Made by a program: the position numbers and the translations under genes. This document shows, piece after piece, positions 1-64,000 of a stretch of DNA of 64,000 nt. Numbering within the stretch: position 1 is the first letter of the stretch; each line of letters opens with the position of its first letter. The notes under the pieces were generated by a model. It did not search any database. It had not been told where the DNA came from and saw only the letters and a program-made list of their open reading frames with translations. The DNA comes from an uncultured virus (IMG/VR IMGVR_UViG_3300021087_000011) (lineage: Duplodnaviria > Heunggongvirae > Uroviricota > Caudoviricetes): the IMG/VR virus record IMGVR_UViG_3300021087_000011; one strand, given 5' to 3'.

Positions 1-40
1 AGTGACGAATTTTCCTTACCTTGTTCTGGTTTGTTTAATC

Positions 41-304
41 TCAAGTGGTTCTCAGGTCTTTGAGTAGTGGGCTGATGTAGTAGTCGATTAGTTCTTCCAT
101 GTGTTGTGTGAGGGCTCCCCATCCGTGGATGGTGTGTTGTGCGACTCTTGTTCCTGTGAGGTAGGTGCGTAGTTCTTGGAGGGGGGTGATGGTTTCGATT
201 TTGTAGAGGCTGATTTTGTGGACGCCGTCGTATTCGGCTTCGTATGTTTGTGTTCCTCTTATTGCTCTTGTGGTTATGTTGGCTGAGATGGGGGTTGCGT
301 TCAT
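41..304 (-). CDS. hypothetical protein
   Basis: ORF from ATG at 304 (MNATPIS...), overlapping the stop of the upstream ORF by 4 nt. Confidence 0.55.
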   Translation of the reverse strand: MNATPISANITTRAIRGTQTYEAEYDGVHKISLYKIETITPLQELRTYLTGTRVAQHTIHGWGALTQHMEELIDYYISPLLKDLRTT

Positions 305-609
305 ATTGATAGTCCTATGGTTAGTGCCCATATGGCGATGATGGTTGTTGTGCCTAGCCATAGGAGGCGTTCTTTGCGGAGGGCTCGTTGAAGTAGTTTG
401 TTTGCGCGCCGGCCGACCATTTTTGTGATTTCGTCGCCGTCGATGATGAGTCCGTTTTCGGCGTAGGGGTTGTCTTCGGATTGGAGGAGGATTTCTAGGC
501 AGGCGGCGATGATGGTGGTGGTTTGGGTGGTGTGTTCGTCGCCTTCTTCTTCGGAGGCGTGTGTGAGGTCGACGAGGTATGTTTCTAGTAGTGATGCGGT
601 GGTAGGCAT
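301..609 (-). CDS. hypothetical protein with C-terminal transmembrane segment
   Basis: 102-aa ORF, AAGGA upstream, hydrophobic C-terminus. Confidence 0.6.
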   Translation of the reverse strand: MPTTASLLETYLVDLTHASEEEGDEHTTQTTTIIAACLEILLQSEDNPYAENGLIIDGDEITKMVGRRANKLLQRALRKERLLWLGTTTIIAIWALTIGLSI

Positions 610-673
610 TTTTTTTCCTTGGTGGCTGGTGTGACTCTGTTTATTTAAACTGAAGAGTCATTTCTAGTATAGG

Positions 674-850
674 TTATGTTCCCTTCGTTTTCTTAACATC
701 TTCTCGCGCTTCGTGTATGCGCTTGTTTTCGGTGCGCATTGTTGAGCGTCTGAGAGCGTTGCGTGTTTCGTTTTCGTCGAGGTTTTCGACATCTACCCCG
801 AGTAGTTTCGCCATCTTTTCTCGTATGAATCGGATGGCGTCTTCTCTCAT
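674..850 (-). CDS. hypothetical protein
   Basis: ATG at 850 (MREDAIRF...) just after the stop of the 855-1307 gene. Confidence 0.5.
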   Translation of the reverse strand: MREDAIRFIREKMAKLLGVDVENLDENETRNALRRSTMRTENKRIHEAREDVKKTKGT

Positions 851-854
851 TGTG

Positions 855-1307
855 TTATTCCCCGACAAGCCATCTCCATAGGCCGGCGAGGCGTCTTTTT
901 TTGGGTGGGGGGCCATCGGAGAGAACGGGGAAACGTTTTTCGGGAGCCGGGGGAGGGGCTACTGTCTTTTTTGTGACAGGCTTGGCTTTTTCTCGAACCT
1001 TGGGGGCGTAGGTTGTGGACTTTTTCTTGGCAGGTGAGGCTTTCGCTTTAACCGTCTTTTTGGCTGCGGGCTTTTTTGCCGTGGTCTTTTTAGCGGTGCT
1101 GGCTTCTCGTTGCTTGGCTGCAGGGTTGCGGGGTTTACTGGTTGCCTTGGTGCCTGGCTTCGGAGATTCGTAAGCCTCGTTAACGTCCGGGGTTGACTTG
1201 TTGTCGCCCTTGTACGTTCCGTCTTTGTTCCGTGCCCGCTTTGCTTTCGCGTTAGCCGCCGGTTTTTTTGTGCCGCCTTTTTTTGCGGCTGGTTTCTTTT
1301 GTGCCAT
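855..1307 (-). CDS. Lys/Ala-rich histone-like protein
   Basis: AKK/PAAKK repeats plus an RARNKDGTYKGDNKSTPDVNEAY motif. Confidence 0.7.
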   Translation of the reverse strand: MAQKKPAAKKGGTKKPAANAKAKRARNKDGTYKGDNKSTPDVNEAYESPKPGTKATSKPRNPAAKQREASTAKKTTAKKPAAKKTVKAKASPAKKKSTTYAPKVREKAKPVTKKTVAPPPAPEKRFPVLSDGPPPKKRRLAGLWRWLVGE

Positions 1308-1366
1308 GGCACCATGTTAGTCGGGCTACTCCCTGCTGGGTGTCACTTGAACTAATCTCGTGTTCA

Positions 1367-2014
1367 GTGGACTCTTACCCCGACGTATACGCAAAACTCG
1401 CTTTAGCCGTAACAAGCACTCAACTGGCAAAACAGAACGCGGTTGAGGAGTTCGGAATTGGTGAAGATCTCCCGTTCATGTTCATGGGATGGAGGGGCGA
1501 CCATCTTTCGGTGATGATGGTGTTTGGCCGCTCTCAGATGCAGCAACCGGTAGCCAAGAGGCTTCCTGGAGTGCAGATGGTTGCTGGTGTTCTGAGGTCG
1601 GTTTATTGGGTTGATTCAATTACGTTTGTTGCCGAGGGGTACATGAGTAAGGCTCCCTGGGATCTCAAGGGGCAGACGTTGACAGATGCATTCGTGGCGA
1701 AGAGCGCCAAAGTCGCAGAGTGCATTACGTCGAGTCATGTTTCAACGAATAGTCACGGTGAGCCCGCAGTTATGTTGATGTCGACTCCGTACAACACGCT
1801 TATAGGGAAGCATGTTTTGTGGGGGGATCAGGCCACGTTTTCGCAGGGGGTTGGCTCGGTTTTGCAGGACACGCCCGTATTGAACGTGTTGTTGAAGGGT
1901 ATGGGTGAGGAGTGCGAGCGGATGGATCAGCAGGAGCAGGAAGAGGTGGTTAGCCACCTGTTTTCTCAGGGGGTCAGTGTTCAGGAGTTTGAGCCGCCGG
2001 CTTCTATTCTCTGA
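1367..2014 (+). CDS. hypothetical protein
   Basis: Long ORF with globular composition; GTG start at 1367 is a guess. Confidence 0.65.
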   Translation: MDSYPDVYAKLALAVTSTQLAKQNAVEEFGIGEDLPFMFMGWRGDHLSVMMVFGRSQMQQPVAKRLPGVQMVAGVLRSVYWVDSITFVAEGYMSKAPWDLKGQTLTDAFVAKSAKVAECITSSHVSTNSHGEPAVMLMSTPYNTLIGKHVLWGDQATFSQGVGSVLQDTPVLNVLLKGMGEECERMDQQEQEEVVSHLFSQGVSVQEFEPPASIL

Positions 2015-2260
2015 ATTTTTCTGGTGTGGGCGCCATTCCGCAGGCGTAATGGGATCGCTGTGATCCACGGAGAACTTTGCAGTTTTGGCATTCGTCGACG
2101 GGGTCCCATTTGGCGGATGCTTCTGCGTAACGCTGGGAGAGGCGCACTGTTCGCCAGGCGTGGCTGGCTTTGTTGCGTTGTTTTTCTTCCTCGGTGCCGA
2201 CAAAGGGCGGAGAGTAGTAAACGAGTTTTTCCCAAAATCGGCTCTTTGCTCCTGTGAGTT

Positions 2261-2725
2261 TCAATAGATGCCGTCTGGGTCAGGTTCTACGGATTGGGGT
2301 TCCGGCGTTTCGTTTTCCTTGCCGAAGATTTCGTCGACGATGATGCGCGCATATTTTTTGCGGAGCCGCCAGATCTTTCGGTTTAGTTCAGTCAGACTTT
2401 CTGTCTGTCGTGCTTTGGCTATGAGTTCTGAGTCGAATGTTCCGTGTCTCTTGAACATCACGTCGTCGAGGTCTGGTCCATCAAGCACGATGTCACTGAT
2501 CCAGTTTGCCGACTCGTCAATCTTGAGCATCATGTCACACAAGCCCTCTTCGCCGAACTCGTTTAACACTCGACCGACAATCGTTTCCACGAGGTTGGAT
2601 CTGTAGACCTGATTGACGTTCATCGACGTGGTCATAAATTCAGAGATGAAGTTGACAAGGTCTTCCCGTGTTGGTTCGGGATCTTCAATATCTGTGGGTT
2701 CGTCGAAATCGTCGAGTTCTGACAT
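2261..2725 (-). CDS. hypothetical acidic protein
   Basis: 154-aa ORF with GGAG RBS. Confidence 0.75.
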   Translation of the reverse strand: MSELDDFDEPTDIEDPEPTREDLVNFISEFMTTSMNVNQVYRSNLVETIVGRVLNEFGEEGLCDMMLKIDESANWISDIVLDGPDLDDVMFKRHGTFDSELIAKARQTESLTELNRKIWRLRKKYARIIVDEIFGKENETPEPQSVEPDPDGIY

Positions 2726-2849
2726 AAGGGTCTCCCAGGAGGGGTAACCCTATTATGCCTCACCGAGGACGCTCGACAGGGGCGCTGAGGGGTGCTAGTT
2801 TGGATTTACCGACGGGGGCGTGCCCCCACAACAGAAGAGAGATAAAAAT

Positions 2850-3287
2850 ATGGTTGCATTTTCACCAGCAATAATCATTGGGAATCTGACTGCAGATCCC
2901 AAATTGACTTACACCGATGGGGGGGCGGCGAGGTTGACATTCGGCATCGCATCCAACCACTACTACCGCGACAAGAATGACGAGAAGCAGGAAAAAACTT
3001 CCTTCTTCGATGTCACGGCTTGGCGTTACCTTGCGGAGGACTCTGCAAGCGTGCTGGAAAAGGGCGTGGGCGTCATCGTCCAAGGTCGCCTTGAACAGCG
3101 TTCATGGGAGTCCGACGATGGGACCAAGCGTTCCAAGGTTGAACTCGTGGCTGATCACATCGGCGTACTCACTCGTTCGATCGAGGACTTCACGCGGAAG
3201 CGTCGTGGAGAGGGCGGAGGTCAGGCGACTACAGCATCGCCTCGCGCCACGCAGGCAGAACCTGCGCTTGAGAAGGATCCCTTCTAG
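2850..3287 (+). CDS. ssb: single-stranded DNA-binding protein
   Basis: IIGNLTADPKL, FFDVTAW, VIVQGRLEQRSW motifs; acidic tail ending DPF. Confidence 0.97.
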   Translation: MVAFSPAIIIGNLTADPKLTYTDGGAARLTFGIASNHYYRDKNDEKQEKTSFFDVTAWRYLAEDSASVLEKGVGVIVQGRLEQRSWESDDGTKRSKVELVADHIGVLTRSIEDFTRKRRGEGGGQATTASPRATQAEPALEKDPF

Positions 3288-3400
3288 TACTCTTATAGAA
3301 CGGCGAACCGGTCAACTTCTCGGAGTCGACCTTCTGGGCAGCAACCCAGTCAATTCGGCGGTCAGTCAAAATGCGGAACTACGACGACCGACCAGGGAAC

Positions 3401-3423
3401 TCCCCCCTAACGGGGGGATTTCT
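3401..3423. terminator. intrinsic terminator between convergent genes
   Basis: TCCCCCC-TAAC-GGGGGGA hairpin followed by TTTCT. Confidence 0.7.
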
Positions 3424-4352
3424 CATTGCTGGACGAGTTCATATGCCCGAGAGTCACCCCAGCAGGCTTTAGATGGGTTCCAGTGATGGATGCCACTGGA
3501 ATAGTAGAGCCATGCGGCGACGGCAACATTGGCTTCGGCGTGGAAAGGATGGTAGTCACCCCATCCAGCCCTAACGGAGCGTTCTGGCCAGTATTTTGCA
3601 AGGTGTTGGAACCACCCAATGGCGTAAGCGTGTGAAACGACCGTGGATCCGATGTGTGAACTGTGAGCGCTTGATTCACAAAATGCGACCTCTAAAGCGA
3701 TCGCCCTATCCCGAGGCTTGAAGTATTTGTCGACGAGTTCTCCCAGTGTCGGGAGTTCATAGTGACCATCGCCGGGGATGCATCCATGTGAACACGGTGT
3801 CGACACTTCGAAGAGTTCCGGATAGAAGATAATGACAGCCGCGGAAGGACCGCCGAGTGTTTCGATGTGGGCGCGTCGTGTGACCGGTCCATAAACACCA
3901 TCGACGGAACTCAAGCCGAGTATTTTTTGCAGGTCGGTAATCCGTGGGCCTCGTTCATAATAACGATATTCGGTTCTGAGTATTTCGTCGTCGGTGGCTT
4001 CAGAGGGCCAAGTTTGTGGATCAACGGGAACACGAAGGGTTTTTTTGGCAGATATTTCCGGCGTGATGACTATGGGTATCGTGTCGCCTGTGGCTGGAGT
4101 AGAAGTTGTCCCCGCCGGGGACGCAATGTGGGGCATTGTAGTTACCGGCGGAGGCAGAGTATCGAGCGGAGCGGCTGTAGATATCGCGTCATGTTTGGCT
4201 CGAAAGGACTCTGAGAAAGTAGATGTTGCGTCGCTTGTGCCTGTGAAGGCGAGGACTCCTGTAACCCAGATAATGGACAGGGCGATGCCGGCCATGATGC
4301 GTGAACGCAACGATTTACAGTACCGATGTCGGGAACATTTGTTGACGGTCAT
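3423..4352 (-). CDS. membrane-anchored/secreted lytic transglycosylase-like protein with peptidoglycan-binding domain
   Basis: N-terminal hydrophobic helix; PG-binding LQKILGL..VDGVYGPVTRRA; lysozyme-like AFCESS, GWFQH, ANVAVAAWLY, HWNPS. Confidence 0.85.
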   Translation of the reverse strand: MTVNKCSRHRYCKSLRSRIMAGIALSIIWVTGVLAFTGTSDATSTFSESFRAKHDAISTAAPLDTLPPPVTTMPHIASPAGTTSTPATGDTIPIVITPEISAKKTLRVPVDPQTWPSEATDDEILRTEYRYYERGPRITDLQKILGLSSVDGVYGPVTRRAHIETLGGPSAAVIIFYPELFEVSTPCSHGCIPGDGHYELPTLGELVDKYFKPRDRAIALEVAFCESSAHSSHIGSTVVSHAYAIGWFQHLAKYWPERSVRAGWGDYHPFHAEANVAVAAWLYYSSGIHHWNPSKACWGDSRAYELVQQ

Positions 4353-4360
4353 GTTTTGGC

Positions 4361-4633
4361 TTACAACTCGGCGTCGTCGACGTAAGTCTCGTTCAGGCGC
4401 TCTTCAAGGAATGGAACGATATCCAGCAGTTTCATGCTGACGGTGATTATGTCATCGTGGACTTCCTCAACTTCGAGGCTCATACTGTCCATCATGAGCG
4501 CGGCCTGTTCGCCGGCTTCCTCTATGAGGCCATCCACATCGGCTTCTTCTAGTTCGAAGGTGTCGGTGAACTCCATGTACCAGTGGGTGACGTGATTCAG
4601 GATGGCGAGACGTGCGTCGTTTTTTGAAGGCAT
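4361..4633 (-). CDS. hypothetical acidic protein
   Basis: 90-aa ORF co-oriented with the transglycosylase gene. Confidence 0.7.
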   Translation of the reverse strand: MPSKNDARLAILNHVTHWYMEFTDTFELEEADVDGLIEEAGEQAALMMDSMSLEVEEVHDDIITVSMKLLDIVPFLEERLNETYVDDAEL

Positions 4634-4758
4634 CTATCTAGGGTACCTGCACCAAAGGGCGGCTGCAAGGTTTCCAACTGACAAATTTTTTTCTTTCCAA
4701 TAACCCCTGTTTAGAGTGGGTTTTGGGGCCTAGAGGATCCGAGGGACGAGATCAGGGG

Positions 4759-4787
4759 TTGACGCTCGGCATTCCTGTCGGTAGTCT
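4759..4787 (+). promoter_or_regulatory. sigma70-type promoter of the Tas operon
   Basis: TTGACG-17 nt-TAGTCT upstream of ORF 4831. Confidence 0.7.
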
Positions 4788-4830
4788 GAATATTCCTGCG
4801 TTACCTGTCTAGAAGAAAGCAGACCGTCAT

Positions 4831-5370
4831 ATGAATACTGAACTGTCAACCGCTTCCACGGTTGCCAACACCATGAGGACCGAAGGCGCCGACTGGGAAG
4901 ACATCCACGAAGCCCTCATTTCGGAGTTCCGCTCCATGGTCACCAACAACGTCGGTGCATCCGCACTAGTCGCATGGTTGGATCCCCTTTTCATCGATAA
5001 GGCTCGCTGGGCTGGCTCACGCGGCACGACTGAAATCCTCAATCGTTCCGCACAGGAGGCTCGCACTCAGCAGGTCCGTCGCATTGACGATGGAGCGATT
5101 GTTGAGGGTCCTTACGCCCACCTGTTCAACTCTCAGGTTATGGACCGTCGTATTTCCGATGGCAACGGTCGGCTCATGTTCCTCAAGCACATGACCCGTG
5201 CCCAACTTCTTGACAAGGTCGACTACATCACTAAACAGATTGCCGGCAACGTCGAGCGCCGCGACTTTTTCGAGGGGGCTATTGCCGCACTCGATGCCGT
5301 TGGCGCTGACACTCTTGAAGAGGCACGCCTGAAGGTGACAGTCCAGCAGAAGGTACCGACACCGGCGTAA
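4831..5370 (+). CDS. hypothetical protein, first gene of the TIGR-Tas-like operon
   Basis: 179-aa ORF, host-like codon usage, no recognised motif. Confidence 0.8.
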   Translation: MNTELSTASTVANTMRTEGADWEDIHEALISEFRSMVTNNVGASALVAWLDPLFIDKARWAGSRGTTEILNRSAQEARTQQVRRIDDGAIVEGPYAHLFNSQVMDRRISDGNGRLMFLKHMTRAQLLDKVDYITKQIAGNVERRDFFEGAIAALDAVGADTLEEARLKVTVQQKVPTPA

Positions 5371-5451
5371 CAGCCGCCCAAGATCTCGGGCTGTCCGCCC
5401 AAGAGCAATACCCATATATAACCGCTAACCAGCCCAAGGGGGGCATTGAAT

Positions 5452-6384
5452 ATGTACGAACAACTGCAACAGGATTTTCGGGAACTTCGCCTTTACGGTC
5501 GAAACTTCACGGACCTCCAAGACACTCGAATCCGTTTCGAAAACCGCGTTTACGCGGATGTGTGCTTGGGGCTTGATGAGCCACTTGGTAAAAGTCATCC
5601 AGATTATTTGGAGGCTTTGGGTGGCAACAACGAGGAAATTATTTCTCTCATCGACGCAAATATCGAGGATGAGGGTGAACGCAAGGCCATCCGCAAGTCA
5701 CTGAAATCGCTGACCGTTTATGGTCTGCTGACCGCCACCGAGAAAGAGGCTAACCGCGACCTTGTTGCCGCGATGTTGCGTGTCTGTTCCGGGCCTGCCA
5801 TGACACAGTGGCTCGCTACTCCCGGTATCGGCGAGCCTATTGTCGCTCGCGTTCTTGGCGAGATCGGCCATCCGGTTATCGCATTCCCGAAACACTGGGA
5901 AGAGAACCCTGACTACAAGGAGGGCGGCGACATGGACAAGAAGTTTCTTGTCTCGACCGTCCAACCTGACGGCGAACTCTTTTTTGAGCGCATGGTTTCG
6001 CAACTCTGGTCATACTGCGGTGTCGGTGACGCAAACCGCAAACACCGCAAGGGTGAGACTCAGGAAGAGGCGTTAGCCGCTGGCTCTCGCTTCACCAAAG
6101 CACTTGTGTGGAACATGGCTCAGGTGTGCATCAAGATGGTGGGAGGCGAGGACAAGAACGGTGTTGTAAAACCCCGTTCTCCATATCGCAACGTCTACGA
6201 CGACGCCCGCACCTACTACGACACCCGTGATGAGGGTGAGCATTGTGAGAAGTGCAAGAAGGATTGCACTCCACTTCATCGCCACAACAAGGCAATCCGT
6301 AAGGTCATGAAGACCATTCTTCGCGACATGTGGGTTGCCGCCCGCTCCGACCTAGGAGTGGTACCTATCGAAAAGGCTGCCTAG
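5452..6384 (+). CDS. TasA-like nuclease-less IS110/Nop-domain RNA-guided DNA-binding protein
   Basis: Coiled-coil (DLQDTRIRFENR), HhH-like TPGIGEPIVARVLGEIG, SQLWSYCG, SPYRNVYD, HNKAIRKVMK as in the IS110 C-terminal/Nop domain; no DEDD RuvC domain and no SG catalytic loop; adjacent dual-spacer array. Confidence 0.85.
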   Translation: MYEQLQQDFRELRLYGRNFTDLQDTRIRFENRVYADVCLGLDEPLGKSHPDYLEALGGNNEEIISLIDANIEDEGERKAIRKSLKSLTVYGLLTATEKEANRDLVAAMLRVCSGPAMTQWLATPGIGEPIVARVLGEIGHPVIAFPKHWEENPDYKEGGDMDKKFLVSTVQPDGELFFERMVSQLWSYCGVGDANRKHRKGETQEEALAAGSRFTKALVWNMAQVCIKMVGGEDKNGVVKPRSPYRNVYDDARTYYDTRDEGEHCEKCKKDCTPLHRHNKAIRKVMKTILRDMWVAARSDLGVVPIEKAA

Positions 6385-6593
6385 TGAGTCGCTATAACGA
6401 ACTCACAGAGGGCTATCAGGCCGACATCGATCAACTTGTTGATTCAATCGTGGCCTTACCGGAGCCGACTGACGAACAGCGCAAGAATGCTGATGTCGTT
6501 GGTGACCCAGTATGGCAAGTACTCGCTTGTGCCAAGGAAGACATCACTCATATTGGTGTAGTCCGCGAGCGGGCCAGATCTGACGAGGACTAA
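6384..6593 (+). CDS. small hypothetical protein between tas and the array
   Basis: GTG start overlapping the tas stop; its 3' end overlaps array unit 1. Confidence 0.6.
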   Translation: MSRYNELTEGYQADIDQLVDSIVALPEPTDEQRKNADVVGDPVWQVLACAKEDITHIGVVRERARSDED

Positions 6594-6782
6594 TGCATGT
6601 GCGTATCTCCATCGTTGTTGCGTTCTCGTTTTTCTAAGGGGGCCGACCTGTCGGCGTTAACCATTATTGTTCCGCCCCCGTTTTCTTATCCGGTCAAGCG
6701 TCAGGCGTTACCTATACAACTGCCGCCGGGTCTTTCTCTAGGGCTATGCCAGAAACGAACACCAGACGGATGTCGCCCTAGA
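6582..6782 (+). ncRNA. stem-loop TIGR-like guide array, 4 units
   Basis: Four 50-53-nt units: stem, YYR, 9 nt, CG..CYA loop, 9 nt, CG, stem, separated by T-rich linkers. Confidence 0.88.
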
Positions 6783-6799
6783 CATTCGAAGGAGTTGTA

Positions 6800-7828
6800 A
6801 TGCCACTCAAAATACTTATGGCTATGGCTGTATTCGCATTAGTACTGTCCGTCGGTCAGGCCAGCGCTAACCATGACTCCATTTACTCACCATGTGGAAC
6901 CGAGTACGGCTTTATCCATATGACATATGAGGAATGGGCGGCTCACATCACCACGATGGAAGCCAACGGAACGATTCCTTCCGGCGTGGTGTTCCGTTAC
7001 TGGGAGGCGAACCACACCACCGGCAAAGGCACCAATGTTCAAGAGGACGGCACAATCCCAGCGTGGGATCAGTGGGCGCGTGGATTGGTTGATGGACAGA
7101 TCCTGTCGTTGGACGATTGGGCGAATGGCAATTACCCGGAGATCGAGGCGTTGATGTTTGCTTCCGGAATGGTGCCCGAGTGGGTGCTGGATGCGAATCA
7201 ACAGGTCCGTCGGTTTAATGACCCCTTCTGGAGTCAACCCAACCCGATGTCTCCATCCTTTACCGTTTGGCAATCACTTTGTATGGCCGATTATGGGTAT
7301 TCAATACCTGTCATGGAGATCAACGCAGATGGTGTGTGGGAGTCGAATATCCCAACAACTGTCGCAACAGTGCAGACCGATACGGATCTGACGGGGTCCA
7401 CCTCGGGTTCGGAACCCAATCAAGAGGCGACCCCGTCAACTACGACACAGGCCATAGTTGCTCCGACACCTATCGAACAAACGCCTACGTCGACCACTAC
7501 AACACAGGCCGTGGAAGGTTCGATACCCACTACCGAAGCGCCTGTGACTACTACGACTCAGGCCATAGCCGTTGCACCACTCGACGAGGTCACGCCTGAT
7601 TCATCCCCGCCCGCCTTACAAGCGCCAACCAACACCCTCCCGGCGGGGTATGACCTATTTACTGCCCAGTATGAGGGCTGGCCTTTCGAGCAGACGTTGA
7701 GGCTGTTGGAAGAGCGGTATCCGCAGGGAACGCCAGGAAAGTATCACTTTCGATTGTCAGTCGCTGTCGACTTCCTTCAGGGCGGGGGCCTGATTGGGGG
7801 TCTGGATGCTGTTTGGAACGCAGGTTGA
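6800..7828 (+). CDS. secreted protein with Thr/Pro-rich linker
   Basis: Signal peptide ending QASA, AAGGAG RBS, PTTT-rich region. Confidence 0.8.
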   Translation: MPLKILMAMAVFALVLSVGQASANHDSIYSPCGTEYGFIHMTYEEWAAHITTMEANGTIPSGVVFRYWEANHTTGKGTNVQEDGTIPAWDQWARGLVDGQILSLDDWANGNYPEIEALMFASGMVPEWVLDANQQVRRFNDPFWSQPNPMSPSFTVWQSLCMADYGYSIPVMEINADGVWESNIPTTVATVQTDTDLTGSTSGSEPNQEATPSTTTQAIVAPTPIEQTPTSTTTTQAVEGSIPTTEAPVTTTTQAIAVAPLDEVTPDSSPPALQAPTNTLPAGYDLFTAQYEGWPFEQTLRLLEERYPQGTPGKYHFRLSVAVDFLQGGGLIGGLDAVWNAG

Positions 7829-7854
7829 CAGTTCTGGTTTGTTTCATCTAGAAT
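7825..7854 (+). promoter_or_regulatory. sigma70-type promoter, probably giving a leaderless mRNA
   Basis: TTGACA-18 nt-TAGAAT with ATG 7 nt after the -10 box. Confidence 0.75.
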
Positions 7855-7860
7855 GTGGCT

Positions 7861-8058
7861 ATGACAACTTTTGAGATGAGCGTAATCTTCGACTCCGACT
7901 CAGAGGAATCTGCTGTTGAGGCGATCGACAATCTTGGCGCAGCCTTCTCCGAGCATCTGATCGGCTGGGCTGCAAGTGTGAAGTCCGTTTGGACCGAACA
8001 GGACAAGGCTACAGGTGTACCCGAGAACGTCCGAACCTTTAAGGGGGAACAGGAATGA
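7861..8058 (+). CDS. hypothetical protein
   Basis: Short ORF, ATGA overlap with the DUF932 gene. Confidence 0.65.
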   Translation: MTTFEMSVIFDSDSEESAVEAIDNLGAAFSEHLIGWAASVKSVWTEQDKATGVPENVRTFKGEQE

Positions 8059-9080
8059 GTCATGAACTCGAAATCAACGACGATGGTGTGGTCCGTATGG
8101 CTTATGTCGACCGTGAGATCCCATGGCATCGGCTAGGTACTCCCATGCGTGGACTCCAAACCGCCGAGGCAATGCTTTCTGCAGCGCAGGCTGACTTTGA
8201 CGTTGTACTTGCCGACGTAGCCGCAGTTGACGGGAACGGGGAGGTTCTCTACAACCTGAATGGAGAGCCTGTCGTTATTGACAACAGTCGAGCCACGATT
8301 CGAGTGAATCCAGACGGATCATTTGATGGGCTCGCCACCGTAGGCACTCGGTTCGTTGTTGAACAGAACAAGGATTGCCTGATGCGGGCCCTAGACATCG
8401 TGGGGGCTTCCAAGGGCGACGCTGTCGTCGACACCGTGGGGGTTCTTCGTGGTGGTCGAGAGTTCTTTGCCTGTCTGGACCTGGGTTCATTGGTAATCGA
8501 CCCCAACGGGATCAACGACACAATTGATCGATATCTGCTCGTTCAGAATGGTCACGACGGACGTACTCCGATTACATTCGCCAACACCCCCATCCGGGCA
8601 GTCTGCAAGAACACAGTCGTCTTTGGCTTGCGACAAGCCAAGAGCATCTTCCGAGCCAAGCACACCCGAAACGCCGACAAAGCCGTGGAAGCGGCACGGG
8701 ATGTACTCAATATCTCAGTGGAGTGGGCACGGGGTTTTCAGGAGATGGCCGAGAAGTTGCTTCGAATTCCAGTTCCGGCTGGTTCCAGGCGTTTCGATAG
8801 CGTATTCAATACGGTATTCCCAGAGCCGAGTACCTTTACCGACCGTCAGCGCGACCATCGTGATGAGGTCCAAGTCACTTTGCGTGGCTTGTATGCCTCT
8901 CCAAAGAACGCTGCCGGCTACGGATATAACGGTTGGTCTACCTATAACGCTTTTGCTGAGTATTTCGACCACGTTCGTGAAGGTGAGGCCGATGCCAAAG
9001 CGGCATCGTCGATGAATCACACTTCATGGGTGTCAAAGAACAAGCAGACGGTGCAACAGGCCATTCTGCAACTGGTCTAA
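8055..9080 (+). CDS. DUF932 family phage/plasmid protein
   Basis: PWHRLG, NGHDG, TPIRAVCKNT, KHT, W..YNAFAEY.DH motifs. Confidence 0.92.
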   Translation: MSHELEINDDGVVRMAYVDREIPWHRLGTPMRGLQTAEAMLSAAQADFDVVLADVAAVDGNGEVLYNLNGEPVVIDNSRATIRVNPDGSFDGLATVGTRFVVEQNKDCLMRALDIVGASKGDAVVDTVGVLRGGREFFACLDLGSLVIDPNGINDTIDRYLLVQNGHDGRTPITFANTPIRAVCKNTVVFGLRQAKSIFRAKHTRNADKAVEAARDVLNISVEWARGFQEMAEKLLRIPVPAGSRRFDSVFNTVFPEPSTFTDRQRDHRDEVQVTLRGLYASPKNAAGYGYNGWSTYNAFAEYFDHVREGEADAKAASSMNHTSWVSKNKQTVQQAILQLV

Positions 9081-9313
9081 TGGTAGAGAGTTGGAAGGAA
9101 CACGCAGCCTGCAAAGGCCAGGACATTGGTTTATTTTTCCCTGCCAATTCTCGTAGAAACAAAGCCGCTTCCAAGTTCTGTGAGAACTGCCTTGTTAGCG
9201 AACTGTGTCTCAACGAAGCGTTGACTAGTAGTAGGGTTCTTGGTATATGGGGCGGGACCACTTGGAGAGAGAGACGGCAGATGAGAAGGCGTAAAAATGT
9301 ACGTTTATATTAA
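9080..9313 (+). CDS. whiB: WhiB family transcriptional regulator
   Basis: W...AAC, LFFP, CxxC....C, GIWGGTTxRER. Confidence 0.95.
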   Translation: MVESWKEHAACKGQDIGLFFPANSRRNKAASKFCENCLVSELCLNEALTSSRVLGIWGGTTWRERRQMRRRKNVRLY

Positions 9314-9500
9314 AATCGGAGAGTATTGGGAAACGGGCTTCTATCTAACAAAGTATGGCCATGATGGAAAGCCCTACAACCAGTTCTATTCTGAAACCAG
9401 GTGGGCAAACCAATGGGCCGCAGCATCTAGGGCTAATTACCTTAACGGTGGTACCGGCGCCCCACCGATAATGCCTGTTCCCAAAGCGAACGTAGAATAA
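9297..9500 (+). CDS. hypothetical protein
   Basis: 67-aa ORF in a tightly packed operon. Confidence 0.55.
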   Translation: MYVYIKIGEYWETGFYLTKYGHDGKPYNQFYSETRWANQWAAASRANYLNGGTGAPPIMPVPKANVE

Positions 9501-9514
9501 CCTACAATCTTTAT

Positions 9515-9850
9515 GTGAACATTTCTTCGACGCCTGATGGCGGATTCCAAGCACGCTCTTCTTTGATGGGCCTTGGCTTTTCTGAGGGTTACATCCTTCA
9601 TGCCGATCGCGAGCCATGCCCTATTTGTGGTCACCCAACTGGCGATTGCGTTGGTTCCCTTGAGGCCCCTGACACCCTCACCGGATGGAAGGACAGCCCG
9701 GAGGGGATGAGGCAAGTCCAGATGATCTTCTTGGAGGAAGACGTTTGGGAGGAAAGGCAGATAACCGCAGGTCGCAAGACCAAGATTTTGAAGCATCGAG
9801 CCGGGACATCGATTCCATTCGAAGAAGCGAAAAATCTCGGCTTGGTTTGA
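9515..9850 (+). CDS. hypothetical protein with CPICGHPTGDC metal-binding motif
   Basis: 111-aa ORF, CxxC-H-C motif. Confidence 0.65.
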   Translation: MNISSTPDGGFQARSSLMGLGFSEGYILHADREPCPICGHPTGDCVGSLEAPDTLTGWKDSPEGMRQVQMIFLEEDVWEERQITAGRKTKILKHRAGTSIPFEEAKNLGLV

Positions 9851-9875
9851 CAGTTTCAGTATTTCCCTGTAGTCT
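9847..9875 (+). promoter_or_regulatory. sigma70-type promoter of nrdJ
   Basis: TTGACA-17 nt-TAGTCT. Confidence 0.75.
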
Positions 9876-9937
9876 ACAATCAGTAGTGGCCGTAAGGCTC
9901 GCCACACTCGCCCTACTGAATCGGAAATCTCAGGTAA

Positions 9938-11860
9938 ATGCCCCTAATCACAGACAACTTCACAGAATCATACAAAACACAAACACCACCGTGGGGCTTC
10001 GGGGGGTTGGGGGAAATAGTATTCCTCAGAACATACAGTCGTAAGACTGGAGATAATGTTTCTGAGACGTGGCCAGAGACCATTCAGCGAGTAATCAATG
10101 GCGCTATTGAGATAGGTGTTCCATATACGCAAGATGAAGCGGAACGTCTATTCGATCATATGTTCAATTTGCGATGCTCATTTTCAGGTCGCGGTTTATG
10201 GCAGTTGGGCACACCACTTGTCCAGAAACTAAATGGAGCATCTCTTAATAATTGTTACTTCATCAACATTGAAACCGTCGAGGATTTTGAATTCCTATTT
10301 GACCATTTGATGTTGGGTGGAGGGGTTGGCTTCTCTGTGGAGCGATCCAAGATCCACGAACTCCCCAAGGTGAAGGCTGGCGTGGAGATCACGCATGAGC
10401 GCACCAACGACGCCGACATTATTGTTCCCGACTCAAGGCACGGGTGGTCACGGCTGTTGCATTCCACCCTCAAGTCGTTCTTTGATACAGGTAAGTCGTT
10501 CTCCTATTCAACGGTTTTGATTCGGGAGTCAGGCGCGGAATTAAAGACTTTTGGGGGTACGGCTTCAGGTCCGGGTGCCCTGATCGACGGAATTGCTGAC
10601 ATTTGCGCGGTTATGCAGGGTAGAGAGGGTAAAAAGTTACGGTCTGTTGACGTTCTTGACGTTTGTAACATTATTGGACGGGTGGTGGTGTCTGGTTCGG
10701 CACGACGCTCTGCCGAGATCGCCATTGGTGACCCCGATGACGTTTTGTTTATTCGGGCTAAGAATTGGGCAACAGGAACCGTTCCCGCTTGGAGATCTCA
10801 CAGCAACAACAGTGTTTATGCCGATTCCTACGACGAGATCCTGCCGGAGTTGTGGAAAGGATATAACGGCAATGGGGAACCGTATGGGTTGGTTAATCGT
10901 AAGTTGGCTCGAAGGGTCGGACGCCTCGGAGAGGCGAAGGCGGACAACAGTATTGAGGGATTTAACCCCTGTGCCGAGATAGCGCTGGGGGATGGAGAGT
11001 CATGTAATTTGGCCACGATTTTTCTCCCGAACATCGAGTCGTTGAAGCAGATGCGGGAGGTTTCCCGCTTGCTCTATCTGGCCCAAAAGCAGGTCACCCA
11101 ACTTGAGTACCCTTACGAGAAGACAACTAAAATTGTTTCCAAGAACGCGAGACTGGGTCAGTCTGTGACGGGAGTGTTGCAGTCTTCCGAAAAGCAATTG
11201 GCATGGATGCCCCAAATCTACGAGTATCTATCGGGACTAGACGAGACCTACTCCGCAAAACACAATCTGCCCAAGTCGGTTCGACTAACCACAGTTCAAC
11301 CTTCTGGGACGCTGTCCCTATTGCCGGGGGTGACTCCCGGAGTTCATCCAGCGTTTGCGCGTTATTACATTCGCCGAGTCAGGTTTCGCTCAACTGATGG
11401 TCTGGTGGAAGCATGTCGCAGTCGTGGTTACAAAGTTCAATGGGATGTGGGACTGGATGGTCGGAAGGACCGAACCAGTCTTGTTGTTGAGTTTCCGTGC
11501 CAGTCTCCAGAAGACGCGGTGCTGGCTAGCGAGATGTCAGCAATAGACCAACTTGAATGGATCAAACGCATGCAGTCCGAGTGGGCAGACAATGCGGTTT
11601 CGGTGACGGTGTACTACCGGCCTGGTGAACTGCCAGAGATCCAAGAGTGGTTGAAAAAGAACTACAAGAATTCAATTAAAAGTGTGTCATTCTTGTTACA
11701 CACCGATCACAATTTCCCTCTGCCACCTTATGAAGAAATAACAGAGGCAGAGTATGAGAAGTCAGTTGCGAGTATCGATCTTTCAGTTCCACTGGTGGCA
11801 GTGGCTTCTGACGTTGTTGAGTTTGACGATTGTAACTCTGGTGCGTGTCCTATTAGGTAG
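9938..11860 (+). CDS. nrdJ: class II (B12-dependent) ribonucleotide reductase, monomeric RTPR type
   Basis: RTYSR, LNNC, GGGVG, RRSAEI, NPCAEI, TTVQPSGT, C-terminal CxxGACPIR. Confidence 0.95.
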   Translation: MPLITDNFTESYKTQTPPWGFGGLGEIVFLRTYSRKTGDNVSETWPETIQRVINGAIEIGVPYTQDEAERLFDHMFNLRCSFSGRGLWQLGTPLVQKLNGASLNNCYFINIETVEDFEFLFDHLMLGGGVGFSVERSKIHELPKVKAGVEITHERTNDADIIVPDSRHGWSRLLHSTLKSFFDTGKSFSYSTVLIRESGAELKTFGGTASGPGALIDGIADICAVMQGREGKKLRSVDVLDVCNIIGRVVVSGSARRSAEIAIGDPDDVLFIRAKNWATGTVPAWRSHSNNSVYADSYDEILPELWKGYNGNGEPYGLVNRKLARRVGRLGEAKADNSIEGFNPCAEIALGDGESCNLATIFLPNIESLKQMREVSRLLYLAQKQVTQLEYPYEKTTKIVSKNARLGQSVTGVLQSSEKQLAWMPQIYEYLSGLDETYSAKHNLPKSVRLTTVQPSGTLSLLPGVTPGVHPAFARYYIRRVRFRSTDGLVEACRSRGYKVQWDVGLDGRKDRTSLVVEFPCQSPEDAVLASEMSAIDQLEWIKRMQSEWADNAVSVTVYYRPGELPEIQEWLKKNYKNSIKSVSFLLHTDHNFPLPPYEEITEAEYEKSVASIDLSVPLVAVASDVVEFDDCNSGACPIR

Positions 11861-11862
11861 GG

Positions 11863-12723
11863 CTAAAGAGATTCGATCTGATCTGCTAGGTCTCTAAGTT
11901 GCTGGGCTATGCCCACAACATATCCGACATCCACAAAGGCCCTTGGGTTTACTTCTGCTGGTGTGGGTTCGAGTGGTTCCACTGCTTCAGATTCCGCTGT
12001 TTCCCTAGCGGCTTCTTCTTTCTCGGCGATCATCCTGGCGATTGCATCCCAGTCGATGCCGGGGTCTAGTGGATCAGGACCAAGATTCTCCAACTTGTAA
12101 TCGGAGATGTCCCACGCCATGTTTTCGGGAGCCACTGCTGGTCCGCCGTAATAGGCGTCCAACCACGCCCAAGTAACAGCAGTTTTATCTGTTACAACTA
12201 GGTTATGTCGAACCCAGTCGCCGCCATCGATGCGAGCCCGAATGAAGCCCTCGTCGAAATCGGCTTCGCATTCAAAGAGAACAGGAGCACCGCCTACCTG
12301 GATCTGTCCGACTTTGACTGAATCTCCCCATCGTGGAACTTGTCCTAGATGGTAGAAGTACATGCCAATGGGCATGTATCCGTCTTTGGTTTTGCCAAAC
12401 CATGTGCGGAACGAGAAGCCGTCAGGGGCGGGCTGTCGGTTGCCGTGCCCATAGGACTGACCTTTCTCATTCTTGTAGCGCAGATCGCAAAACCCTAAGG
12501 TTTTTCCCGTGCTGTGGGAATCCCAATTGCTGAGGGCGCGAACCATGTATGAAACCTTGACGTGGCGCGATGGCGGTACTTCTTTATGGAGGGCACACCC
12601 ATAGTGGTCGCCCTTTCGGAACATCAGCCGTAGGGAATCACCGCTGACGTAGGCGTTGTGTGCCTTTCCGCTCCATGAGTCCTGCCAACCATCTTTAAAT
12701 GTTTCGTGAACGAGAATACTCAC
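11863..12723 (-). CDS. polysaccharide lyase family 14-like protein
   Basis: VSY...W...GKTLG...GHG...DGFSFRTWF...MYFYH...YYGG pattern resembling PL14 jelly-roll lyases. Confidence 0.55.
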   Translation of the reverse strand: MSILVHETFKDGWQDSWSGKAHNAYVSGDSLRLMFRKGDHYGCALHKEVPPSRHVKVSYMVRALSNWDSHSTGKTLGFCDLRYKNEKGQSYGHGNRQPAPDGFSFRTWFGKTKDGYMPIGMYFYHLGQVPRWGDSVKVGQIQVGGAPVLFECEADFDEGFIRARIDGGDWVRHNLVVTDKTAVTWAWLDAYYGGPAVAPENMAWDISDYKLENLGPDPLDPGIDWDAIARMIAEKEEAARETAESEAVEPLEPTPAEVNPRAFVDVGYVVGIAQQLRDLADQIESL

Positions 12724-12732
12724 TTATTACTC

Positions 12733-13119
12733 CTAACGTTTTCCACCGAAATATTCCACGGCATTTCCGCTCTCGATGAGATCTTTGTTGAGACAGGCAG
12801 TCATCTCTCCATCTGACCAGATGGTGGCAAGGATGCGTCCGAATTTGCCGGCCTTATCTTTGCTGGTTTGGAGCACAATTTGGGGGTGTCCATCCAACCA
12901 GTCCACTACATAATCTTTTGCTTTGAGCCCCAGGGCCTTTTCTTCGAGGTCGCGTGTTCGGCTTTCTGGCGTGTTGACCCCAAGGAGGCGCACACGAATT
13001 TTATGGTGAATAGAGAATCCCAAATCAACCATTAAGTCGATAGTGTCACCATCGACAACCCTTACCACCTTTGCGTTGTAGCAAAAGCGTTCAATCTTCG
13101 TTTGTTCTGAATCTGACAT
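12733..13119 (-). CDS. thermonuclease (SNase) family protein
   Basis: VVRVVDGDT, RLLGVNTPE, GKFGRILA. Confidence 0.93.
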   Translation of the reverse strand: MSDSEQTKIERFCYNAKVVRVVDGDTIDLMVDLGFSIHHKIRVRLLGVNTPESRTRDLEEKALGLKAKDYVVDWLDGHPQIVLQTSKDKAGKFGRILATIWSDGEMTACLNKDLIESGNAVEYFGGKR

Positions 13120-13282
13120 CTCGGTCCTCTTGTCGAAGTCGTTTACGGCGCCGTGACTTTTTAGGGTCATCGGCTAATTCCTCGTCCATCAACTCTTCGA
13201 GTTCTTCAACTGAACCCTGAAAGCCATTGGCCAAGCGCTCCCACTCATCCCACGCATCGTTGTCCGAAGAGTTCTTGGGCAC
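13091..13282 (-). CDS. small hypothetical protein
   Basis: 63-aa acidic-then-basic ORF. Confidence 0.55.
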   Translation of the reverse strand: MPKNSSDNDAWDEWERLANGFQGSVEELEELMDEELADDPKKSRRRKRLRQEDRDVRFRTNED

Positions 13283-13406
13283 CAGTACATATTAGTACCT
13301 GTGGGCTACCCTAATAACCACTGCAGGGCGCTACCTATACCCCAGACCGCCGTGCTGATAAACAGGTGTAACCCCATTACAATCAGCGATATTAAGGCTT
13401 TTTCGA

Positions 13407-13544
13407 TCATTTCTCTGATTCTTCTTTTTCTGGAGGATGATGGGGGGCTCCCCATGGGTTAAGAATGGGCCTTTCCCCAAATGCCTCTTCTCTCCAATAT
13501 GCGGGATCCTCGATGAATACATCGTCCGGTTCTGGAATTCGCAT
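13407..13544 (-). CDS. small hypothetical protein (45 aa, not in the ORF track)
   Basis: Hand-translated MRIPEPDDVFIEDPAYWREEAFGERPILNPWGAPHHPPEKEESEK*. Confidence 0.45.
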   Translation of the reverse strand: MRIPEPDDVFIEDPAYWREEAFGERPILNPWGAPHHPPEKEESEK

Positions 13545-13579
13545 TTCACTTCTGCTTTCAAACTTGTTTTCGAAAAACT

Positions 13580-13625
13580 AAAAACCCCCGGCTTACCCAT
13601 CCTGGTGGCGGGGGCCGGGGGTTTT
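13580..13625 (-). terminator. intrinsic terminator after the major capsid gene
   Basis: CCCCCGGC/GCCGGGGG stem flanked by A and T tracts. Confidence 0.8.
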
Positions 13626-13672
13626 CAGTTGATTACTTGGAGACGTTAGTTGCCTCCATTATCCGTTACGGC

Positions 13673-15013
13673 CTAGGAAGGAGCCGCATCGAAGGTGATC
13701 TTTGTGAAGGCTTCTGGGCGCTTCACTGCAAGCGCGAGACGTTGCTCGGCAAGGACCACGATTGCGTTGCGCACGAAGAAGTCTGAATGCTGCTCCGAAA
13801 CGCGGATATTGGCCTGCTCGCGGTCGTACAACTGCGCACCAGTACCGAAAGCGCCCACCAAAGCGGTGCCCTCTGCAATAGCCGGAGTCTCAACAACCGG
13901 AATACGCCACACGCGAGGCTCGCCACCGAGAGCCACGGAAACAGCGACCAGGTACTGGCCGTTGGAATCCTTGGTCAACTCAATGTCTTCCCAGTCATTC
14001 GGGTGCATCACGACGCCGGTTGGCTCGTAGTATGCGAGGAATGACAAGGTAGCCGCGCGCCGAATGGCATCAGCCTTGGTGTCCTTGACCGGCAAGGTCG
14101 CGCCTGCGGACCATGCGTAAGTCTGGATACCTGTGGTTTGAAGAACGCCAGTCAGGTTTTCGCCTGAACCAGAACCGTTGAGGATCTGAGCGTCTTCCGT
14201 CAGCCTGAGGCCGTACATCAACTCATTGTCGATGATCGACCGCAACTGCGGCTCGTCGGCTAGGACGTTGCGGTGAGCAGCCTCCCAGTGAGCAAGGGTC
14301 CTAACAGGAGCCTGCTCGCCAACGAACGTGAATGCTGACTGCGGTTTGGCCGTGAAGACCTCAGGCGAACCTGAGCGCTCCCCGACTGCCGCGGAGTTGT
14401 TCGTGAACCCGGTCATGCGGAAGTATTCCACGATGGCCGCGTTAGTGGTCCGGGTTGGGAAAAGTTCCCGTACTCGCTTGGTCCGCTGTGGCGGAATAAC
14501 GATCGGATCACGCTGGATAGAGCCGAATGCGCCAGGCGTGCCAGTCGGGAGACCCGAGTAGACATCCTTAACGTTGTATTCGTAAGCGCTCTTTGTGGTC
14601 AGTGAACCCTCGTACTGCCAAGGGTTCGGCATGTTTGCGCCATTGCGACCATTGCTGAGGGACTTGAATTCCTCTGAGTCGCAAAAAGCCTGGCCGAGGG
14701 TCTTGTACTGAGGCTGGGCGCCTGCAAAAGCAGTACCTGCAGCAGCAGCACCAGAAACCGATTCGACTTCGACCTCGGGCGGAGCGGGGGTTGCGCCCCA
14801 CTGGTTGATTTCATCAAGGTCCTGAATGCCCTTGATGAGGCCCTGCAACTCCTTGATGTCAACCATGTTCTTGTCGAAAGCACCTTTGCGCTCTTGATCG
14901 ACAATTAGAACATCGTCTTCCACCTTGAAGGAGTCGGCAATAGCCTGGTTATCGTCCATCTTGGTACGAAGTGCAGTCTGCAATTCGCCCAGACGGGAAG
15001 TGTCCTGTGACAT
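13673..15013 (-). CDS. major capsid protein, HK97 family
   Basis: N-terminal coiled-coil delta domain; EDAQILNGSGSGENLTG, VMHPNDW, FVRNAIVVLAEQRLALAVKRPEAF. Confidence 0.97.
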   Translation of the reverse strand: MSQDTSRLGELQTALRTKMDDNQAIADSFKVEDDVLIVDQERKGAFDKNMVDIKELQGLIKGIQDLDEINQWGATPAPPEVEVESVSGAAAAGTAFAGAQPQYKTLGQAFCDSEEFKSLSNGRNGANMPNPWQYEGSLTTKSAYEYNVKDVYSGLPTGTPGAFGSIQRDPIVIPPQRTKRVRELFPTRTTNAAIVEYFRMTGFTNNSAAVGERSGSPEVFTAKPQSAFTFVGEQAPVRTLAHWEAAHRNVLADEPQLRSIIDNELMYGLRLTEDAQILNGSGSGENLTGVLQTTGIQTYAWSAGATLPVKDTKADAIRRAATLSFLAYYEPTGVVMHPNDWEDIELTKDSNGQYLVAVSVALGGEPRVWRIPVVETPAIAEGTALVGAFGTGAQLYDREQANIRVSEQHSDFFVRNAIVVLAEQRLALAVKRPEAFTKITFDAAPS

Positions 15014-15260
15014 ATGCTCACCTCTCGTGAGATTGATTGATTGAATAATTGCTTTGAAGGGTCTAGGTAAGCACCTGTCCCAGTAGTAAATAGATTACTA
15101 GGCTTACTTAACCAGCATTGCAACTACTGCGATTTGGTATATCGCGAACCAATTTCTTCGACAGTCAAAGGAAAACGGGGTTTGGCTTTTCTGGCTTTCT
15201 CAACCTTGTCTGTGTATTCTTTAACCTTTTTGATATACGTCTCTAGTTCTTCGATGTCTT

Positions 15261-18200
15261 TCACGATGCCTCTTCCAGTGTCTTTCGATCCTTCTTGCGG
15301 GCGTGAACGATTTTGTTCATTTCCACACTGCCCATATTGCCAAAGCCTCCCAACGACTCCATTGGGGCGACATCTACAAACTCGACCATGTCTGGATCTA
15401 GGAAGAGATAGTCGGTACGATCCATGTCCCTAATACCTTTTTCGTGCGACTTGATTACGTCATAGCCGAGATCTTTAATACGAGCATTGATCTGTTTGCG
15501 GATATGTTGTATCCGTTCTGAGGGGAGGAAGCCTTCTTCATTCCATCCCTTTCCCCCTTGCTCTGGCCCCATCTCATTTGTCTGCAGAAATGTTTGTATC
15601 CACAGCAGGGTCTCTCTGCCGGTCAAAGCATCCCTGCCTCCGTTAAGACCATCGCGCTTGCGGGCAATGTCTTCAACAAGTTCGTCCAGGTCTTCTCCAA
15701 TCCAGGCATACGCTTGTCTCCAGCGTCCATCTCCAGTGACTATGGCATGTGCGACTTCTTCTCCCAGCCCGTGGAGCGTGGGTAGAACAACCTCATCGAG
15801 AACATCGTCCGGAAGAGACTCTTCAGCATCCAGTATTTGGGGAGGGTTCTCGCCCTTCCACTTCGTCGTATGCAAATGTTTAGGAACGGTCTTAATGGGG
15901 CCTGGTTCTGGGTAACCAGACTCCCCCTCGACCCATGTGCGCTCCCAGGGATTAGCCCATCCTTTGATCGCTGGGAATGCGCTAGATGTCGTATAAATGC
16001 CTGGCCCCCATTGACCAGAGTCATTACGGCTGACTTCGTATTCAACGTCTCCAGTCAAATCAATAGGGCCGCCGTGGTACAGGGTGATAGGTGTTCCCGG
16101 CGTCGTCGCCTTGTTCATATCCCAAGCGTTACTGACAATGTCTGGACCGTGGTCCCCTACACCGGAATCAAGACCAGAATGCACCAACCGCCGGAACCCG
16201 TTGACAGTGGTTCTAACGTGTCTGGCTTCGGCCAACTCTTCAAGGAACTCAGGGTCGCGTTCTTCAACAAGTTCCCGGACAGCGTCTAGTGTTTCCGGAG
16301 AGAGTGGTTTGAGATTCCCAAAATATCCCATAGGAGTGCTAAATAGGGCATTAGTGAGAGCGTCTATGTCATCATTTGATTGGTGAAGTTCTGCTTCGTT
16401 AAAGATCGAAGTAAGGGCTTCCATGCCTTGTTGGTATATCTGCTCTTCTTCACTATCTTCAGCGTCAGTTCTTTTCGAGGCAAGTCCATCAATCCCCATG
16501 TCGTCCAAATGCTGGTCGACCTGCTCTCGCGTAAGGAATGTGGCAGTTCCATCGTAAAACTCATCCCCAAATAGACTTACTTGTGTTTCTTCGTATTCAG
16601 CAGGAGTAAATCGTCCAGAGATGTCGGCTTCGCCAAGTTCGCCTGCTTCGTAATATGAATCCCTCGTCATGTCGGGTCGCTTTGCTTCAAGCAGTTCGCC
16701 CTCAGTGTCTTTAACATTGGAATAGTCGCGAACCATTGTCACGTTGCGTGCCGGCATTGACGCATTGGCCTCATTTGCCCTGTCAATTGCGTCCGTGAAG
16801 GAATCAATCGTTGACTGCTTCTGTTTGGGCGGCAAGTCCATCGTCTCTACGAGTTCGAGGATCTGTTCTTTGGCCTTGTCCCGGTCCGCTGAACTCATTA
16901 CCGGTGGGGGAGGTTTAACAACCTCATACTCAACCCAGGCGTGTCCTGACCGTTCTCCCACCTTGGGGAATACGGGTGATCCAACAACGACTCGAATGTT
17001 CTCTATGGGGTCACCGTCTACGTCCACGCCCTTTTCTGCAAGTTCTGCAGCAGCGCTATACGCGGCGGAATAACAGTCACCATCACCGGATCGCATTTCA
17101 TATCCGTACTGCTCTTCGAATGCCTGCTCACCGTCGGTCTGAATTCCTTTGAGTTTGAGGTGGCGGCGATAAGCATTTTGGAGGCTTTCACCTTCCTCTG
17201 GTTCCTCTGGCGACGAAAGCCACCTGTCTTTTTCACTCCCCCACGCCTCTTTACCTGCGGCGTGCGCTTCTTCCCGAGTGCTGCCACTATCGAGGGCTTC
17301 CTGTGTCGCCCGTTTCTTCAGTTCGTTCCTTCGATCGATATTCTCCATGATTGCGCTATTGCGGCCTTTGCGCAATTGCTTTAGTTTCTCGAATTCGGGG
17401 GTTTCGTGAAGGTCGTGTGTGGGGATGCCAATATCTGAAGGTTTGAAACTTATGGAGAGTTGGTTTCCATTGGGCAACACCGGACCATGTTTATTTTTAG
17501 AAAGGGTCTGGATCTGCTTTCTGGCGCCGGCCCTAACGTCTTGTCCGCGCAGTTGTGTGAACCTGATTGGTACAACTGTCATGCCCACTTCCCGTGCGGC
17601 AGCGAGTCGGTGATTTCCTTCACCGAGTACAAGATCTCCAGTTTCGTAATCATAATGACCTATTAGCGGCGAGAGGATACCAACCCTGCCGACGCTCTTT
17701 ACCAATTCGGTCTGGGTCATCTCGGTCAGGATTGCCACGTCGGGATCCGACTCGAACTCCCGTATTTCTCCAGCAAGAGCATAAGCATCGCCGTTTCCAT
17801 CATTACTGGCCGCTGCTCCAATGTTGCCCGGCATGTCGTCAAAGAACTCAATAGGGACAAGTTCAACGTCGCTTTCCTCGCGTCCATAGTCATACAGGGT
17901 CGCAACGGCACCGGGGTGAGGATAACGAGGATCGGTTACGTCAATGCCCAAGGCGTCGGCAACCTTCCGAGTTTCCTCTCCGTAGTATTTATTCCATTCT
18001 GAACTTTCGAGCCGCGCAACCTTTTGAACTCTCGGGTCTCCACCTCGGCGACTCTTGAAGCCGTCCTCGTCGCCGTAAGCGTCCTCGTCGCCGTAATAGT
18101 TGGGATCGTCAAAGTCCTCGTAGTCGAACCAAGAAGGGTGATCTCTAGGGTCTGGATCTGGAGGTGAACCCGGGTCGTAGCCAAACTCGTACAAGGAGTT

Positions 18201-21170
18201 GCCTTCAGAAACCAAATCTCCAGCCCGGACTTCCATCTCGGCAATCTCATAGTCCCCACGCATTGGCCCTTCACCATGAATTGCCGCATAGGTGGGAGAG
18301 GGGGTGACCCAGTCTCCAGGATTTATTTGACGTTTAGCCCTATGTGCTGCCAAGTCCTCCGGGGTGGTTGTTATGCCTGGCTGGGCGCGTCGTAAGTAGC
18401 GCAAGTCGGCGTCAGTCATGATCTTGCCGGAAGGGACGGCCCTGTAGGCCGTGATGATTTTGTCGGGGTTTTCGGCGGCGCTATCAAGCGCTTCTAACAT
18501 CTCATCATTTGCTCTTGCATATTCAGGATCACTTGTGCCTGAACCGTAGAACCGAATCCTGTGAGTGTTGTTTTCCCCCGCTTGGAGGGGAAGCCTGTTT
18601 GACAAATCATCGAGAGTGTCGCCACCCTCCGCGCTCTTGGTGGGTGCCTGATGTCTCCCCCGATATTCGGCTTGCTCGTGGGCTTCACTTTTGGAACGCT
18701 CGCGGGTTTCACGTTTGGAACGCTCGTGGGCTTCACGTTTGGAACGCTCGCGAATACTTTTCTCTCGTCGTTCTGTGTCCCATTTCCTGAAGCCCCCAGG
18801 ATTTTCGCCTTCTTCCCTGAGTCTTTCCGCATAAGTCTTACCCCTACGAGGATCATCTGAATGGGAGGTGGCACTGACCCGTGGCAGGTTGGCAATCTTC
18901 CCATGGTGAGTTGCTTGGTCCCCATCAATATCTGTAGGGTCAAAGATCTCTTCAAACTTCTCTTCATCATATATAACAAGGTTTCCGTCTTTAAAAGAAG
19001 CAACTAGAGAAGGTGGTGTATCAATAGTGTTACCGTTGTCGTATATATGGGCCTCATCTACGCGACCCTCTTCGATATACTTCACAACCTGATCACGAAC
19101 TTGACTCGCGTCTTCAGGCTTGGCGCCATACCTGCGCCTCTGCCCTGAGCGACGATCAGCAATTCTGCGACTCCGTTCTAAGTCGGAGACATAGAGGAAA
19201 TGCATTACCGAAACCCTGTCACCCCTCCGACCATTTCTGTAATCGCCCCTCTCATAAATCGTGTCCCCCAATAACCTTCCATCTTTGCCGGTTCCCTGAA
19301 CAACAACGTCTATTCCTTCATCCAGCGCTGCCCGTACAGTCTTTTCTGATTCGGTTCTGGAAAATTGGTGTGAATCAAAAGAACCCTCACCAAAATTCCA
19401 CAACTTATGGAATTCTTTGTAATCATCAGGGTTGGTATGGACGGCTTCACTTAAACTAGGAACCCCCAATTCCCCTCTGTCTGTTCGTGTAGTTTTTCCT
19501 GATCCGGGCGCACCAAAGACCCAATGAATTTGCTGCACAGGCTTACCGCGGTGTTCTTCATTGACGGCGTCCAGAGATGCTTTGCGGTATTTGGCTGCTT
19601 TGTCTGCTTCTGACAGATCCCTTTGTTCTTCTGGGGTTAGTTTGAAACCGCGTATCGATTTAAGTCCAACCGCTTCTTCAAAAGCGTAGTATTCGTACAT
19701 TAAATCAAGATCGTTATCGGTTATAGGGGCATCAGGCATCTCTTCCATGTCTCTTTCGAAAGTCCGCCGATCGCGACGTTCTGTTCTTAAATCGCGCCGC
19801 CTTTGGAGTCGATCCGCCCGTCGCTCCGCACGTCGTCGACCAGTTCGAGTAGAGGCAAATCCCGAAGGCAAGTCTGGATCCGTCCAGTCGCCACGCTCTT
19901 CGCGTGCGGTTCTTTCCGCTATAAGTCTATTGAGATAATCAGAATCGTAAAAGGGTCGCCGGTATCTAGACGGTAATCCTTGCTCAAGTCGGTCCCGATC
20001 CATTTGTTGAAGCCCTATTTGTGCTTTGATCTCCCTGTCAGTAAGACCTTCCACCCTGAGTGGATGACCCGTTACGGGATCTTTTTCGAGTCGCAGCCGT
20101 TCAACTTCTTTACGACGATCAAACTCTGCCAGCGCTTCTCTCGTAATCCGGTCAAGAGTCTCATCCGGCAAATTTTCCATTTCGGCAGGGATTTTAGAGT
20201 CATTGCCCCAACTCCAAGTTCCTGATCGCCCCTCCCCCAAGTCAACCTCGCGAGCCAGTCGATACAACTTGTCATCTGGTACGTCCGGATTAGCGCGACG
20301 CAACTTCTGCATCTGCGCATAGCCCGCCAGGTCCATTAAGTGATCTAGTTTTTCGCGCGACTCCCCAACAGGATCTTCCGGAACCACTGCAGGATCGACT
20401 TGTGCTGCAATTCCACGTCGGGAACGTAGGCCAGGGACTCGTGGAGTAGCCGGGCGCTCCCATACGGTTCCCTCTTGGACAATCATGTCCATGTCGGCAT
20501 CCCGTGCATCTCGATTAAAGGGGGTTGTTGCAGCAACTCGGGCACGGTTGAGTTTCCGACCGAGAGCCTTCCCTTCGTACAGTTCCTCCATCAATGACTT
20601 CTTCCGACGTAACTGCCGGCGAACCTCACGAGAAACTGCGCGCTCTAGCCTGCGCTGTGCTTGGCGGCGTTGATGATTGCGACCAAAAGCCGTTGATCCG
20701 GTGCGCTTTGCATAGTCGGTCATATTGCTACATGGCGTCCAAACGACATTCCCATTACGGGATACGCGCCTAGAAATACCGATACATCCGAGTTGACGGG
20801 ACCTCCTGCGGGCAAGCCGGGGAGTCGTGAACACATCGGGATCTTCATCGTCCGGAGCCCAAGGTGCGGCTTTGACAGAACCGCCGACAAGACCGCCTCC
20901 AGCGATCGTGTCGATGGAGGTCACACCCCGTTCCGCAAGGGGTTCCCAATCTCGTTTGTTTTTTCCTTTGGAATTGCGGTACCGGCGACGTTGTTCAACT
21001 ACCCGAACGGTGTTTTTCTTGTCTTTTTTGACAAGTTCTTCGTATTCCTCCATGGTTGCGCACGGCATCCACTTCCCGTCGGGGTGTTGGTGCGCGCCAG
21101 AGCAGCCCATTTGTTGGGCGAGGCGTAGGGCGGCTGCCTTGGATGCCACCAGGTCGGTATCAGCCGCCAT
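15261..21170 (-). CDS. giant polyvalent virion protein (2x DUF3721-like, zeta-toxin-like P-loop kinase, ART-like, ParB-like, papain-like, ART-like)
   Basis: GCSGAH..WMPC; GAPGSGKT..NPDDYK; YRA..INPGDWVT; GEGNHRLAAA; GDCY..HAWVE..D; LYHGG..GPGIYTT..GYD. Confidence 0.85.
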   Translation of the reverse strand: MAADTDLVASKAAALRLAQQMGCSGAHQHPDGKWMPCATMEEYEELVKKDKKNTVRVVEQRRRYRNSKGKNKRDWEPLAERGVTSIDTIAGGGLVGGSVKAAPWAPDDEDPDVFTTPRLARRRSRQLGCIGISRRVSRNGNVVWTPCSNMTDYAKRTGSTAFGRNHQRRQAQRRLERAVSREVRRQLRRKKSLMEELYEGKALGRKLNRARVAATTPFNRDARDADMDMIVQEGTVWERPATPRVPGLRSRRGIAAQVDPAVVPEDPVGESREKLDHLMDLAGYAQMQKLRRANPDVPDDKLYRLAREVDLGEGRSGTWSWGNDSKIPAEMENLPDETLDRITREALAEFDRRKEVERLRLEKDPVTGHPLRVEGLTDREIKAQIGLQQMDRDRLEQGLPSRYRRPFYDSDYLNRLIAERTAREERGDWTDPDLPSGFASTRTGRRRAERRADRLQRRRDLRTERRDRRTFERDMEEMPDAPITDNDLDLMYEYYAFEEAVGLKSIRGFKLTPEEQRDLSEADKAAKYRKASLDAVNEEHRGKPVQQIHWVFGAPGSGKTTRTDRGELGVPSLSEAVHTNPDDYKEFHKLWNFGEGSFDSHQFSRTESEKTVRAALDEGIDVVVQGTGKDGRLLGDTIYERGDYRNGRRGDRVSVMHFLYVSDLERSRRIADRRSGQRRRYGAKPEDASQVRDQVVKYIEEGRVDEAHIYDNGNTIDTPPSLVASFKDGNLVIYDEEKFEEIFDPTDIDGDQATHHGKIANLPRVSATSHSDDPRRGKTYAERLREEGENPGGFRKWDTERREKSIRERSKREAHERSKRETRERSKSEAHEQAEYRGRHQAPTKSAEGGDTLDDLSNRLPLQAGENNTHRIRFYGSGTSDPEYARANDEMLEALDSAAENPDKIITAYRAVPSGKIMTDADLRYLRRAQPGITTTPEDLAAHRAKRQINPGDWVTPSPTYAAIHGEGPMRGDYEIAEMEVRAGDLVSEGNSLYEFGYDPGSPPDPDPRDHPSWFDYEDFDDPNYYGDEDAYGDEDGFKSRRGGDPRVQKVARLESSEWNKYYGEETRKVADALGIDVTDPRYPHPGAVATLYDYGREESDVELVPIEFFDDMPGNIGAAASNDGNGDAYALAGEIREFESDPDVAILTEMTQTELVKSVGRVGILSPLIGHYDYETGDLVLGEGNHRLAAAREVGMTVVPIRFTQLRGQDVRAGARKQIQTLSKNKHGPVLPNGNQLSISFKPSDIGIPTHDLHETPEFEKLKQLRKGRNSAIMENIDRRNELKKRATQEALDSGSTREEAHAAGKEAWGSEKDRWLSSPEEPEEGESLQNAYRRHLKLKGIQTDGEQAFEEQYGYEMRSGDGDCYSAAYSAAAELAEKGVDVDGDPIENIRVVVGSPVFPKVGERSGHAWVEYEVVKPPPPVMSSADRDKAKEQILELVETMDLPPKQKQSTIDSFTDAIDRANEANASMPARNVTMVRDYSNVKDTEGELLEAKRPDMTRDSYYEAGELGEADISGRFTPAEYEETQVSLFGDEFYDGTATFLTREQVDQHLDDMGIDGLASKRTDAEDSEEEQIYQQGMEALTSIFNEAELHQSNDDIDALTNALFSTPMGYFGNLKPLSPETLDAVRELVEERDPEFLEELAEARHVRTTVNGFRRLVHSGLDSGVGDHGPDIVSNAWDMNKATTPGTPITLYHGGPIDLTGDVEYEVSRNDSGQWGPGIYTTSSAFPAIKGWANPWERTWVEGESGYPEPGPIKTVPKHLHTTKWKGENPPQILDAEESLPDDVLDEVVLPTLHGLGEEVAHAIVTGDGRWRQAYAWIGEDLDELVEDIARKRDGLNGGRDALTGRETLLWIQTFLQTNEMGPEQGGKGWNEEGFLPSERIQHIRKQINARIKDLGYDVIKSHEKGIRDMDRTDYLFLDPDMVEFVDVAPMESLGGFGNMGSVEMNKIVHARKKDRKTLEEAS
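18674..18752 (-). repeat. 24-bp in-frame tandem repeat, about 3.3 copies
   Basis: GCTCGYGGGYTTCACKTTTGGAAC units encoding ERSKRE(A/T)(H/R). Confidence 0.9.
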
Positions 21171-21175
21171 TGCGA

Positions 21176-21484
21176 TTAGCCGCCTTGAATTTTGGCAGCA
21201 GCCTGTTTCGCGGCCTCTGAATCATTTGGATACCGCTTCATGTACATGCGGGCTTCTTCGATTTCATCGGCCCACTTTTGCATTACTTCAGCGTATGGAT
21301 CATCTTCTTGATCATCGATTGCGTGTATGAATTCGTGAGCGAACTGTTGCCGTTGTTCACTATTGATAGAGAACGGTGGAAATTCAAGTAGGTGTGACAG
21401 TTCCCTATGGGTTTCAACCAGTTCAGCCCTGCGGGCATCTTCTGCGTCCATCTCTTCACGAGTCATATCCAGTGTGTACTTCAT
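21176..21484 (-). CDS. hypothetical protein
   Basis: 102-aa ORF translationally coupled to its neighbours. Confidence 0.75.
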   Translation of the reverse strand: MKYTLDMTREEMDAEDARRAELVETHRELSHLLEFPPFSINSEQRQQFAHEFIHAIDDQEDDPYAEVMQKWADEIEEARMYMKRYPNDSEAAKQAAAKIQGG

Positions 21485-24400
21485 CGGAAATCACCATATT
21501 CTGGGATTAATTCTCTCAGGCGAGCCTGGTCAAGTTTCCCTTGTTTAGCCAGTTTTTCAATTATTTGAGTTGCTTCTCCACCACTAACCGGGTGATCTAG
21601 TACAGCCAGCGCGGATCGATTGGAAACACTAATGACACCACCGTGTCGTTGAACCGCGTCATACCCATAGATTGGCATGGTATCGAAGAGGAAATGTTCG
21701 CCATCGCCCACTGATTCTGATAGCCCCCCAAGGAAACTCCACGCCAGTTCCATTTGCTGCGAATCAATGTCTCCGGAATCATGTAGGTCAAGGACCTGAT
21801 CAACAATTGACCCGAATTCTGTTTCCCTCCAACTGGCTCCCATGGGCCTACTTCCGGGTGTCGTGCTGTTTATAGAGAAGCCTGTACCGGTAGCCGTGCT
21901 GTGGCTGGGGTTGTTGGGGTCTTGAGGGTTGCGATCTTTATTTCTATTTGGAACCGTCAGTGTTCCGGCTTTTTCTGCTGCATCAAGGGCCGCGCGCACT
22001 GCGATAGCAAAGTTGTCTGGGTCATTTTTGATCGAACTGGGGGCTTCAGTGTCGATAAGCCCTGCCCCACTGAGAGTCTCGGTGATTGATGTGGACTCAT
22101 CGTGAATGTCGGTGAGTTTGCGCCAACCAACAAGTCTGGTTTCAGGCGTAATAAATGACAGGGCACCCTTTCCATAACCGCCATAAAGGTTGCCCTTGGG
22201 TGCTTCTGATCCGTCGACCATGACGGGAGGTTCTGCGTGGTTTTCCCCAGCAGCGTGTCCTTCCCCTCCGGCACCAGGAACATAACGCTGAACAAGATGT
22301 GTCCACTGTTCCCAGTAAACTTCACCTTCTTCGCCGTTCTTTCCGCGGCCCATGCCACGTTGGATGGGCTTGAACCCCTCGCGAAGCCTGAAGGCTCCCG
22401 GGTTGTCTGGATCTGGTTCAAACGCTATTTCTTGAAGTTCATCTGCTGTAACCAGTTCCGGAATAGCACTGTGCCCGGAGTGGAACCAAGAGGCATCGAG
22501 AACTTCATCACGGATACTGCGCCCGCTTTTGCCGGCTTTGGCATAACCACTACTCTTGCCCTTGTTTCTCTTGAGGTCACGCTTTTCTTCTCCGCGCCTG
22601 ACTTTAGCGAGGAAGGCCAGTCGGTCAATGAAACCAGCGTCAACGGTCAAGGTGCCTTCGGCTTGCTCCCACTGTTCTAGGTCATCACCAGTGCCGGCAA
22701 ATGCCGTTGAAGCACCCGCGCCACCAATTGGTCTATCGGTGTCACGGATTCCCGTGGTTCGCTTGTCCCTAATCCTGTCGAGTCGTTCCCTACTGGTGAG
22801 TCTTCCAAGTTTCTTTGCGACCTTTTTGGCTTTCTTGAGTTCTTTTCTTTCTTCTCGGTCCAGTCTTGTATCCCAAGGGTTGACAACCTTCGTTGGTCGC
22901 AACGAAGCACCGGAGCCACCTTGTTGGGCAGCGCGCCTTCTAGCGGCTGCTTCTTGCCTGCGCCTCCAAGCAGCAACTGCACCTGGGGCCAAGATGGATG
23001 TACCGAGCCGTTCAACGGCTTCTGCCCTCCGCTGCCTGCGTGGGCGCTGATCTGCAGCACCTGAACCACTTGGCTTTTCCCTGAATTTCCTACTCCGCCG
23101 CTTAACGGCTTTTTTGTAATCTTCTTCGGAATCTTCACCGCCGAGGGCTTTCCAGATTGTTGAATTTTTGCCACCTCGACCACTAGCGGTAACACCCTTG
23201 ACTTTTTCTGGGAAGGTTTGATCTTTGGAGCGTGCAATTTCGAGAAGCCGCCTACGGGCCTCAGGGTGAAGTTGCTCCAATGCCTCATAGTTGCCGCTTC
23301 GTTTCATCTGATGAAGGACCTGTAGAGAATCCAACTGCCTTCTCTTGGTGGTAATACGTTTGCCGACATTGCCCCCCATGTAATCGAGCATTTGAACTTG
23401 AATGATGTTTTCAAGAACCCTTACAGCCTCGTCGGCATCTCTACCCATGGTGGCAAGGTTCCATTCAACCATTGGTGGAGCCGAATCACCTTTAGCGATG
23501 TGTCCTCCGGCAGCCATGGCTTCGGCAATCACATCACTAAACAGGTACTTGTAGGATTGATCCCTGTTGAGGTTTCCACCCATGATGCCACCGTCGAAAG
23601 TGTCGGCTCGGGACTTTTTGTCTGATCGGCCAACCATTAGTTCTTCTTCGAGTTGGTCAACGGCCTCAGTAATGGCCTGAGTGTGTGCTGGAGACATGTC
23701 CCCAGCATTGTCAGTAAGTGAATCCCAAATTTCTCCGTCATTTGTGCCGGCTTGTCGTGGACCCTCATCCCGTGAATAAAGACTCGGGATGGTCTGCGTC
23801 ATGTCACCGTCATCGCGGCGCCGTCTGGAAGCCAAACCGAGTGGGCGAGCAGCGCGTTCCGTTGTAGCGGTGCGCATGCGAGCGCGAGAAGGTTCACGTT
23901 GTGGGGTCAACCTCCCAGGGCTGACAGTGCGTCGTTCTGTGTCGGTTATTTCTCCACCTTCGGACCAGAAACGTTGATCTGTCCTTCTACGGGCCAGTCG
24001 CGTATCAGGGTTCGACCAAGGCGCGCCCTGCCTGGTTGACCGAAGTCCGCGATCGCGGGCTTGCTCGATGGTCGCCAACTGCTGTTGGGCGAGTTTGTTG
24101 ATCTTCTTTTTGTCGGGCTTGTCTTTTCCGCGTTCTGTCCCTATTTGTTCAGCAAGTTCAGCAAGCGTATTTTCGGCCTCTTCGCGGGCTCTAGTCCATT
24201 CCGCATCCCAGTCATCTGTTGTGCGAGTGGAGCGCCAACCAAATTTGGCAACACGTCCCTTACCCATCGCTTCGCCAAGTTGTTCGCGAAGTTCTGCTTC
24301 TTCCTCCTGGAATGGTCGTACCTGTTTCCGGAGACGATGGATGGCCCTGCTGTCTCCCTCTTCTTGAGCCGCAGCAATCCGTTCGAACAGGGGTTTGATT

Positions 24401-27400
24401 TGTTGATCACGAACTGAGTCAATCCGACTATTGAGAGAGTTGACCTTGGCCTGATCTACCTTGGGTTCTTCTTCTGGTGCTTCTGGTGCCCGTTGGGAGC
24501 GCCAGCCGTCCCTGTATACCGCTTGCCTTGTTCCCGGGCCATCGGAGGTGTAATCCCATGGCGCGCCACCATCTGGACGATCGTCGTAGTCGTCGTCGGG
24601 GTCCGGTGGTTCGAAGTCATCGACCTCAATCGGGTTGCCGTCTTCGTCGTAGTTCTCGTCGTCGTCGTCAGGGCCACCCGACCCAGATTCCAGCCACCGG
24701 TCGTAACGATTGTCCTCGCCTCTGGAGGATTGCAGGCCGCCCTCATCCGGGCTTCGAAGGTGGGTAACTTCCCGGCTTCGGACCTCTTCTGGATCCATGT
24801 TGAACCGTTGGGCTGCCTCATCCAGAGACATCCCCCTCATTCGAGCCTCGGCAATACGCCGGTTTAGGTTCGGTTGGGCATCGTGTTTATCTTGACCCGA
24901 CAATGAATTAGCGTGAGTAACTTCACGCATCCGAACTTCAGATCGATCCATGTCATATTTTTCGGCAGCCTCTTCAAGAGACATGCGGTCACGCACACGG
25001 TCTTCGTAAATGCGTTTATTGAGATTTGGTTGGGCGTTATACCTCTCCTGGCCGGAGAGCAGATCCATGTGTTCTACTTCGCGGCGACGGACTTCGAGGC
25101 GGTCCATGTCATATTTGTCAGCGACCTGATCAAATGTCATCGGTGACATGCGGTCATTGAAGACGGCTTCGTTGAGTTTCTCGTTTCGAACGATTGGGTC
25201 GCTGAACTCTTCGGTGGGGGTGGGATTGTCTGGATCCCGGTCAACGAATGAACGGAACCCTTCGTTGCGGCCCCATTCAATTTCTTCCAGCGCTCGCCGG
25301 CCTGCTTCTTCGAGTTCGTTGCCCCTTGTATATTCTTCTTGTCTCATCTCATCCGTCATGCGGTTGAGTGATTCTTCGATCCGTTGATCCGTCATGTCGC
25401 GGATTTCGTTTTGGATCTCGTTCCAGTCGTCCGGATCTTGGTCGTAGTTGGATGCTGGCCCGTCGTCCGGCGGTTCCCAGTCGGGATCAATTATGTCTTC
25501 AGAAGTTCCATCTGATCGCATTTGGCGAACCATGCGAGGTGGGTCATCATCTCCAGATCCTCGGCGTGAATTCCTCGTCCTCTCCCTCCAACTGGCAAGT
25601 TCTGTTTGAATTTCCCTCCAGTCATTTGGATCGTTTGGATTATCCAGATCATCGCGCTGAGACCTAAGCCCGGAGTCATTTCTAGACAGCCGGTCGAGAC
25701 GATCTTCCAACTCAGTCGATTTTCCCCAAAATACTTGTGGATCCGTTGCTGATGTTTTAAGGTCTTTGATCGCGTCTTCAAACCATTCGAGTTTTTCCTT
25801 GGGGAGCATGTCTAGAAGTATCGCGTGTGTTTCTTCATGTCTCCGTATTGCGCGATCTTCTTCAGTGATGAAATCCATCGTCATTGGAAGAGGTCCGCCA
25901 CCACGTCGCCCATTGGCATAGTGAGGCCACCGTTTGGCCCCTTCGTCGGTGTAGTTGTGCATTGACCATCTTTTAAGACCTCTGGTGGTTCCATTCAGGT
26001 GGCCACCCGGGCCGCGTTCAGAATCGGTGTATGTGCCCCCATTGTCTGCACGCATATTTTCAGGTGGGATGGCTCCAAGCCAACCACCAGTTGTTGCCAG
26101 ATCTTCCCAAATCATTTCTCGGGTAACCTCAACCGGTCCACGCCCATCGCCACGGTCAACCGTTTCGCCCAACCCAAGTATGTTGCCCAGCCATGTTTCC
26201 GTGTTCTTATGGGCTTGATCCTGTGTCGATGCGCTCTTGGAGCCGGGAGAATTCTTCCGAACAATTCCGTCGAGACCGTCACCGCCGCCGGCCAACGTTG
26301 ATTCATGAATAGGCATGCTGTTGCTGGCCATGGCCCCTTTGATGCCGGTCCAATGCTTTTCATCCATGATGTCGAGTTCTCTTGGCTCGATGTGACGACT
26401 CTTGTCGGCCATAAACTCGGGTAGGGTTTGTTTTCCTTTTTTCGTTTTACTAATTTTCCTGTAGGCGTTTGTGTGGATTATCTCAATGGCGTCTGTGAGC
26501 ACCTTTTCTGGCATCGTGGGGGGTAAATTGTGCTCTTCGCGGGTTCTAATACCCTTGGTGCTTGATGGTGCCGTAGAGAGACCCTTTTCAATCGCCCTCA
26601 TTTTGGTGTTGGCCGTTACACGATCCGGAGCAATAACTTCTCCAGCATGTCCAGCCTGGTTGACGCCGAAAAACGCCCATCCGTTGGCCGTTAAACGGTC
26701 ATACAGTTCCCCACCATTCCCCGGGAAATGTTCGTTCTTTGCGTTACTGCCTGCCTGCAGTGTGGCTGACCCTTGATTCTTGATGGGTGTTTCAAATGAC
26801 GAGGTTACGAGTGTGTCATCTGGGTTGTCCCCATCGACGTGTCTGGCGGCAGTGGTGTTGCGATTATTTACATCGTCTACAATTTCTCGTCCTAGTCGAG
26901 TGGATTGAAAACCCCCACCATCTCGCATGTGACCGCCGTATTTGCGTTCCCATTTAAGATTTCGTATTCCGCCATCTGCAGTGATACTGAGACTTGGAGT
27001 CTGGTCGTCATCACGCAGGGCTCCCGCTACCGTGCGGGGATTACTCAAGTTTTCTAGGTGTGTACTGGCATTGTCCCAAGCATTGCTGAAATCTAGGTAG
27101 GAGGTACCTGTGCCTTCTTCCCGCCCCATGTCGTCGTTGTGTTCATCAACCTCACCTATGAGATCTCTTATCTCTTTATGGGTGTAACCGTTTTCGTGGA
27201 CTAGTTCGCCGAATGGCACATCGACCAACTTGCCCCACCTGTCATCCGTTTCGTCCCAGTCCAGAGTCTCGGTGGCGATGATGTCGTCCATTTCGCCTTT
27301 TAGACCATCTGGATTTTCTACCCAACTCTGCTTTTTGAAGTCACTGCCGTAGGAGTCTGAGATCATGTCGTCTGCAATGACATCGCTTATTCGTCGCGGC

Positions 27401-29784
27401 GTTCCTTCGCCTACTCCGAACATTCCCTTGGGCCTCGGATTCGGCCAGTCCTTCACGTCTTGCCGTGTTAAACCTATTCCTTCAAGTCGTTTGTCAAGTC
27501 CTGCTCGCTCTTCGTCGGCTTCCCACATAATGGACATGATTTCATCGGCGTAATCCCTGACCTTTTTTATGTGGTCTTTAAGGAAATCGGGATCAGGGAT
27601 GTCGTCTTCATCGAGAGAATCCAGTAGATCATTGTCAAGTTCGGGCATGTCGGGGACATCATCGATTCCGGGACCACGTCGTCGGGAGTACCAGCCATCC
27701 CTGTATACCGCTTGCCTTGTTCCCGGGCCATCGGAGGTGTAATCCCATGGCGCGCCACCATCTGGACGATCGTCGTAGTCGTCGTCGGGGTCCGGTGGTT
27801 CGAAGTCATCGACCTCAATCGGGTTGCCGTCTTCGTCGTAGTTCTCGTCGTCGTCGTCAGGGCCACCCTGACCAGACTCCCGCCACCGGTCGTAACGATT
27901 GTCTTCGCCTCTGGAGGATTGCAGGCCGCCTTCGGAGCCCTTCTTGGGTGGATCCCAGTCGCCGTAACCGACATCGTTATCTATGGACCTGTCAAGAGAG
28001 TCGACCCATGCGGCTGCCTCTTCGGGCGTATCAAACACGTCTAGGTCATAAAGCCATTCAGCCTCATTACCTGAAGTCCCCTCGATGTCACGGTAGTAAC
28101 CGGACACCATGAAGCCATCACCTTCACCCATGACATCTGCTTCAGAAACGATTTCAACGTTGACGTTGTCTGTTTCGATTTTGCCGACAGCATCTTGACC
28201 TGGCCCCATCTCTGATTCGTGCCAGTCCCTCCGGTCATCAGGATCACGAATATCCCAAGCCATGTTGAGGTCTGCTTGATCGAGTTCTCGTAGCCATTCG
28301 CGATTGGCGGCCCGCGCTGACTCGGCCTCCCATCGATTCTCGGCAACCCATTGCCCATCCACAAACGTAGAGCGTTGGCGCTGGGAGCGCAGGCCCATTG
28401 CTTGCGCGAATCCCGGTGTCCTGAGTAACGATTCCTCAGCGAGAGTCATATCCTGATTGGGGCGGAGTCGGCTAGGCCGTTTCGGCGTAACAGGCTGGTT
28501 CCAATACTCCCGCGTTCCTCCGGGGTTATCTGGTTCAGATGGAGCGCCAGGGTGGTCTGCGTAGGCATCCCAGTCGATGGAAACCGGTTGAGTGTCTCGC
28601 TGGGAGGCCAGACCGCGACCTCGCCGATCTCTCGCTACGTCATAAGGATCAGGAGGTCCAGGTCCACGACGCAACCCGCCCATCTCCATGAGTGCGTCGG
28701 GATCGTCGTTAAAGGCAGCCTCAGAGAGATCCCTAATGGCTTTCTGCCATGCCTCGGGAAGATCTCTGATCGGCTTGTTGAGTTGTGCATCCAGTTCATC
28801 TTCGTCAAGGGTGGATGTGAAATCTTGCAGTTTGCTCCAACCATTCTGTGGAAGTTCGTCAGTCAACTCGTCCAACGTCCAATCCTGCATTCCCTTACGG
28901 AAACGTTCCCACTGGCGTTCAAACTCTTTTTCGTACTCTGGGTCGTCGTCTGGCTCATAGTAAGTGTCGGAGCGGCGCGAACTCAGGCCATCTCGCATCC
29001 TTCTGGCTGAACGATCACGGTCAGAGGAAGTCCGGCGAGTGGTCCCGGGTAAATCTGGCTTGCCTGGCAAAGCGGGTCGCTCCCAAGCGGTGCCTTCCTG
29101 AACAAGCATGTCGAGGTCGGCATCTCTAGCGTTGGGGTCAAATCCCGCTGCGCTACGACCAGCCGCCCTTCCGATACGTCGGGCATGGCGAGCCCCACGC
29201 CCAATCTGTCGGCCCAGTGCCTTGGTTTGCATCTCTTCTTTAGAGATTGCATCATCGCGGCGATAAGGCTGAGTGAGAATCAGGATCTTAGATTTGAGTA
29301 GTTCTTTTGCCGTCCTTCGGGTGCGTGAATTGTCTGGGATGAGACGACTGCCAGACAGACGAGCCTTTAGGAGCAAACTGGAATGATGTGAATCGGCCAA
29401 AAAGGCATGAGCCTTGTAGTTGATGGCGAGTTGGCGCGACTTTTTAGAGATTCCCTTCAAGGGAACATGGGCCAGTCCAACCCCAGTGGAGTTGTTGTCC
29501 AACCATTCGGAATCGACAAGAGAGAGCATCGCTGGGGAGGGGATTGCTTCGGGAGACTTTTCCAATACCTCCTCCATGTCAAACCCCAGGCGACCGAAAT
29601 GTCCCAGTTCAACATCTGGCGGTAATCCTTCTTCAAGGGTTTTTACTTCGCCAGCGTTATACAGGTCAGCCCATTCGGTTCCAGCAGCATGGAGTCCATA
29701 GCAAATAGAACTCGAACCGTTCTTAACGACGACACCAAAGGGCTCATCGCGAACGGTATCAGTGGCTACTGCGTAGTACTTCAC
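21481..29784 (-). CDS. giant acidic polyvalent virion protein with many short motif-delimited modules and tandem HTH-like repeats
   Basis: 2767-aa ORF, DARDAD tag, 12 G[LFW]xSxR motifs, internal duplication. Confidence 0.85.
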   Translation of the reverse strand: MKYYAVATDTVRDEPFGVVVKNGSSSICYGLHAAGTEWADLYNAGEVKTLEEGLPPDVELGHFGRLGFDMEEVLEKSPEAIPSPAMLSLVDSEWLDNNSTGVGLAHVPLKGISKKSRQLAINYKAHAFLADSHHSSLLLKARLSGSRLIPDNSRTRRTAKELLKSKILILTQPYRRDDAISKEEMQTKALGRQIGRGARHARRIGRAAGRSAAGFDPNARDADLDMLVQEGTAWERPALPGKPDLPGTTRRTSSDRDRSARRMRDGLSSRRSDTYYEPDDDPEYEKEFERQWERFRKGMQDWTLDELTDELPQNGWSKLQDFTSTLDEDELDAQLNKPIRDLPEAWQKAIRDLSEAAFNDDPDALMEMGGLRRGPGPPDPYDVARDRRGRGLASQRDTQPVSIDWDAYADHPGAPSEPDNPGGTREYWNQPVTPKRPSRLRPNQDMTLAEESLLRTPGFAQAMGLRSQRQRSTFVDGQWVAENRWEAESARAANREWLRELDQADLNMAWDIRDPDDRRDWHESEMGPGQDAVGKIETDNVNVEIVSEADVMGEGDGFMVSGYYRDIEGTSGNEAEWLYDLDVFDTPEEAAAWVDSLDRSIDNDVGYGDWDPPKKGSEGGLQSSRGEDNRYDRWRESGQGGPDDDDENYDEDGNPIEVDDFEPPDPDDDYDDRPDGGAPWDYTSDGPGTRQAVYRDGWYSRRRGPGIDDVPDMPELDNDLLDSLDEDDIPDPDFLKDHIKKVRDYADEIMSIMWEADEERAGLDKRLEGIGLTRQDVKDWPNPRPKGMFGVGEGTPRRISDVIADDMISDSYGSDFKKQSWVENPDGLKGEMDDIIATETLDWDETDDRWGKLVDVPFGELVHENGYTHKEIRDLIGEVDEHNDDMGREEGTGTSYLDFSNAWDNASTHLENLSNPRTVAGALRDDDQTPSLSITADGGIRNLKWERKYGGHMRDGGGFQSTRLGREIVDDVNNRNTTAARHVDGDNPDDTLVTSSFETPIKNQGSATLQAGSNAKNEHFPGNGGELYDRLTANGWAFFGVNQAGHAGEVIAPDRVTANTKMRAIEKGLSTAPSSTKGIRTREEHNLPPTMPEKVLTDAIEIIHTNAYRKISKTKKGKQTLPEFMADKSRHIEPRELDIMDEKHWTGIKGAMASNSMPIHESTLAGGGDGLDGIVRKNSPGSKSASTQDQAHKNTETWLGNILGLGETVDRGDGRGPVEVTREMIWEDLATTGGWLGAIPPENMRADNGGTYTDSERGPGGHLNGTTRGLKRWSMHNYTDEGAKRWPHYANGRRGGGPLPMTMDFITEEDRAIRRHEETHAILLDMLPKEKLEWFEDAIKDLKTSATDPQVFWGKSTELEDRLDRLSRNDSGLRSQRDDLDNPNDPNDWREIQTELASWRERTRNSRRGSGDDDPPRMVRQMRSDGTSEDIIDPDWEPPDDGPASNYDQDPDDWNEIQNEIRDMTDQRIEESLNRMTDEMRQEEYTRGNELEEAGRRALEEIEWGRNEGFRSFVDRDPDNPTPTEEFSDPIVRNEKLNEAVFNDRMSPMTFDQVADKYDMDRLEVRRREVEHMDLLSGQERYNAQPNLNKRIYEDRVRDRMSLEEAAEKYDMDRSEVRMREVTHANSLSGQDKHDAQPNLNRRIAEARMRGMSLDEAAQRFNMDPEEVRSREVTHLRSPDEGGLQSSRGEDNRYDRWLESGSGGPDDDDENYDEDGNPIEVDDFEPPDPDDDYDDRPDGGAPWDYTSDGPGTRQAVYRDGWRSQRAPEAPEEEPKVDQAKVNSLNSRIDSVRDQQIKPLFERIAAAQEEGDSRAIHRLRKQVRPFQEEEAELREQLGEAMGKGRVAKFGWRSTRTTDDWDAEWTRAREEAENTLAELAEQIGTERGKDKPDKKKINKLAQQQLATIEQARDRGLRSTRQGAPWSNPDTRLARRRTDQRFWSEGGEITDTERRTVSPGRLTPQREPSRARMRTATTERAARPLGLASRRRRDDGDMTQTIPSLYSRDEGPRQAGTNDGEIWDSLTDNAGDMSPAHTQAITEAVDQLEEELMVGRSDKKSRADTFDGGIMGGNLNRDQSYKYLFSDVIAEAMAAGGHIAKGDSAPPMVEWNLATMGRDADEAVRVLENIIQVQMLDYMGGNVGKRITTKRRQLDSLQVLHQMKRSGNYEALEQLHPEARRRLLEIARSKDQTFPEKVKGVTASGRGGKNSTIWKALGGEDSEEDYKKAVKRRSRKFREKPSGSGAADQRPRRQRRAEAVERLGTSILAPGAVAAWRRRQEAAARRRAAQQGGSGASLRPTKVVNPWDTRLDREERKELKKAKKVAKKLGRLTSRERLDRIRDKRTTGIRDTDRPIGGAGASTAFAGTGDDLEQWEQAEGTLTVDAGFIDRLAFLAKVRRGEEKRDLKRNKGKSSGYAKAGKSGRSIRDEVLDASWFHSGHSAIPELVTADELQEIAFEPDPDNPGAFRLREGFKPIQRGMGRGKNGEEGEVYWEQWTHLVQRYVPGAGGEGHAAGENHAEPPVMVDGSEAPKGNLYGGYGKGALSFITPETRLVGWRKLTDIHDESTSITETLSGAGLIDTEAPSSIKNDPDNFAIAVRAALDAAEKAGTLTVPNRNKDRNPQDPNNPSHSTATGTGFSINSTTPGSRPMGASWRETEFGSIVDQVLDLHDSGDIDSQQMELAWSFLGGLSESVGDGEHFLFDTMPIYGYDAVQRHGGVISVSNRSALAVLDHPVSGGEATQIIEKLAKQGKLDQARLRELIPEYGDFR
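24502..24744 (-). repeat. 243-bp direct repeat, copy 1
   Basis: Near-identical to 27691-27933. Confidence 0.95.
27691..27933 (-). repeat. 243-bp direct repeat, copy 2
   Basis: Near-identical to 24502-24744; encodes EGGLQSSRG...QAVYRDGW. Confidence 0.95.
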
Positions 29785-31754
29785 TTTCCTCCTCCAACCA
29801 TGCTGGCGATACGTTTGAGGCTGGTCCTCAAAATGCCAAGTCTGGTATCAAAGATAGTTTCAATGATTGCAAGGTGCGCCTTTTCGGCGGGGGTTAGTTC
29901 ACCATTCCTGGTGAGACTCTGACGAAACATGCTCGTATCAAATGTTTCTGCACGCTGGATAAGTTTGGTCAATTGTTGTTTGATAAGTTTTTGTTGCTCT
30001 GCTTGGAGAGAGGCAAAATACTTACCGTAAATACCTTCCGGCTGCAAAGAACGCATCTCTTCAATTCTTTGCTGTGCAGCCTTTCTAATCTCAAGTTTAT
30101 CTAACGGAACCAAATCTGAGGGACTGTTTGCGGCGACAAGGCGAGTCTTGTCTTCGCTACTCACTGTTGACAGGGAGGTGGGTAGTCGCTTGTTGATTCC
30201 GGTTACAACATCCGCTATTAGCATGGCTGTCATCTCTCGCGGAGATGCGTTATTAACTGTCTTTCGTCTGTCTACGGCTCCGCCATCTAATGTTGAGGCT
30301 GCGTCCTGTAAGAGGTATCGACGTTTATCACCCTTGCCCACAAAGGCAACATCCGGAGCATTGAGGCCCAGGTGGTGTTGTACCTCAGATGCAAAGGCTG
30401 CGTGTAGGTGTTCGAAATTATGCTTTGAGTTTCTGATGGCGTACTGTCGCTTTTGGGGAGTGGTAACGAGTTTCTTTGTGACCTCCAGAGCATTCTTTTC
30501 TTTTAGAACTTCCTCGAGAATCGAAGGGGCGATGTCTGACAAATTCCCACCCTGTGAGATGTGGGCGAGTGCCGCATCAATACTGGTGATTTTGTCTGAT
30601 TCTGGCGCTTCTGTTTCGGGTGTCTCCGGTGTTTTGGGTGCGCGTTCCGTTACCCCTGCCGTTGTCGGTCGAGGCTTCTTGGGGGCGCCTCCTTCAATCA
30701 CTTGAATGCCGTCGCCTGTTTCTTCAGAGACATATTGAAGTCGAGACAGTTCATCATCTCCGGCGTCTCGCTTCATCGCCGCGTTTACTGTGCGGCCAAG
30801 TTTCCTTCGTTCACCAACGGTGAGTTCTCTCATCTTGGCTATGGACACGCTTGTGCCATCGTCTCGGATATATGTCAGATTGGTAACGCCGGTATTGGAT
30901 AGCAGGCCGAGTTCTTCTCCACCGATTCCTTCTGCCCCAATGGTCATCATGTAGGTGGCGCCCTCCATATCCCTGTTGTCGGGAATGGTTCTCAATACGG
31001 CTGGCGTGACAACCGGTTCCAAATCAAATCCGTCTCTGCGAATCATGCGGTGGGCTTGAATGTCTGGTTTACCCATAGTGGGGATCAATTGTTGAACTTT
31101 TTGTCGTTGAAGTTGCCTGTTAGCAGGGCCAACTCGGGGGATCGTCTGGTTGGGATCACGCGTTGAGCGTTGACTTTGAATATCACGCCCGCGACCCAAT
31201 TCTGTTGGTTTGCTTGCCTGTGCCCCCACTGCTCTGGGGGTACCACGACGAATGGCCGCGATAGTTTCGCCAAGAATGCTGGGGAAGTCGAACAATTGTT
31301 GGCCACAGGTTGAAAGTTGAGAGTCGGTAAAACGCCCCCCATACTGATAACCCTCCGGGCAACGGTAGGACCGTTCCCTCCCACGGATTCCACGGCCCGG
31401 CATGCTGCCGATGCCAGGGGTTAGTGCTGAATAAAGTCTCGACCTCACTGGGCTGCGGACTCGACTCAAGTTGCCGGGTGTGATCATGGATCCAACAGCC
31501 TGTACCGACTGTCCCAGTCGACTGCGAGCACCAACTAAACCAACACGCTTCACGTTGTACTGGCGGGTGTTTCCATTGCGCTTTGACAGGGCTTTGTAAT
31601 TAACAACCGATTCGGCATCTGCACGATAACCGCAAATAAAACCAGAGGGTCGTGGTTGTGAGAGGTCGGCAGTGATAACTCTTTTCACGGTGATAGTTAC
31701 ATCTTCACCAGGGCAACAAGATGCGTCCTTTGTATAGGTGTAACTAATTTCCAT
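29781..31754 (-). CDS. virion-associated protein with CPxG..FTD..STC tag and C-terminal HipA/PI3K-like kinase-fold domain (possibly inactive)
   Basis: YRCPEGYQYGGRFTD; ASEVQHHLGLNAP, IADVVTGINKR (D of the DR motif missing). Confidence 0.6.
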   Translation of the reverse strand: MEISYTYTKDASCCPGEDVTITVKRVITADLSQPRPSGFICGYRADAESVVNYKALSKRNGNTRQYNVKRVGLVGARSRLGQSVQAVGSMITPGNLSRVRSPVRSRLYSALTPGIGSMPGRGIRGRERSYRCPEGYQYGGRFTDSQLSTCGQQLFDFPSILGETIAAIRRGTPRAVGAQASKPTELGRGRDIQSQRSTRDPNQTIPRVGPANRQLQRQKVQQLIPTMGKPDIQAHRMIRRDGFDLEPVVTPAVLRTIPDNRDMEGATYMMTIGAEGIGGEELGLLSNTGVTNLTYIRDDGTSVSIAKMRELTVGERRKLGRTVNAAMKRDAGDDELSRLQYVSEETGDGIQVIEGGAPKKPRPTTAGVTERAPKTPETPETEAPESDKITSIDAALAHISQGGNLSDIAPSILEEVLKEKNALEVTKKLVTTPQKRQYAIRNSKHNFEHLHAAFASEVQHHLGLNAPDVAFVGKGDKRRYLLQDAASTLDGGAVDRRKTVNNASPREMTAMLIADVVTGINKRLPTSLSTVSSEDKTRLVAANSPSDLVPLDKLEIRKAAQQRIEEMRSLQPEGIYGKYFASLQAEQQKLIKQQLTKLIQRAETFDTSMFRQSLTRNGELTPAEKAHLAIIETIFDTRLGILRTSLKRIASMVGGGK

Positions 31755-32425
31755 TATTCACATCCGCAATCGCCAGGGGAGAAATCCACACTCACCAAAC
31801 TGCCAACTGCATCCTCTCCTTCTATTTCCCAACTCTCAAAGTCTCTGAGATAAGAAACGAAGTCGGGCTCCATGTCCACAAAGTCGCGAAGCACGCCCGA
31901 AGCATGCTTGAAATCAGCATCGGTTACTACTGGATTATAGTTCCTGCCACCCTGTGAATCTTTGACCTCTGTGAAATCTCCAAAGAAGAAATCTTCTTCG
32001 TAAACCATTTCATGCTCAAGGGCGTCTTTTTTTCCTTTTTTGATGCGCTTTTTGAATCGTTTACGCATCCTCTTCCCCCACTCGTCGTCCGACCATCCTA
32101 ACTTCCGAAGTTTGCCTTTACAATTCTTCATGCCTGGGTGATGGCATCCTTCGTTGGGCCACTTGCCCGTTGTTTCATGATGGAGCCACGCGCAGATTCG
32201 TTCCAGTGGATATAACTCTGGATGGTTGGCGAGAATGACACGACAACGTGTGAAACCGCCGGGTTTTTTCATGATTGGCCTCCAATAACGGAGGAGTCTT
32301 TCGAGATTTCCACGACGAGGACCACGACCACGGGTAATGGATGTCAGACGCTCCTGTGGGAGGTCCAGCAACACATCCTGTGGCCCCTTGACTTGGTAAT
32401 CGTTATCAGTTTCCATTACGCCCAC
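31754..32425 (-). CDS. phage head-module protein with Cys/His motif
   Basis: LLRYW..PGGFTRC..L..ICAWLH..TGKWP motif of the kind seen in actinophage head modules. Confidence 0.7.
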   Translation of the reverse strand: MGVMETDNDYQVKGPQDVLLDLPQERLTSITRGRGPRRGNLERLLRYWRPIMKKPGGFTRCRVILANHPELYPLERICAWLHHETTGKWPNEGCHHPGMKNCKGKLRKLGWSDDEWGKRMRKRFKKRIKKGKKDALEHEMVYEEDFFFGDFTEVKDSQGGRNYNPVVTDADFKHASGVLRDFVDMEPDFVSYLRDFESWEIEGEDAVGSLVSVDFSPGDCGCE

Positions 32426-32705
32426 TTAGCAATCTACGAACTGTTGGTTCAAGCCCAATCGAATGACGCATTCCCCATAGGGCAGCATCCTTGGAGTCCC
32501 TGAAATCATGACCCACTGTTGGCATCGACAAGCCGAATGTTGTTTCTTCAATAAGACTACGCCGTTCGCCGTGGTGGGGATCAGTACCTGTCTCCAATTC
32601 TCGCAGACGACCGACGAACTCATCGACACTTTCTTCTTCACTTTGTTCAATGAGGTCATCACCAAACAGTTCTGTCCGTCTGGCACGCCAGCGTTCGTCA
32701 GCCAT
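32406..32705 (-). CDS. hypothetical protein
   Basis: 99-aa ORF overlapping both neighbours. Confidence 0.6.
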   Translation of the reverse strand: MADERWRARRTELFGDDLIEQSEEESVDEFVGRLRELETGTDPHHGERRSLIEETTFGLSMPTVGHDFRDSKDAALWGMRHSIGLEPTVRRLLSGRNGN

Positions 32706-35700
32706 GTGGGTCCTGCTTCGTATTTCGTGCTAACCGCTCCATCTGTTGACTCTGTTGAAGCAACTCTTCCCTACGGAGGTATTCGTCTCGAGGCAAGTTG
32801 TAGAGGGTAGTTCGATCCGTATCCATTCTAACCTTTGCAGTGAATGGTTGATTGCTCCTAAGCCATGCAGTTAGTTTTTGCAATGCTTTGAGTTGGGTGG
32901 AATTGATTGTCGGACGAATAGTTAACCCTGAGGCAAGTGCTGCGCCGAGTTCTGCAAAGAATTCATGATGGCGGGCGTTCATCCCATTCACCAGCGGTGT
33001 CATACCTGAAGGCAGTGGGCCTCTCTGATCAACCCATCCCATGTATGGCGCCCAACGGACTGTACGTCCTCCAGACAAGGTTGATTCAATCCCGATATCT
33101 TCGACTAGATCCATTACCCCATCAATCTCTTTTTCATTGAGGTCGTCGAAGTGGAATGCCGCCCTTCCGACTGTGTCCATGTATGCGGTGATGTTTGTAC
33201 GCACGACATCTTTTTGCTCATCTGTTGTGCTGGGGTCCCGTAGAGCGTTCTTGGATTGTTTCAGAACTTTGTCCATCCAGTGTTCTGTGAGTTCTTGTAG
33301 CGCATCATCAACTTCATTTTCTGGCAAGTCTGGATCCATGAATGACATTACGTCACGACCTCTTCCCAATTTGGGCGGCCGGTCTGGCGGGACATCTGCT
33401 AAAGACCGTCCTGGGGTGTCTCCCTTGAGGAGGCTTTCGTCATACCATGAGCGGGGGATTCGACCCGTGGCTCGGGCTAAAGCATTAATGAGAACATGCG
33501 TCCCCTCTGGACTGAGTGCGGGGATGATCGCATCCCGTTTCATGGTGGGGTCTGATGATGCCACGCCATGCATCTGTATTTCGGGTGTTCCATTTTCGAG
33601 CATGATGCCTAGTGCGTCTGGTGTGTAGGTGAAATGGTTGAGAATGTTTCCAGCAGAGGGTGATCCGGGATTTGAAGATTGATGTTGAGCGACATCAATT
33701 AGCGAGCGTCCGGACATGGGTTGCACATAACTGCCCCCATATTTCCCACGCTTTCCCGATGCGTCGTGCGATATGGTGATGGCCCAGAGTGGAGTTCTTT
33801 GTGGCAACCCGGCTGCATCCGCTCCGGCAAATGGCGTACCCGTGTCGTCAAGGTAAGCGTGTTCCTCACCAAACACATTGTGTATGTGTTGATGGGTTAA
33901 CGGGTCACCCACTTTGACTGGTTCACCTGGAGACGCATCGCGGTCATGTATTGGGTCAAGATCTGTTTGGCTGAGGCTAAGGGTGTGTTCCAGACTCGAA
34001 CTGGTGAACACTGGGTGACTGTTGAGAAAGTCAGCGACTTCTTCCGTGATAAGGATCGGCTCGCCATCCGCTCCCATGATTGGCTGCTTCAGGTGTTCGA
34101 CGAGACCCTCCATGGATTCGCGACTGCGATCCTGCACGTCTTGCAACAGGTCGGGGTCATTGATGGCACCTGGGCTGTAGTTCGGATTGTTTCGAACCAT
34201 GCTGGTGGGGTCGGCCATCCCAAAGAGGGCCTCTACCTTTCTGGCGTTGAGGTGGGCTACATATTTGGGGAGCGTGTCTGATAGGCGTGTTGATATGACG
34301 GTTTCCAAAGCGCGCCGTTTTTGGCGGCTGGTCATGCGGGAAGCCAGTTGCTCCCTGATGAATTTTTCCAAACCCTCCATGGCGGTTCCACCTTCACCGA
34401 CATGTTCCCTGATGGCTTTAACGAGATCGGAGCGCATTGCCATGTAGTGGTCTGCGTGGGTGAATTCGTGGTGTGCAATATTGGCTGCAGCGTGTCGAAT
34501 TGCCTCTTCGTGCTGTTTTCTGACTTTTTTGCTTCGTCGGGTTTTCCTAGGGGTGCCCACTCGCCGGTTCAGTCGTTGGTCCCCAATTTTCTGAGTGGTG
34601 TGAGGAGTGTTCCAATTATCTGTCGGGTCAGACTCCCATCCTTCGCCGTCGACCATGTGTGGCTCATCCAGTTCGGCCATAAAACTCATATAGATCCGTG
34701 TCGCCATCATGTCCATGGAGGAGTCGCCGGCCCGCCTGGGGTCTGCTCGTGGACTATAGGAGGCATCCAGGGCATCATCCCAGTAGCGTTGCCCATCTTC
34801 CATGAGGTGGGCTTGGGGAGATTTTTTGGTCGGATGGTTGCGCCTGTGATCAACTTCAGCAAGAGGAGTGTCCCCCTTGTAAGCGATTTCGATTGTTGGC
34901 TTGTTATCTTCCGTGAGTATCAGTTCACCATTCGCATCAAGGTCGAACACTGCTCCACCCTCATACATCGCCCACCCATCTGCGTTCGCCGAGGCCATTA
35001 CAAGGTCTTGTTCGTCTCGGGTTCTAAAACTGTGGACTTGTAGGTTTGCGTCCTGAAGGTTTGGATTAAGGCGTAGGTGTTCTAAGAGTGCATAGCCCAC
35101 TTCTCTTTCTATCGGACCCATGTCACTCGGATGAAAAACTCCTCCATCAAATGACGATCCTCCTCCTGCGGCGAATCCAGGATGGGCTTTCTTGAGGGCC
35201 TCCAACATCTCTTCACGGGTACGGATCGGTTCACCATCGCTGTACGCCTTCTCGACCGCTCTGTGTTCTGCTGTCATTATTTGTCGTAAGGCTTTGGGAC
35301 TACTGTCAACATAACGGTCTGGGTCTCGATGAAAGTCCCTCCACCCCTTTCCGTCGCTGGTTTTCCATCCGCGTGTAGGACCCTCATCGCCGGCGCTCCT
35401 CTGACTCTGGAGTCCTTGTCCTCGGGCACGACGTTCCATGCGTCGGGGGGAATCAGGGATACCTGGAAGAGCAGGTCGCTCCCACGGGGTGCCCTCCTGA
35501 ATGATCATGTCTAAATCAGCATCGATGGCATCAGCATCGAAACTTCCCCCTCGGGCAAGACGCCGGGCGCCTCTGCCAATTCTTCGCCCCAACGCCTTCT
35601 CGTGGAGGCCCGCCGCTAAGAGGCTCTTAAATTCTGAGGCTCGATTGCTGCGTTTCTGACTAGCCTTTTTCCGTTTGTGATGTTCGGGAAAGTCTGTAAT

Positions 35701-35994
35701 AACAGGAACGCTTAGTAGGAGTTCTTTGCGCGGCTCAACGCTATGTTCCCGAAATACTTTGCGCCAACGGTCTTCAAGATTTCCGTCTTGCCCATACCAA
35801 AAGAAATCATGAAATTTGGTATTTGTGAGTTTCTTCCACCCCTTGTCTCCTGAAACTTTCCCCATGTATGAGAAGAGGTCTACGAAAATGGGTTCTTGGT
35901 TTGGCCGAATAATGGCACCATCGTGGTCGTTCTCTTTATCGACGAGGAAATAGATTCTGTCGTCGTAATAATCGGCCACATGAATAGCGCGCAT
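32698..35994 (-). CDS. large virion protein with zincin-like HExxH metallopeptidase motif
   Basis: DARDAD-type tag; HHEFTH and distal HEFFAE. Confidence 0.8.
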   Translation of the reverse strand: MRAIHVADYYDDRIYFLVDKENDHDGAIIRPNQEPIFVDLFSYMGKVSGDKGWKKLTNTKFHDFFWYGQDGNLEDRWRKVFREHSVEPRKELLLSVPVITDFPEHHKRKKASQKRSNRASEFKSLLAAGLHEKALGRRIGRGARRLARGGSFDADAIDADLDMIIQEGTPWERPALPGIPDSPRRMERRARGQGLQSQRSAGDEGPTRGWKTSDGKGWRDFHRDPDRYVDSSPKALRQIMTAEHRAVEKAYSDGEPIRTREEMLEALKKAHPGFAAGGGSSFDGGVFHPSDMGPIEREVGYALLEHLRLNPNLQDANLQVHSFRTRDEQDLVMASANADGWAMYEGGAVFDLDANGELILTEDNKPTIEIAYKGDTPLAEVDHRRNHPTKKSPQAHLMEDGQRYWDDALDASYSPRADPRRAGDSSMDMMATRIYMSFMAELDEPHMVDGEGWESDPTDNWNTPHTTQKIGDQRLNRRVGTPRKTRRSKKVRKQHEEAIRHAAANIAHHEFTHADHYMAMRSDLVKAIREHVGEGGTAMEGLEKFIREQLASRMTSRQKRRALETVISTRLSDTLPKYVAHLNARKVEALFGMADPTSMVRNNPNYSPGAINDPDLLQDVQDRSRESMEGLVEHLKQPIMGADGEPILITEEVADFLNSHPVFTSSSLEHTLSLSQTDLDPIHDRDASPGEPVKVGDPLTHQHIHNVFGEEHAYLDDTGTPFAGADAAGLPQRTPLWAITISHDASGKRGKYGGSYVQPMSGRSLIDVAQHQSSNPGSPSAGNILNHFTYTPDALGIMLENGTPEIQMHGVASSDPTMKRDAIIPALSPEGTHVLINALARATGRIPRSWYDESLLKGDTPGRSLADVPPDRPPKLGRGRDVMSFMDPDLPENEVDDALQELTEHWMDKVLKQSKNALRDPSTTDEQKDVVRTNITAYMDTVGRAAFHFDDLNEKEIDGVMDLVEDIGIESTLSGGRTVRWAPYMGWVDQRGPLPSGMTPLVNGMNARHHEFFAELGAALASGLTIRPTINSTQLKALQKLTAWLRSNQPFTAKVRMDTDRTTLYNLPRDEYLRREELLQQSQQMERLARNTKQDPHG

Positions 35995-38900
35995 TAGACT
36001 ACCGATACCGTTGGATCATAGACCGGAGTTGGTCGACGAATATCATTGACTAGGGTTTGCCTTCTTTTAATAATGTCTGCTCTGACTAGGTGTTGCAATA
36101 GTTCGTATACATTACTGTTGGAGTTGGGAGGAGTTTTACCCCAAGCGGTTGGCGCTAGGGACAACCATGTTTCTGGGTCGAAGTAATCAATAGCATCATG
36201 GTTTGGGAAAACTGTTTCGAGACCCAATTTCCTTAGTTCTCGTTTCTTTTCCAGCATCCCTAAGTAGTTTCTCATATAGGTCGCGTAGAGGTGACCAGAG
36301 GATCCATAATCGGAGAACAGTCGGTCCGATTCCTCATCTGAGAGATTAAATGGCTCTAGGGCATCCAAAACTTCTTGATTGTTGCGACCCATATCTCCAG
36401 GTGCCAAATCTTCAGGAGCGTTGAATGTTCCAACAGGCATGCTCACATGCTCAACGTCCTCGAAATCAAAACCCCCTGGCACGAGCGCTTCGGCGTACCG
36501 GTGGGATACACCGGCTGCCTGTGCTGGACTCACACCCTGTTGGGCTGCCCGGCGATGAGTGTCGGGATCGAGCACTCCACTCCAGTCTCCCGTAAGACTC
36601 CCATTCAAGAGAGACATCACATGCGCTTGGTTCTCTTTGCGATTACGACCTACATGATTCGAACTAACCGTTGTCTCTGGATACAGGATTGCCGCGAGTA
36701 AATCATCAGCGCTTGTTGAAGTCATGCTGGTCGGTCGCTTGGCTCCCTGAAGTGCAGAGTCGCCAAAGACGACCCCAGAATCGTTAGCGCGATCTGCCTT
36801 CAATACAAATTCGATTGCTCCACCAGTCTGACCGCCCCCATATACCCATGTGGCTGGTCCACTTGGGGAAATGCCATTATCCGACCAATAGTCGGGGAGG
36901 AAGTCTGGATCCACTGTATTTCCAAAATCAGGACGACCCGATTTGCGGGCTTGTAGCCATGCGGTTTTTAGTTTGCGGTATTCCTTATGGTTTAGGGCAC
37001 CGCTGACGGGTCGGACACTTGCAGGGGCGTCTAAGGGGACACCCCATGTCAGTTCCAGTTCCCGACGTTCATTCGGCAAGGAGTGTGTTGACTGCGCCTC
37101 GTGTGTCGACTTGTACCGCCTGTCCGGATCGGCAAGTATCTCATCGACCTTCCCACCCTTGGCGGCGATACGAATCCTTGGATCAAAGTCACTTACATAC
37201 TCTCGTGCTGCCTCCCTGAGACGATCTAGGACTTCCTCATCAGTACTTCCTGCGATGAACGTGCGAACTGCCTTCGGTAGGGGAACGTCTCCAATTCCGC
37301 CTCCTTCGCGGAAATGCCCGATGGCCCCTTTTGCCGAATCCAAAGCACGCCCAATCTTGTTTTCGCGAGTGTCGTGGGTCCAGTCGTAGATGCCTCCTCC
37401 GAGAGGTCTCAACGTGGCCTCTATGGCTTGTTCGACAAATGCATCGTCGGGATTGAAAATGTCACCCGTTACCCCACCCACGCCATTTTCTACTCTGGCC
37501 GCTTGACGCTCCTTGTCCTTGTCCTGCATGCGGGTCCTAGCACCACGGTCGGCGCTACCTCGGGATGACTTCAACCCCTCCCGGTTGTTCCTATTGAATT
37601 CTCGTCGATCGCGTCGCTCTATGTTCGCCAGATATTCAAAGTCCTGAGTAAGTCCTGCGAGTTCATCCTCATCTTGGGTTCTCCTACGAGAACGCATGTT
37701 TTCCATTAGTTGTTCTTGTTGTTCTCCGAGGCTCGCTTTTAGATCACCATTGCGACGGGAGGCCAGACCGCCTACTCGTTCATATTCGCCACGGGCCTCT
37801 TCAGTGAGGCTCGTTCGCTCTCTGTCTCTTTGCCAGGCGGCTTCCCCGTGATTCTTCCAGAAGTTGTCTTCGAATATTTTGCCGCTACCGCCTTTGCCTG
37901 ATCCTGGCTGCCGCTCACCACCGCTAAAGAGAACCTCATCTCCAACACTGACTTCGACATCAAATGGTGTGAACCCGTCAGTCTTGCCCGCATGGGAGAA
38001 GGCTGCACCTTGCTCCAGTTGGGAAAGCATCCCATCCCGGTATGCCTGCTGTTCTGGTGTTCGTTGAGGGGGTTCAGCGGTAGTGATCTGCTCTGGTTCA
38101 AACACAACGTATGACACTTGACGTGGATCGCCAGTGGAGTGTTTACCTACTTGATTCTCTCCTGCATCGAAAGGCGGACCCATCCATGCTTCTTTAATAA
38201 CGATGCCGTCATAACCTTGTTCTTTGAGCCATTCGCGTGTTATGAGATCGTTGGCACTACCTTCTCCCGGCTCATATTCTTTATCGAATGAGCGAAAGAG
38301 CATTGGACTTAGTTCTTCTATTTGTTCGGGGGTTAAGATTGTTTCCAGATTGGGTATGTCCCAACCCATAGGCCCACCCTTATACTGGTTTGTTTCATGT
38401 GGTAGAACGTGGTTATCCCGGACACGCGTGATTTCCTGCATGAATGCTCGTGCGAGGTGGTATTCGTTAAAGGTGCCCTCAATAGCCTTGTCGGCATGTA
38501 CGAGGCGTTCAAAGGGAGTGTTTCCTTCCAGAATGGCACCCGGATGGTTTGTGTCCAAATGAGCCTGAAAAATACTCTCATATAGTTCGTCAAGTCCCAA
38601 CGCGGAAATAGTGGCCCTATCACGCACCTTTTGTAAGTGTGTTAGATCTTCAACTGCTGCTGGGTTCCTCAAATCCAAATGAACTGTTTTTATGAAACCG
38701 CCATTGCTCATCATTTCGGCTGTTTGTTCAAATGGGGAAAAGTGAAACCCAAGACCAGAATCAGGATTCTTATTTGACTGACTTACACCAGCACCACTGA
38801 TGTTGTGACCATGTTGAAATTCGGCGAAATCGTGAGGTGTGCCGTGATACATGATGTCTGTAATCAACGGCGGGAGTATGTCTCTGGAATCGTCGGTAGT

Positions 38901-41900
38901 CCCATCTCCTAGTCTAGAATCGCGCATTTTCAAACCGGAATGGCGTAGTTTCCAGGCGTGCCTGAGACCTGAATCCGATGTCTTTCCTTCCCCACTGCGT
39001 ACTGAATTGGGAACATATGATGCATCCCTCATATAAACCGGCCAGTCGGAGAAAGTTTGAGTTTCAGGGTCGTACCGTCTGTAGTTCCCGTTCCCGTCAT
39101 CAATTACCAAACCAATTTCCGGATGGAAATGTTCATCTGGCACCTGGGAAAGATCTGGACGCCACCGCTCCCCATCCCATTGGAACATGATTCCGTCGGC
39201 GTTAGCGACGAGTGGCAAGTCTTCCCAGATACCTTCTCCATTTTCATCAACCCGACCTGTGTACTGCTCTAACAGGCTTCGCCCTTGACTGTCTCTTTTT
39301 GGGCTACGGCGAATCTCTAGGGTCTGCCACTCACCAGTACCTCGGTTGTAAGCCATTCGAAGCCCGGTGCTGGCTGTATGAATACCGTTCTCGTCGAGAT
39401 CAATGTCGGCGCGGGTGGAACGGAAACCCCCTGGGCTGTCATACAGGGTGGTCAAATCTTGATCCCTGAAATCCAATCCCTCCATCGGTGGGCTTACCAG
39501 TGTGGTTATCTGAGGTTCAGAATTATCTGGGTCAGGCAAATCAGGGTCGCCACTTCGACGCATCCTGATATAGCGACCCAGTTCCAACATCCGTCGTCGT
39601 TCACCCGACGTGAGCGCTCCTGCCTCGTATCTGCCGGCGAGTTCATTGAACTCCCTGACAACCGACATCGGTGGCATGGCTGACGGGTCGCCATAAATAG
39701 TCATCTCCCTATCGTCAGCCGGGAGTTCATTCCTCGGAGGGTTTATCAACGTGGTCATCTCGGCCCGCTCTTTGCGAAGCACGTTGCGAAGTAAATCTCG
39801 CCGACGACTCTCTTCTTGATTCGTGGTGCCCGGCATCTCGTCCAATGCCTGTTCAATGTTTCGGAGAACCCCTGGACCGTCATGTTGACGGATAGGGGCT
39901 AGAACAACATCCCCGTTGTCCTCTATGGAAGTGACTTCGAATTCACTTGGGGGAAGAAGAAGGCCGTTGTTTGATTCGTCAGTGGGATCTTTTCTAAAGA
40001 TGCCCTTGTCTCCCTCTTGTAGTTCAATTCGGAATGTGGTGCCTTCTCCCGGCTCCATTCGGTCCTGTCGATCGCTGTGAGCGTGGCTGGACGCGGTGCC
40101 GACTGTGAAGTCACGTTTAACAACGTCTCCGACCTGTCTTGTACTGCTATCTTTCTCATCCGTTACCCTGACCGTGATGGACTCGGGTAGCGGATTGTCA
40201 TCTATGACTTTCATTGCCGGTGCAATAAAGTCGACGATTTCTCTGTCGAGGTGGGGACTGGGTTCGTCGGGGGATGTAGATATTTCGATGCCATGGTCCT
40301 CTGCATGACGGGCGGCGGCGGCGTTTAGCCGGATTCGTTCTGCCAGTTTTTCTGGGTCTGCGAGTTGGTGGTGTTTCGCTGGGAGGTTTGCATCAATTGC
40401 AGTTGCCTCCCGGTCACTCAAGCCACCTTCCATGATTGCTCGACGGGTTGCCGTGTGAATACTTATGGCTTCGTCGGTTGCTCTAATGCTTGGGGGACGG
40501 AAAACTGTACTGCCGCTCAAGTCTTCGAACAGTTCATCCGTATCGCTTCTAAGTGACCTCGTATAGTCATCGGTCCATTGCCCTTTTCGGGGTTGTCCTG
40601 GTGCGAGAGGTTTTCCGTTGTGGGCAAGTTTGTCTTTGTAGTCGTCACTGGCATTTGAGCGTCGTGCATTTTCATTGAGGATCATCTCCATGCCACGAGC
40701 AGCCAAAAACATGCGCATCTTCTCGTTGGGGGAAAGTTCCCTGTCTTGATCCAACCCATTGAACGTGTTGTCGAGTTTCCGGAAACGATCATCGAGAAGA
40801 TCTGGGTCGATTGTGTCCATGGGGCCATCCCCGAACCCAAACTCTTCATTGATAAGGGCGCCAACTTGAGCGCCGTCACCGCGAGAACCAACGCCTCGCG
40901 CGTGCATGCTTTCGATTTGTGGACCGGCTCGTTCCGTTGCCCTAATGGGGCGACCCTCTGCGTTTGCTTGAACGACTCGAAGGCGGTTTGGTTTACCCGG
41001 AGGGTTAACAAATTCTGGGAAGTCGGCCTCGTTGATTAGGACCTGTCCTTCAGTGATGTGTTGGGCGCGTACCGGTCGGGTGGGTGCGTCGAGGTATGCG
41101 AGGTGGCCATCAATAACGGGTCCACCAATAATGCCCATGTGTCTTTGGGCGTTGAGTTCGGCTGTTGCTTCGAGGTACATTATTGCCCGGCGTTCGCTTT
41201 GGAGCACTTCACTCTCTGTGTTGATTTGCCAGGCCCCCCGTCTTTGAAGTGCCTGCAAGGTAGACAAACGCTCTCCCGCCAGAAGATCCAACATGGAGTC
41301 CTGTAGCACGGGCATGCCGGTTGGGGGGAAGTCGTCGCCTGGCTCTGCAAGCATTTCACTGACAACCGCATCCATAATGTCATCATTGGTCCAGTGGGAG
41401 AACGCGACACCTACTTCCGCCCCAGTAAATTTTGGATCGTTGAGATGCTCCTCCGTTGGATAGAGGGACATTGGTTTTGGTTCCGACAGTCGCGGCGTCC
41501 CATAGAGGTAGCGTGGATAGATGGTGTATTTACCATCCGCACTCAGTTTGGATGCAACCCGTTCAAAGAATATGTGCTGTTGCATCGCGTGCGTATATTC
41601 GTGATATGTGACCTGCATGGCACCAGCAAAACGCGACCCGAACAATCCTTCAGCGAAGTCTTGAGAATGAAGGAGAGAGGCTCTCCATTTACCATCTCCA
41701 TCCAACATCTCTTCACGGGTACGCTCACGGACAAATGGAGTTTTACCAGCAGTCACGTCCATGAAGTCAAATGGCGAGCGGTGCTGTTCATTTTTTAGAA
41801 ATTTGCGTATTGCCTCCCATTTCTTCCCCTCCACCATGTCGCCCTCGGCGATGATCTGAGTGAAAGTGCCCTTCCTCTTTTTGTAATACTGTTTGAAAGT

Positions 41901-43388
41901 GGCATCAAGCAGATTGATAGTTACTCTTGCTGGTTGGCCCGGGAGGTGAGTTATCCCACCCGTCTGTGGACGATCAACCCCTAAAACGAGTTCACCAACA
42001 ACACCGGCGTTATTCGATCCGGTCCTTTGATCCCTTTCCAGCATTTCGAGATGAGCGAACATGGTTCCATTTGCATTGGTGAGCCAGTTGTTTCGGAGTT
42101 GTTCGACGGCGTTATAGAGATCGCCACCTCGTTCATATTCGGCGAAGTCTTCTCTTGTCACATCCGGCAGATTGGAGCGTCCTGTCACAGAATCGATCCC
42201 CAACCAAGCCATATTATTTTTCTCGGGGTTACCCAATACAACCATGGCGGAAATCAAGTCTTCTGTTAACCGAGCATCGAATACCTTTTGTGCGTCGGGC
42301 AAGCCGTCCCGTGGCACCAAGCCCTGCAGGCTGGTAATAGTCAATTTTGGTGCGGGAAGAGGGTTGCCATCCCTATCTAGGCCGTTGGTCCACGTTCCGT
42401 TATCTATGGCTTTTTGTATTGCCTTCTGGAGCAATCCATATGTTCCCTTAAGGTCTGCATTCAAATCATCCGGGAGTTCAATCCCCAATTTTTTCGCTAA
42501 CTTTTTAACATTCTTTTGCAATTTGCGGTGATGGCGTCTGGCTTGCTCAACGGTGCTAACACCATGCATTCGAGCCGAAGCCACACCGGCCCGCATCTGT
42601 TCGGCTATCGACGACCGTGCCAACTCGGAGGCTTTTTCATCACCCCAACCGATGCCGATACGAGCAGCCACGTCGTCGTCAACGCCGTGATAGGGGTTAG
42701 CACCCCAATCGACGCCCATGCGACCCATTAGGTTGTCGATTGCTCCCTGCACACGCCTGAGAGACGGGAAGCAGGTAGAGCCAGTTATGTCAGTGAACTG
42801 GTTTGCATTGGGAGTGCCCGGGGGGCAACGGAACTTGCCGAGATCGTCAACAATCATCCCTAATCTTCGGGCTGCACGACCGATCAGGGATCGACCACCA
42901 CCACCAATCTTGTCGCCAAGAGACTTGACTTGCATGTCGCGGTAATTGTCTTCATCCATCCCTCCTGTACGAGGGTTGATGCCATATTCCCGGATGCGGA
43001 TCTTTGGTTCTTTGGCAAGATCAAGGACGTGTTCGGAGAAGTTCTTGGGGGTAGGAGGATCGACCCAACCAAAATTGGGTTTATCACTCTCATCCAGCAT
43101 GTCTTCCGCAGTCACATGCAACTTGAGGATCTGGCCGGGCTGTCGAGTGGCCTTGGGGTCAAAGCGGATTTCGGGCGGCTTGGTATAGCCACCCGGAATA
43201 CGTTTCTCCGACTCCCGTTCTTCCTCAGGGTTCAATACCTTGACGGCGTAATCGGGGTCTAAAACATGCGACTTGGACAGCAAGTGCTGCTGTGCCCGAA
43301 AATCTAAGGCGGCGGTATCGAAGTCACGCCGACCTCGGGTCAGTCGTTGAGATACATATACGCGCCGCAAATGGACAAAGTCCGCCAT
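35994..43388 (-). CDS. giant polyvalent virion protein (zincin, VIP2-like ART, ART-PolyVal-like, DUF3626-like)
   Basis: YHEYTH..EATAE; FRIELQEG..LLLPPSEFEV; MYHGT..GLGFHFS..GYDGIVI..YVVFEPEQI; RPVSGAL..YG..FVLK..FGDS..YAEA..DVE. Confidence 0.85.
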   Translation of the reverse strand: MADFVHLRRVYVSQRLTRGRRDFDTAALDFRAQQHLLSKSHVLDPDYAVKVLNPEEERESEKRIPGGYTKPPEIRFDPKATRQPGQILKLHVTAEDMLDESDKPNFGWVDPPTPKNFSEHVLDLAKEPKIRIREYGINPRTGGMDEDNYRDMQVKSLGDKIGGGGRSLIGRAARRLGMIVDDLGKFRCPPGTPNANQFTDITGSTCFPSLRRVQGAIDNLMGRMGVDWGANPYHGVDDDVAARIGIGWGDEKASELARSSIAEQMRAGVASARMHGVSTVEQARRHHRKLQKNVKKLAKKLGIELPDDLNADLKGTYGLLQKAIQKAIDNGTWTNGLDRDGNPLPAPKLTITSLQGLVPRDGLPDAQKVFDARLTEDLISAMVVLGNPEKNNMAWLGIDSVTGRSNLPDVTREDFAEYERGGDLYNAVEQLRNNWLTNANGTMFAHLEMLERDQRTGSNNAGVVGELVLGVDRPQTGGITHLPGQPARVTINLLDATFKQYYKKRKGTFTQIIAEGDMVEGKKWEAIRKFLKNEQHRSPFDFMDVTAGKTPFVRERTREEMLDGDGKWRASLLHSQDFAEGLFGSRFAGAMQVTYHEYTHAMQQHIFFERVASKLSADGKYTIYPRYLYGTPRLSEPKPMSLYPTEEHLNDPKFTGAEVGVAFSHWTNDDIMDAVVSEMLAEPGDDFPPTGMPVLQDSMLDLLAGERLSTLQALQRRGAWQINTESEVLQSERRAIMYLEATAELNAQRHMGIIGGPVIDGHLAYLDAPTRPVRAQHITEGQVLINEADFPEFVNPPGKPNRLRVVQANAEGRPIRATERAGPQIESMHARGVGSRGDGAQVGALINEEFGFGDGPMDTIDPDLLDDRFRKLDNTFNGLDQDRELSPNEKMRMFLAARGMEMILNENARRSNASDDYKDKLAHNGKPLAPGQPRKGQWTDDYTRSLRSDTDELFEDLSGSTVFRPPSIRATDEAISIHTATRRAIMEGGLSDREATAIDANLPAKHHQLADPEKLAERIRLNAAAARHAEDHGIEISTSPDEPSPHLDREIVDFIAPAMKVIDDNPLPESITVRVTDEKDSSTRQVGDVVKRDFTVGTASSHAHSDRQDRMEPGEGTTFRIELQEGDKGIFRKDPTDESNNGLLLPPSEFEVTSIEDNGDVVLAPIRQHDGPGVLRNIEQALDEMPGTTNQEESRRRDLLRNVLRKERAEMTTLINPPRNELPADDREMTIYGDPSAMPPMSVVREFNELAGRYEAGALTSGERRRMLELGRYIRMRRSGDPDLPDPDNSEPQITTLVSPPMEGLDFRDQDLTTLYDSPGGFRSTRADIDLDENGIHTASTGLRMAYNRGTGEWQTLEIRRSPKRDSQGRSLLEQYTGRVDENGEGIWEDLPLVANADGIMFQWDGERWRPDLSQVPDEHFHPEIGLVIDDGNGNYRRYDPETQTFSDWPVYMRDASYVPNSVRSGEGKTSDSGLRHAWKLRHSGLKMRDSRLGDGTTDDSRDILPPLITDIMYHGTPHDFAEFQHGHNISGAGVSQSNKNPDSGLGFHFSPFEQTAEMMSNGGFIKTVHLDLRNPAAVEDLTHLQKVRDRATISALGLDELYESIFQAHLDTNHPGAILEGNTPFERLVHADKAIEGTFNEYHLARAFMQEITRVRDNHVLPHETNQYKGGPMGWDIPNLETILTPEQIEELSPMLFRSFDKEYEPGEGSANDLITREWLKEQGYDGIVIKEAWMGPPFDAGENQVGKHSTGDPRQVSYVVFEPEQITTAEPPQRTPEQQAYRDGMLSQLEQGAAFSHAGKTDGFTPFDVEVSVGDEVLFSGGERQPGSGKGGSGKIFEDNFWKNHGEAAWQRDRERTSLTEEARGEYERVGGLASRRNGDLKASLGEQQEQLMENMRSRRRTQDEDELAGLTQDFEYLANIERRDRREFNRNNREGLKSSRGSADRGARTRMQDKDKERQAARVENGVGGVTGDIFNPDDAFVEQAIEATLRPLGGGIYDWTHDTRENKIGRALDSAKGAIGHFREGGGIGDVPLPKAVRTFIAGSTDEEVLDRLREAAREYVSDFDPRIRIAAKGGKVDEILADPDRRYKSTHEAQSTHSLPNERRELELTWGVPLDAPASVRPVSGALNHKEYRKLKTAWLQARKSGRPDFGNTVDPDFLPDYWSDNGISPSGPATWVYGGGQTGGAIEFVLKADRANDSGVVFGDSALQGAKRPTSMTSTSADDLLAAILYPETTVSSNHVGRNRKENQAHVMSLLNGSLTGDWSGVLDPDTHRRAAQQGVSPAQAAGVSHRYAEALVPGGFDFEDVEHVSMPVGTFNAPEDLAPGDMGRNNQEVLDALEPFNLSDEESDRLFSDYGSSGHLYATYMRNYLGMLEKKRELRKLGLETVFPNHDAIDYFDPETWLSLAPTAWGKTPPNSNSNVYELLQHLVRADIIKRRQTLVNDIRRPTPVYDPTVSVV

Positions 43389-43408
43389 CTGGGCCTACCT
43401 TCTAATCC

Positions 43409-45121
43409 CTAATTGGAATCTTCGGCGTCCTCATTCATCAACTGGAACTCAATGAGTGACGACATGAAGTCATCATCCTCAACGTCAAGTTGAATAGCCT
43501 TTTCGCCACCAGCAACCCAGTTAGCCGGGATGAGTTTGGTGAGACCGAGAACCTTTGCGCGTTTCATAATGTGACGCTTGGCAGCGGTCTTGTCTTTGGC
43601 TCTACCAAACGCTTGAATAGCGTTCTTGAGGTCGCCTTCGGATTCAATCGGATATGAGCCGTCAGGAAGGGCCTGTCCAGCATCAGCCATCTCGCCGCGT
43701 TGCTCTTCACTGAAGGCACGCTTGAGTGCAATTTCTGCGGCTTCCGCTTCGATGTCGTCGGCTTCGTCGGCTTCGTAGATGTCGTGGCCAAGAATCTCCC
43801 CATCGAGAGAAACGAACACGTCATAAGATTTGCCATCGACACCGTCGACTTCAACAGCGAAACAGTCGAATCCTTCAAACACGTCAGGCTCCACAGAGGA
43901 AACCTCGCCAGGGATTGACTTCGTTGCAATGCCAGCAGCATCGTTGTATCCGATGTACTCAAGGGTCTGACCTTCTGCCGTCTTGTGTTCCAAAACGGAA
44001 TCATCTAGACGGTGGTAGCCAAGAATTTCGGCGTTACTGCCGTCGACAAAGACTTCGATAGCCCGGTCGTCCTTGGTTGCCAAGTCGAGAACAAACATGT
44101 CGGCGTCTTGTGAATAGCCGGAGTCGATAATCTCGCTGTCGAATTCCTTTTCGACCATGCCTTCGATTTCAAGTAGTCCAGGCATGCCCTTTTCGGCCAT
44201 GCATCCGCCGGGACAGTCATCGCAAACCGGTGAGCCACCAGGGTAAGCCTTGCGCTCGATGGCGCAGACGTAGGCTTTTTCTCCTAGGTCGGCTGATTTG
44301 GCGCCCATGGTTTCAAGCCGGCGTTGGCGGTAGGCGGCGTAAGTTTTTTCATCCTCTTCGGTCCAGTTGGGGTTGCCCTCTTTGGAGTCACCGATCGGAT
44401 TACCATCTTCGTCAAAGACTTCATCGCCATCTTCTTCGATGTCAATTTTCTCGTCTTCGACTGCGTTCTTTTGTTCTTCCTCTTCTTCAAGCCGAGGGGG
44501 CGGAACTCGTCGTGGTGGAGGCATTTCCTCTTCGGGAGCCTCCTCAACTGGGGGTTCCGGAGGAGCCTCTAAACGTGGAGCAGGGGGAGGGGGAGGCGCT
44601 GCTGGTGCAGGAGCCCCTTCAGGGGGAGCCTCTTCGGGGGCTGCTTCGGGAGCAGCGGCTTCGGGAGCAGGAGGCGGGCCTTCGCCTTCTGCCGAAGGCA
44701 TTTCTGGTGCATCCGGTTTCCTTGTGCGATGACGCTTGTCGGCCTTTTCTGTCATATTAGTTTCCTCGTCAACCTCTTCATCTAGTGGTACCATCTTGAC
44801 AGCAGTAGCCATTGCGCCACATTTGCCACAAACCTTAGCACCTGCTTTGAAACCACAGTCAGAAGCGCCATATTCCTTGGCACATTTTAGGAGATCGCCT
44901 TTGTCATCCACCTGGACAACATCCTTCTCTTCATACTCCATATTTTTGGACTCCTTGTAGCGCATCGTTCTATGAACGCACCCTTTAGGGTCGGCGCATT
45001 CGTTGCATGGCATCTTAGCCTCTGTACCGGCTAGCACGCAGTAGTAATTAGTTTGTACCTTTCTAGGTTCTCTCTGAGTATTGTATCCCACTGGCGGGCT
45101 TATCTTTGGTTGCTTAGGCAT
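43409..45121 (-). CDS. scaffold-like head protein with Cys clusters, Pro/Glu-rich region, PepSY-like repeats and DUF6582-like C-terminus
   Basis: CxxC motifs; AAGIATKSIPGEVSSVE..FAVEV..YDVFVSLDGEILG; ALPDGSYPI..DLKNAIQAFGRA; alternative start at 44941. Confidence 0.7.
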   Translation of the reverse strand: MPKQPKISPPVGYNTQREPRKVQTNYYCVLAGTEAKMPCNECADPKGCVHRTMRYKESKNMEYEEKDVVQVDDKGDLLKCAKEYGASDCGFKAGAKVCGKCGAMATAVKMVPLDEEVDEETNMTEKADKRHRTRKPDAPEMPSAEGEGPPPAPEAAAPEAAPEEAPPEGAPAPAAPPPPPAPRLEAPPEPPVEEAPEEEMPPPRRVPPPRLEEEEEQKNAVEDEKIDIEEDGDEVFDEDGNPIGDSKEGNPNWTEEDEKTYAAYRQRRLETMGAKSADLGEKAYVCAIERKAYPGGSPVCDDCPGGCMAEKGMPGLLEIEGMVEKEFDSEIIDSGYSQDADMFVLDLATKDDRAIEVFVDGSNAEILGYHRLDDSVLEHKTAEGQTLEYIGYNDAAGIATKSIPGEVSSVEPDVFEGFDCFAVEVDGVDGKSYDVFVSLDGEILGHDIYEADEADDIEAEAAEIALKRAFSEEQRGEMADAGQALPDGSYPIESEGDLKNAIQAFGRAKDKTAAKRHIMKRAKVLGLTKLIPANWVAGGEKAIQLDVEDDDFMSSLIEFQLMNEDAEDSN

Positions 45122-45128
45122 TAGGGAA

Positions 45129-48100
45129 TCACTGCCAGTCGCTCGTTCCGTTATCGAGGAGTTTTTCGAGGAACTTGTTTAAGGCTGCGATGCGTATTGG
45201 TGTCATCGATTCCACCTCAGGATGAGTCCGCCCGGACGATTGGTCGACAACTTCCAAATAGTCTATTAGTGCCTTAGTTCGTTCTAATTCAGTAGTTTTA
45301 GACTTTTTTGTCAACCTATCTAACACGTCGAATAGCGCATCGACGATATCTGGTATGGCATTGTTGTCGATTTGTACTTCACCTGCTGGACTCTGGTGGG
45401 GATTCTTTGGTCCATACCTGATAGAAGAAGAATTGAAATACTCGAAACTTTTTTTCAACCTCTCTAGAGCCCTACGCTTAACGGAGTCACGTTCTTGTTT
45501 AATCTCCCCGTCAAGGGAATCGTAAACAATTTTGAAAAATGGGGAAGATTGTTTAAAGGTTGAGCGATCTTTGGTGTTCCGGGCTGCACGCTGTTTAGAC
45601 ATGTCGCGATGAGACCTAAACCCATCAGACTCCGTACCGCGTCGGGACATGAATGCATCACCGCGTCGGGCTCCTGGTCGAGGTTCAAAAGCAGCCGGCT
45701 CATTGTCGCTCCCCTCAACCTCTTCAGTGCGGTTTCCACGGAATGCAGTTTCGGCGGCTTCCATATCTGCTTCGACAGAAGCGATCAGTTCATCTACACG
45801 TTGATCCGCTTCTTCCTGGGCTGTCAGTCGGCCAGCACTGCGTTCTTCTGGGGTTTCCATGGCTCGTGCGTGGAGTTCCTCATCAGGACGACGCAGTAGT
45901 GGACCCCCCAACACGCTTTCTATGTCCTCCTCGGACAAAGGCTCGCCCGGCGTGAAGCGCGGTGCCGGCGATTCAGATCGCGGTCGTCCCTCAACGTCGT
46001 CCAGATAATGGCGATCAGAAACAGCCCCTACTAGGCCGTCTCCAAATTGCTGCCCAAGTCGGGCACTATCACGGTCCTCTTCAGCCAGCCTTAATCTGCG
46101 CATGGCCAATGCGACGAGTGCCTCTTTGCGCATTGGCTCGGGTTCGAGTCGCGCGCGTTCCCTCAGGGACCGCTGGAATTGACTGCGTTGTTCCATGGGA
46201 ATACTCAAGTCGAAGTCGCGAGCCTCACGCCGTGCCAACTCTAGGAAGGCCATCTGCTGCCATGCCTCGTTCTTCCAAAAATCCGGTGAGACCGCAATGT
46301 CGGATCGGGTTGGATGCGGCGGATATGTGGGTGCTTCAAGAATCTTTCGGAGATGCCCTTCATTGAGGTAACGGCCTCCAGCCATCTTGGCTACTGTTGC
46401 TTCCTGGCTCCCAGCCGTCAGCCCGGGTGGATGGCCGAGTGCCCGATGCAGTTTGTTGCCGAAATGTACGACTTGTGTTTCCAGGTTGGGCGTGACGTAG
46501 CCCTCTCGTTCGTTGACTCCGGGCTTACCGACAGTGATAGTGCCGTCGTCCTGGGAATAAATGCCGCCGATCCCATCCAGCCTCCCGTCTTCTGCCAGTC
46601 GTGAGAGCGCATGAAACAGAACTGCGGCCTCATTAAACTGCTCTTCGTCGTCTCCAACGAGAGCAAGTCGACCCACATTATTTTCACCAAATCCCCACGC
46701 TTCTAGTTCGCGGAGCGTGCCGGGGTGTAGGTGGGTCTCGTTCGCAGAGTCCAACCGTCCTAACAAATTGTCAATAATGTCTCTGATTGCGAGTTCCTGT
46801 TGAATGGATCGCGCCTGTACTCCGGAGAGTCCTTCATCGGGGTTGGCGGCGAGTGCCGGAAGAAGCCCATTCAGTTCGTCAGCACTCATGTCGCTTAATT
46901 CATGGGGTCTTGTTCGATGTAGTGATTCGATTGCTCCTTCGATCCCTAGTTGGTCTTCGACGGAGGCAGGGTCTTGTTCGGGTTCTTCAACCATGGCGCG
47001 GTAATGTGCCCGGGCGTTCTGAACTTCCCCTTCCAGGGCATCCAGATCAACAGGTTCCATCCAGGACGCGGAGTAGCCCGGTTCACTAGTCGGCCCTTGG
47101 GTGTGCGCCTCTCTCATGATTTCCCCCGCCGGCCTCCTGTCTTGTGGTCCTCGTTCGATGTGTTCCCCGTGTCTTATCTCATCAAGATCACCATCGGACG
47201 GGATGCCTCCCGCTTCGAAGGCCGCTTCCACATCGGATCTTGTCAACAGGGGGATGCCATCACCGTCGACATCGTCTGAAGCGTAAGACCAGATCACAGC
47301 GTCATCGGGTTCCAGGCCATCAGCCCACAGCGGGGTCCGTGCGCCGCTTGGACCGCCCCTCCGATGTTCCATCCATTGATCAATGGCCTCAGACAATGTT
47401 CCAACGAATTCTTCAGGGCCGTCGTAATTGGCTCCACCCATTAGGTCATAACTGCCATGCCTGTTCATAGGGGGCCATATTTCACCGGTGCCGGTGTCGG
47501 GTGCGTTGGCATAGTGGCCCGGATTCAAAAGTCGGCCCTCGTCGAACTCCGCGAGTTCGCCAAGCGTTTCTCGCAGGACTCCTTCGTCCATCCCCTCTAG
47601 GGCGATGCTGACGATCCGTCCCGCTTCCTCCAGACTGACCCCTTCCTCCCTGGCAACGTCATGGGCTGGCGTGCGTCGAGAAGAGAAGCCCCCTGGTCCC
47701 CCTACTGTGCTCCCGTAATCAGGGAACCGTGGACCTTGGTCCGTAAATTCCTGTGCAGCGAGATCTACGACCCGTAGGAGTCTCTCATAGCCCTCCTCCT
47801 GGTCCCACAGCCCACCCCCCTTTGGCACGTTCTCGTGGCCCGGGCCGAGGTCTTCTCGATCGTTGATGCCAAACGCTCGGCGTACTTTGTTCATGGCCCG
47901 ATCGAATGAACGAAGGATTGGATCTGGCATTCCCAGTGATCGAACCTCAGACGCCGTTAGAGTTTGACGCATCCAAGCAATAACGTCCTCGTCAGGGCTA
48001 TCCGGACCCGGTACTCCTCGCCGCACGAACCCTTCGACATCATCCGCAAATCGTCCCTCATCGCGTCGAGAAGAGAAGCCCCACGGCGTCCGAACCGGGT

Positions 48101-51100
48101 TCATCTGTCCCATTACGTCGTCCTCATCCTCTCTTATTTGGAGTTGCTCTTCTTGGGATAGAGCCCGGCGGGCAGCGACACGCTCCTCAAATTTCTGATC
48201 GTCCTTCGCTTTTTGCTGACGGCGCTTTTCTTCTCGCTTCGCCCTCCACTTTTTGTTCTTTTCCATCTCTCGGGCAGACTGTCTGCTTTCCCTTGCAACT
48301 CGCCGAGTTTCCCGATCTCCTCGCCGAGAGCGGAAAGCCTCCCCAAGACTTTCAATCTCTTCTCTGTTTTCTGATTCGCCGCGCCGGGAACTCAGACCGA
48401 AACGTTCATCGAGATTCCTCTCGATAGAGCGGTCTATTGCGCGTCCCTTCCTGTACTTCTCCATACCCGTTCGAACGGCAAGGGCTGCCTCCCGTGAAAC
48501 CCCCATACCAGTCGGTGGGCGTTCAGCAGGTTTGGGGCCAAATCGTTCATCTTCTCTTGACACCCGAGCCGTGCCCCCCGGGTCGTCTGGGTCATCGTCC
48601 CCTTCAGGCGCTGCATCCGTGCCGAGCCACCTGCGGGCCGTGTCCTCCACATCTTCGATGAAGGGGTCGCCACGTTTAATGAACCTGTCGTCTTCATACT
48701 GTTCGCGGAGTGTTACAACCTGTTCTCTCAGCCGACCAGCAAAAGTCATGCTTCGATCTTCGTCGGCAGTCAATGTCCGGGCTGTTTGATCTTCGAGATA
48801 ATCATCGATCTGCACTCCCAGTCGTTCAATCACGTCGAACGTTAAATCTTCGTCTCCATCAAGAGTGTCTTGCAGGGAGTCCCAAAATTCCACATGTGAT
48901 TCATCCGCCCTGTCGTCCATGACTGCCGTCGCAAGGGCGTTGCGTTTTATGCCGATGTTGATATCAAGGGCATCCATAATCCTGAGACGCCGGTCAAGGG
49001 CCACCTGTGCATCTGGAGATGAACTTTGCCGACCAACGTCATCCTCAATATTCTGCCCACCCTCTGGATCAAGTAGTTGTTCGCGTTGGCTGCCCCCTAT
49101 CCCAGGCTGGAAAGCATCGGTGTTACGCTCCCCCGTTGCGCTGGAGAGCACTGTGTCTTCTTGGGGCCGCCTCGTGCGACGCTGGATGGCTGGCTTGTTC
49201 TTAGCGGCGTCAGCCAGCCTCTGCCTTCGTTCCCTTCGGCGTCGTGACATGGCCAGGGCTGGGTTTGCACGTTCTTCTCGGGTTTGGATTTCTTCAAGTA
49301 GTCCGCCGAGGATTCGGTCGTAGTCGACAGACCGGAGACGTTCCTCGGGGGGCGGCCAGTCAAAAACTTGCGGCTTGTTTGGATCGGAACGTGGATTGAA
49401 GTTGATCATCAACTCATCCACTTGTTCATTAATGCTTAGTTCGTCCCAGTTCTCTGGTTTAACTTCGTCCCATTTTCTTCCAACGAAACGTGCCTGTCCG
49501 GGACCCATGCCTGTTGGTTCGTTAGGTTTCTTCAGACCCCCCGGACTCTTCTCTGGGGTTCCTCTAGATGATCGAAGACCTCTACCTTCTCCGTACTGAG
49601 GCATTCCTCTGCCGGCTGGGCTGTAATTCGCGTAGTAGTCGTGAAGTCGAATCCAGTCTCGCGGAGACAACTGTTCTCCACCTCGGTCATAACGCCGCAC
49701 TAAGTCTTGGACCACATGGAAGCCGCCCTGTTGGCGTGCCCAGTAGATCAAGTCACCTTGGAGTCGTGGCGTAATGTCCGCAGGCGCACCATTGTTGGGA
49801 CGCCGTGAAGCAAACCCATGGTCCCTGTCAGGGAACTGTGAGTCCTTGGCAAGATTAGGAGAGACCCACTTGCCCTTTTTGGAAAAGGCCGCCATTTCAA
49901 GAACATCTCGGCCGGGTTTGAAATAACCATCTGGATCTACTGCTTCAAGACGAGCATATGATTCAAGGATTTGGTTGTATTCAGCAGAATCCAAACTGAC
50001 TTTGCCACCCTTGGAATCTTGGAGTTTCTTGTCGTATGCGGACAGGCCGAGTTCGATGTCGGGGTGTCCGTCATACTTGGCCCGCGTGGATTTCAAACCA
50101 TCACTAATTTCGCCAATTTCCCCCTCAGAAAGGGACACTTCCATCCGACCACTGTGGTGGGCGTTGACTCGTCGTCCAGGGTCCGACCTAATTGCGGCAG
50201 CAGCATCACGCAGTAGTCCTGCAACATGTGGCTCTTCATCACGCCAGATGTTGTCGGCCAGACTGTTGAGTTGTTTAACCAGGTCCGACCTGTCTATAGG
50301 TTTGGCCGGAGAGGTGTTTGTTCCGTCGAGGATTTTTTGGGCTTTCTTGAAAGTTTCAGATTCATATCGATCTAGTCCTCTGTGATCCCTCAGCCTGTTG
50401 GCGTGCCTTTTCAATTTCTCACCCAGGGTCGGCAACTCGGTGGGAAGGCCCATGCGGTCCACAACCGTGCCATCGGGCTTGATCAAGTATGACTCTCTAC
50501 CTTTAACCCATTCGTTGATCGCAGCGCCCAGACTGCTCTCAGCGTCCACAACGGCGGCAATGTCGGAAGCGATCCCACCGTAGATGTATGTCCGTCCCCC
50601 TTTGAAGGTGACGGCGAGTTCTTCATCGCCAGCGTTGTAATGAGCAGCGTTGATGGCGGTACTTGCGGATGTGTCTAGTTGGAAATCTTCGCCGAGTCCA
50701 GCGCCACGCTGTGATCGGAAACCCGTTCCTTTGGGTTTGAAGTCCTGAAGACTCCCGGTTGTTGCATCGATTCGGGTTGACTCCAGATCATCACCAAGTG
50801 CGAGTCCTGTGGCCCGGCGGTATTCGTCGTCGGTGCGTAAGCGGGCTATGCGCAGATTCAGAAGTTGCGTCGAGCCAATCCGGTCAGCGTAGGACACTAG
50901 CGAATCATCTGGTTTAACTTCGATTCGCATATTGCGGTCGAACTTGTCGATTTTTTCAGCAGCCTCTAGAACTATATCTGCTCCATTCGGTGCATGTTGT
51001 TGGACATCCATCTCGGCGCCGTAGACATTCTGCTCCGCTTCTTCTATGTCCTTGAGAACATCTATTGCCGAATTCCACTCATATTCAAGAGAAGTTTCCC

Positions 51101-54098
51101 ATCCGGGTTTACCACGAGTCTCATCGACTGCCAGGTCTTCGAAGTGGCCGCCGCGGTCATTCCGGCGATCATCATTTCGTTCCAAAATATATTCTGGAGT
51201 GAATAGAGCACGGAAACCTTCGTAGTCGTTGTTTTTTAAAAACTCTAGGATCTTGTCTTCATCTAGATATGAGCCATCCGGCATGTGACTAGGAGCGAAG
51301 TTCTCTTCAATCTCCGTAATATGACTATCGAGATATCTGCGGTGATCCTCTAATTCACTACTCACTTCATTGCGACGGTCCTCTGCGGCGTGATAATAAT
51401 CATTCTCTTCCCTGAAGAAGTCGAGTACGTCGTCGTATTCTTTTTTCAATTCTTCCCATGTGCTGAAAAGATCGTCCCACTCTTCATGACCTCCAGGAAA
51501 GTTCTCTATGCCGGGGTAGGAGCGAGTATCGGGGTCATAATCGTTTAACAGGGTCTCATCGAAATGAGGATTTTCTTGCAAAAAGTTGAGCATCTGTTCG
51601 CGAGCATCTATGAGATTTTGTAGATTCCCATATGAGTTTTCGGAGTGGAAATTCCTTTTGGAAGCCAGCCCGGATTGCCTTAACGGGGGAGGGTCCATAA
51701 GGGAGGTGACCTCTGCCTCGTTGAAGCCTCGACTGCGAAGTTCGGCGGCTCGGCGGCTGGCGAGACCTGCCTCCGTCGCCCTGTTCCAAACGACCGTTTG
51801 GTCGCGAGCAAGTTGGGGGGTACGAAGAGATCCTCGCTCTATCCGCTGACCGCCTTCCCTCTCAGGGGACACCGCTGTGGCCCGGAAATCAAACCTGTTT
51901 CTGGTGGATTCCAAACCCTGACGGGCGCGCCTTCTGTGACCCTGAGCGGCGCTGCCCCCACGAGCAGCCACGAGCATGCGCATCCTCCTGGTTTCAGGAG
52001 CGATGCTTTGTGTGTCAACGCCAATATCTGAGGGCTTGAAACTGGGTCCAAGAAGTTCCCCATTGGCGTTGATCAGATCACCCCTACTGTTTGCTCGGGT
52101 AGGGATTTCTTTTTTAGGACCACGGATATCCCTCCGCTTGGCCGAAGGTTGTCTGATCATCCTCACTGGGACAACTTGCATACCTAATCGCTGTGCGGCG
52201 GCCAGCCTGTGGTTTCCTTCGTCGAGAGCAAGAGTGCCGGTTTCTGGATCGTATTGAACCACCAACGAATGCTTGATGCCGTTGGCGCGGATGTCCTCTG
52301 TCAACTCGTCCAACTTCCCCATAATGATGGGGGCGTCTAGTTCATAACTTCGCATCTCTCCAGCACGAGTGGCGGCGTCCTCATCCCAACCGTTGCTGGC
52401 TGAAGGTCCGATGTTGCCCGGCATGTCATCGAAGAATTCGATGGGTACGAGTTCGGTATGGTCGAAGTTGTAGAAATCAGTCAGAGCGGGATGAGGGTAG
52501 ATCGGGTCGCTTACGTCTTGGATTCCATAAGCCTTGATGATTTTTTGGATCTGCTCATTGCGGAACGCTTCATATTCATCACGGGTAAATTGCCCCATGC
52601 GTTCCTTGGTTGGGGGGCGTTCTTCTGCTCCGACACCTTCTGGTCGAGCATCTGGAGTGGGGGTATCAAGATCGGTCTCGTCACCCTCTTCATCCCAATT
52701 GCGCCCCTGTAGGAGGCGTCTGCTGGAACGGAAACCACGAGATGGTCCTGGCTTACGGGGAAGTGCCGGTCGTTCCCATGGTGTGCCCTCCTGGACAAGC
52801 ATGTCCAAGTCAGCATCTCTGGCATCTGGGTTAAACCTTGTCGTGAGGGCTCTCCCAGCCCTACGAACTTTTCCCGACCCTCCACCACCACCTCGGGAAA
52901 GGCCACGACCAAGCCTCCGGCCTAGGGCCTTTGTAGCCGTTTCAACGGCTTCGATGAAGTCGGGTGTCGCCCCCGATTTGATGATAATTCCTTCTTCGGT
53001 CACCTCGGCGATTGCGCCGTGGTAATCAATGATGGGATCCAGTAGAGACTTGGTAGCGAAAGCATCTTCAAGTTTGCAAGAAATGACCAGTTGGTCTTCA
53101 CCTTTTGCACTGTCGTCGCTGTCCAGTTTTTGGACAATGCGCATGATCCTTGGCATGACAGTGTCTTGCGGGTTCTGCTCGTAGCGGTTAGCCGGATTGA
53201 TTTGTGGCTTTACTTGAACTCCCGGGGGTTTGACTGGCGCGTACACCATCTGCGGAATAACCCGTTCAGGTTGACCCAGCATAAAACCCCGTTTCGGGCA
53301 ATGATGGAAGTGAACTCGATACATGGCCGTTCCATTATCGGAACGTTGAACCTGGAAGACGGCTACACCTTCTGTGGCGCTAATGAGTTTGATCGGCTGT
53401 GGTGAGCGAGACTGCAACTCCAGTTCCAACTTGTGATCATGCTCGTCGGACATGCTCTCAGTCCGTGGAGTCTCGACGGGCATCATTGCGAGCATCCCGT
53501 CTTTCTCGTCGAGGTCATCAAAGGCGAATTCGAGATCGTGGGTCTCTGTGATGGGACGCTCCATAAGGGCCGCTTCAGCGCCCTTGACGGAGATGGTCCC
53601 CGTGAGTTGGTTTGCCCCATGCAGTACCGGAGAACATTCGTACAGTTCTACTTCGTGCAGAATGTTTGCTTGTCGAACAGGATCGAATGTGGCGTTGATG
53701 GTCTTGTAGCCGATTGACCACTCTTGTTCACCACCAAAGAAGGCAACGTTGGCGAAGGCTTCTCGACCCTTTTCGGATCCGAGATTGAATTGGACTCGTG
53801 CATACAGGCCCCCGACACCTCCCGCTTTCATTTTTTCTGGGAGGCGTGGATCGCTAGGTCCCACTTCTTGGATGTCTAGAACTTTCCCAATAGGGTCATT
53901 CCAGTTGTGGCCCCAAACAACACGCGGCTTGCGCCGTTGAAGAGTGCCGGCAAAGGCTCCTGGCTGAATAATGTCGCCGACGGAGTCCTTGTTGCCGATG
54001 CCTGCCACGAAACATTCGACAATACCTTGAGCCTTGTCAACGCTAACCTGGCCGTTGCTGGCTTTGATTTGGATATCTGTTTCCATCCCTACAGGCAT
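45129..54098 (-). CDS. HK97-family prohead protease fused to a ~2800-aa polyvalent extension (ParB-like, KTSC)
   Basis: GDIIQPGAF, VVWGHNW..PIG, WSIGY, ELYECSPV..GAN at the N-terminus; DEGNHRLAAA; STAINAAHY..LAVTFKGGRTYIY. Confidence 0.92.
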   Translation of the reverse strand: MPVGMETDIQIKASNGQVSVDKAQGIVECFVAGIGNKDSVGDIIQPGAFAGTLQRRKPRVVWGHNWNDPIGKVLDIQEVGPSDPRLPEKMKAGGVGGLYARVQFNLGSEKGREAFANVAFFGGEQEWSIGYKTINATFDPVRQANILHEVELYECSPVLHGANQLTGTISVKGAEAALMERPITETHDLEFAFDDLDEKDGMLAMMPVETPRTESMSDEHDHKLELELQSRSPQPIKLISATEGVAVFQVQRSDNGTAMYRVHFHHCPKRGFMLGQPERVIPQMVYAPVKPPGVQVKPQINPANRYEQNPQDTVMPRIMRIVQKLDSDDSAKGEDQLVISCKLEDAFATKSLLDPIIDYHGAIAEVTEEGIIIKSGATPDFIEAVETATKALGRRLGRGLSRGGGGGSGKVRRAGRALTTRFNPDARDADLDMLVQEGTPWERPALPRKPGPSRGFRSSRRLLQGRNWDEEGDETDLDTPTPDARPEGVGAEERPPTKERMGQFTRDEYEAFRNEQIQKIIKAYGIQDVSDPIYPHPALTDFYNFDHTELVPIEFFDDMPGNIGPSASNGWDEDAATRAGEMRSYELDAPIIMGKLDELTEDIRANGIKHSLVVQYDPETGTLALDEGNHRLAAAQRLGMQVVPVRMIRQPSAKRRDIRGPKKEIPTRANSRGDLINANGELLGPSFKPSDIGVDTQSIAPETRRMRMLVAARGGSAAQGHRRRARQGLESTRNRFDFRATAVSPEREGGQRIERGSLRTPQLARDQTVVWNRATEAGLASRRAAELRSRGFNEAEVTSLMDPPPLRQSGLASKRNFHSENSYGNLQNLIDAREQMLNFLQENPHFDETLLNDYDPDTRSYPGIENFPGGHEEWDDLFSTWEELKKEYDDVLDFFREENDYYHAAEDRRNEVSSELEDHRRYLDSHITEIEENFAPSHMPDGSYLDEDKILEFLKNNDYEGFRALFTPEYILERNDDRRNDRGGHFEDLAVDETRGKPGWETSLEYEWNSAIDVLKDIEEAEQNVYGAEMDVQQHAPNGADIVLEAAEKIDKFDRNMRIEVKPDDSLVSYADRIGSTQLLNLRIARLRTDDEYRRATGLALGDDLESTRIDATTGSLQDFKPKGTGFRSQRGAGLGEDFQLDTSASTAINAAHYNAGDEELAVTFKGGRTYIYGGIASDIAAVVDAESSLGAAINEWVKGRESYLIKPDGTVVDRMGLPTELPTLGEKLKRHANRLRDHRGLDRYESETFKKAQKILDGTNTSPAKPIDRSDLVKQLNSLADNIWRDEEPHVAGLLRDAAAAIRSDPGRRVNAHHSGRMEVSLSEGEIGEISDGLKSTRAKYDGHPDIELGLSAYDKKLQDSKGGKVSLDSAEYNQILESYARLEAVDPDGYFKPGRDVLEMAAFSKKGKWVSPNLAKDSQFPDRDHGFASRRPNNGAPADITPRLQGDLIYWARQQGGFHVVQDLVRRYDRGGEQLSPRDWIRLHDYYANYSPAGRGMPQYGEGRGLRSSRGTPEKSPGGLKKPNEPTGMGPGQARFVGRKWDEVKPENWDELSINEQVDELMINFNPRSDPNKPQVFDWPPPEERLRSVDYDRILGGLLEEIQTREERANPALAMSRRRRERRQRLADAAKNKPAIQRRTRRPQEDTVLSSATGERNTDAFQPGIGGSQREQLLDPEGGQNIEDDVGRQSSSPDAQVALDRRLRIMDALDINIGIKRNALATAVMDDRADESHVEFWDSLQDTLDGDEDLTFDVIERLGVQIDDYLEDQTARTLTADEDRSMTFAGRLREQVVTLREQYEDDRFIKRGDPFIEDVEDTARRWLGTDAAPEGDDDPDDPGGTARVSREDERFGPKPAERPPTGMGVSREAALAVRTGMEKYRKGRAIDRSIERNLDERFGLSSRRGESENREEIESLGEAFRSRRGDRETRRVARESRQSAREMEKNKKWRAKREEKRRQQKAKDDQKFEERVAARRALSQEEQLQIREDEDDVMGQMNPVRTPWGFSSRRDEGRFADDVEGFVRRGVPGPDSPDEDVIAWMRQTLTASEVRSLGMPDPILRSFDRAMNKVRRAFGINDREDLGPGHENVPKGGGLWDQEEGYERLLRVVDLAAQEFTDQGPRFPDYGSTVGGPGGFSSRRTPAHDVAREEGVSLEEAGRIVSIALEGMDEGVLRETLGELAEFDEGRLLNPGHYANAPDTGTGEIWPPMNRHGSYDLMGGANYDGPEEFVGTLSEAIDQWMEHRRGGPSGARTPLWADGLEPDDAVIWSYASDDVDGDGIPLLTRSDVEAAFEAGGIPSDGDLDEIRHGEHIERGPQDRRPAGEIMREAHTQGPTSEPGYSASWMEPVDLDALEGEVQNARAHYRAMVEEPEQDPASVEDQLGIEGAIESLHRTRPHELSDMSADELNGLLPALAANPDEGLSGVQARSIQQELAIRDIIDNLLGRLDSANETHLHPGTLRELEAWGFGENNVGRLALVGDDEEQFNEAAVLFHALSRLAEDGRLDGIGGIYSQDDGTITVGKPGVNEREGYVTPNLETQVVHFGNKLHRALGHPPGLTAGSQEATVAKMAGGRYLNEGHLRKILEAPTYPPHPTRSDIAVSPDFWKNEAWQQMAFLELARREARDFDLSIPMEQRSQFQRSLRERARLEPEPMRKEALVALAMRRLRLAEEDRDSARLGQQFGDGLVGAVSDRHYLDDVEGRPRSESPAPRFTPGEPLSEEDIESVLGGPLLRRPDEELHARAMETPEERSAGRLTAQEEADQRVDELIASVEADMEAAETAFRGNRTEEVEGSDNEPAAFEPRPGARRGDAFMSRRGTESDGFRSHRDMSKQRAARNTKDRSTFKQSSPFFKIVYDSLDGEIKQERDSVKRRALERLKKSFEYFNSSSIRYGPKNPHQSPAGEVQIDNNAIPDIVDALFDVLDRLTKKSKTTELERTKALIDYLEVVDQSSGRTHPEVESMTPIRIAALNKFLEKLLDNGTSDWQ

Positions 54099-54195
54099 AG
54101 ATAACTCCCTGTTGCTCTGTAGTCATAATAGAGCACACTGATGGTGGTCTACTGTAAAATAATGTGAAAAATGTGTTAGTTTCTGTAAATGGCTA

Positions 54196-56154
54196 CTAAC
54201 CCGCTAGATTCCAGGCCCTACGCGATTCATCGGAAGCAAGTTGCGGACGCACTTTGGCCAATAGATATGTGAAATGACTAACCAAGGCAGACTTGAATGC
54301 TGCCAATCGAGCATCGTCTTCTTCTATACGCAAAGAGTAAGAGATTTCTTTAGAGATTGACTCTCTACTGTCAAGATTGATTGCTTTGATTCTATCCATT
54401 TGAGAGTTGATGTGTGTAACGACATCTTCGGCCAGGGGCGGATGATTTTCTGCTGATTTGCCCAAGTATGACTCTGTTGCATCTTTAACAATTGCATTTA
54501 GAACTGGACGGATGTCCTCATCCATCTGCTTGTCCCAAACGTCTTGGGGCATAAGCAAATCAACTACAAGGCTTCCTTTAGACAGTGCCTTCCGGGCTTT
54601 GGCTCCAGCGGCTTTTTCTAAAACCACCCTCTGTTGGCGCTCGAATAAACGTTCGACACTTCGATCCAGAATTCCTGACCACCTATTCAAATCGGAATCC
54701 ATGGAATCAGTTTTGAATTCCATACCTCCGACCTCTTCAGATAACTGCTGTGGTGCGGTTGCCGCCTGAGCGGCCATAGCGCCCTGCATGGTGTTTGGAT
54801 CCATTGGGGCTTCCGCTGGTACCATCCCTCCGGGAGGAGCCTCCTGGGGCGCTCCTGGGGGCGCTCCTGGCATTTGACCACCGGGTCCCATCGTTACATT
54901 GGGTTCCGGTTCCATTTCTTTGTGGGTATTCGCTATTGGGGTGAGGTTCGGATTTTGTAGCAGGGAATCTCCAAGATCAGAATGAACAATCTTGCGACCA
55001 GTTGCCTCCCGATATTCATTGGCACTGATTAGGCCAGTTTGAAATTCTTGAAGAACATAACGTGATCGCTCTTGTCGATACATCGTGAGGGTCGGAACTT
55101 CATCTAGGTCGAAGTCGACATAGTGCCTGTCGTCTAAGTCATCTAGAGCGCGAGCGATGTGTTGAAGGTGGGGTGCCATGGTCTCGCTCCAGAACACTCG
55201 GATTTCCTCGCCTGCATTACTGAAGGTTCTTCCGGAGGCGTTGCCGATGACCGACTCAGGCACTCCGAAGGAGGCCAAAATCTCTTCTTTTGTGATCTGC
55301 CTCATTTGGATATAAGCGGAATCACGAGGACTTGCAGAGGTGTCGACATAATCGACACCATCATCGGCGGCGATAACGGTGGTCGCTCCTGCTCGGCCCA
55401 AGTTTCCTCGGAACCTGTTTCTCAGTTCGTTCCGGTCGTCATCATCAATTTCTCCCTTGACTACGAGCAGTCCTCCGGGACGACCATCGTTGAGGAGGTA
55501 GTTCCGGTTGTACAACTTGGCAAGGTTTTCGATTTCAATAGCCACCCCAGCGGCTTCCATTGGAGTCATGGAGAGGTATGGGTCGAGTGGGTGTGGTCGA
55601 CGAATCCATATGACGCTTTCGGGAGGCATAATCACCTTCCGACCATCCGGCATGGCAACCTCGTACCCGGAGACAAATCGCTTGGGGTGGGGGATGGGTG
55701 CCGTGGTTTGAGGAGGAAGCAGGTTGAGACCGATTACCCGACCGTCGCGTCCTCTGATCTTTTCAACGAATGCGCCACGCGTCCCCATGAGGAGTTGTGA
55801 TGACAGTCGGTATCGAAAGATGAAAGAATTTTCTCCGATATTAGATTTAGTATTCAGGAGATCTAATATGGAATCTTTCTTAAGTCTTTTACTTGTTACA
55901 ATTTCGCCATCGGGTGAATTGTCTTTTCGAAGGATTACGGGAAGGCGTGCTTGGTTGCCCGCGATGGCATCGATACATCGGGCCACCCATGTAACTTTTT
56001 GCATGCCCTCTCGTTGGGCGCGTTCAATGTCCCATGAATCACGATAAGGCTGACCGGTGAGGTTGGGGTTTTGGGCTACCGGTGCGCCCGGACCTACAAT
56101 GGCCCTGCCTGCTGCCATTTGGTGCGATTTTGTTTCTGGAGAGTTCCAAGCCAT
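54196..56154 (-). CDS. portal protein, HK97 family, with C-terminal extension
   Basis: VARCIDAIA, LMGTRGAF, SMTPMEAA, NDGRPGG, ILASFGVP, ISANEYR. Confidence 0.95.
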   Translation of the reverse strand: MAWNSPETKSHQMAAGRAIVGPGAPVAQNPNLTGQPYRDSWDIERAQREGMQKVTWVARCIDAIAGNQARLPVILRKDNSPDGEIVTSKRLKKDSILDLLNTKSNIGENSFIFRYRLSSQLLMGTRGAFVEKIRGRDGRVIGLNLLPPQTTAPIPHPKRFVSGYEVAMPDGRKVIMPPESVIWIRRPHPLDPYLSMTPMEAAGVAIEIENLAKLYNRNYLLNDGRPGGLLVVKGEIDDDDRNELRNRFRGNLGRAGATTVIAADDGVDYVDTSASPRDSAYIQMRQITKEEILASFGVPESVIGNASGRTFSNAGEEIRVFWSETMAPHLQHIARALDDLDDRHYVDFDLDEVPTLTMYRQERSRYVLQEFQTGLISANEYREATGRKIVHSDLGDSLLQNPNLTPIANTHKEMEPEPNVTMGPGGQMPGAPPGAPQEAPPGGMVPAEAPMDPNTMQGAMAAQAATAPQQLSEEVGGMEFKTDSMDSDLNRWSGILDRSVERLFERQQRVVLEKAAGAKARKALSKGSLVVDLLMPQDVWDKQMDEDIRPVLNAIVKDATESYLGKSAENHPPLAEDVVTHINSQMDRIKAINLDSRESISKEISYSLRIEEDDARLAAFKSALVSHFTYLLAKVRPQLASDESRRAWNLAG

Positions 56155-56156
56155 AT

Positions 56157-56324
56157 TTACTCAAGACCTAATAGGAAGCCAAGGATCCCACATGTTGCGC
56201 CAGCGACTATTAACCCCCACGAGGGTTGAATCATCCACGCGCCGATGCTTGTGAATATAATAAAGGATACCATTAGAGCATTTGCTGCATTTGCCCGACC
56301 AAACAGGGCTCTTAGCCAGTTCAT
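56157..56324 (-). CDS. small membrane protein upstream of portal (55 aa, not in the ORF track)
   Basis: Hand-translated MNWLRALFGRANAANALMVSFIIFTSIGAWMIQPSWGLIVAGATCGILGFLLGLE*. Confidence 0.7.
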   Translation of the reverse strand: MNWLRALFGRANAANALMVSFIIFTSIGAWMIQPSWGLIVAGATCGILGFLLGLE

Positions 56325-56386
56325 GGGTGTTACCCTAGCGCACTCGCCAGCCTGCTCTAGAATGTATGAGAACTGGAGTTGTGATC

Positions 56387-57691
56387 ATGGCTGATTGGGA
56401 AAGCATTTTAGAATTTCTACAACCGAAGGAGTCTCCATATTGTCCGGAGACTGCTTCGTTGACGCAGAAAGTATTTCTGCGCACCTACTCCATGGAGGCC
56501 CTGTTCGGCGGTGCGGCCGGCGGGGGCAAATCTTCCGCACTACTCATGTCGGCATTGCAATATGTGGACGTGCCAAATTACTCCGCCATTATCTTTCGTC
56601 GCACCTACGCCGACCTTGCCCTACCCGGCGCCATCATGGATCGCTTCACTTCATGGATTGGCAACGCAGATGACGTGTCGTGGAATGGATCCCTGTATGT
56701 GGCCACATTCCCATCGGGTGCCCGAATCTCATTCGGCTACCTAAACAACAGCCAGGACTACCTGCGCTACAAGGGAGCGGAGTTCCAGTTCATTGGGATG
56801 GACGAGGTCACTGAGATCAGGGAACACGATTACCGCTACCTCTTCTCTCGACTGCGGCGACCAGCAACAGGTCCCGTCTCTCAAGTTCCACTTCGGATGA
56901 GGTGTGCTTCCAACCCTGCACCCAATTGGGTAAGACAACGGTTCATAGTGGAAGGCGATACCACGGGCCGAGTCTTTGTCCCATCACTGCTTACCGACAA
57001 TCCGGGTATCGACGCTGAGTCCTATCGTCAATCACTCCAGGCGTTGGACCCTGTAGAACGCAAGAGGCTCGAAGAGGGTGATTGGTGGTCAACCACATTG
57101 GGGACCATGTTCGACAGGGAGTCTGTTGTTCTTCTAGAAGGCGACGAGGTGCCGACACTGACACCCCGAGCAAAGGCAGTTCGATTTTGGGACCTTGCGG
57201 CATCAGAGCCATCTCCCTCTTATCCGGACCCTGACTGGACAGTAGGAACTTTGATGCTCTTCGATGAGGGAATTTCCTATGTCCTGGATGTCAAGAAGAT
57301 CCGCCATCGGGGAGAAAAGGTCGAACAGTTCATCGCCCAGACGGCATATGAGGATGGGGTGTCAGTCCCTATCCGAATGGAACAAGAGCCAGGGTCCGCA
57401 GGTAAAGCACTCATCAACCAGTACGCAAGATTTGTTGTGCCGGGATTCGATATCCACGGCATCCGGTCGACCGGTGACAAGGTGACTCGTGCGCGTCCAT
57501 TCGCTGCGGCCATCGCCAATGGCAACGTGAGGGTGGTAAGGGGCACATGGCTAACTGACTGGCTCGATGAATTGTCGTCGTTCCCGGAAGCCTGTCCCCA
57601 TGATGACCAGGTTGACTCGGCGACGGGAGCCTTCTCATTTCTTACAGGTTTAGGCTTGCCTCAACGCAAACGGGCGGCTATTCTGGCCTAA
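56387..57691 (+). CDS. terL: terminase large subunit
   Basis: Walker A GGAAGGGKS, Walker B FIGMDE, ASNP, nuclease WDLA and HDDQVD. Confidence 0.95.
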   Translation: MADWESILEFLQPKESPYCPETASLTQKVFLRTYSMEALFGGAAGGGKSSALLMSALQYVDVPNYSAIIFRRTYADLALPGAIMDRFTSWIGNADDVSWNGSLYVATFPSGARISFGYLNNSQDYLRYKGAEFQFIGMDEVTEIREHDYRYLFSRLRRPATGPVSQVPLRMRCASNPAPNWVRQRFIVEGDTTGRVFVPSLLTDNPGIDAESYRQSLQALDPVERKRLEEGDWWSTTLGTMFDRESVVLLEGDEVPTLTPRAKAVRFWDLAASEPSPSYPDPDWTVGTLMLFDEGISYVLDVKKIRHRGEKVEQFIAQTAYEDGVSVPIRMEQEPGSAGKALINQYARFVVPGFDIHGIRSTGDKVTRARPFAAAIANGNVRVVRGTWLTDWLDELSSFPEACPHDDQVDSATGAFSFLTGLGLPQRKRAAILA

Positions 57692-57707
57692 ATAGTATGG
57701 AGGCCAA

Positions 57708-58205
57708 ATGACACCTGAAGATGTCCGGGCGTTGCGGATGGAAATCACCGCCCTCGATTCCAAGTTGCTTGAATATACGAAAGCCGACCATCCGGTCGAA
57801 GATTCAGCCAACCTATTACTCGAATTGAATCTCGCCAAACGGGATATGGGGGATCTCTACAACACCCTGTCTGCTTGGATTGGTGGCGTCATGGAGAGCA
57901 ACCAGTTGCTGCCACTCAGGAATGGCGCACAGGTAGAACGCAAGATGTCCTCTAGCCGTTCTGGATGGCAACACAAGGATCTCGCCCGAGACGTGATCGG
58001 GCGTATCGAAGAATCGTCCGTTGATATGGGGACGGGCGAAGTTGTTATGACTCCGACCGAGATGGTCTTGAAGATGATGGACTACTGTCAGCCGTCCTAT
58101 TGGAGGGTGGGGGAACTCAACAAGATCGGATTGAACCCCGACAATTATTGTTCGGGATCTGAAAGCAAGATAAGTGTGATTGTCAGAAGGGGCGACGCAG
58201 AATGA
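57708..58205 (+). CDS. hypothetical protein
   Basis: 165-aa ORF with GGAGG RBS. Confidence 0.8.
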   Translation: MTPEDVRALRMEITALDSKLLEYTKADHPVEDSANLLLELNLAKRDMGDLYNTLSAWIGGVMESNQLLPLRNGAQVERKMSSSRSGWQHKDLARDVIGRIEESSVDMGTGEVVMTPTEMVLKMMDYCQPSYWRVGELNKIGLNPDNYCSGSESKISVIVRRGDAE

Positions 58206-58840
58206 GTAAAGATCTATTAAAACAACTATCCACACCATTTCCAGAAGAACTGGAAGGCACCCTGAACAAAGGGGGAATGGCCTTCAGGTTTGTTTCGGTC
58301 AACGAGGTCATTGCGCGCCTCAACGAAGTGCTTGGGGTCGAGAACTGGACCTTTGAGGTCATCTCTTGTGAGCGCACCCTTGAGGGGGGCGACAACATCA
58401 TTGCCCATGTCCGCCTATCGGCTCTTGTCGAGGGTAAGTCACTTCAAAGGGATGCGTATGGTGGTGCAGAGGTCAAGGCAAAGAAGAACGGGGGTCTCCT
58501 CGATTTAGGCAACGATCACAAAATCGCTGTTTCCGACGGCCTAAAGAAGGCTGCCTCCATGATCGGTGTGGGTCTATACCTCTACCGTTCCGAAGAAGCC
58601 CTCGCCCACGAGGCCCACACTTCTGAAGATCCAGAAGCGAGGGAGTTGTACGACAACTTCAGCAGCCTGATTGCCAAGTTTGATAAACCCCAAAAGGAAG
58701 AGGTGGCGATCTTCTGGAAAGAGCATGCAGGGGAACGCCCCAAGCCGAAGCCCGACGCTATGGGTAGTGTCGAAGATCTAACGGCCTTAGTTGAGAAGTG
58801 TGTCGCCATTTCCTTTGGCGCGGAAACCGTCAATGAGTGA
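58202..58840 (+). CDS. Rad52/Sak-family single-strand annealing protein
   Basis: LSTPF, VIARLNEVLGVENW, AVSDGLKKAASMIGVGLYLY. Confidence 0.9.
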   Translation: MSKDLLKQLSTPFPEELEGTLNKGGMAFRFVSVNEVIARLNEVLGVENWTFEVISCERTLEGGDNIIAHVRLSALVEGKSLQRDAYGGAEVKAKKNGGLLDLGNDHKIAVSDGLKKAASMIGVGLYLYRSEEALAHEAHTSEDPEARELYDNFSSLIAKFDKPQKEEVAIFWKEHAGERPKPKPDAMGSVEDLTALVEKCVAISFGAETVNE

Positions 58841-58988
58841 GCCGGTCGTGAAGTTTCCCAAAAACTCGATGTACCGCTGCCCGTCGTGCACGTTGCATTA
58901 CATAGGGGGTAGGTCCGCGGAAAGGTACGACTCTTCCTGTAATGTCTGCGGCACCACCATCGACCCCAAAGGGGACCGCGTTAAATGA
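58833..58988 (+). CDS. small zinc-ribbon protein
   Basis: CPSC...CNVC. Confidence 0.6.
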   Translation: MSEPVVKFPKNSMYRCPSCTLHYIGGRSAERYDSSCNVCGTTIDPKGDRVK

Positions 58989-59095
58989 GCAACATCCGGA
59001 AGCCACAGTACGACACTTTTACCCGCAAACAATTATTGAAGTTTCGGGAAGAGGAAGCAGAGCGCATGAAAAAGGAAAAATCTAAAACAAAATAG
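58985..59095 (+). CDS. small basic protein (36 aa)
   Basis: ATGA overlap; hand-translated MSNIRKPQYDTFTRKQ... Confidence 0.4.
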   Translation: MSNIRKPQYDTFTRKQLLKFREEEAERMKKEKSKTK

Positions 59096-59107
59096 GGGTA
59101 CATATAT

Positions 59108-59620
59108 ATGAATACTTTAAATACGAAAGAAATGCTCCAACGGTTTCACGACCGAGCGGAGGCAGTGAAGGGGCGGAACATGCCGCCAGTAGCGGGGGTT
59201 GAACGCCAAAGATTTATTAAACAGGCCGAACTTGATTATCAAGACTTTGCCTTGATTGCAGATGCTCAGATCAGTTTGGAGGGAGGGGTTTTGACGGTCG
59301 ACCTGCGACCTGCGATTTGTGATGCCACGATTCGAAAATCACCGACAGGGATCGTCGACAAGACTGCAGAGCATGAAACCCGAGCGGCCATGGACAACAT
59401 CGCCAGCGCCCTCCCGACCGACGGTGCCAAGATCACTCCCAAGATGCTCGACTCCAAAGCAGACCTACAGGACTTGATTGACGGAGCCGAGATGTTCAGA
59501 GTGGTTAAAACCATCGAACCGATCGACGTGGATGCATGTCCCGGTGCAGATCTAGCCAAACCTGTCCAATCCTCCATCCAGCCCGTAGGTTTCAGTTTGA
59601 CGCACGGGTATTTGATATGA
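59108..59620 (+). CDS. hypothetical protein
   Basis: 170-aa ORF coupled to the exonuclease gene. Confidence 0.75.
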   Translation: MNTLNTKEMLQRFHDRAEAVKGRNMPPVAGVERQRFIKQAELDYQDFALIADAQISLEGGVLTVDLRPAICDATIRKSPTGIVDKTAEHETRAAMDNIASALPTDGAKITPKMLDSKADLQDLIDGAEMFRVVKTIEPIDVDACPGADLAKPVQSSIQPVGFSLTHGYLI

Positions 59621-60384
59621 CTGCCGTAGCCCCTCCACACTTGTCGCCGTCATCGATGTCCACCTTCCGTCAATGTCCCCTCAAGTTCAAGTACAACAAG
59701 ATCGACAAAATCCCCGACCCTTCCGGCAAGGAAGCGTTGATGGGGAACTTTGTTCACGATGTTCTTGAAGAACTCTACGGCTTGCCCCCCGAAGATCGCT
59801 CCCAAGAACAAGCCCAGTCATTAGCAAGGAGCATATGGGATGGGCAAAATTGGGGACAGAGAGTCCACCCTCTGGTTCCAGACGAAGAAGAGTACCGAAT
59901 GTTCCGCTGGAAAGCGTGGTGGTGCATTGAGAACCTTTGGAAGATTGAAAACCCAGAACACGTTGAGCCTGACGGGTTGGAGTACGAACTCAACGGCGAA
60001 GTGTCTGGAGTGAAACTCAAAGGGTTCATCGACCGTTTCACTATGGACGAGAGCGGTGGGGTTGTTATTTCGGACTACAAGACAGGCAAGGTTCCACGAG
60101 AACAATATGTCGATGACCGATTTCTACAACTACGCATTTATGGAACGCTGGTAGACACTTTAGATATTGGACGTACTGCCAGCCTGGAACTGCTTTACCT
60201 CAAAGATGGGGTCAAATTCGAAGTTCCCTTTAGTGAGGAAGTCCTTATTAATACAAGCGCGTATGTGAGAGACGTAAAGGATGACATCGATAAAGCCTGC
60301 GCTACCGGAGATTTCCCTGCACAGAAATCTGTTTTATGTGGTTGGTGTAGTTACAAGGGGATATGTCCACTATGGAGCAACTGA
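59617..60384 (+). CDS. PD-(D/E)XK RecB/Cas4-like exonuclease
   Basis: LSPSS..QCP, GFIDR, DYKTG, QLRIY, CGWC.....CP. Confidence 0.92.
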   Translation: MTAVAPPHLSPSSMSTFRQCPLKFKYNKIDKIPDPSGKEALMGNFVHDVLEELYGLPPEDRSQEQAQSLARSIWDGQNWGQRVHPLVPDEEEYRMFRWKAWWCIENLWKIENPEHVEPDGLEYELNGEVSGVKLKGFIDRFTMDESGGVVISDYKTGKVPREQYVDDRFLQLRIYGTLVDTLDIGRTASLELLYLKDGVKFEVPFSEEVLINTSAYVRDVKDDIDKACATGDFPAQKSVLCGWCSYKGICPLWSN

Positions 60385-60908
60385 CTGGAGTAAAGGTAAG
60401 TATGATGCCTGACGAATTTTTTGCTCGCCTGGTTGCGGACGATGTTAAAAATCGTGTCACAGCCCAGCAAAGAAAAGAGTTGATGCTCGAAGATAATTGG
60501 GACCGCTGGAAAAGGGGTCTCTTATCCTTGATTGACAATCTTGAAGACCAGGTTGAAGACATCAAGATAGATGCCGAAGCGGATGCTGTCCGATATGGGG
60601 GCATGGGACGACACGGCAAGCGTTTGGCGGATGAGGCTGCGCGAGCCTATGAGATGCGGCAAACCAAGGTCGAGCGATTTCGTCTGCACGTTGAACGGCG
60701 TTTGGGTCAAGTGGAAAGCATGCTCAAAACAGGCCAGCCGATTGACGAGAACCCATGGGAGACGGTCGAGTTCTACCGTCGGGCAATCGTGACCCATCGG
60801 AACATGCTCAATGATTTCGACTTAGAGGACACGGCTATAGACCGAGCCCTATGGGCCACTCTTGAGAACCGCTGGGACTTCGATGCGTTAGACCCGTCGG
60901 CCCTGTAA
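60363..60908 (+). CDS. hypothetical helical protein
   Basis: Long ORF in the operon; start uncertain. Confidence 0.75.
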   Translation: MSTMEQLTGVKVSMMPDEFFARLVADDVKNRVTAQQRKELMLEDNWDRWKRGLLSLIDNLEDQVEDIKIDAEADAVRYGGMGRHGKRLADEAARAYEMRQTKVERFRLHVERRLGQVESMLKTGQPIDENPWETVEFYRRAIVTHRNMLNDFDLEDTAIDRALWATLENRWDFDALDPSAL

Positions 60909-61210
60909 TGAGAAGTCGTAGCAAAAAGAAACAGCGCGAGTATGTTGAGCGGCGCAAGTTGGTTAAACGGCTACTGGAAGATCGTCCGTATTGTGAAGCC
61001 TGTCCAGTCTTCGCAGAACATGATCAGGCCGGATCATATGTCCGTAATGGCAGTGTTGATATCCACGAATTGAAGCGTCGTTCTCAAGGGGGGTCCATTA
61101 CAGATGAGTCAAACTGTATGGCGGTCTGTCGCCCCTGCCATCGACGGATTGGCGACTACCCCGAACTGGCCGTTGATCTTGGTCTTGCCAAAAGGAGTTG
61201 GATGGGATGA
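60908..61210 (+). CDS. HNH endonuclease-like protein
   Basis: CEAC..DIHE..RSQGG..NCMAVCRPCH. Confidence 0.85.
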   Translation: MRSRSKKKQREYVERRKLVKRLLEDRPYCEACPVFAEHDQAGSYVRNGSVDIHELKRRSQGGSITDESNCMAVCRPCHRRIGDYPELAVDLGLAKRSWMG

Positions 61211-61758
61211 AGATCATGGGTTTGGACTTATCTCTCACCTCAACGGGAATTTGCATGGGAGACGATAACTGTGTTGCATATCACTCTTACGACGAAGACA
61301 CGGACCGACTGAGGGATATAAGAGACTTCGTAATAGGGTTGTGCATAGAGAACGATGTCAAGTGTGTAGTTATGGAAGGTTACTCTTTTGGCTCACGCAA
61401 CAGGGCACATGCTCTGGGTGAGTTGGGAGGAGTTATGAAGGTGGCGTTTGACGAGGCGTGGATTCCTTATGTGGTCGTGCCCCCCACCTCGCGAGCCAAG
61501 TTCGCTACTGGTCGGGGAAATGCCGGCAAGGCAGAAGTGGTTTCTGCCGTGTCATTCAGAACTCAACGTTCTTGGTCAGGCAAGGGTATAGATGATCGTA
61601 TCGATGCTTGGGTGCTCCGGGAAATGGGTCTTCACCGATTGGGTCAGAGTGAGTATGAATGGCCTGTTGAAAATGTCAAGGCCCTCGATGGTATCGAGTG
61701 GGAGCCATTGTTAATGATGGCAGGAGTAGAGAATGGTGAACCGATCACAGCCGATTAG
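61207..61758 (+). CDS. RuvC-like Holliday junction resolvase
   Basis: IMGLDLSLTSTG, VMEGYS, KFATGRGNAGK, DRIDA. Confidence 0.9.
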   Translation: MKIMGLDLSLTSTGICMGDDNCVAYHSYDEDTDRLRDIRDFVIGLCIENDVKCVVMEGYSFGSRNRAHALGELGGVMKVAFDEAWIPYVVVPPTSRAKFATGRGNAGKAEVVSAVSFRTQRSWSGKGIDDRIDAWVLREMGLHRLGQSEYEWPVENVKALDGIEWEPLLMMAGVENGEPITAD

Positions 61759-62080
61759 TCAGGTCGACATTGAGCATCAACTCATGTACCTGATCGAATC
61801 ATTAGAAGGCGAGACAGAAGCGTTTGAGCAATTAGCAGAAGACGCCGCGAAAAAGGAGTCCCGCTACAAAGCCAGTTGGGCCAAGGAATACCTGTCGGCC
61901 AAGGGGTCGATTAAAGAGCGAGAGTCTTGGGCCGACTACAAGTTGGCAGACACCCAGTTTGACTTCAAGTGTGCCGAGGCTCTCGTCAAGGCCAAGCGAG
62001 AAAAACTGCTGTCACTGCGGACCTCGATTGATGCCATGCGAACGCTCAATGCAAATGTCAGATTCCAAGTGGGTCCATGA
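61733..62080 (+). CDS. hypothetical coiled-coil protein
   Basis: 115-aa helical ORF. Confidence 0.7.
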   Translation: MVNRSQPISQVDIEHQLMYLIESLEGETEAFEQLAEDAAKKESRYKASWAKEYLSAKGSIKERESWADYKLADTQFDFKCAEALVKAKREKLLSLRTSIDAMRTLNANVRFQVGP

Positions 62081-62865
62081 TGGAACATAATGCGAATGAA
62101 GCGTTGGGCGACATGCTTGTTCCTTTGGATGAGTTGACACCGCTGGAACATAACCCGCGTGTGGGAAATGTCGAAGCCATCATGGCTTCATATGAAGAAT
62201 TTGGTCAAGTGAAACCGGTTGTGATTAGGCCAAACCAGGATGGCACTTCCACTGTCATCGCCGGGAACCATCAGGTTGAAGCGGTTAGGCGGCTTGGGTG
62301 GACTCATATCGCTGCGGTTTCGATTGATGCCGACGATAAGCGAGCGGTTGCGTTTGCTCTCGCAGACAACCGGACGATGGAGTTGGGGTATACGGACCCG
62401 GCTCAGGCTTCGGAAATGATTATCGAAATTGTTGATGAATACAACGATTTAATGGAGAGTCTCCAATGGGACGATTTTGAGATTGCATATTACGAAGAGC
62501 AATCTCAAAAAACCAAATCCAACGACAGCGACGGAATTGGTTTTATTACTCCGGCAATAGGGGAAGTGGTTGGGGCCGCAGCAGAGATGTTGGCTGGAAT
62601 GGTTCAAGAGGGCGAGGATGGAGAACGACAAATCGTCGCTGACGACTCGATGGATCATGCTGATGTCGCAGTACAGGGGAGTACCGCTCTCGTTCCAGGT
62701 GCTGCCCCTCGTGCGGTAGTCCAATACACAATTGTTTTCGATGATCCCGACCAGCAGAAGCGGTGGTACGACTTTGTCCGATGGCTTCGAAACAACCCGG
62801 GTTATGACGGAGCCACCACGGGACAGAAGATTCTTTCGTTTATAGACTCCCATTCAGAAGTATGA
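62077..62865 (+). CDS. ParB/Srx-like protein
   Basis: HNPR.G, FGQVKPVV, VIAGNH, ALADNRT. Confidence 0.9.
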   Translation: MMEHNANEALGDMLVPLDELTPLEHNPRVGNVEAIMASYEEFGQVKPVVIRPNQDGTSTVIAGNHQVEAVRRLGWTHIAAVSIDADDKRAVAFALADNRTMELGYTDPAQASEMIIEIVDEYNDLMESLQWDDFEIAYYEEQSQKTKSNDSDGIGFITPAIGEVVGAAAEMLAGMVQEGEDGERQIVADDSMDHADVAVQGSTALVPGAAPRAVVQYTIVFDDPDQQKRWYDFVRWLRNNPGYDGATTGQKILSFIDSHSEV

Positions 62866-63992
62866 GCCGCCAAAGAATGTTTCTCGACATATCTTGTGTC
62901 GAGGCGGCTAGACAGAGAATCCGACACGTTTATGACACTTTCGATACGGTTTGCGTTCAATTCTCTGGGGGCAAAGACAGCACAGCGGCTCTGTATCTGG
63001 CCAAAGAGATTCACGAAGAGCGTGGTCTGGGTCCAGTAAAAGTCATCTTCCGTGATGAAGAGATGGTCAGCCCGCTTGTTGAGGAGTATGTCAATGAGGT
63101 CCGTCAGTTTGACTGGGTGGACATGGAGTGGTATTGCTTGCCGGTCGGTGCTGAAATTTGGGTGCTAGGCAGACGACAGTCTCTAATCATTTGGGATGAA
63201 GAGCGCGCAAAAGAAGGGAAATTGGTGCGCCCCATACCCGAATGGGCTATTACTGCATTTCATTTTGGTTTAGATCATTCCCAACCGTTGACCAAATCCA
63301 TGGATGAATACACCATGCAAGGCAAGGTCGGGCAGGTTGCTTTCATCACTGGAGTCCGAGCCTCCGAGTCCATGATTCGTTACAGGTCGGTTGTCCAAAA
63401 GTTGCATGAGAACTACATCAACAACCCTTACAAGTTGAGTAAGAGTGTTCCCCTCAAGTTGGCCAAGATCATCTACGACTGGAATGTAAATGATGTTTTC
63501 AGGTTCATCTCAGAAGAACACAACGCCCCCTACTGTAAGTACTACGACCGCGCTGTAGCCACTGGTTCCAATACAAGGGTTGGGGTTCCATTGCATGCAG
63601 TCGCCATCCGGCGAATTGGTGACCTTGTAGCGACCGAGCCGGAGTTCTTTGACCGCCTCTGCGAGTGCTTCCCTCAGATAGATGCCCAACGTCGATGGTG
63701 GAAAGACGTTGATGTAGAGAAATTCATCGCCCTCTACTCAGAGGAGGGGTGGGAAGGTGTCTCAGATTTCATTAATACCTACATGATTGGACCCGGAAAC
63801 ACTAAACGGGCAATGGCAATCGCCGCAGAGTTTCGCCGCAAACACGCTCGCGACCCATACTCATACCCATTCGAAAACCTGTTGCGCCATTTACTACTGA
63901 AGGAAATTGGTAGCGCCAGGTCGGTTACCCCCGTGGGACCCAAAACGCGTGCCCACACATTACGAATGAAGGAGATGGCGGATGGAGATTGA
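62862..63992 (+). CDS. PAPS reductase family (YbdN/IbrA-like) protein
   Basis: PP-loop VQFSGGKDS, FRDEE, GVRASES..R, IYDW. Confidence 0.88.
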   Translation: MSRQRMFLDISCVEAARQRIRHVYDTFDTVCVQFSGGKDSTAALYLAKEIHEERGLGPVKVIFRDEEMVSPLVEEYVNEVRQFDWVDMEWYCLPVGAEIWVLGRRQSLIIWDEERAKEGKLVRPIPEWAITAFHFGLDHSQPLTKSMDEYTMQGKVGQVAFITGVRASESMIRYRSVVQKLHENYINNPYKLSKSVPLKLAKIIYDWNVNDVFRFISEEHNAPYCKYYDRAVATGSNTRVGVPLHAVAIRRIGDLVATEPEFFDRLCECFPQIDAQRRWWKDVDVEKFIALYSEEGWEGVSDFINTYMIGPGNTKRAMAIAAEFRRKHARDPYSYPFENLLRHLLLKEIGSARSVTPVGPKTRAHTLRMKEMADGD

Positions 63993-64000
63993 ACTAGTTG

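Follow-up and report, generated by a model that had tools for sequence, protein, structure and literature searches.

Between the portal gene and the HK97-type capsid gene of an uncultured tailed phage lie five giant minus-strand open reading frames, and the locus raises the question of what a short peptide, G-[LFW]-x-S-x-R, does in their products. In the window, that is, the whole stretch of 64,000 nucleotides analysed here, the strict motif occurs 33 times, in p2989 (12 copies), p2464 (3), p1098 (1), p2767 (12) and p1969 (5), exactly as counted in a preliminary description of the sequence. The scan covered 27 open reading frames, namely the five giants and 22 others, including the portal, capsid, terminase and ribonucleotide reductase genes and p570, p657 and p223; none of the 22 contains a copy, in agreement with the earlier remark that capsid, portal and replication proteins lack it. 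The expectation of less than one copy by chance was also borne out: the mean was 0.64 (maximum 4) in 2000 whole-protein shuffles, 0.75 in 300 shuffles of ten head-module proteins, and 0.56-0.68 (maximum 4) in 1000 local shuffles with windows of 20, 40 and 100 aa. The 23 other orderings of the four letter classes of the motif gave 0-3 copies each. The local shuffles and the permuted patterns rule out a composition artefact of linkers rich in Arg, Gly and Ser.

The motif is strict. Variants with one position changed were found about as often as expected (7 vs 7.6, 5 vs 5.6, 6 vs 11.6 and 6 vs 7.4), and G[LFW].T.R and G[LFW].S.K were both absent from the window, where Thr never replaces the motif Ser. 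The near variants listed in the preliminary description do exist (AFRSRR and DLESTR in p2989, DIQSQR in p657), but variants of this kind are no commoner than chance would have them. The codons of the 33 copies are heterogeneous, with all four Gly, all six Ser and all six Arg codons in use; thus the constraint is on the peptide and not on a DNA repeat, and, together with the chance-level frequency of the one-off variants, this points to selection at the peptide level. A DNA-level repeat or recombination signal is ruled out by the same mixture of synonymous codons. An internal duplication in p2767 (aa 620/697 and 1683/1760) accounts for at least two of the copies; apart from these duplicates the flanks are unrelated, so that the motif is not a remnant of domain duplication, and apart from the leaders and a single ParB-like block BLAST among the giants gave no matches. 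Coordinate comparison placed none of the 33 copies inside a Pfam or PHROG envelope, and hydrophobic residues make up 19.5% of the flanks (15 aa on either side) against a background of 25.4%, a value as low as which was reached in 0 of 10000 random draws. The motif is therefore much commoner than expected by chance, is restricted to the five giants and lies in hydrophilic stretches between recognisable domains, as its earlier assignment to linkers had it.

All the genes described below are on the minus strand. The portal gene (54196..56154; 652 aa, Pfam Phage_portal E 3.8e-53) is followed by p2989 (45129..54098), in which an S78 prohead protease is fused to a 2800-aa polyvalent polyprotein. The protease domain (aa 5-182, 53553..54086) matched Peptidase_S78 (E 3.8e-08) and the head maturation protease profile phrog_80 (E 4.9e-27). 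The leader (52719..52931) contains a K-A-L-G box at aa 390 and a D-x-D-x-D module at aa 428 and runs up to the first motif, GFRSSR, at aa 455. The further copies are GLESTR at aa 728 (51900..51917), GLASRR at aa 778 (51750..51767), GLASKR at aa 810 (51654..51671), GFRSQR at aa 1126 (50706..50723), 20 aa ahead of the KTSC domain, GLKSTR at aa 1334 (50082..50099), GFASRR at aa 1428 (49800..49817), GLRSSR at aa 1507 (49563..49580), GLSSRR at aa 1901 (48381..48398), GFSSRR at aa 2007 (48063..48080) and aa 2137 (47673..47690), and GFRSHR at aa 2826 (45606..45623). The next gene, p570 (43409..45121), encodes a conserved, Cys-rich, motif-free protein that is kept in all six genomes compared; its C-terminus resembles the C-terminal part of phrog_80 (positions 529-582 of 607, E 3.9e-4), and a search of the ESM Atlas returned nothing usable for it. 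The second giant, p2464 (35994..43388), has a K-S-L-G box, an RCPPG leader, an HExxH sequence (HEYTH, aa 596, 41589..41603), an ART-PolyVal domain and the motifs GFRSTR at aa 1321 (39411..39428), GLASRR at aa 1874 (37752..37769) and GLKSSR at aa 1938 (37560..37577). The single motif of p1098 (32698..35994), GLQSQR at aa 194 (35398-35415), closes a leader (35398..35598) with a K-A-L-G box at aa 133 and the module at aa 158, and HEFTH occurs at aa 509 (34456-34470).

Two conserved, motif-free proteins come next, the Cys/His-rich p223 (31754..32425) and p657 (29781..31754), which has an RCPEG leader at aa 131 and a kinase-like C-terminal fold. They precede p2767 (21481..29784), with a leader (28972..29223; K-A-L-G box at aa 188, module at aa 221), an HTH/sigma-r4-like segment and a conserved C-terminal block. 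Its first motif is GLSSRR at aa 266 (28972-28989), and the others are GLASQR at aa 391 (28597..28614), GLRSQR at aa 464 (28378..28395), GLQSSR at aa 620 (27910..27927), GWYSRR at aa 697 (27679..27696), GFQSTR at aa 958 (26896..26913), GLRSQR at aa 1372 (25654..25671), the duplicates of the aa 620 and aa 697 segments with GLQSSR at aa 1683 (24721..24738) and GWRSQR at aa 1760 (24490..24507), GWRSTR at aa 1849 (24223..24240), GLRSTR at aa 1913 (24031..24048) and GLASRR at aa 1983 (23821..23838). The last giant, p1969 (15261..21170), contains DUF3721, a leader (20415..20570; K-A-L-G box at aa 201, module at aa 224), a zeta/AAA_33-like kinase, SAF and ParB, and the motifs GLRSRR at aa 247 (20415-20432), GFASTR at aa 437 (19845..19862), GLKSIR at aa 502 (19650..19667), GFKSRR at aa 1037 (18045..18062) and GLASKR at aa 1562 (16470..16487). 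The major capsid protein (13673..15013; 446 aa, Phage_capsid E 4.1e-45) has the HK97 fold and an N-terminal scaffolding domain. The domains matched over this region were thus S78 protease, KTSC, ParB_N, ART-PolyVal, zeta/AAA_33, SAF, DUF3721, portal and HK97 capsid; KTSC, ParB_N, zeta/AAA_33 and ART-PolyVal had already been recognised in the preliminary description, and these four, together with SAF and HTH, are conflict-related domains lying between the portal and capsid genes.

Four of the five giants (p2989, p1098, p2767 and p1969) share a conserved leader, and the first motif follows the match to the leader profile by 1-22 residues. The leader consists of a K-x-L-G box and either a D-x-D-x-D or an RCPxG module, and about 190-450 residues precede the first motif. 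Over six genomes, the first motif of the respective lineage lies within 1-22 aa downstream in 7 of 12 matches to the leader profile; the five exceptions are all in the genomes G002 and G003. We infer that the leader is a targeting element that brings the polyprotein into the procapsid.

A search of IMG/VR returned 409 relatives of the capsid protein; a cultured member of the group was not found, and the closest matches among cultured phages, those of Gordonia, Brevibacterium and Streptomyces, are at most 56% identical. In the clade of uncultured phages the giant proteins take up about a quarter of a genome of roughly 135 kb. Five related genomes keep the synteny, and in each a different motif occurs, nearly confined to the giants: GLaSsT, GMxS, [ST]LRSsG, sTRS or ISGrM. 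These patterns, too, exceed expectation (L.S.T 26 vs 2.5; IS..M 21 vs 1.4; TRS 45 vs 5.6; GM.S 44 vs 3.2; LRS 27 vs 4.1), and Ser is common to all six versions, in many cases accompanied by Arg at position -1 or +2. At one homologous site, directly past a conserved block of eight residues, the window has GLASRR (p2767 aa 1983), G005 has GLASTT, G004 has SLRSSG and L060 has GLASSS; the motif at this single site has been converted lineage by lineage. The wholesale conversion of every copy within a lineage argues for selection by a reader. Among the related loci with upstream open reading frames of at least 1800 aa, a Ser-type motif was above the shuffle null in only 13 of 38. A capsid match was not found in the 24-kb genome G001, and Gordonia phage Chidiebere has genes resembling the cargo between its portal and protease genes, but neither the leader module nor the motif in the 13 head genes covered.

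The motif also coincides with places where the proteins end. Orthologues of p1969 differ by gains and losses of cassettes between phages whose capsid proteins are 95-96% identical, and the natural C-terminus of p1969 in the window maps onto GG-GLKSSR and GG-GLASRR in longer orthologues. When all loci were pooled and a C-terminus was called near if it lay within -10 to +25 aa of a motif, 5 of the 9 collapsed sites had the natural C-terminus of a short orthologue near the lineage motif of a longer one, where 1.23 were expected (P 0.003); with two homologous sites counted once, the figure was 4 of 8 (P 0.015). At the other 4 of the 9 sites the C-terminus is not near the motif, and some cassette junctions lack the motif, for example in the p1969 of the window where the related locus L003 has one.

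Processing at module boundaries is favoured because of the lineage versions, the change from lineage to lineage at one homologous position, the placement of the first copy past the leader and the termini beside the motif. Our judgement, which comes down narrowly on the side of this explanation, is that the motif probably marks sites of proteolytic processing and so sets the limits of cargo cassettes in polyproteins packaged in the capsid. The cargo polyproteins, each beginning with a leader and one of them made as a translational fusion with the S78 prohead protease, would be encoded between the portal and capsid genes and brought into the procapsid by the leader. A cut at the first motif would detach the leader, and cuts at the later copies in the hydrophilic linkers would free the cassettes (ParB-like, KTSC, ART, zeta-like kinase, HTH and many of no recognised type) as separate proteins that would travel with the DNA. 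The likeliest cut would be just ahead of the invariant Ser, i.e. G-[LFW]-x | S-x-R with Ser as P1'. The comparative data support the part of the earlier cleavage-signal proposal that concerns a mark at module boundaries, but cutting and its position, packaging in the capsid and injection are what we infer from sequences. Counted against processing are the pieces of only 32-94 aa that would result from cutting at every copy, the motif-free capsid protein and portal, the conservation of the S78 domain, the small number of loci above the null, the motif-free junctions and the fit of the motif to a kinase site.

If the motif is cut, a tentative candidate for the reader is the S78 protease, at work within the procapsid. 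Its His64 and Ser128, the presumed catalytic residues of the family, are invariant in six lineages. The role of the fused protease as the reader is, however, weakened by its conservation, since the domain is 66-72% identical to that of the window (mean column identity 73%) in lineages with unrelated motifs, and by the absence of the motif from the capsid protein, its obligatory substrate. The predicted maturation junction of the capsid protein, K104/T105 (14699-14704; from the alignment of relatives and HK97 K103/S104), has the sequence Y-K-T-L-G and fits the strict pattern only in its core of a hydrophobic residue, any residue and Ser or Thr. A predicted complex of S78 aa 1-185 with 86 aa of the p1969 leader and first motif scored 0.02 (mark 0.32; alignments of 6 and 4 rows), which speaks neither for nor against binding.

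Still more tentatively, the reader may be a peptidase-like HExxH region, encoded in the cargo and evolving fast, or some other protease, which might act once ejection has taken place. In an alignment of 10 p2464 homologues with identities of 14-24%, the HExxH and a Glu further downstream never vary; proteins resembling p1098 contain a second HExxH. These regions gave no Pfam match at E up to 0.5, and a profile of the HExxH region no match with E <0.05 among PDB sequences; an AlphaFold2 model from 10 sequences was unusable (mean pLDDT 38.9). We also consider, as rather doubtful, a code of two tiers. A conserved K | x-L-G site, present at the capsid junction and in every cargo leader, would be read by S78 in head maturation, and the rapidly evolving G-[LFW]-x-S-x-R would be a second address, read by the HExxH region or p657 so as to free or switch on dozens of effectors after ejection. 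The rewriting of 20-45 sites per genome would then be the mark of an arms race, for example one to evade host proteases or defences that sense proteases.

The motif could instead be a site of Ser-directed modification, most simply phosphorylation, by p657 or the zeta/AAA_33-like domain of p1969, which we regard as unlikely. Lineage motifs would then track the preference of a kinase, and the packing, release or activity of the cargo would be regulated without cutting. The constant Ser, the frequent Arg at -1 or +2 and the lack of Thr in the window suit such a site, and CotH, which phosphorylates repeated Ser sites in disordered coat proteins, provides a precedent. An AlphaFold2 model was made from 17 sequences (mean pLDDT 64.8), and the C-terminal part of p657 (aa ~385-657, 29784-30602) resembles CtkA (Foldseek E 1e-4; VIA Z 14.1), CotH (Z 13.2) and HipA (Z 12.5), with 211-228 residues aligned in VIA, as well as actin-fragmin kinase; the ESM Atlas was uninformative for p657 (best value 0.88, with a cluster of actin-fragmin kinases in rank 26). 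The protein, which all six genomes encode, is the most divergent of the conserved ones, and hence its evolutionary rate fits the turnover of the motif: identity is 41-47% between more distant lineages and 63-68% within two sister pairs, and G004 and G005 share only 68% in p657 though their capsid proteins are 95% identical. However, in the 17-sequence alignment only D515 of the catalytic-loop region is invariant (a second Asp is present in most but not all sequences) and the N-lobe has no invariant Lys. With the usual catalytic residues (Lys, Asp and Asn) showing no clear conservation, p657 is perhaps a pseudokinase or no protein kinase at all, and its leader-like N-terminus suits cargo better than an assembly enzyme. 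It is also kept in lineages without giants or a detectable motif. A phosphosite would leave the first copy past the leader and the termini at the motif unexplained, and four strictly fixed positions without tolerated variants would be unusual for a kinase. Like the HExxH...E region of the p2464 family, this fold is nonetheless a rival candidate for the motif reader.

Equally improbable in our estimate is that the motif is an uncut, multivalent docking peptide. Encapsulin cargo peptides are short motifs of Gly, Ser, hydrophobic and basic residues, and in a similar manner the giants would be tethered to a receptor inside the capsid (the shell, a core protein such as p570, or the portal) or, after ejection, to a host factor. 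A short strict peptide present in many copies per protein in a disordered, hydrophilic context would be expected of such docking; the shell has the HK97 fold, as in encapsulins, and the lineage-specific versions would imply a co-evolving partner. The shell itself is an unlikely receptor, because G004 and G005, with motifs that differ at three positions, share 95.3% identity in the capsid protein. Moreover, the separate conserved leader already looks like a targeting element, tethering does not predict C-termini and cassette boundaries at the motif, and known loading peptides are terminal and single whereas the motif is internal and repeated. Very improbable is a motif with no dedicated reader, i.e. 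a junction scar or favoured linker spread by recombination or duplication during cassette shuffling: very close relatives differ by cassettes gained or lost beside motifs, two copies out of the 33 are simple duplicates and the Ser codons are skewed to TCN (30/33 vs a background of 67%, P 0.0015), but the remaining flanks are unrelated, all synonymous codon families occur, one-off variants are not tolerated and in whole lineages all the copies have changed to a different motif.

The proposed processing would resemble that of RNA virus polyproteins with a cis-acting protease, which combine a long product, a terminal protease domain, strict short sites between the units and co-evolution of site and enzyme. 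The window differs from them in being part of a dsDNA tailed phage, in that its products would be virion cargo and not replication proteins, and in the lack of homology. The prohead proteases of T4 and phiKZ belong to families other than S78. As in T4 (gp21, with capsid-targeting sequences), phiKZ (gp175) and SPN3US (gp245), the window has a prohead protease in the head module and a short consensus common to the proposed substrates. The motif of T4 gp21 is given as I/LxE in the accessible part of bioRxiv 10.64898/2026.03.04.709575, and, from the portion of PMC10052503 available, gp245 cuts N-terminal propeptides of 20-254 residues (111-254 in most substrates) off head proteins at AXE. P1' Ser is preferred there, as by assemblin-fold prohead proteases, and the long N-terminal propeptides (PMC10052503, same portion) would have their counterpart in the leaders of the window. 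Cleavage at K103/S104 in the HK97 capsid protein (PMC10275583, in part) and at E120/S121 in P1 (PMC9024508, in part) also places Ser after the cut. In T4 and the phiKZ-like phages, however, the capsid protein obeys the consensus of the cargo. Unlike these three systems, the window motif has four fixed positions instead of two, occurs in up to 12 copies between effector-like domains of 2000-3000-aa proteins and not only in propeptides, and changes completely between lineages with about 70% identical proteases; one substrate is fused to the protease, which is of family S78 (HK97 type).

In the prediction of Iyer et al. (2017, PMC5512222), polyvalent proteins are packaged and delivered together with the DNA, and a metallopeptidase domain processes them into units. 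The giants share with these proteins their very large size, several domains, the late or structural gene context and ParB-like and ART-PolyVal domains, and differ from them, as described in the available text, in their defined lineage-specific motif and common leader. That text names no cleavage signal and no fusion to a prohead protease; KTSC, S78 and HK97 are absent from it, and "prohead protease" occurs in its reference list only. The HExxH regions of the window, which lack a Pfam match, may correspond to the metallopeptidase domain. DarB, a giant anti-defence protein encoded next to the portal and protease genes, enters an HK97-type head by means of an N-terminal signal; it is packaged as one protein, no common signal was found among the Dar proteins, and the accessible part of PMC9024508 describes no repeated motif inside them. 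MuF-fused polymorphic toxins are likewise head-module proteins with variable C-terminal effector domains thought to be borne in the capsid, but in the part of PMC5576092 available they carry only one toxin domain, attached to a MuF scaffold, and lack a repeated motif and a protease fusion. Searches of the literature available as full text, in which subscription journals are largely outside the scope, yielded no account of the motif, such a leader or an S78-polyvalent fusion.

Injection of proteins with phage DNA is known, and the cutting of polyvalent proteins was predicted in 2017, but no cut signal has been defined so far. A motif readable from the sequence makes the question testable, as it predicts which products would arise (about 38 pieces out of the five proteins), supplies reporter substrates on which the S78 protease, the HExxH regions and the kinase-like protein could be tried, and divides thousands of residues of unrecognised sequence into candidate effector units. 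The conversion of every site in a lineage, with protease and capsid nearly unchanged, would be an unusually clean case of co-evolution between signal and reader. If leader and motif act as proposed, they would constitute a natural system for loading foreign proteins into phage heads and releasing them.

As for gp4 and gp5 of HK97, the gene order is portal, S78 protease and capsid protein with an N-terminal scaffolding domain, and the predicted capsid junction of the window lies at nearly the same residue as that of HK97 (PMC10275583, in part). Unlike in HK97, about 38 kb of cargo genes separate the protease from the capsid gene, and the protease is fused to a polyprotein. In relatives, the S78 protease is possibly coupled to the polyprotein by a frameshift, rather than fused to it.

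The motif G-[LFW]-x-S-x-R occurs 12, 3, 1, 12 and 5 times in p2989, p2464, p1098, p2767 and p1969 (window proteins are named by their length in residues), exactly as counted by hand in the preliminary description, and no copy was found in 22 other ORFs of the window that were tested. That description had also put the chance expectation below one copy; shuffling of whole proteins gave 0.64-0.75 (maximum 4), and local shuffling within 20, 40 or 100 residues, which keeps the local richness in Arg, Gly and Ser, gave 0.56-0.68 (maximum 4). Each of the 23 alternative orders of these four residue classes has 0-3 occurrences, patterns with one fixed position missed are at or below chance, and the Ser or Arg is never replaced by Thr or Lys. 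The flanks of the copies are unrelated, except that two copies in p2767 stem from an internal duplication. In this protein (21481-29784, minus strand), residues 600-720 and 1660-1780 have near-identical flanks and two motif copies each. Their coding sequences draw on all four Gly, six Ser and six Arg codons, with eight codons at the hydrophobic position, and therefore selection acts on the peptide. TCN codons specify the motif Ser in 30 of the 33 copies, as against 67% of Ser codons throughout the giants (P 0.0015; 45606-52736). The motif is real and under strong peptide-level selection.

The five giants belong to a head module on the minus strand, in the order portal (54196-56154), p2989, p570, p2464, p1098, p223, p657 (29781-31754), p2767, p1969 and the major capsid protein (13673-15013), which has an HK97-fold and an N-terminal scaffolding domain; the terminase large subunit gene (56366-57691) is transcribed divergently from the module. 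The first 180 residues of p2989, the ORF after the portal, are an S78 (HK97-type) prohead protease. Together the giants comprise 11,287 residues with a Cys content of 0.1%, in which ParB_N (two), KTSC, ART-PolyVal, zeta/AAA_33-like kinase, SAF, DUF3721 and sigma-r4-like HTH domains are scattered. The module is flanked by a transposase-like ORF (5446-6384; phrog_4285, E 1.2e-26), a ribonucleotide reductase gene (9938-11860; phrog_367, E 4.9e-140) and a PAPS-reductase-like gene (62862-63992; phrog_2302, E 9.8e-77), all on the plus strand.

BLAST comparison among the window giants found one common element, a leader of about 70 residues directly before the first motif in p2989 (residues 388-458), p2767, p1969 and p1098. 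The leader combines a K-A-L-G-R-x-[LI]-G box with a Gly-rich basic stretch and a D-x-D-x-D-[GM]...Q-E-G-T...E-R-P module, for which Pfam had no match. The remaining giant, p2464, has the K-x-L-G box but an RCPPG...FTD module instead of the D-x-D-x-D type, and a related RCPEG...FTD module is present in p657. In p2989, the leader follows the protease and two further conserved domains; thus the protease is fused to the N-terminus of a leader-plus-cargo unit. Within its first 850 residues, p2989 has the protease, the leader and motif copies at residues 455, 728, 778 and 810. The K-x-L-G boxes of the cargo leaders are at 52908-52931, 42903-42926, 35575-35598, 29200-29223 and 20547-20570 (minus strand). 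In every cargo leader the K-[ASG]-L-G box resembles the predicted capsid junction K-T-L-G (14699-14704; K-S-[IV]-G in relatives); for the looser K.[LIV]G pattern, overall enrichment is not significant (13 copies, 8.6 expected), and this likeness is therefore a lead only. Database proteins with the leader (P0001, P0003 and P0004) come from TARA samples and from marine metagenome bins labelled Planctomycetota or Phycisphaerae, a hint of the host or, alternatively, of phage contigs that were wrongly binned.

The capsid protein has 409 relatives in IMG/VR, of which the best 80 loci were kept. By capsid protein, identity to the closest cultured phages (hosts Gordonia, Brevibacterium and Streptomyces) does not exceed 56%, and Gordonia phage Chidiebere has neither motif nor leader. 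Close relatives (capsid 95-96% identical) have the same strict motif in their giants; more distant ones are without it, and gapped-pattern discovery found other over-represented patterns there. We compared the whole portal-to-capsid regions of five such records, the genomes G002-G006, all of which keep the order portal, protease, giants, p570-like, giants, p223-like, p657-like, giants, capsid. A distinct motif characterises every one of them and is nearly confined to the giants: s-T-R-S in G002 (core TRS, 45 observed against 5.6 expected), G-M-x-S in G003 (GM.S, 44 against 3.2), [ST]-L-R-S-s-G in G004 (LRS, 27 against 4.1), G-L-a-S-s-T in G005 (L.S.T, 26 against 2.5) and I-S-G-r-M in G006 (IS..M, 21 against 1.4). 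A further related locus, L005, has G-x-R-S. Ser is present in all six lineage versions, the window included, and five share the register; G006 has Met there and Ser three residues earlier. At one homologous site, after a conserved eight-residue block, the window reads GLASRR, G005 GLASTT, G004 SLRSSG and locus L060 GLASSS; thus the site has been rewritten lineage by lineage. In every lineage the motif co-evolves with something. Not all related loci have the system: among 38 distinct ones whose ORFs upstream of the capsid gene total at least 1800 aa, 13 had a motif of this kind above their own shuffle null, in a test of low power at about 3000 aa. Some lineages (L045, L047) lack giants entirely; all that remains there is p570, p223, p657 and, from the p2464 family, a core of 1400 aa.

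As for placement, when the giants were mapped by BLAST against other lineages, their N-terminal blocks and some C-terminal blocks proved conserved and their middles hypervariable. The first copy lies at the end of the N-terminal block; in p2767, the last copy coincides with the beginning of the C-terminal block. By coordinate comparison, none of the 33 copies falls within a Pfam or PHROG envelope, and hydrophobic residues make up 19.5% of the flanks (15 residues on each side) as against 25.4% at all positions of the five giants, with none of 10,000 random 33-position sets as low. On the sequence evidence of these envelopes, hydrophilic flanks and block edges, the copies appear to lie outside recognisable domains, as the preliminary description had proposed for most of them, and not inside folded ones.

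Among phages with capsid proteins 95-96% identical, the p1969 orthologues (1969 aa in the window, 1693 and 3005 aa) differ by indels of hundreds of residues, with one breakpoint exactly at the end of the first motif and another directly after a motif of the related locus L003. At the position aligned with the natural C-terminus of the window protein, the two longer orthologues have G-G-GLKSSR and G-G-GLASRR, and beyond it they carry additional cassettes. We also examined all complete shorter ORFs whose ends fall inside longer homologues from lineages with defined motifs, excluding pairs of at least 95% identity (likely assembly differences) and motif-free subjects, and collapsing near-identical subjects. 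The lineage motif starts -10 to +25 residues from the aligned end at five of nine sites, as against 1.23 expected (P 0.003), or at four of eight (P 0.015) if a homologous site in the GMxS and sTRS lineages is counted once; the misses are L005, L002 at the zeta-protein end, L072/L073 and one p657-like protein. A profile of the leader gave 12 matches over the six genomes, and in seven (window, four; G004, G005 and G006, one each) the lineage's own first motif follows after 1-22 residues; the five exceptions are all from G002 or G003, and in these 71-422 residues separate the leader from the next core match. By itself, the K-x-[LIV]-G-x-x-[LIV]-[GN] box occurs once within the N-terminal 20-250 residues of nearly every giant in the six genomes, p2464 included. 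The motif is not at every junction, and before one shared p1969 block L003 has it and the window does not. It marks the ends of leaders and the boundaries of cassettes, within linker-like sequence.

On balance, we lean towards the motif being a proteolytic processing mark, because this explains the selection, the co-evolution, the leader ends and the cassette boundaries together, which the other readings do not. T4 and phiKZ-like phages are close precedents, and we infer packaging, cleavage and injection of the giants. The cut would be placed before the motif Ser. The obvious candidate for making it is the fused S78 protease, a tentative assignment. It is favoured by the cut sites reported for HK97 (K103/S104; PMC10275583) and P1 (E120/S121; PMC9024508), the Ser preference at P1' described for SPN3US gp245 (PMC10052503) and the aligned capsid junction of the window, Y-K104/T105-L-G, which resembles hydrophobic-x/S. 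However, the protease domain is 66-72% identical to that of the window in all five other lineages (mean column identity 73%; surroundings of His64 and Ser128 invariant), the predicted capsid maturation junction is conserved between lineages, and the capsid protein has no full motif of any lineage, the sole match being a chance LRS core in G004; these points argue against it. The motifs of G004 and G005 differ at three positions, and identities between these genomes are 95.3% for the capsid, 85.8% for the protease, 84.4% for p570, 82.8% for the portal, 79.5% for p223 and 68.4% for p657.

Two candidate readers evolve faster, the HExxH region of the p2464 family and p657. Processing by the former or by another protease, possibly after ejection, is only slightly less likely than processing by the S78 protease. 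HExxH (window residue 596) and a downstream Glu are invariant in 10 homologues of p2464 at 14-24% identity, and p1098-like proteins have another HExxH; judged from sequence, these regions would fit the prediction by Iyer et al. of a metallopeptidase that processes polyvalent proteins (PMC5512222). A peptidase fold was not confirmed: the HExxH region gave no Pfam hit and no PDB sequence match, and its model has a pLDDT of 38.9.

The other candidate, p657, is conserved across the six genomes and in 17 loci. Its model (17 sequences) has a mean pLDDT of 64.8, with residues 205-650 mostly at 75-90, and the C-terminal domain is protein-kinase-like (Foldseek, CtkA E 1e-4; VIA, CtkA Z 14.1, CotH 13.2, HipA 12.5). 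This modelled domain raises the reading of the motif Ser as a phospho-acceptor, but the usual kinase catalytic residues are not clearly conserved, and we regard a Ser modification site as unlikely. A docking peptide is improbable too, as it does not account for the boundaries and the co-evolution together, and a junction scar without a reader, which fails likewise, is very improbable; the rest of the probability is assigned to no reading. Residues from about 205 to 355 of p657 form a separate, highly conserved domain. In loci L033 and L034 (768-2060 in both, plus strand), the homologue is a 431-aa ORF that stops where the kinase-like domain of the others starts, at the low-confidence linker 357-385 of the model.

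Head-protein processing and polyvalent proteins are already known in kind. A strict, lineage-specific, many-copy motif, a common leader and a protease-polyprotein fusion are new, as is the scale, about 38 kb of a genome of ~135 kb; full-text literature searches found no description of this system. A conserved run, GGTGGTTCAAAAAAATA, lies at or immediately upstream of the end of the protease ORF in G002 (474 aa; about L093:8520-8620) and G003 (508 aa; about L096:6870-6965), in both on the minus strand. The next giant ORF (3336 and 3472 aa) is open in the -1 frame across this run and starts with the K-x-L-G box. An A AAA AAA slippery site could yield a -1 frameshift product equal to the in-frame fusion of the window; alternatively, the frame break may be a homopolymer assembly error.

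The few Cys residues of the giants (15261-54098, minus strand) are mostly N-terminal, and p570 and p223 are Cys-rich. In p570 (43409-45121, minus strand), a Cys-rich N-terminus with CxxC pairs precedes a Pro/Glu/Ala-rich stretch; PepSY-like repeats are a lead taken solely from Atlas clusters. The last 90 or so residues of p570 are strongly conserved and match the C-terminal portion of phrog_80, a head-maturation-protease profile (E 3.9e-4); this region could be a scaffold or targeting tail.

Follow-up and report, generated by a model that had tools for sequence, protein, structure and literature searches.

Giant genes of the head operon

The window, which is the whole 64,000-nucleotide stretch of DNA that was analysed, comes from an uncultured virus of the Caudoviricetes (IMG/VR record IMGVR_UViG_3300021087_000011). 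It encodes five giant multi-module proteins, termed A to E, between its portal and capsid genes. The modules of these proteins begin with the peptide motif G-[LFWMY]-x-S-x-R, and the motif counts below refer to this pattern. The operon context as a whole covers 13673..57691 and contains the following genes.

13673-15013: HK97-type capsid gene
15261..21170, minus strand: gene E, 1969 aa, with 5 motifs
21481..29784, minus strand: gene D, 2767 aa, with 12 motifs; its N- and C-terminal parts are conserved and its middle is variable
32698..35994, minus strand: gene C, 1098 aa, with 1 motif and a second HExxH at 34456-34470
35994..43388, minus strand: gene B, 2464 aa, with 3 motifs and an HExxH domain
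43409-45121: probable scaffold gene, assigned from its position and acidity
45129..54098, minus strand: gene A, 2989 aa, with 12 motifs and an N-terminal S78 prohead protease
54196-56154: portal gene
56366-57691: terminase gene

By layout and domain content, the five giant proteins belong with the phage polyvalent proteins (PMC5512222, PMC7824862, in their accessible portions). Like the proteins described in PMC5512222, they are giant chains of disparate domains encoded among virion genes, and they share with them ART-PolyVal, ParB-like, HExxH and assemblin-like peptidase domains. The domains found are S78, ParB-like and KTSC in gene A, ART-PolyVal in gene B, Sigma70_r4 in gene D, and DUF3721 with weak zeta-toxin-like, SAF and ParB-like matches in gene E. 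All of the listed Pfam domains fall within one module each, and most modules have no Pfam match. The assemblin-like peptidase of polyvalent proteins is described as always C-terminal (PMC5512222), whereas the S78 protease of gene A lies at aa 25-169 of 2989 and is fused to 2800 further residues. This is a difference in layout and does not touch a core criterion of the group. No match to MuF was found in the giant proteins.

A peptide motif restricted to the giant proteins

The five giant proteins (11,287 aa) contain G-[LFWMY]-x-S-x-R 33 times, and the 39 other ORFs (9,238 aa) lack it; 1000 shuffled controls gave a mean of 0.87 occurrences and a maximum of 5. All four glycine, all six serine and all six arginine codons are in use at the motifs, and the 33 motif 18-mers share a mean identity of 9.5/18 nt with a longest exact run of 3.5 nt. 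The motif codons are degenerate, and selection therefore acts on the peptide and not on the DNA. The surroundings of the motifs are richer in disorder-promoting residues (0.73 vs 0.64), and genes B and C contain motif-free stretches of 900-1300 aa.

Among 57 giant proteins of distant relatives, 26 (counted by eye) have a dispersed motif version of their own, with lineages using LSSG, GFSSxT, GLAS, ISGRM or LTGAM; the remaining 31 have no dispersed motif or an unrelated pattern. Motif pairs just 7-10 residues apart are seen in L107, L109, P0004 and P0006, and these close pairs are possibly redundant sites or scars of lost modules.

A duplicated acidic module in gene D

Gene D contains two copies of a 243-bp repeat, and motifs stand at both ends of each copy.

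27691..27933, minus strand: repeat copy 1 (aa 618-698), made up of E-G, GLQSSR, the acidic module and G-W; polymorphic in ocean populations
27910..27927, minus strand: motif GLQSSR, which opens copy 1
27679..27696, minus strand: motif GWYSRR, which closes copy 1; the repeat ends inside it, and the empty allele reads GLRSRR here (hand translation)
24502..24744, minus strand: repeat copy 2 (aa 1681-1761); contigs bridge both junctions, and it is present in P0001 and P0011
24721..24738, minus strand: motif GLQSSR, which opens copy 2
24490..24507, minus strand: motif GWRSQR, which closes copy 2; the repeat ends inside it, and two other alleles break here (24493, 24496)

Both copies are in frame and differ at only 8 of 243 bases. 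Each opens with the two codons for E-G in front of GLQSSR and stops behind the G-W of the next motif, as the initial annotation had described. That annotation also took the repeat to copy a single acidic module of about 75 aa; the module measures 77 aa from motif to motif and is 34% Asp+Glu. The flanks of the two copies are unrelated, with 14/49 and 14/56 bases matching. A repeat-finding run stretches the pair to 254 nt at 96% identity, because the second halves of both right-hand motifs resemble each other. A randomly placed end has a probability of 0.082 of lying within 3 aa of a motif, and for two independent ends the value is 0.007.

Five of the eight differences between the copies are synonymous, and the other three alter two residues. 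The first 66 nt contain seven of them and a run of 171 nt has none, a clustering beyond chance (P=0.0004) that points to conversion or to a third allele rather than to steady drift. Copying of the acidic module to a second joint in gene D was recent. The E-G lead-in of the copies is the native context of site 2 in P0002, which hints at copying from site 2 to site 1; an X12 allele of site 1 likewise ends in E-G-G, which speaks against a firm direction.

In composition, the module contains 23% Gly+Pro, and the two copies have net charges of -19 and -20; equally acidic 77-aa windows make up 1% of those in the five proteins. Its mean hydropathy is 0.28-0.30, against a folding boundary of 0.50 in the charge-hydropathy plot, a composition test that places it far on the disordered side. 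No homologue was found in viral contigs (protein search), the ESM Atlas or the loci of relatives, nor in a weak search among proteins of 150-2000 aa. Among 1.84 billion representatives, the module matched itself and three beta-propeller-like low-complexity sequences only, and a degenerate DNA pattern gave 2 matches, neither similar to the window. It is absent from gene D of the 8 related genomes in the module table. The module's Y-D-E-D-G-N-P-I (approximately 27818-27838 and 24629-24649) is also a peptide of the probable scaffold (aa 236-243), and 21 bases identical to those encoding it occur in the scaffold genes of two relatives (L111:8975-8995, L025:12377-12397); this shared peptide is a borrowed piece or a convergence.

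Two alternative views of the repeat can be weighed on this evidence. One is that it arose in assembly, and three observations leave room for this: no contig among the matches listed bridges copy 1, the raw-read run X21 yielded 3 reads only, and the 171-nt identical run could come from collapse. Against it stand the 8 copy-specific differences, the unique flanks and the intact frame. The JGI protein P0001, which differs from the window at 3 residues elsewhere, carries both copies with the same residues (P0012, which is identical to the window and may be its source, was left out of independent support), and Logan contigs bridge the copy 2 junctions (X3 record 13, X6 record 19, X12 record 3). An assembly artefact is accordingly extremely improbable. 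The other view is that the Asp/Glu-rich peptide is a DNA mimic, as the initial annotation suggested, and was duplicated for dosage. Acidity was the sole support for that suggestion, and the mostly synonymous differences between the copies would suit it. To our knowledge, however, DNA mimics are folded, and a folded acidic scaffold does not agree with the module's hydropathy and Gly+Pro content. With no homologue beyond the low-complexity matches and no counterpart in the eight orthologous genes, a DNA mimic is very unlikely. Composition suggests instead that the module is most likely an unfolded acidic spacer or passenger peptide and not a folded effector.

Module exchange in relatives and ocean populations

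Different modules occupy the joints of gene D in relatives and in co-existing ocean alleles. Comparisons with relatives used an orthologue set from which P0005 and 26 other proteins had been dropped as redundant. In P0007 and L107, the module that precedes site 1 is followed by a motif-initiated module of a different kind in each case; at site 1, P0002 carries an unrelated peptide ending at GLRSRR. P0007 has a tandem duplication of its own, from motif to motif. A 414-aa module of gene D also lies between motifs in gene E of L107, with 90 identities over about 310 aa (L107:14001-23006, aa 1027-1439). Further gene D relatives were found neither among genome contigs nor with a C-terminal query.

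Several other rearrangements are visible in these loci. The gene D orthologue of L107 (6353-13792) consists of two ORFs beside a duplicated module, and this region contains a 123-bp tandem repeat that ends at a motif. L115:6819-7164 carries a duplication with a 186-bp period, whose right end lies on the lineage's own motif, L-T-G-G-M. The P0006 orthologue is filed under a Planctomycetota MAG and is probably a binned phage contig.

Contigs from ocean samples were compared to 21000-31000 in 4 of the 24 listed runs, namely three contig sets (X3, X6 and X12) and the raw-read run X21. Two of the three contig sets (X3, X6) contain an empty allele: a contig lacks 27689-27933 and has 32 different letters instead. 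Hand translation of these letters in frame gives eight linker codons and a single GLRSRR motif. Among the matches listed, 8 of 13 loose contig ends fall in gene D. At 24493, another module ending in GFASTR precedes the same downstream sequence, and its last residues (LPGQEGF) occur in the relative L128. At 24496, the acidic module leads into GWRSMR and then into a third neighbour unlike the others. The loose ends at 28395 and 28984 lie on motifs; those at 27946, 28268, 24311 and 26271 lie off motifs, the last two resembling diverged homologous sequence. In gene D, five of ten contig ends lie within a motif; with the repeat's own ends excluded, the count is 2/5 (P=0.011).

Breakpoints in the orthologue set show an excess at motifs. 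Among unique protein breakpoints, 9/40 lie within 3 aa of a motif against 2.5 expected (P=0.0006), or 6/36 against 2.2 without the repeat's four ends (P=0.019), and alignments tend to continue through a motif common to unrelated neighbours, which inflates such counts. At the DNA level, 13/70 breakpoints lie within 9 nt of a motif against 6.8 expected (P=0.015); at distances of 15 and 30 nt, significance is lost (P=0.10 and 0.32). The DNA breakpoints form a narrow spike, with 13/72 within 5 nt of a motif and 1 at 6-15 nt, and several stop abruptly at the motif. Most protein breakpoints lie elsewhere, 24/40 being more than 20 aa from a motif, and some exchanges occur within a module. The motif is a preferred joint and not the sole one. 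The earlier claim that motif-delimited modules are the units of duplication and shuffling holds insofar as modules are gained, lost and swapped at motifs (the empty allele, the orthologue modules and the P0007 duplication); given the off-motif majority and the sub-module swaps, it was overstated.

Candidate enzymes and the role of the motif

The motif is probably a protease cut site. A candidate enzyme and a second shared peptide are encoded in the operon.

41589..41603, minus strand: HEYTH of gene B, in a candidate zincin that may cut the motif
29047..29124, minus strand: leader peptide D-A-D-x-D-M-x-x-Q-E-G-T-x-W-E-R-P of gene D, with K-A-L-G before it at 29212-29223

In gene B, H-E-H of the HExxH is invariant in 18/18 aligned orthologue domains, and a downstream ExxAE consensus is present. 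The domain has no Foldseek or Pfam match, and nothing useful matched the structure modelled from the window itself (pLDDT 56). A model of the HExxH domain of the L055 orthologue (pLDDT 64) has as its best match the lethal-factor catalytic domain (Z 7.2, rmsd 4.5, 150 residues aligned). Its top five matches comprise three zinc-peptidase domains (lethal factor, BACCAC_01431 and PPEP-3) and two N-terminal toxin domains, which we take to be from the same toxin family as the zinc-peptidase matches. With a Z below 8, the model gives modest support to the view that this domain may be a zincin. Zincins often cut before a hydrophobic residue, a preference under which cleavage would fall at G|L, G|F or G|W. 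In polyvalent proteins, zincins have been proposed to release domains, and a zincin-like MPTase is described as common, though not universal (PMC5512222, accessible portion).

The leader D-A-D-x-D-x-x-x-Q-E-G-T-x-W-E-R-P occurs once each in genes A, C, D and E (52764-52826, 35470-35532, 29047-29124 and 20448-20510, respectively) and is a candidate head-targeting tag. The same leader is N-terminal on many smaller proteins of distant phages (L001-L023). That K-A/S-L-G before the leader is a site for the S78 protease is a guess. K-A/S is mildly more frequent in capsid and scaffold, at 11-12 per 1000 aa, and because some non-head ORFs have similar counts, a K-A/S rule for S78 remains a guess as well.

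Short degenerate motifs that are repeated across head proteins, with redundant sites, are also known for the prohead proteases of T4, phiKZ and SPN3US, and T4 internal proteins carry a capsid-targeting leader (PMC9026906, PMC10052503, in the portions available). Those enzymes cut after Glu, at L/I/A/S-x-E, whereas the present motif has no conserved Glu and conforms to none of the Glu-ending rules (T4 gp21, phiKZ gp175, SPN3US gp245). As far as these accounts go, such sites mostly remove terminal propeptides or serve to degrade core proteins; here, the motif lies between cargo modules of one chain.

How modules may move

Two further features bear on the mechanism of exchange.

58202..58840, plus strand: Rad52/Rad22-family annealing protein (PF04098, E 6e-9)
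47673..48082, minus strand: gene A module of 130 aa with identical 20-nt direct repeats of motif codons on either side (48063-48082 and 47673-47692)

Relatives replace the 130-aa module of gene A at 47673-48082. Donor and empty allele share 12/13 nt at the right joint of copy 1 (compared by hand). The left joint lies 8 codons before the empty allele's motif, and copy 1 has Tyr where both donor and empty allele have Arg; a single clean crossover does not explain the left joint and the Tyr codon. The motif serine is encoded by TCN in 30/33 cases against a 67% background (P=0.0015), as copying of motifs to new places would lead one to expect. Neighbouring motifs show no greater similarity than distant pairs (P=0.55 in the window, 0.73 in the clade). 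Neither the window nor the clade showed a general pattern of target-site duplication; among distant proteins, 2/9 gave P 0.03-0.04 and 7/9 did not. Exchange may thus be illegitimate or microhomology-assisted and filtered by selection.

Taken with moderate confidence, the favoured model is as follows. The giant proteins would be packaged head precursors, and the motif would be a cut site, most plausibly cut before the hydrophobic residue by the operon's zincin-like HExxH domain, with the S78 protease handling K-A/S sites. Illegitimate or microhomology-assisted recombination, either inside one phage genome or between two, would move the modules. Joints would be most frequent at motifs because all neighbouring modules stay intact when a swap preserves the cut sites on both sides, and they may also be favoured by the 10-13 or so (rarely 20) matching bases of the motif codons. 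The copied module would be an unfolded acidic spacer or passenger peptide.

Three alternatives remove one or another part of this model. Recombination could be blind, with swaps surviving anywhere in disordered linkers where the motif merely sits. The disorder around motifs and the off-motif majority of breakpoints agree with such linker tolerance, and a null restricted to disordered linkers stands when the repeat's ends are left out (5/25 vs 2.4 expected, P=0.084). With these ends the same null is rejected (8/29 vs 2.8, P=0.005), and neither the spike of DNA breakpoints within 5 nt nor the population contigs that break inside motifs are what it predicts, which makes linker tolerance alone unlikely. 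A different option, proposed in the initial annotation, is that module exchange is driven by annealing of motif codons through the encoded Rad52/Sak protein. The gene is there, right ends fall inside motifs, the gene A module has its exact 20-nt repeat, the TCN bias fits spread by copying, and Red-beta recombines DNA with 22% divergence (PMC2327257). The substrates in that work are about 800 bp, however, and 40-50 bp is cited as the short range for Red-beta-type pairing (PMC2896510; both as far as their accessible portions describe). Motifs that share 9.5/18 nt, are not more alike when adjacent and have such dissimilar flanks offer little to anneal, so that part of the earlier proposal is weak and a driving role for Rad52/Sak is quite improbable.

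The third alternative concerns the motif itself, which might remain uncut and act instead as a recurring binding tag in packaging, unfolding or ejection, with modules travelling along with the tag. Cutting is deduced from sequence, the motif lies outside the Glu-ending rules cited above, and the long motif-free stretches of genes B and C would suit a tag. The separate, once-per-protein leader is a better packaging-tag candidate, though, and lineage-specific drift of the motif together with pairs 7-10 aa apart suits redundant cut sites, as does the conserved HExxH domain nearby. A binding tag is thus rather unlikely, and a motif that is probably cut is kept in the model.

Comparison with other systems

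The near-identical patches in unrelated contexts and the presence of a Rad52-superfamily gene recall the homeologous mosaicism attributed to Red-beta and Sak (PMC2327257, PMC2896510, in part). The locus differs in having no 100-200 bp shoulders around the repeat, as the 14/49 and 14/56 flank matches indicate, and in that exchange occurs within genes, at peptide motifs.

Integron gene cassettes are variable arrays of modules, each with a boundary mark, and are polymorphic in populations. The modules of the giant genes share these three properties, but here a peptide marks the boundary and a single reading frame contains the whole array. A conserved DNA recombination site of the integron kind is absent from the 33 motifs, and the 30 ORFs scanned in the window include no integrase or dedicated recombinase. 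A wider reading can be offered tentatively: in this phage clade the cut site may double as the recombination joint, its codons supplying barely sufficient microhomology and selection preserving it, so that head cargo would form an in-frame cassette array that needs no integrase or att site, with standing polymorphism in the ocean and with each lineage possessing its own motif and a matching protease.

For polyvalent proteins in general, both processing and the acquisition of domains are open questions. The founding paper (PMC5512222) proposes domain release by an embedded peptidase; in its accessible text it names no cut site and describes no junction motif or motif-bounded exchange. A literature search that covered mostly non-subscription papers found none on motif-bounded module exchange in polyvalent proteins. 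The present locus offers a candidate cut site, a candidate enzyme, and dated-looking exchanges with empty and filled alleles in nature. The mechanisms of cleavage and exchange thereby become directly testable, and cargo modules can be separated from giant genes by sequence alone.

Other features of the window

The gene D module at 24739-25671 consists of about three 52-aa helix-turn-helix repeats (Sigma70_r4, E 2e-7) and is possibly a packaged transcription regulator. Gene E contains a 24-nt tandem repeat at 18674-18752. At 62077-63992, a ParB-like gene is followed by a PAPS-reductase-domain gene, and the pair is perhaps a DNA modification cluster. A WhiB gene points to an actinobacterial host (PMC6802176, accessible portion). 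Among 20 runs containing the stretch, the label is marine metagenome in 18 and metagenome in 2.
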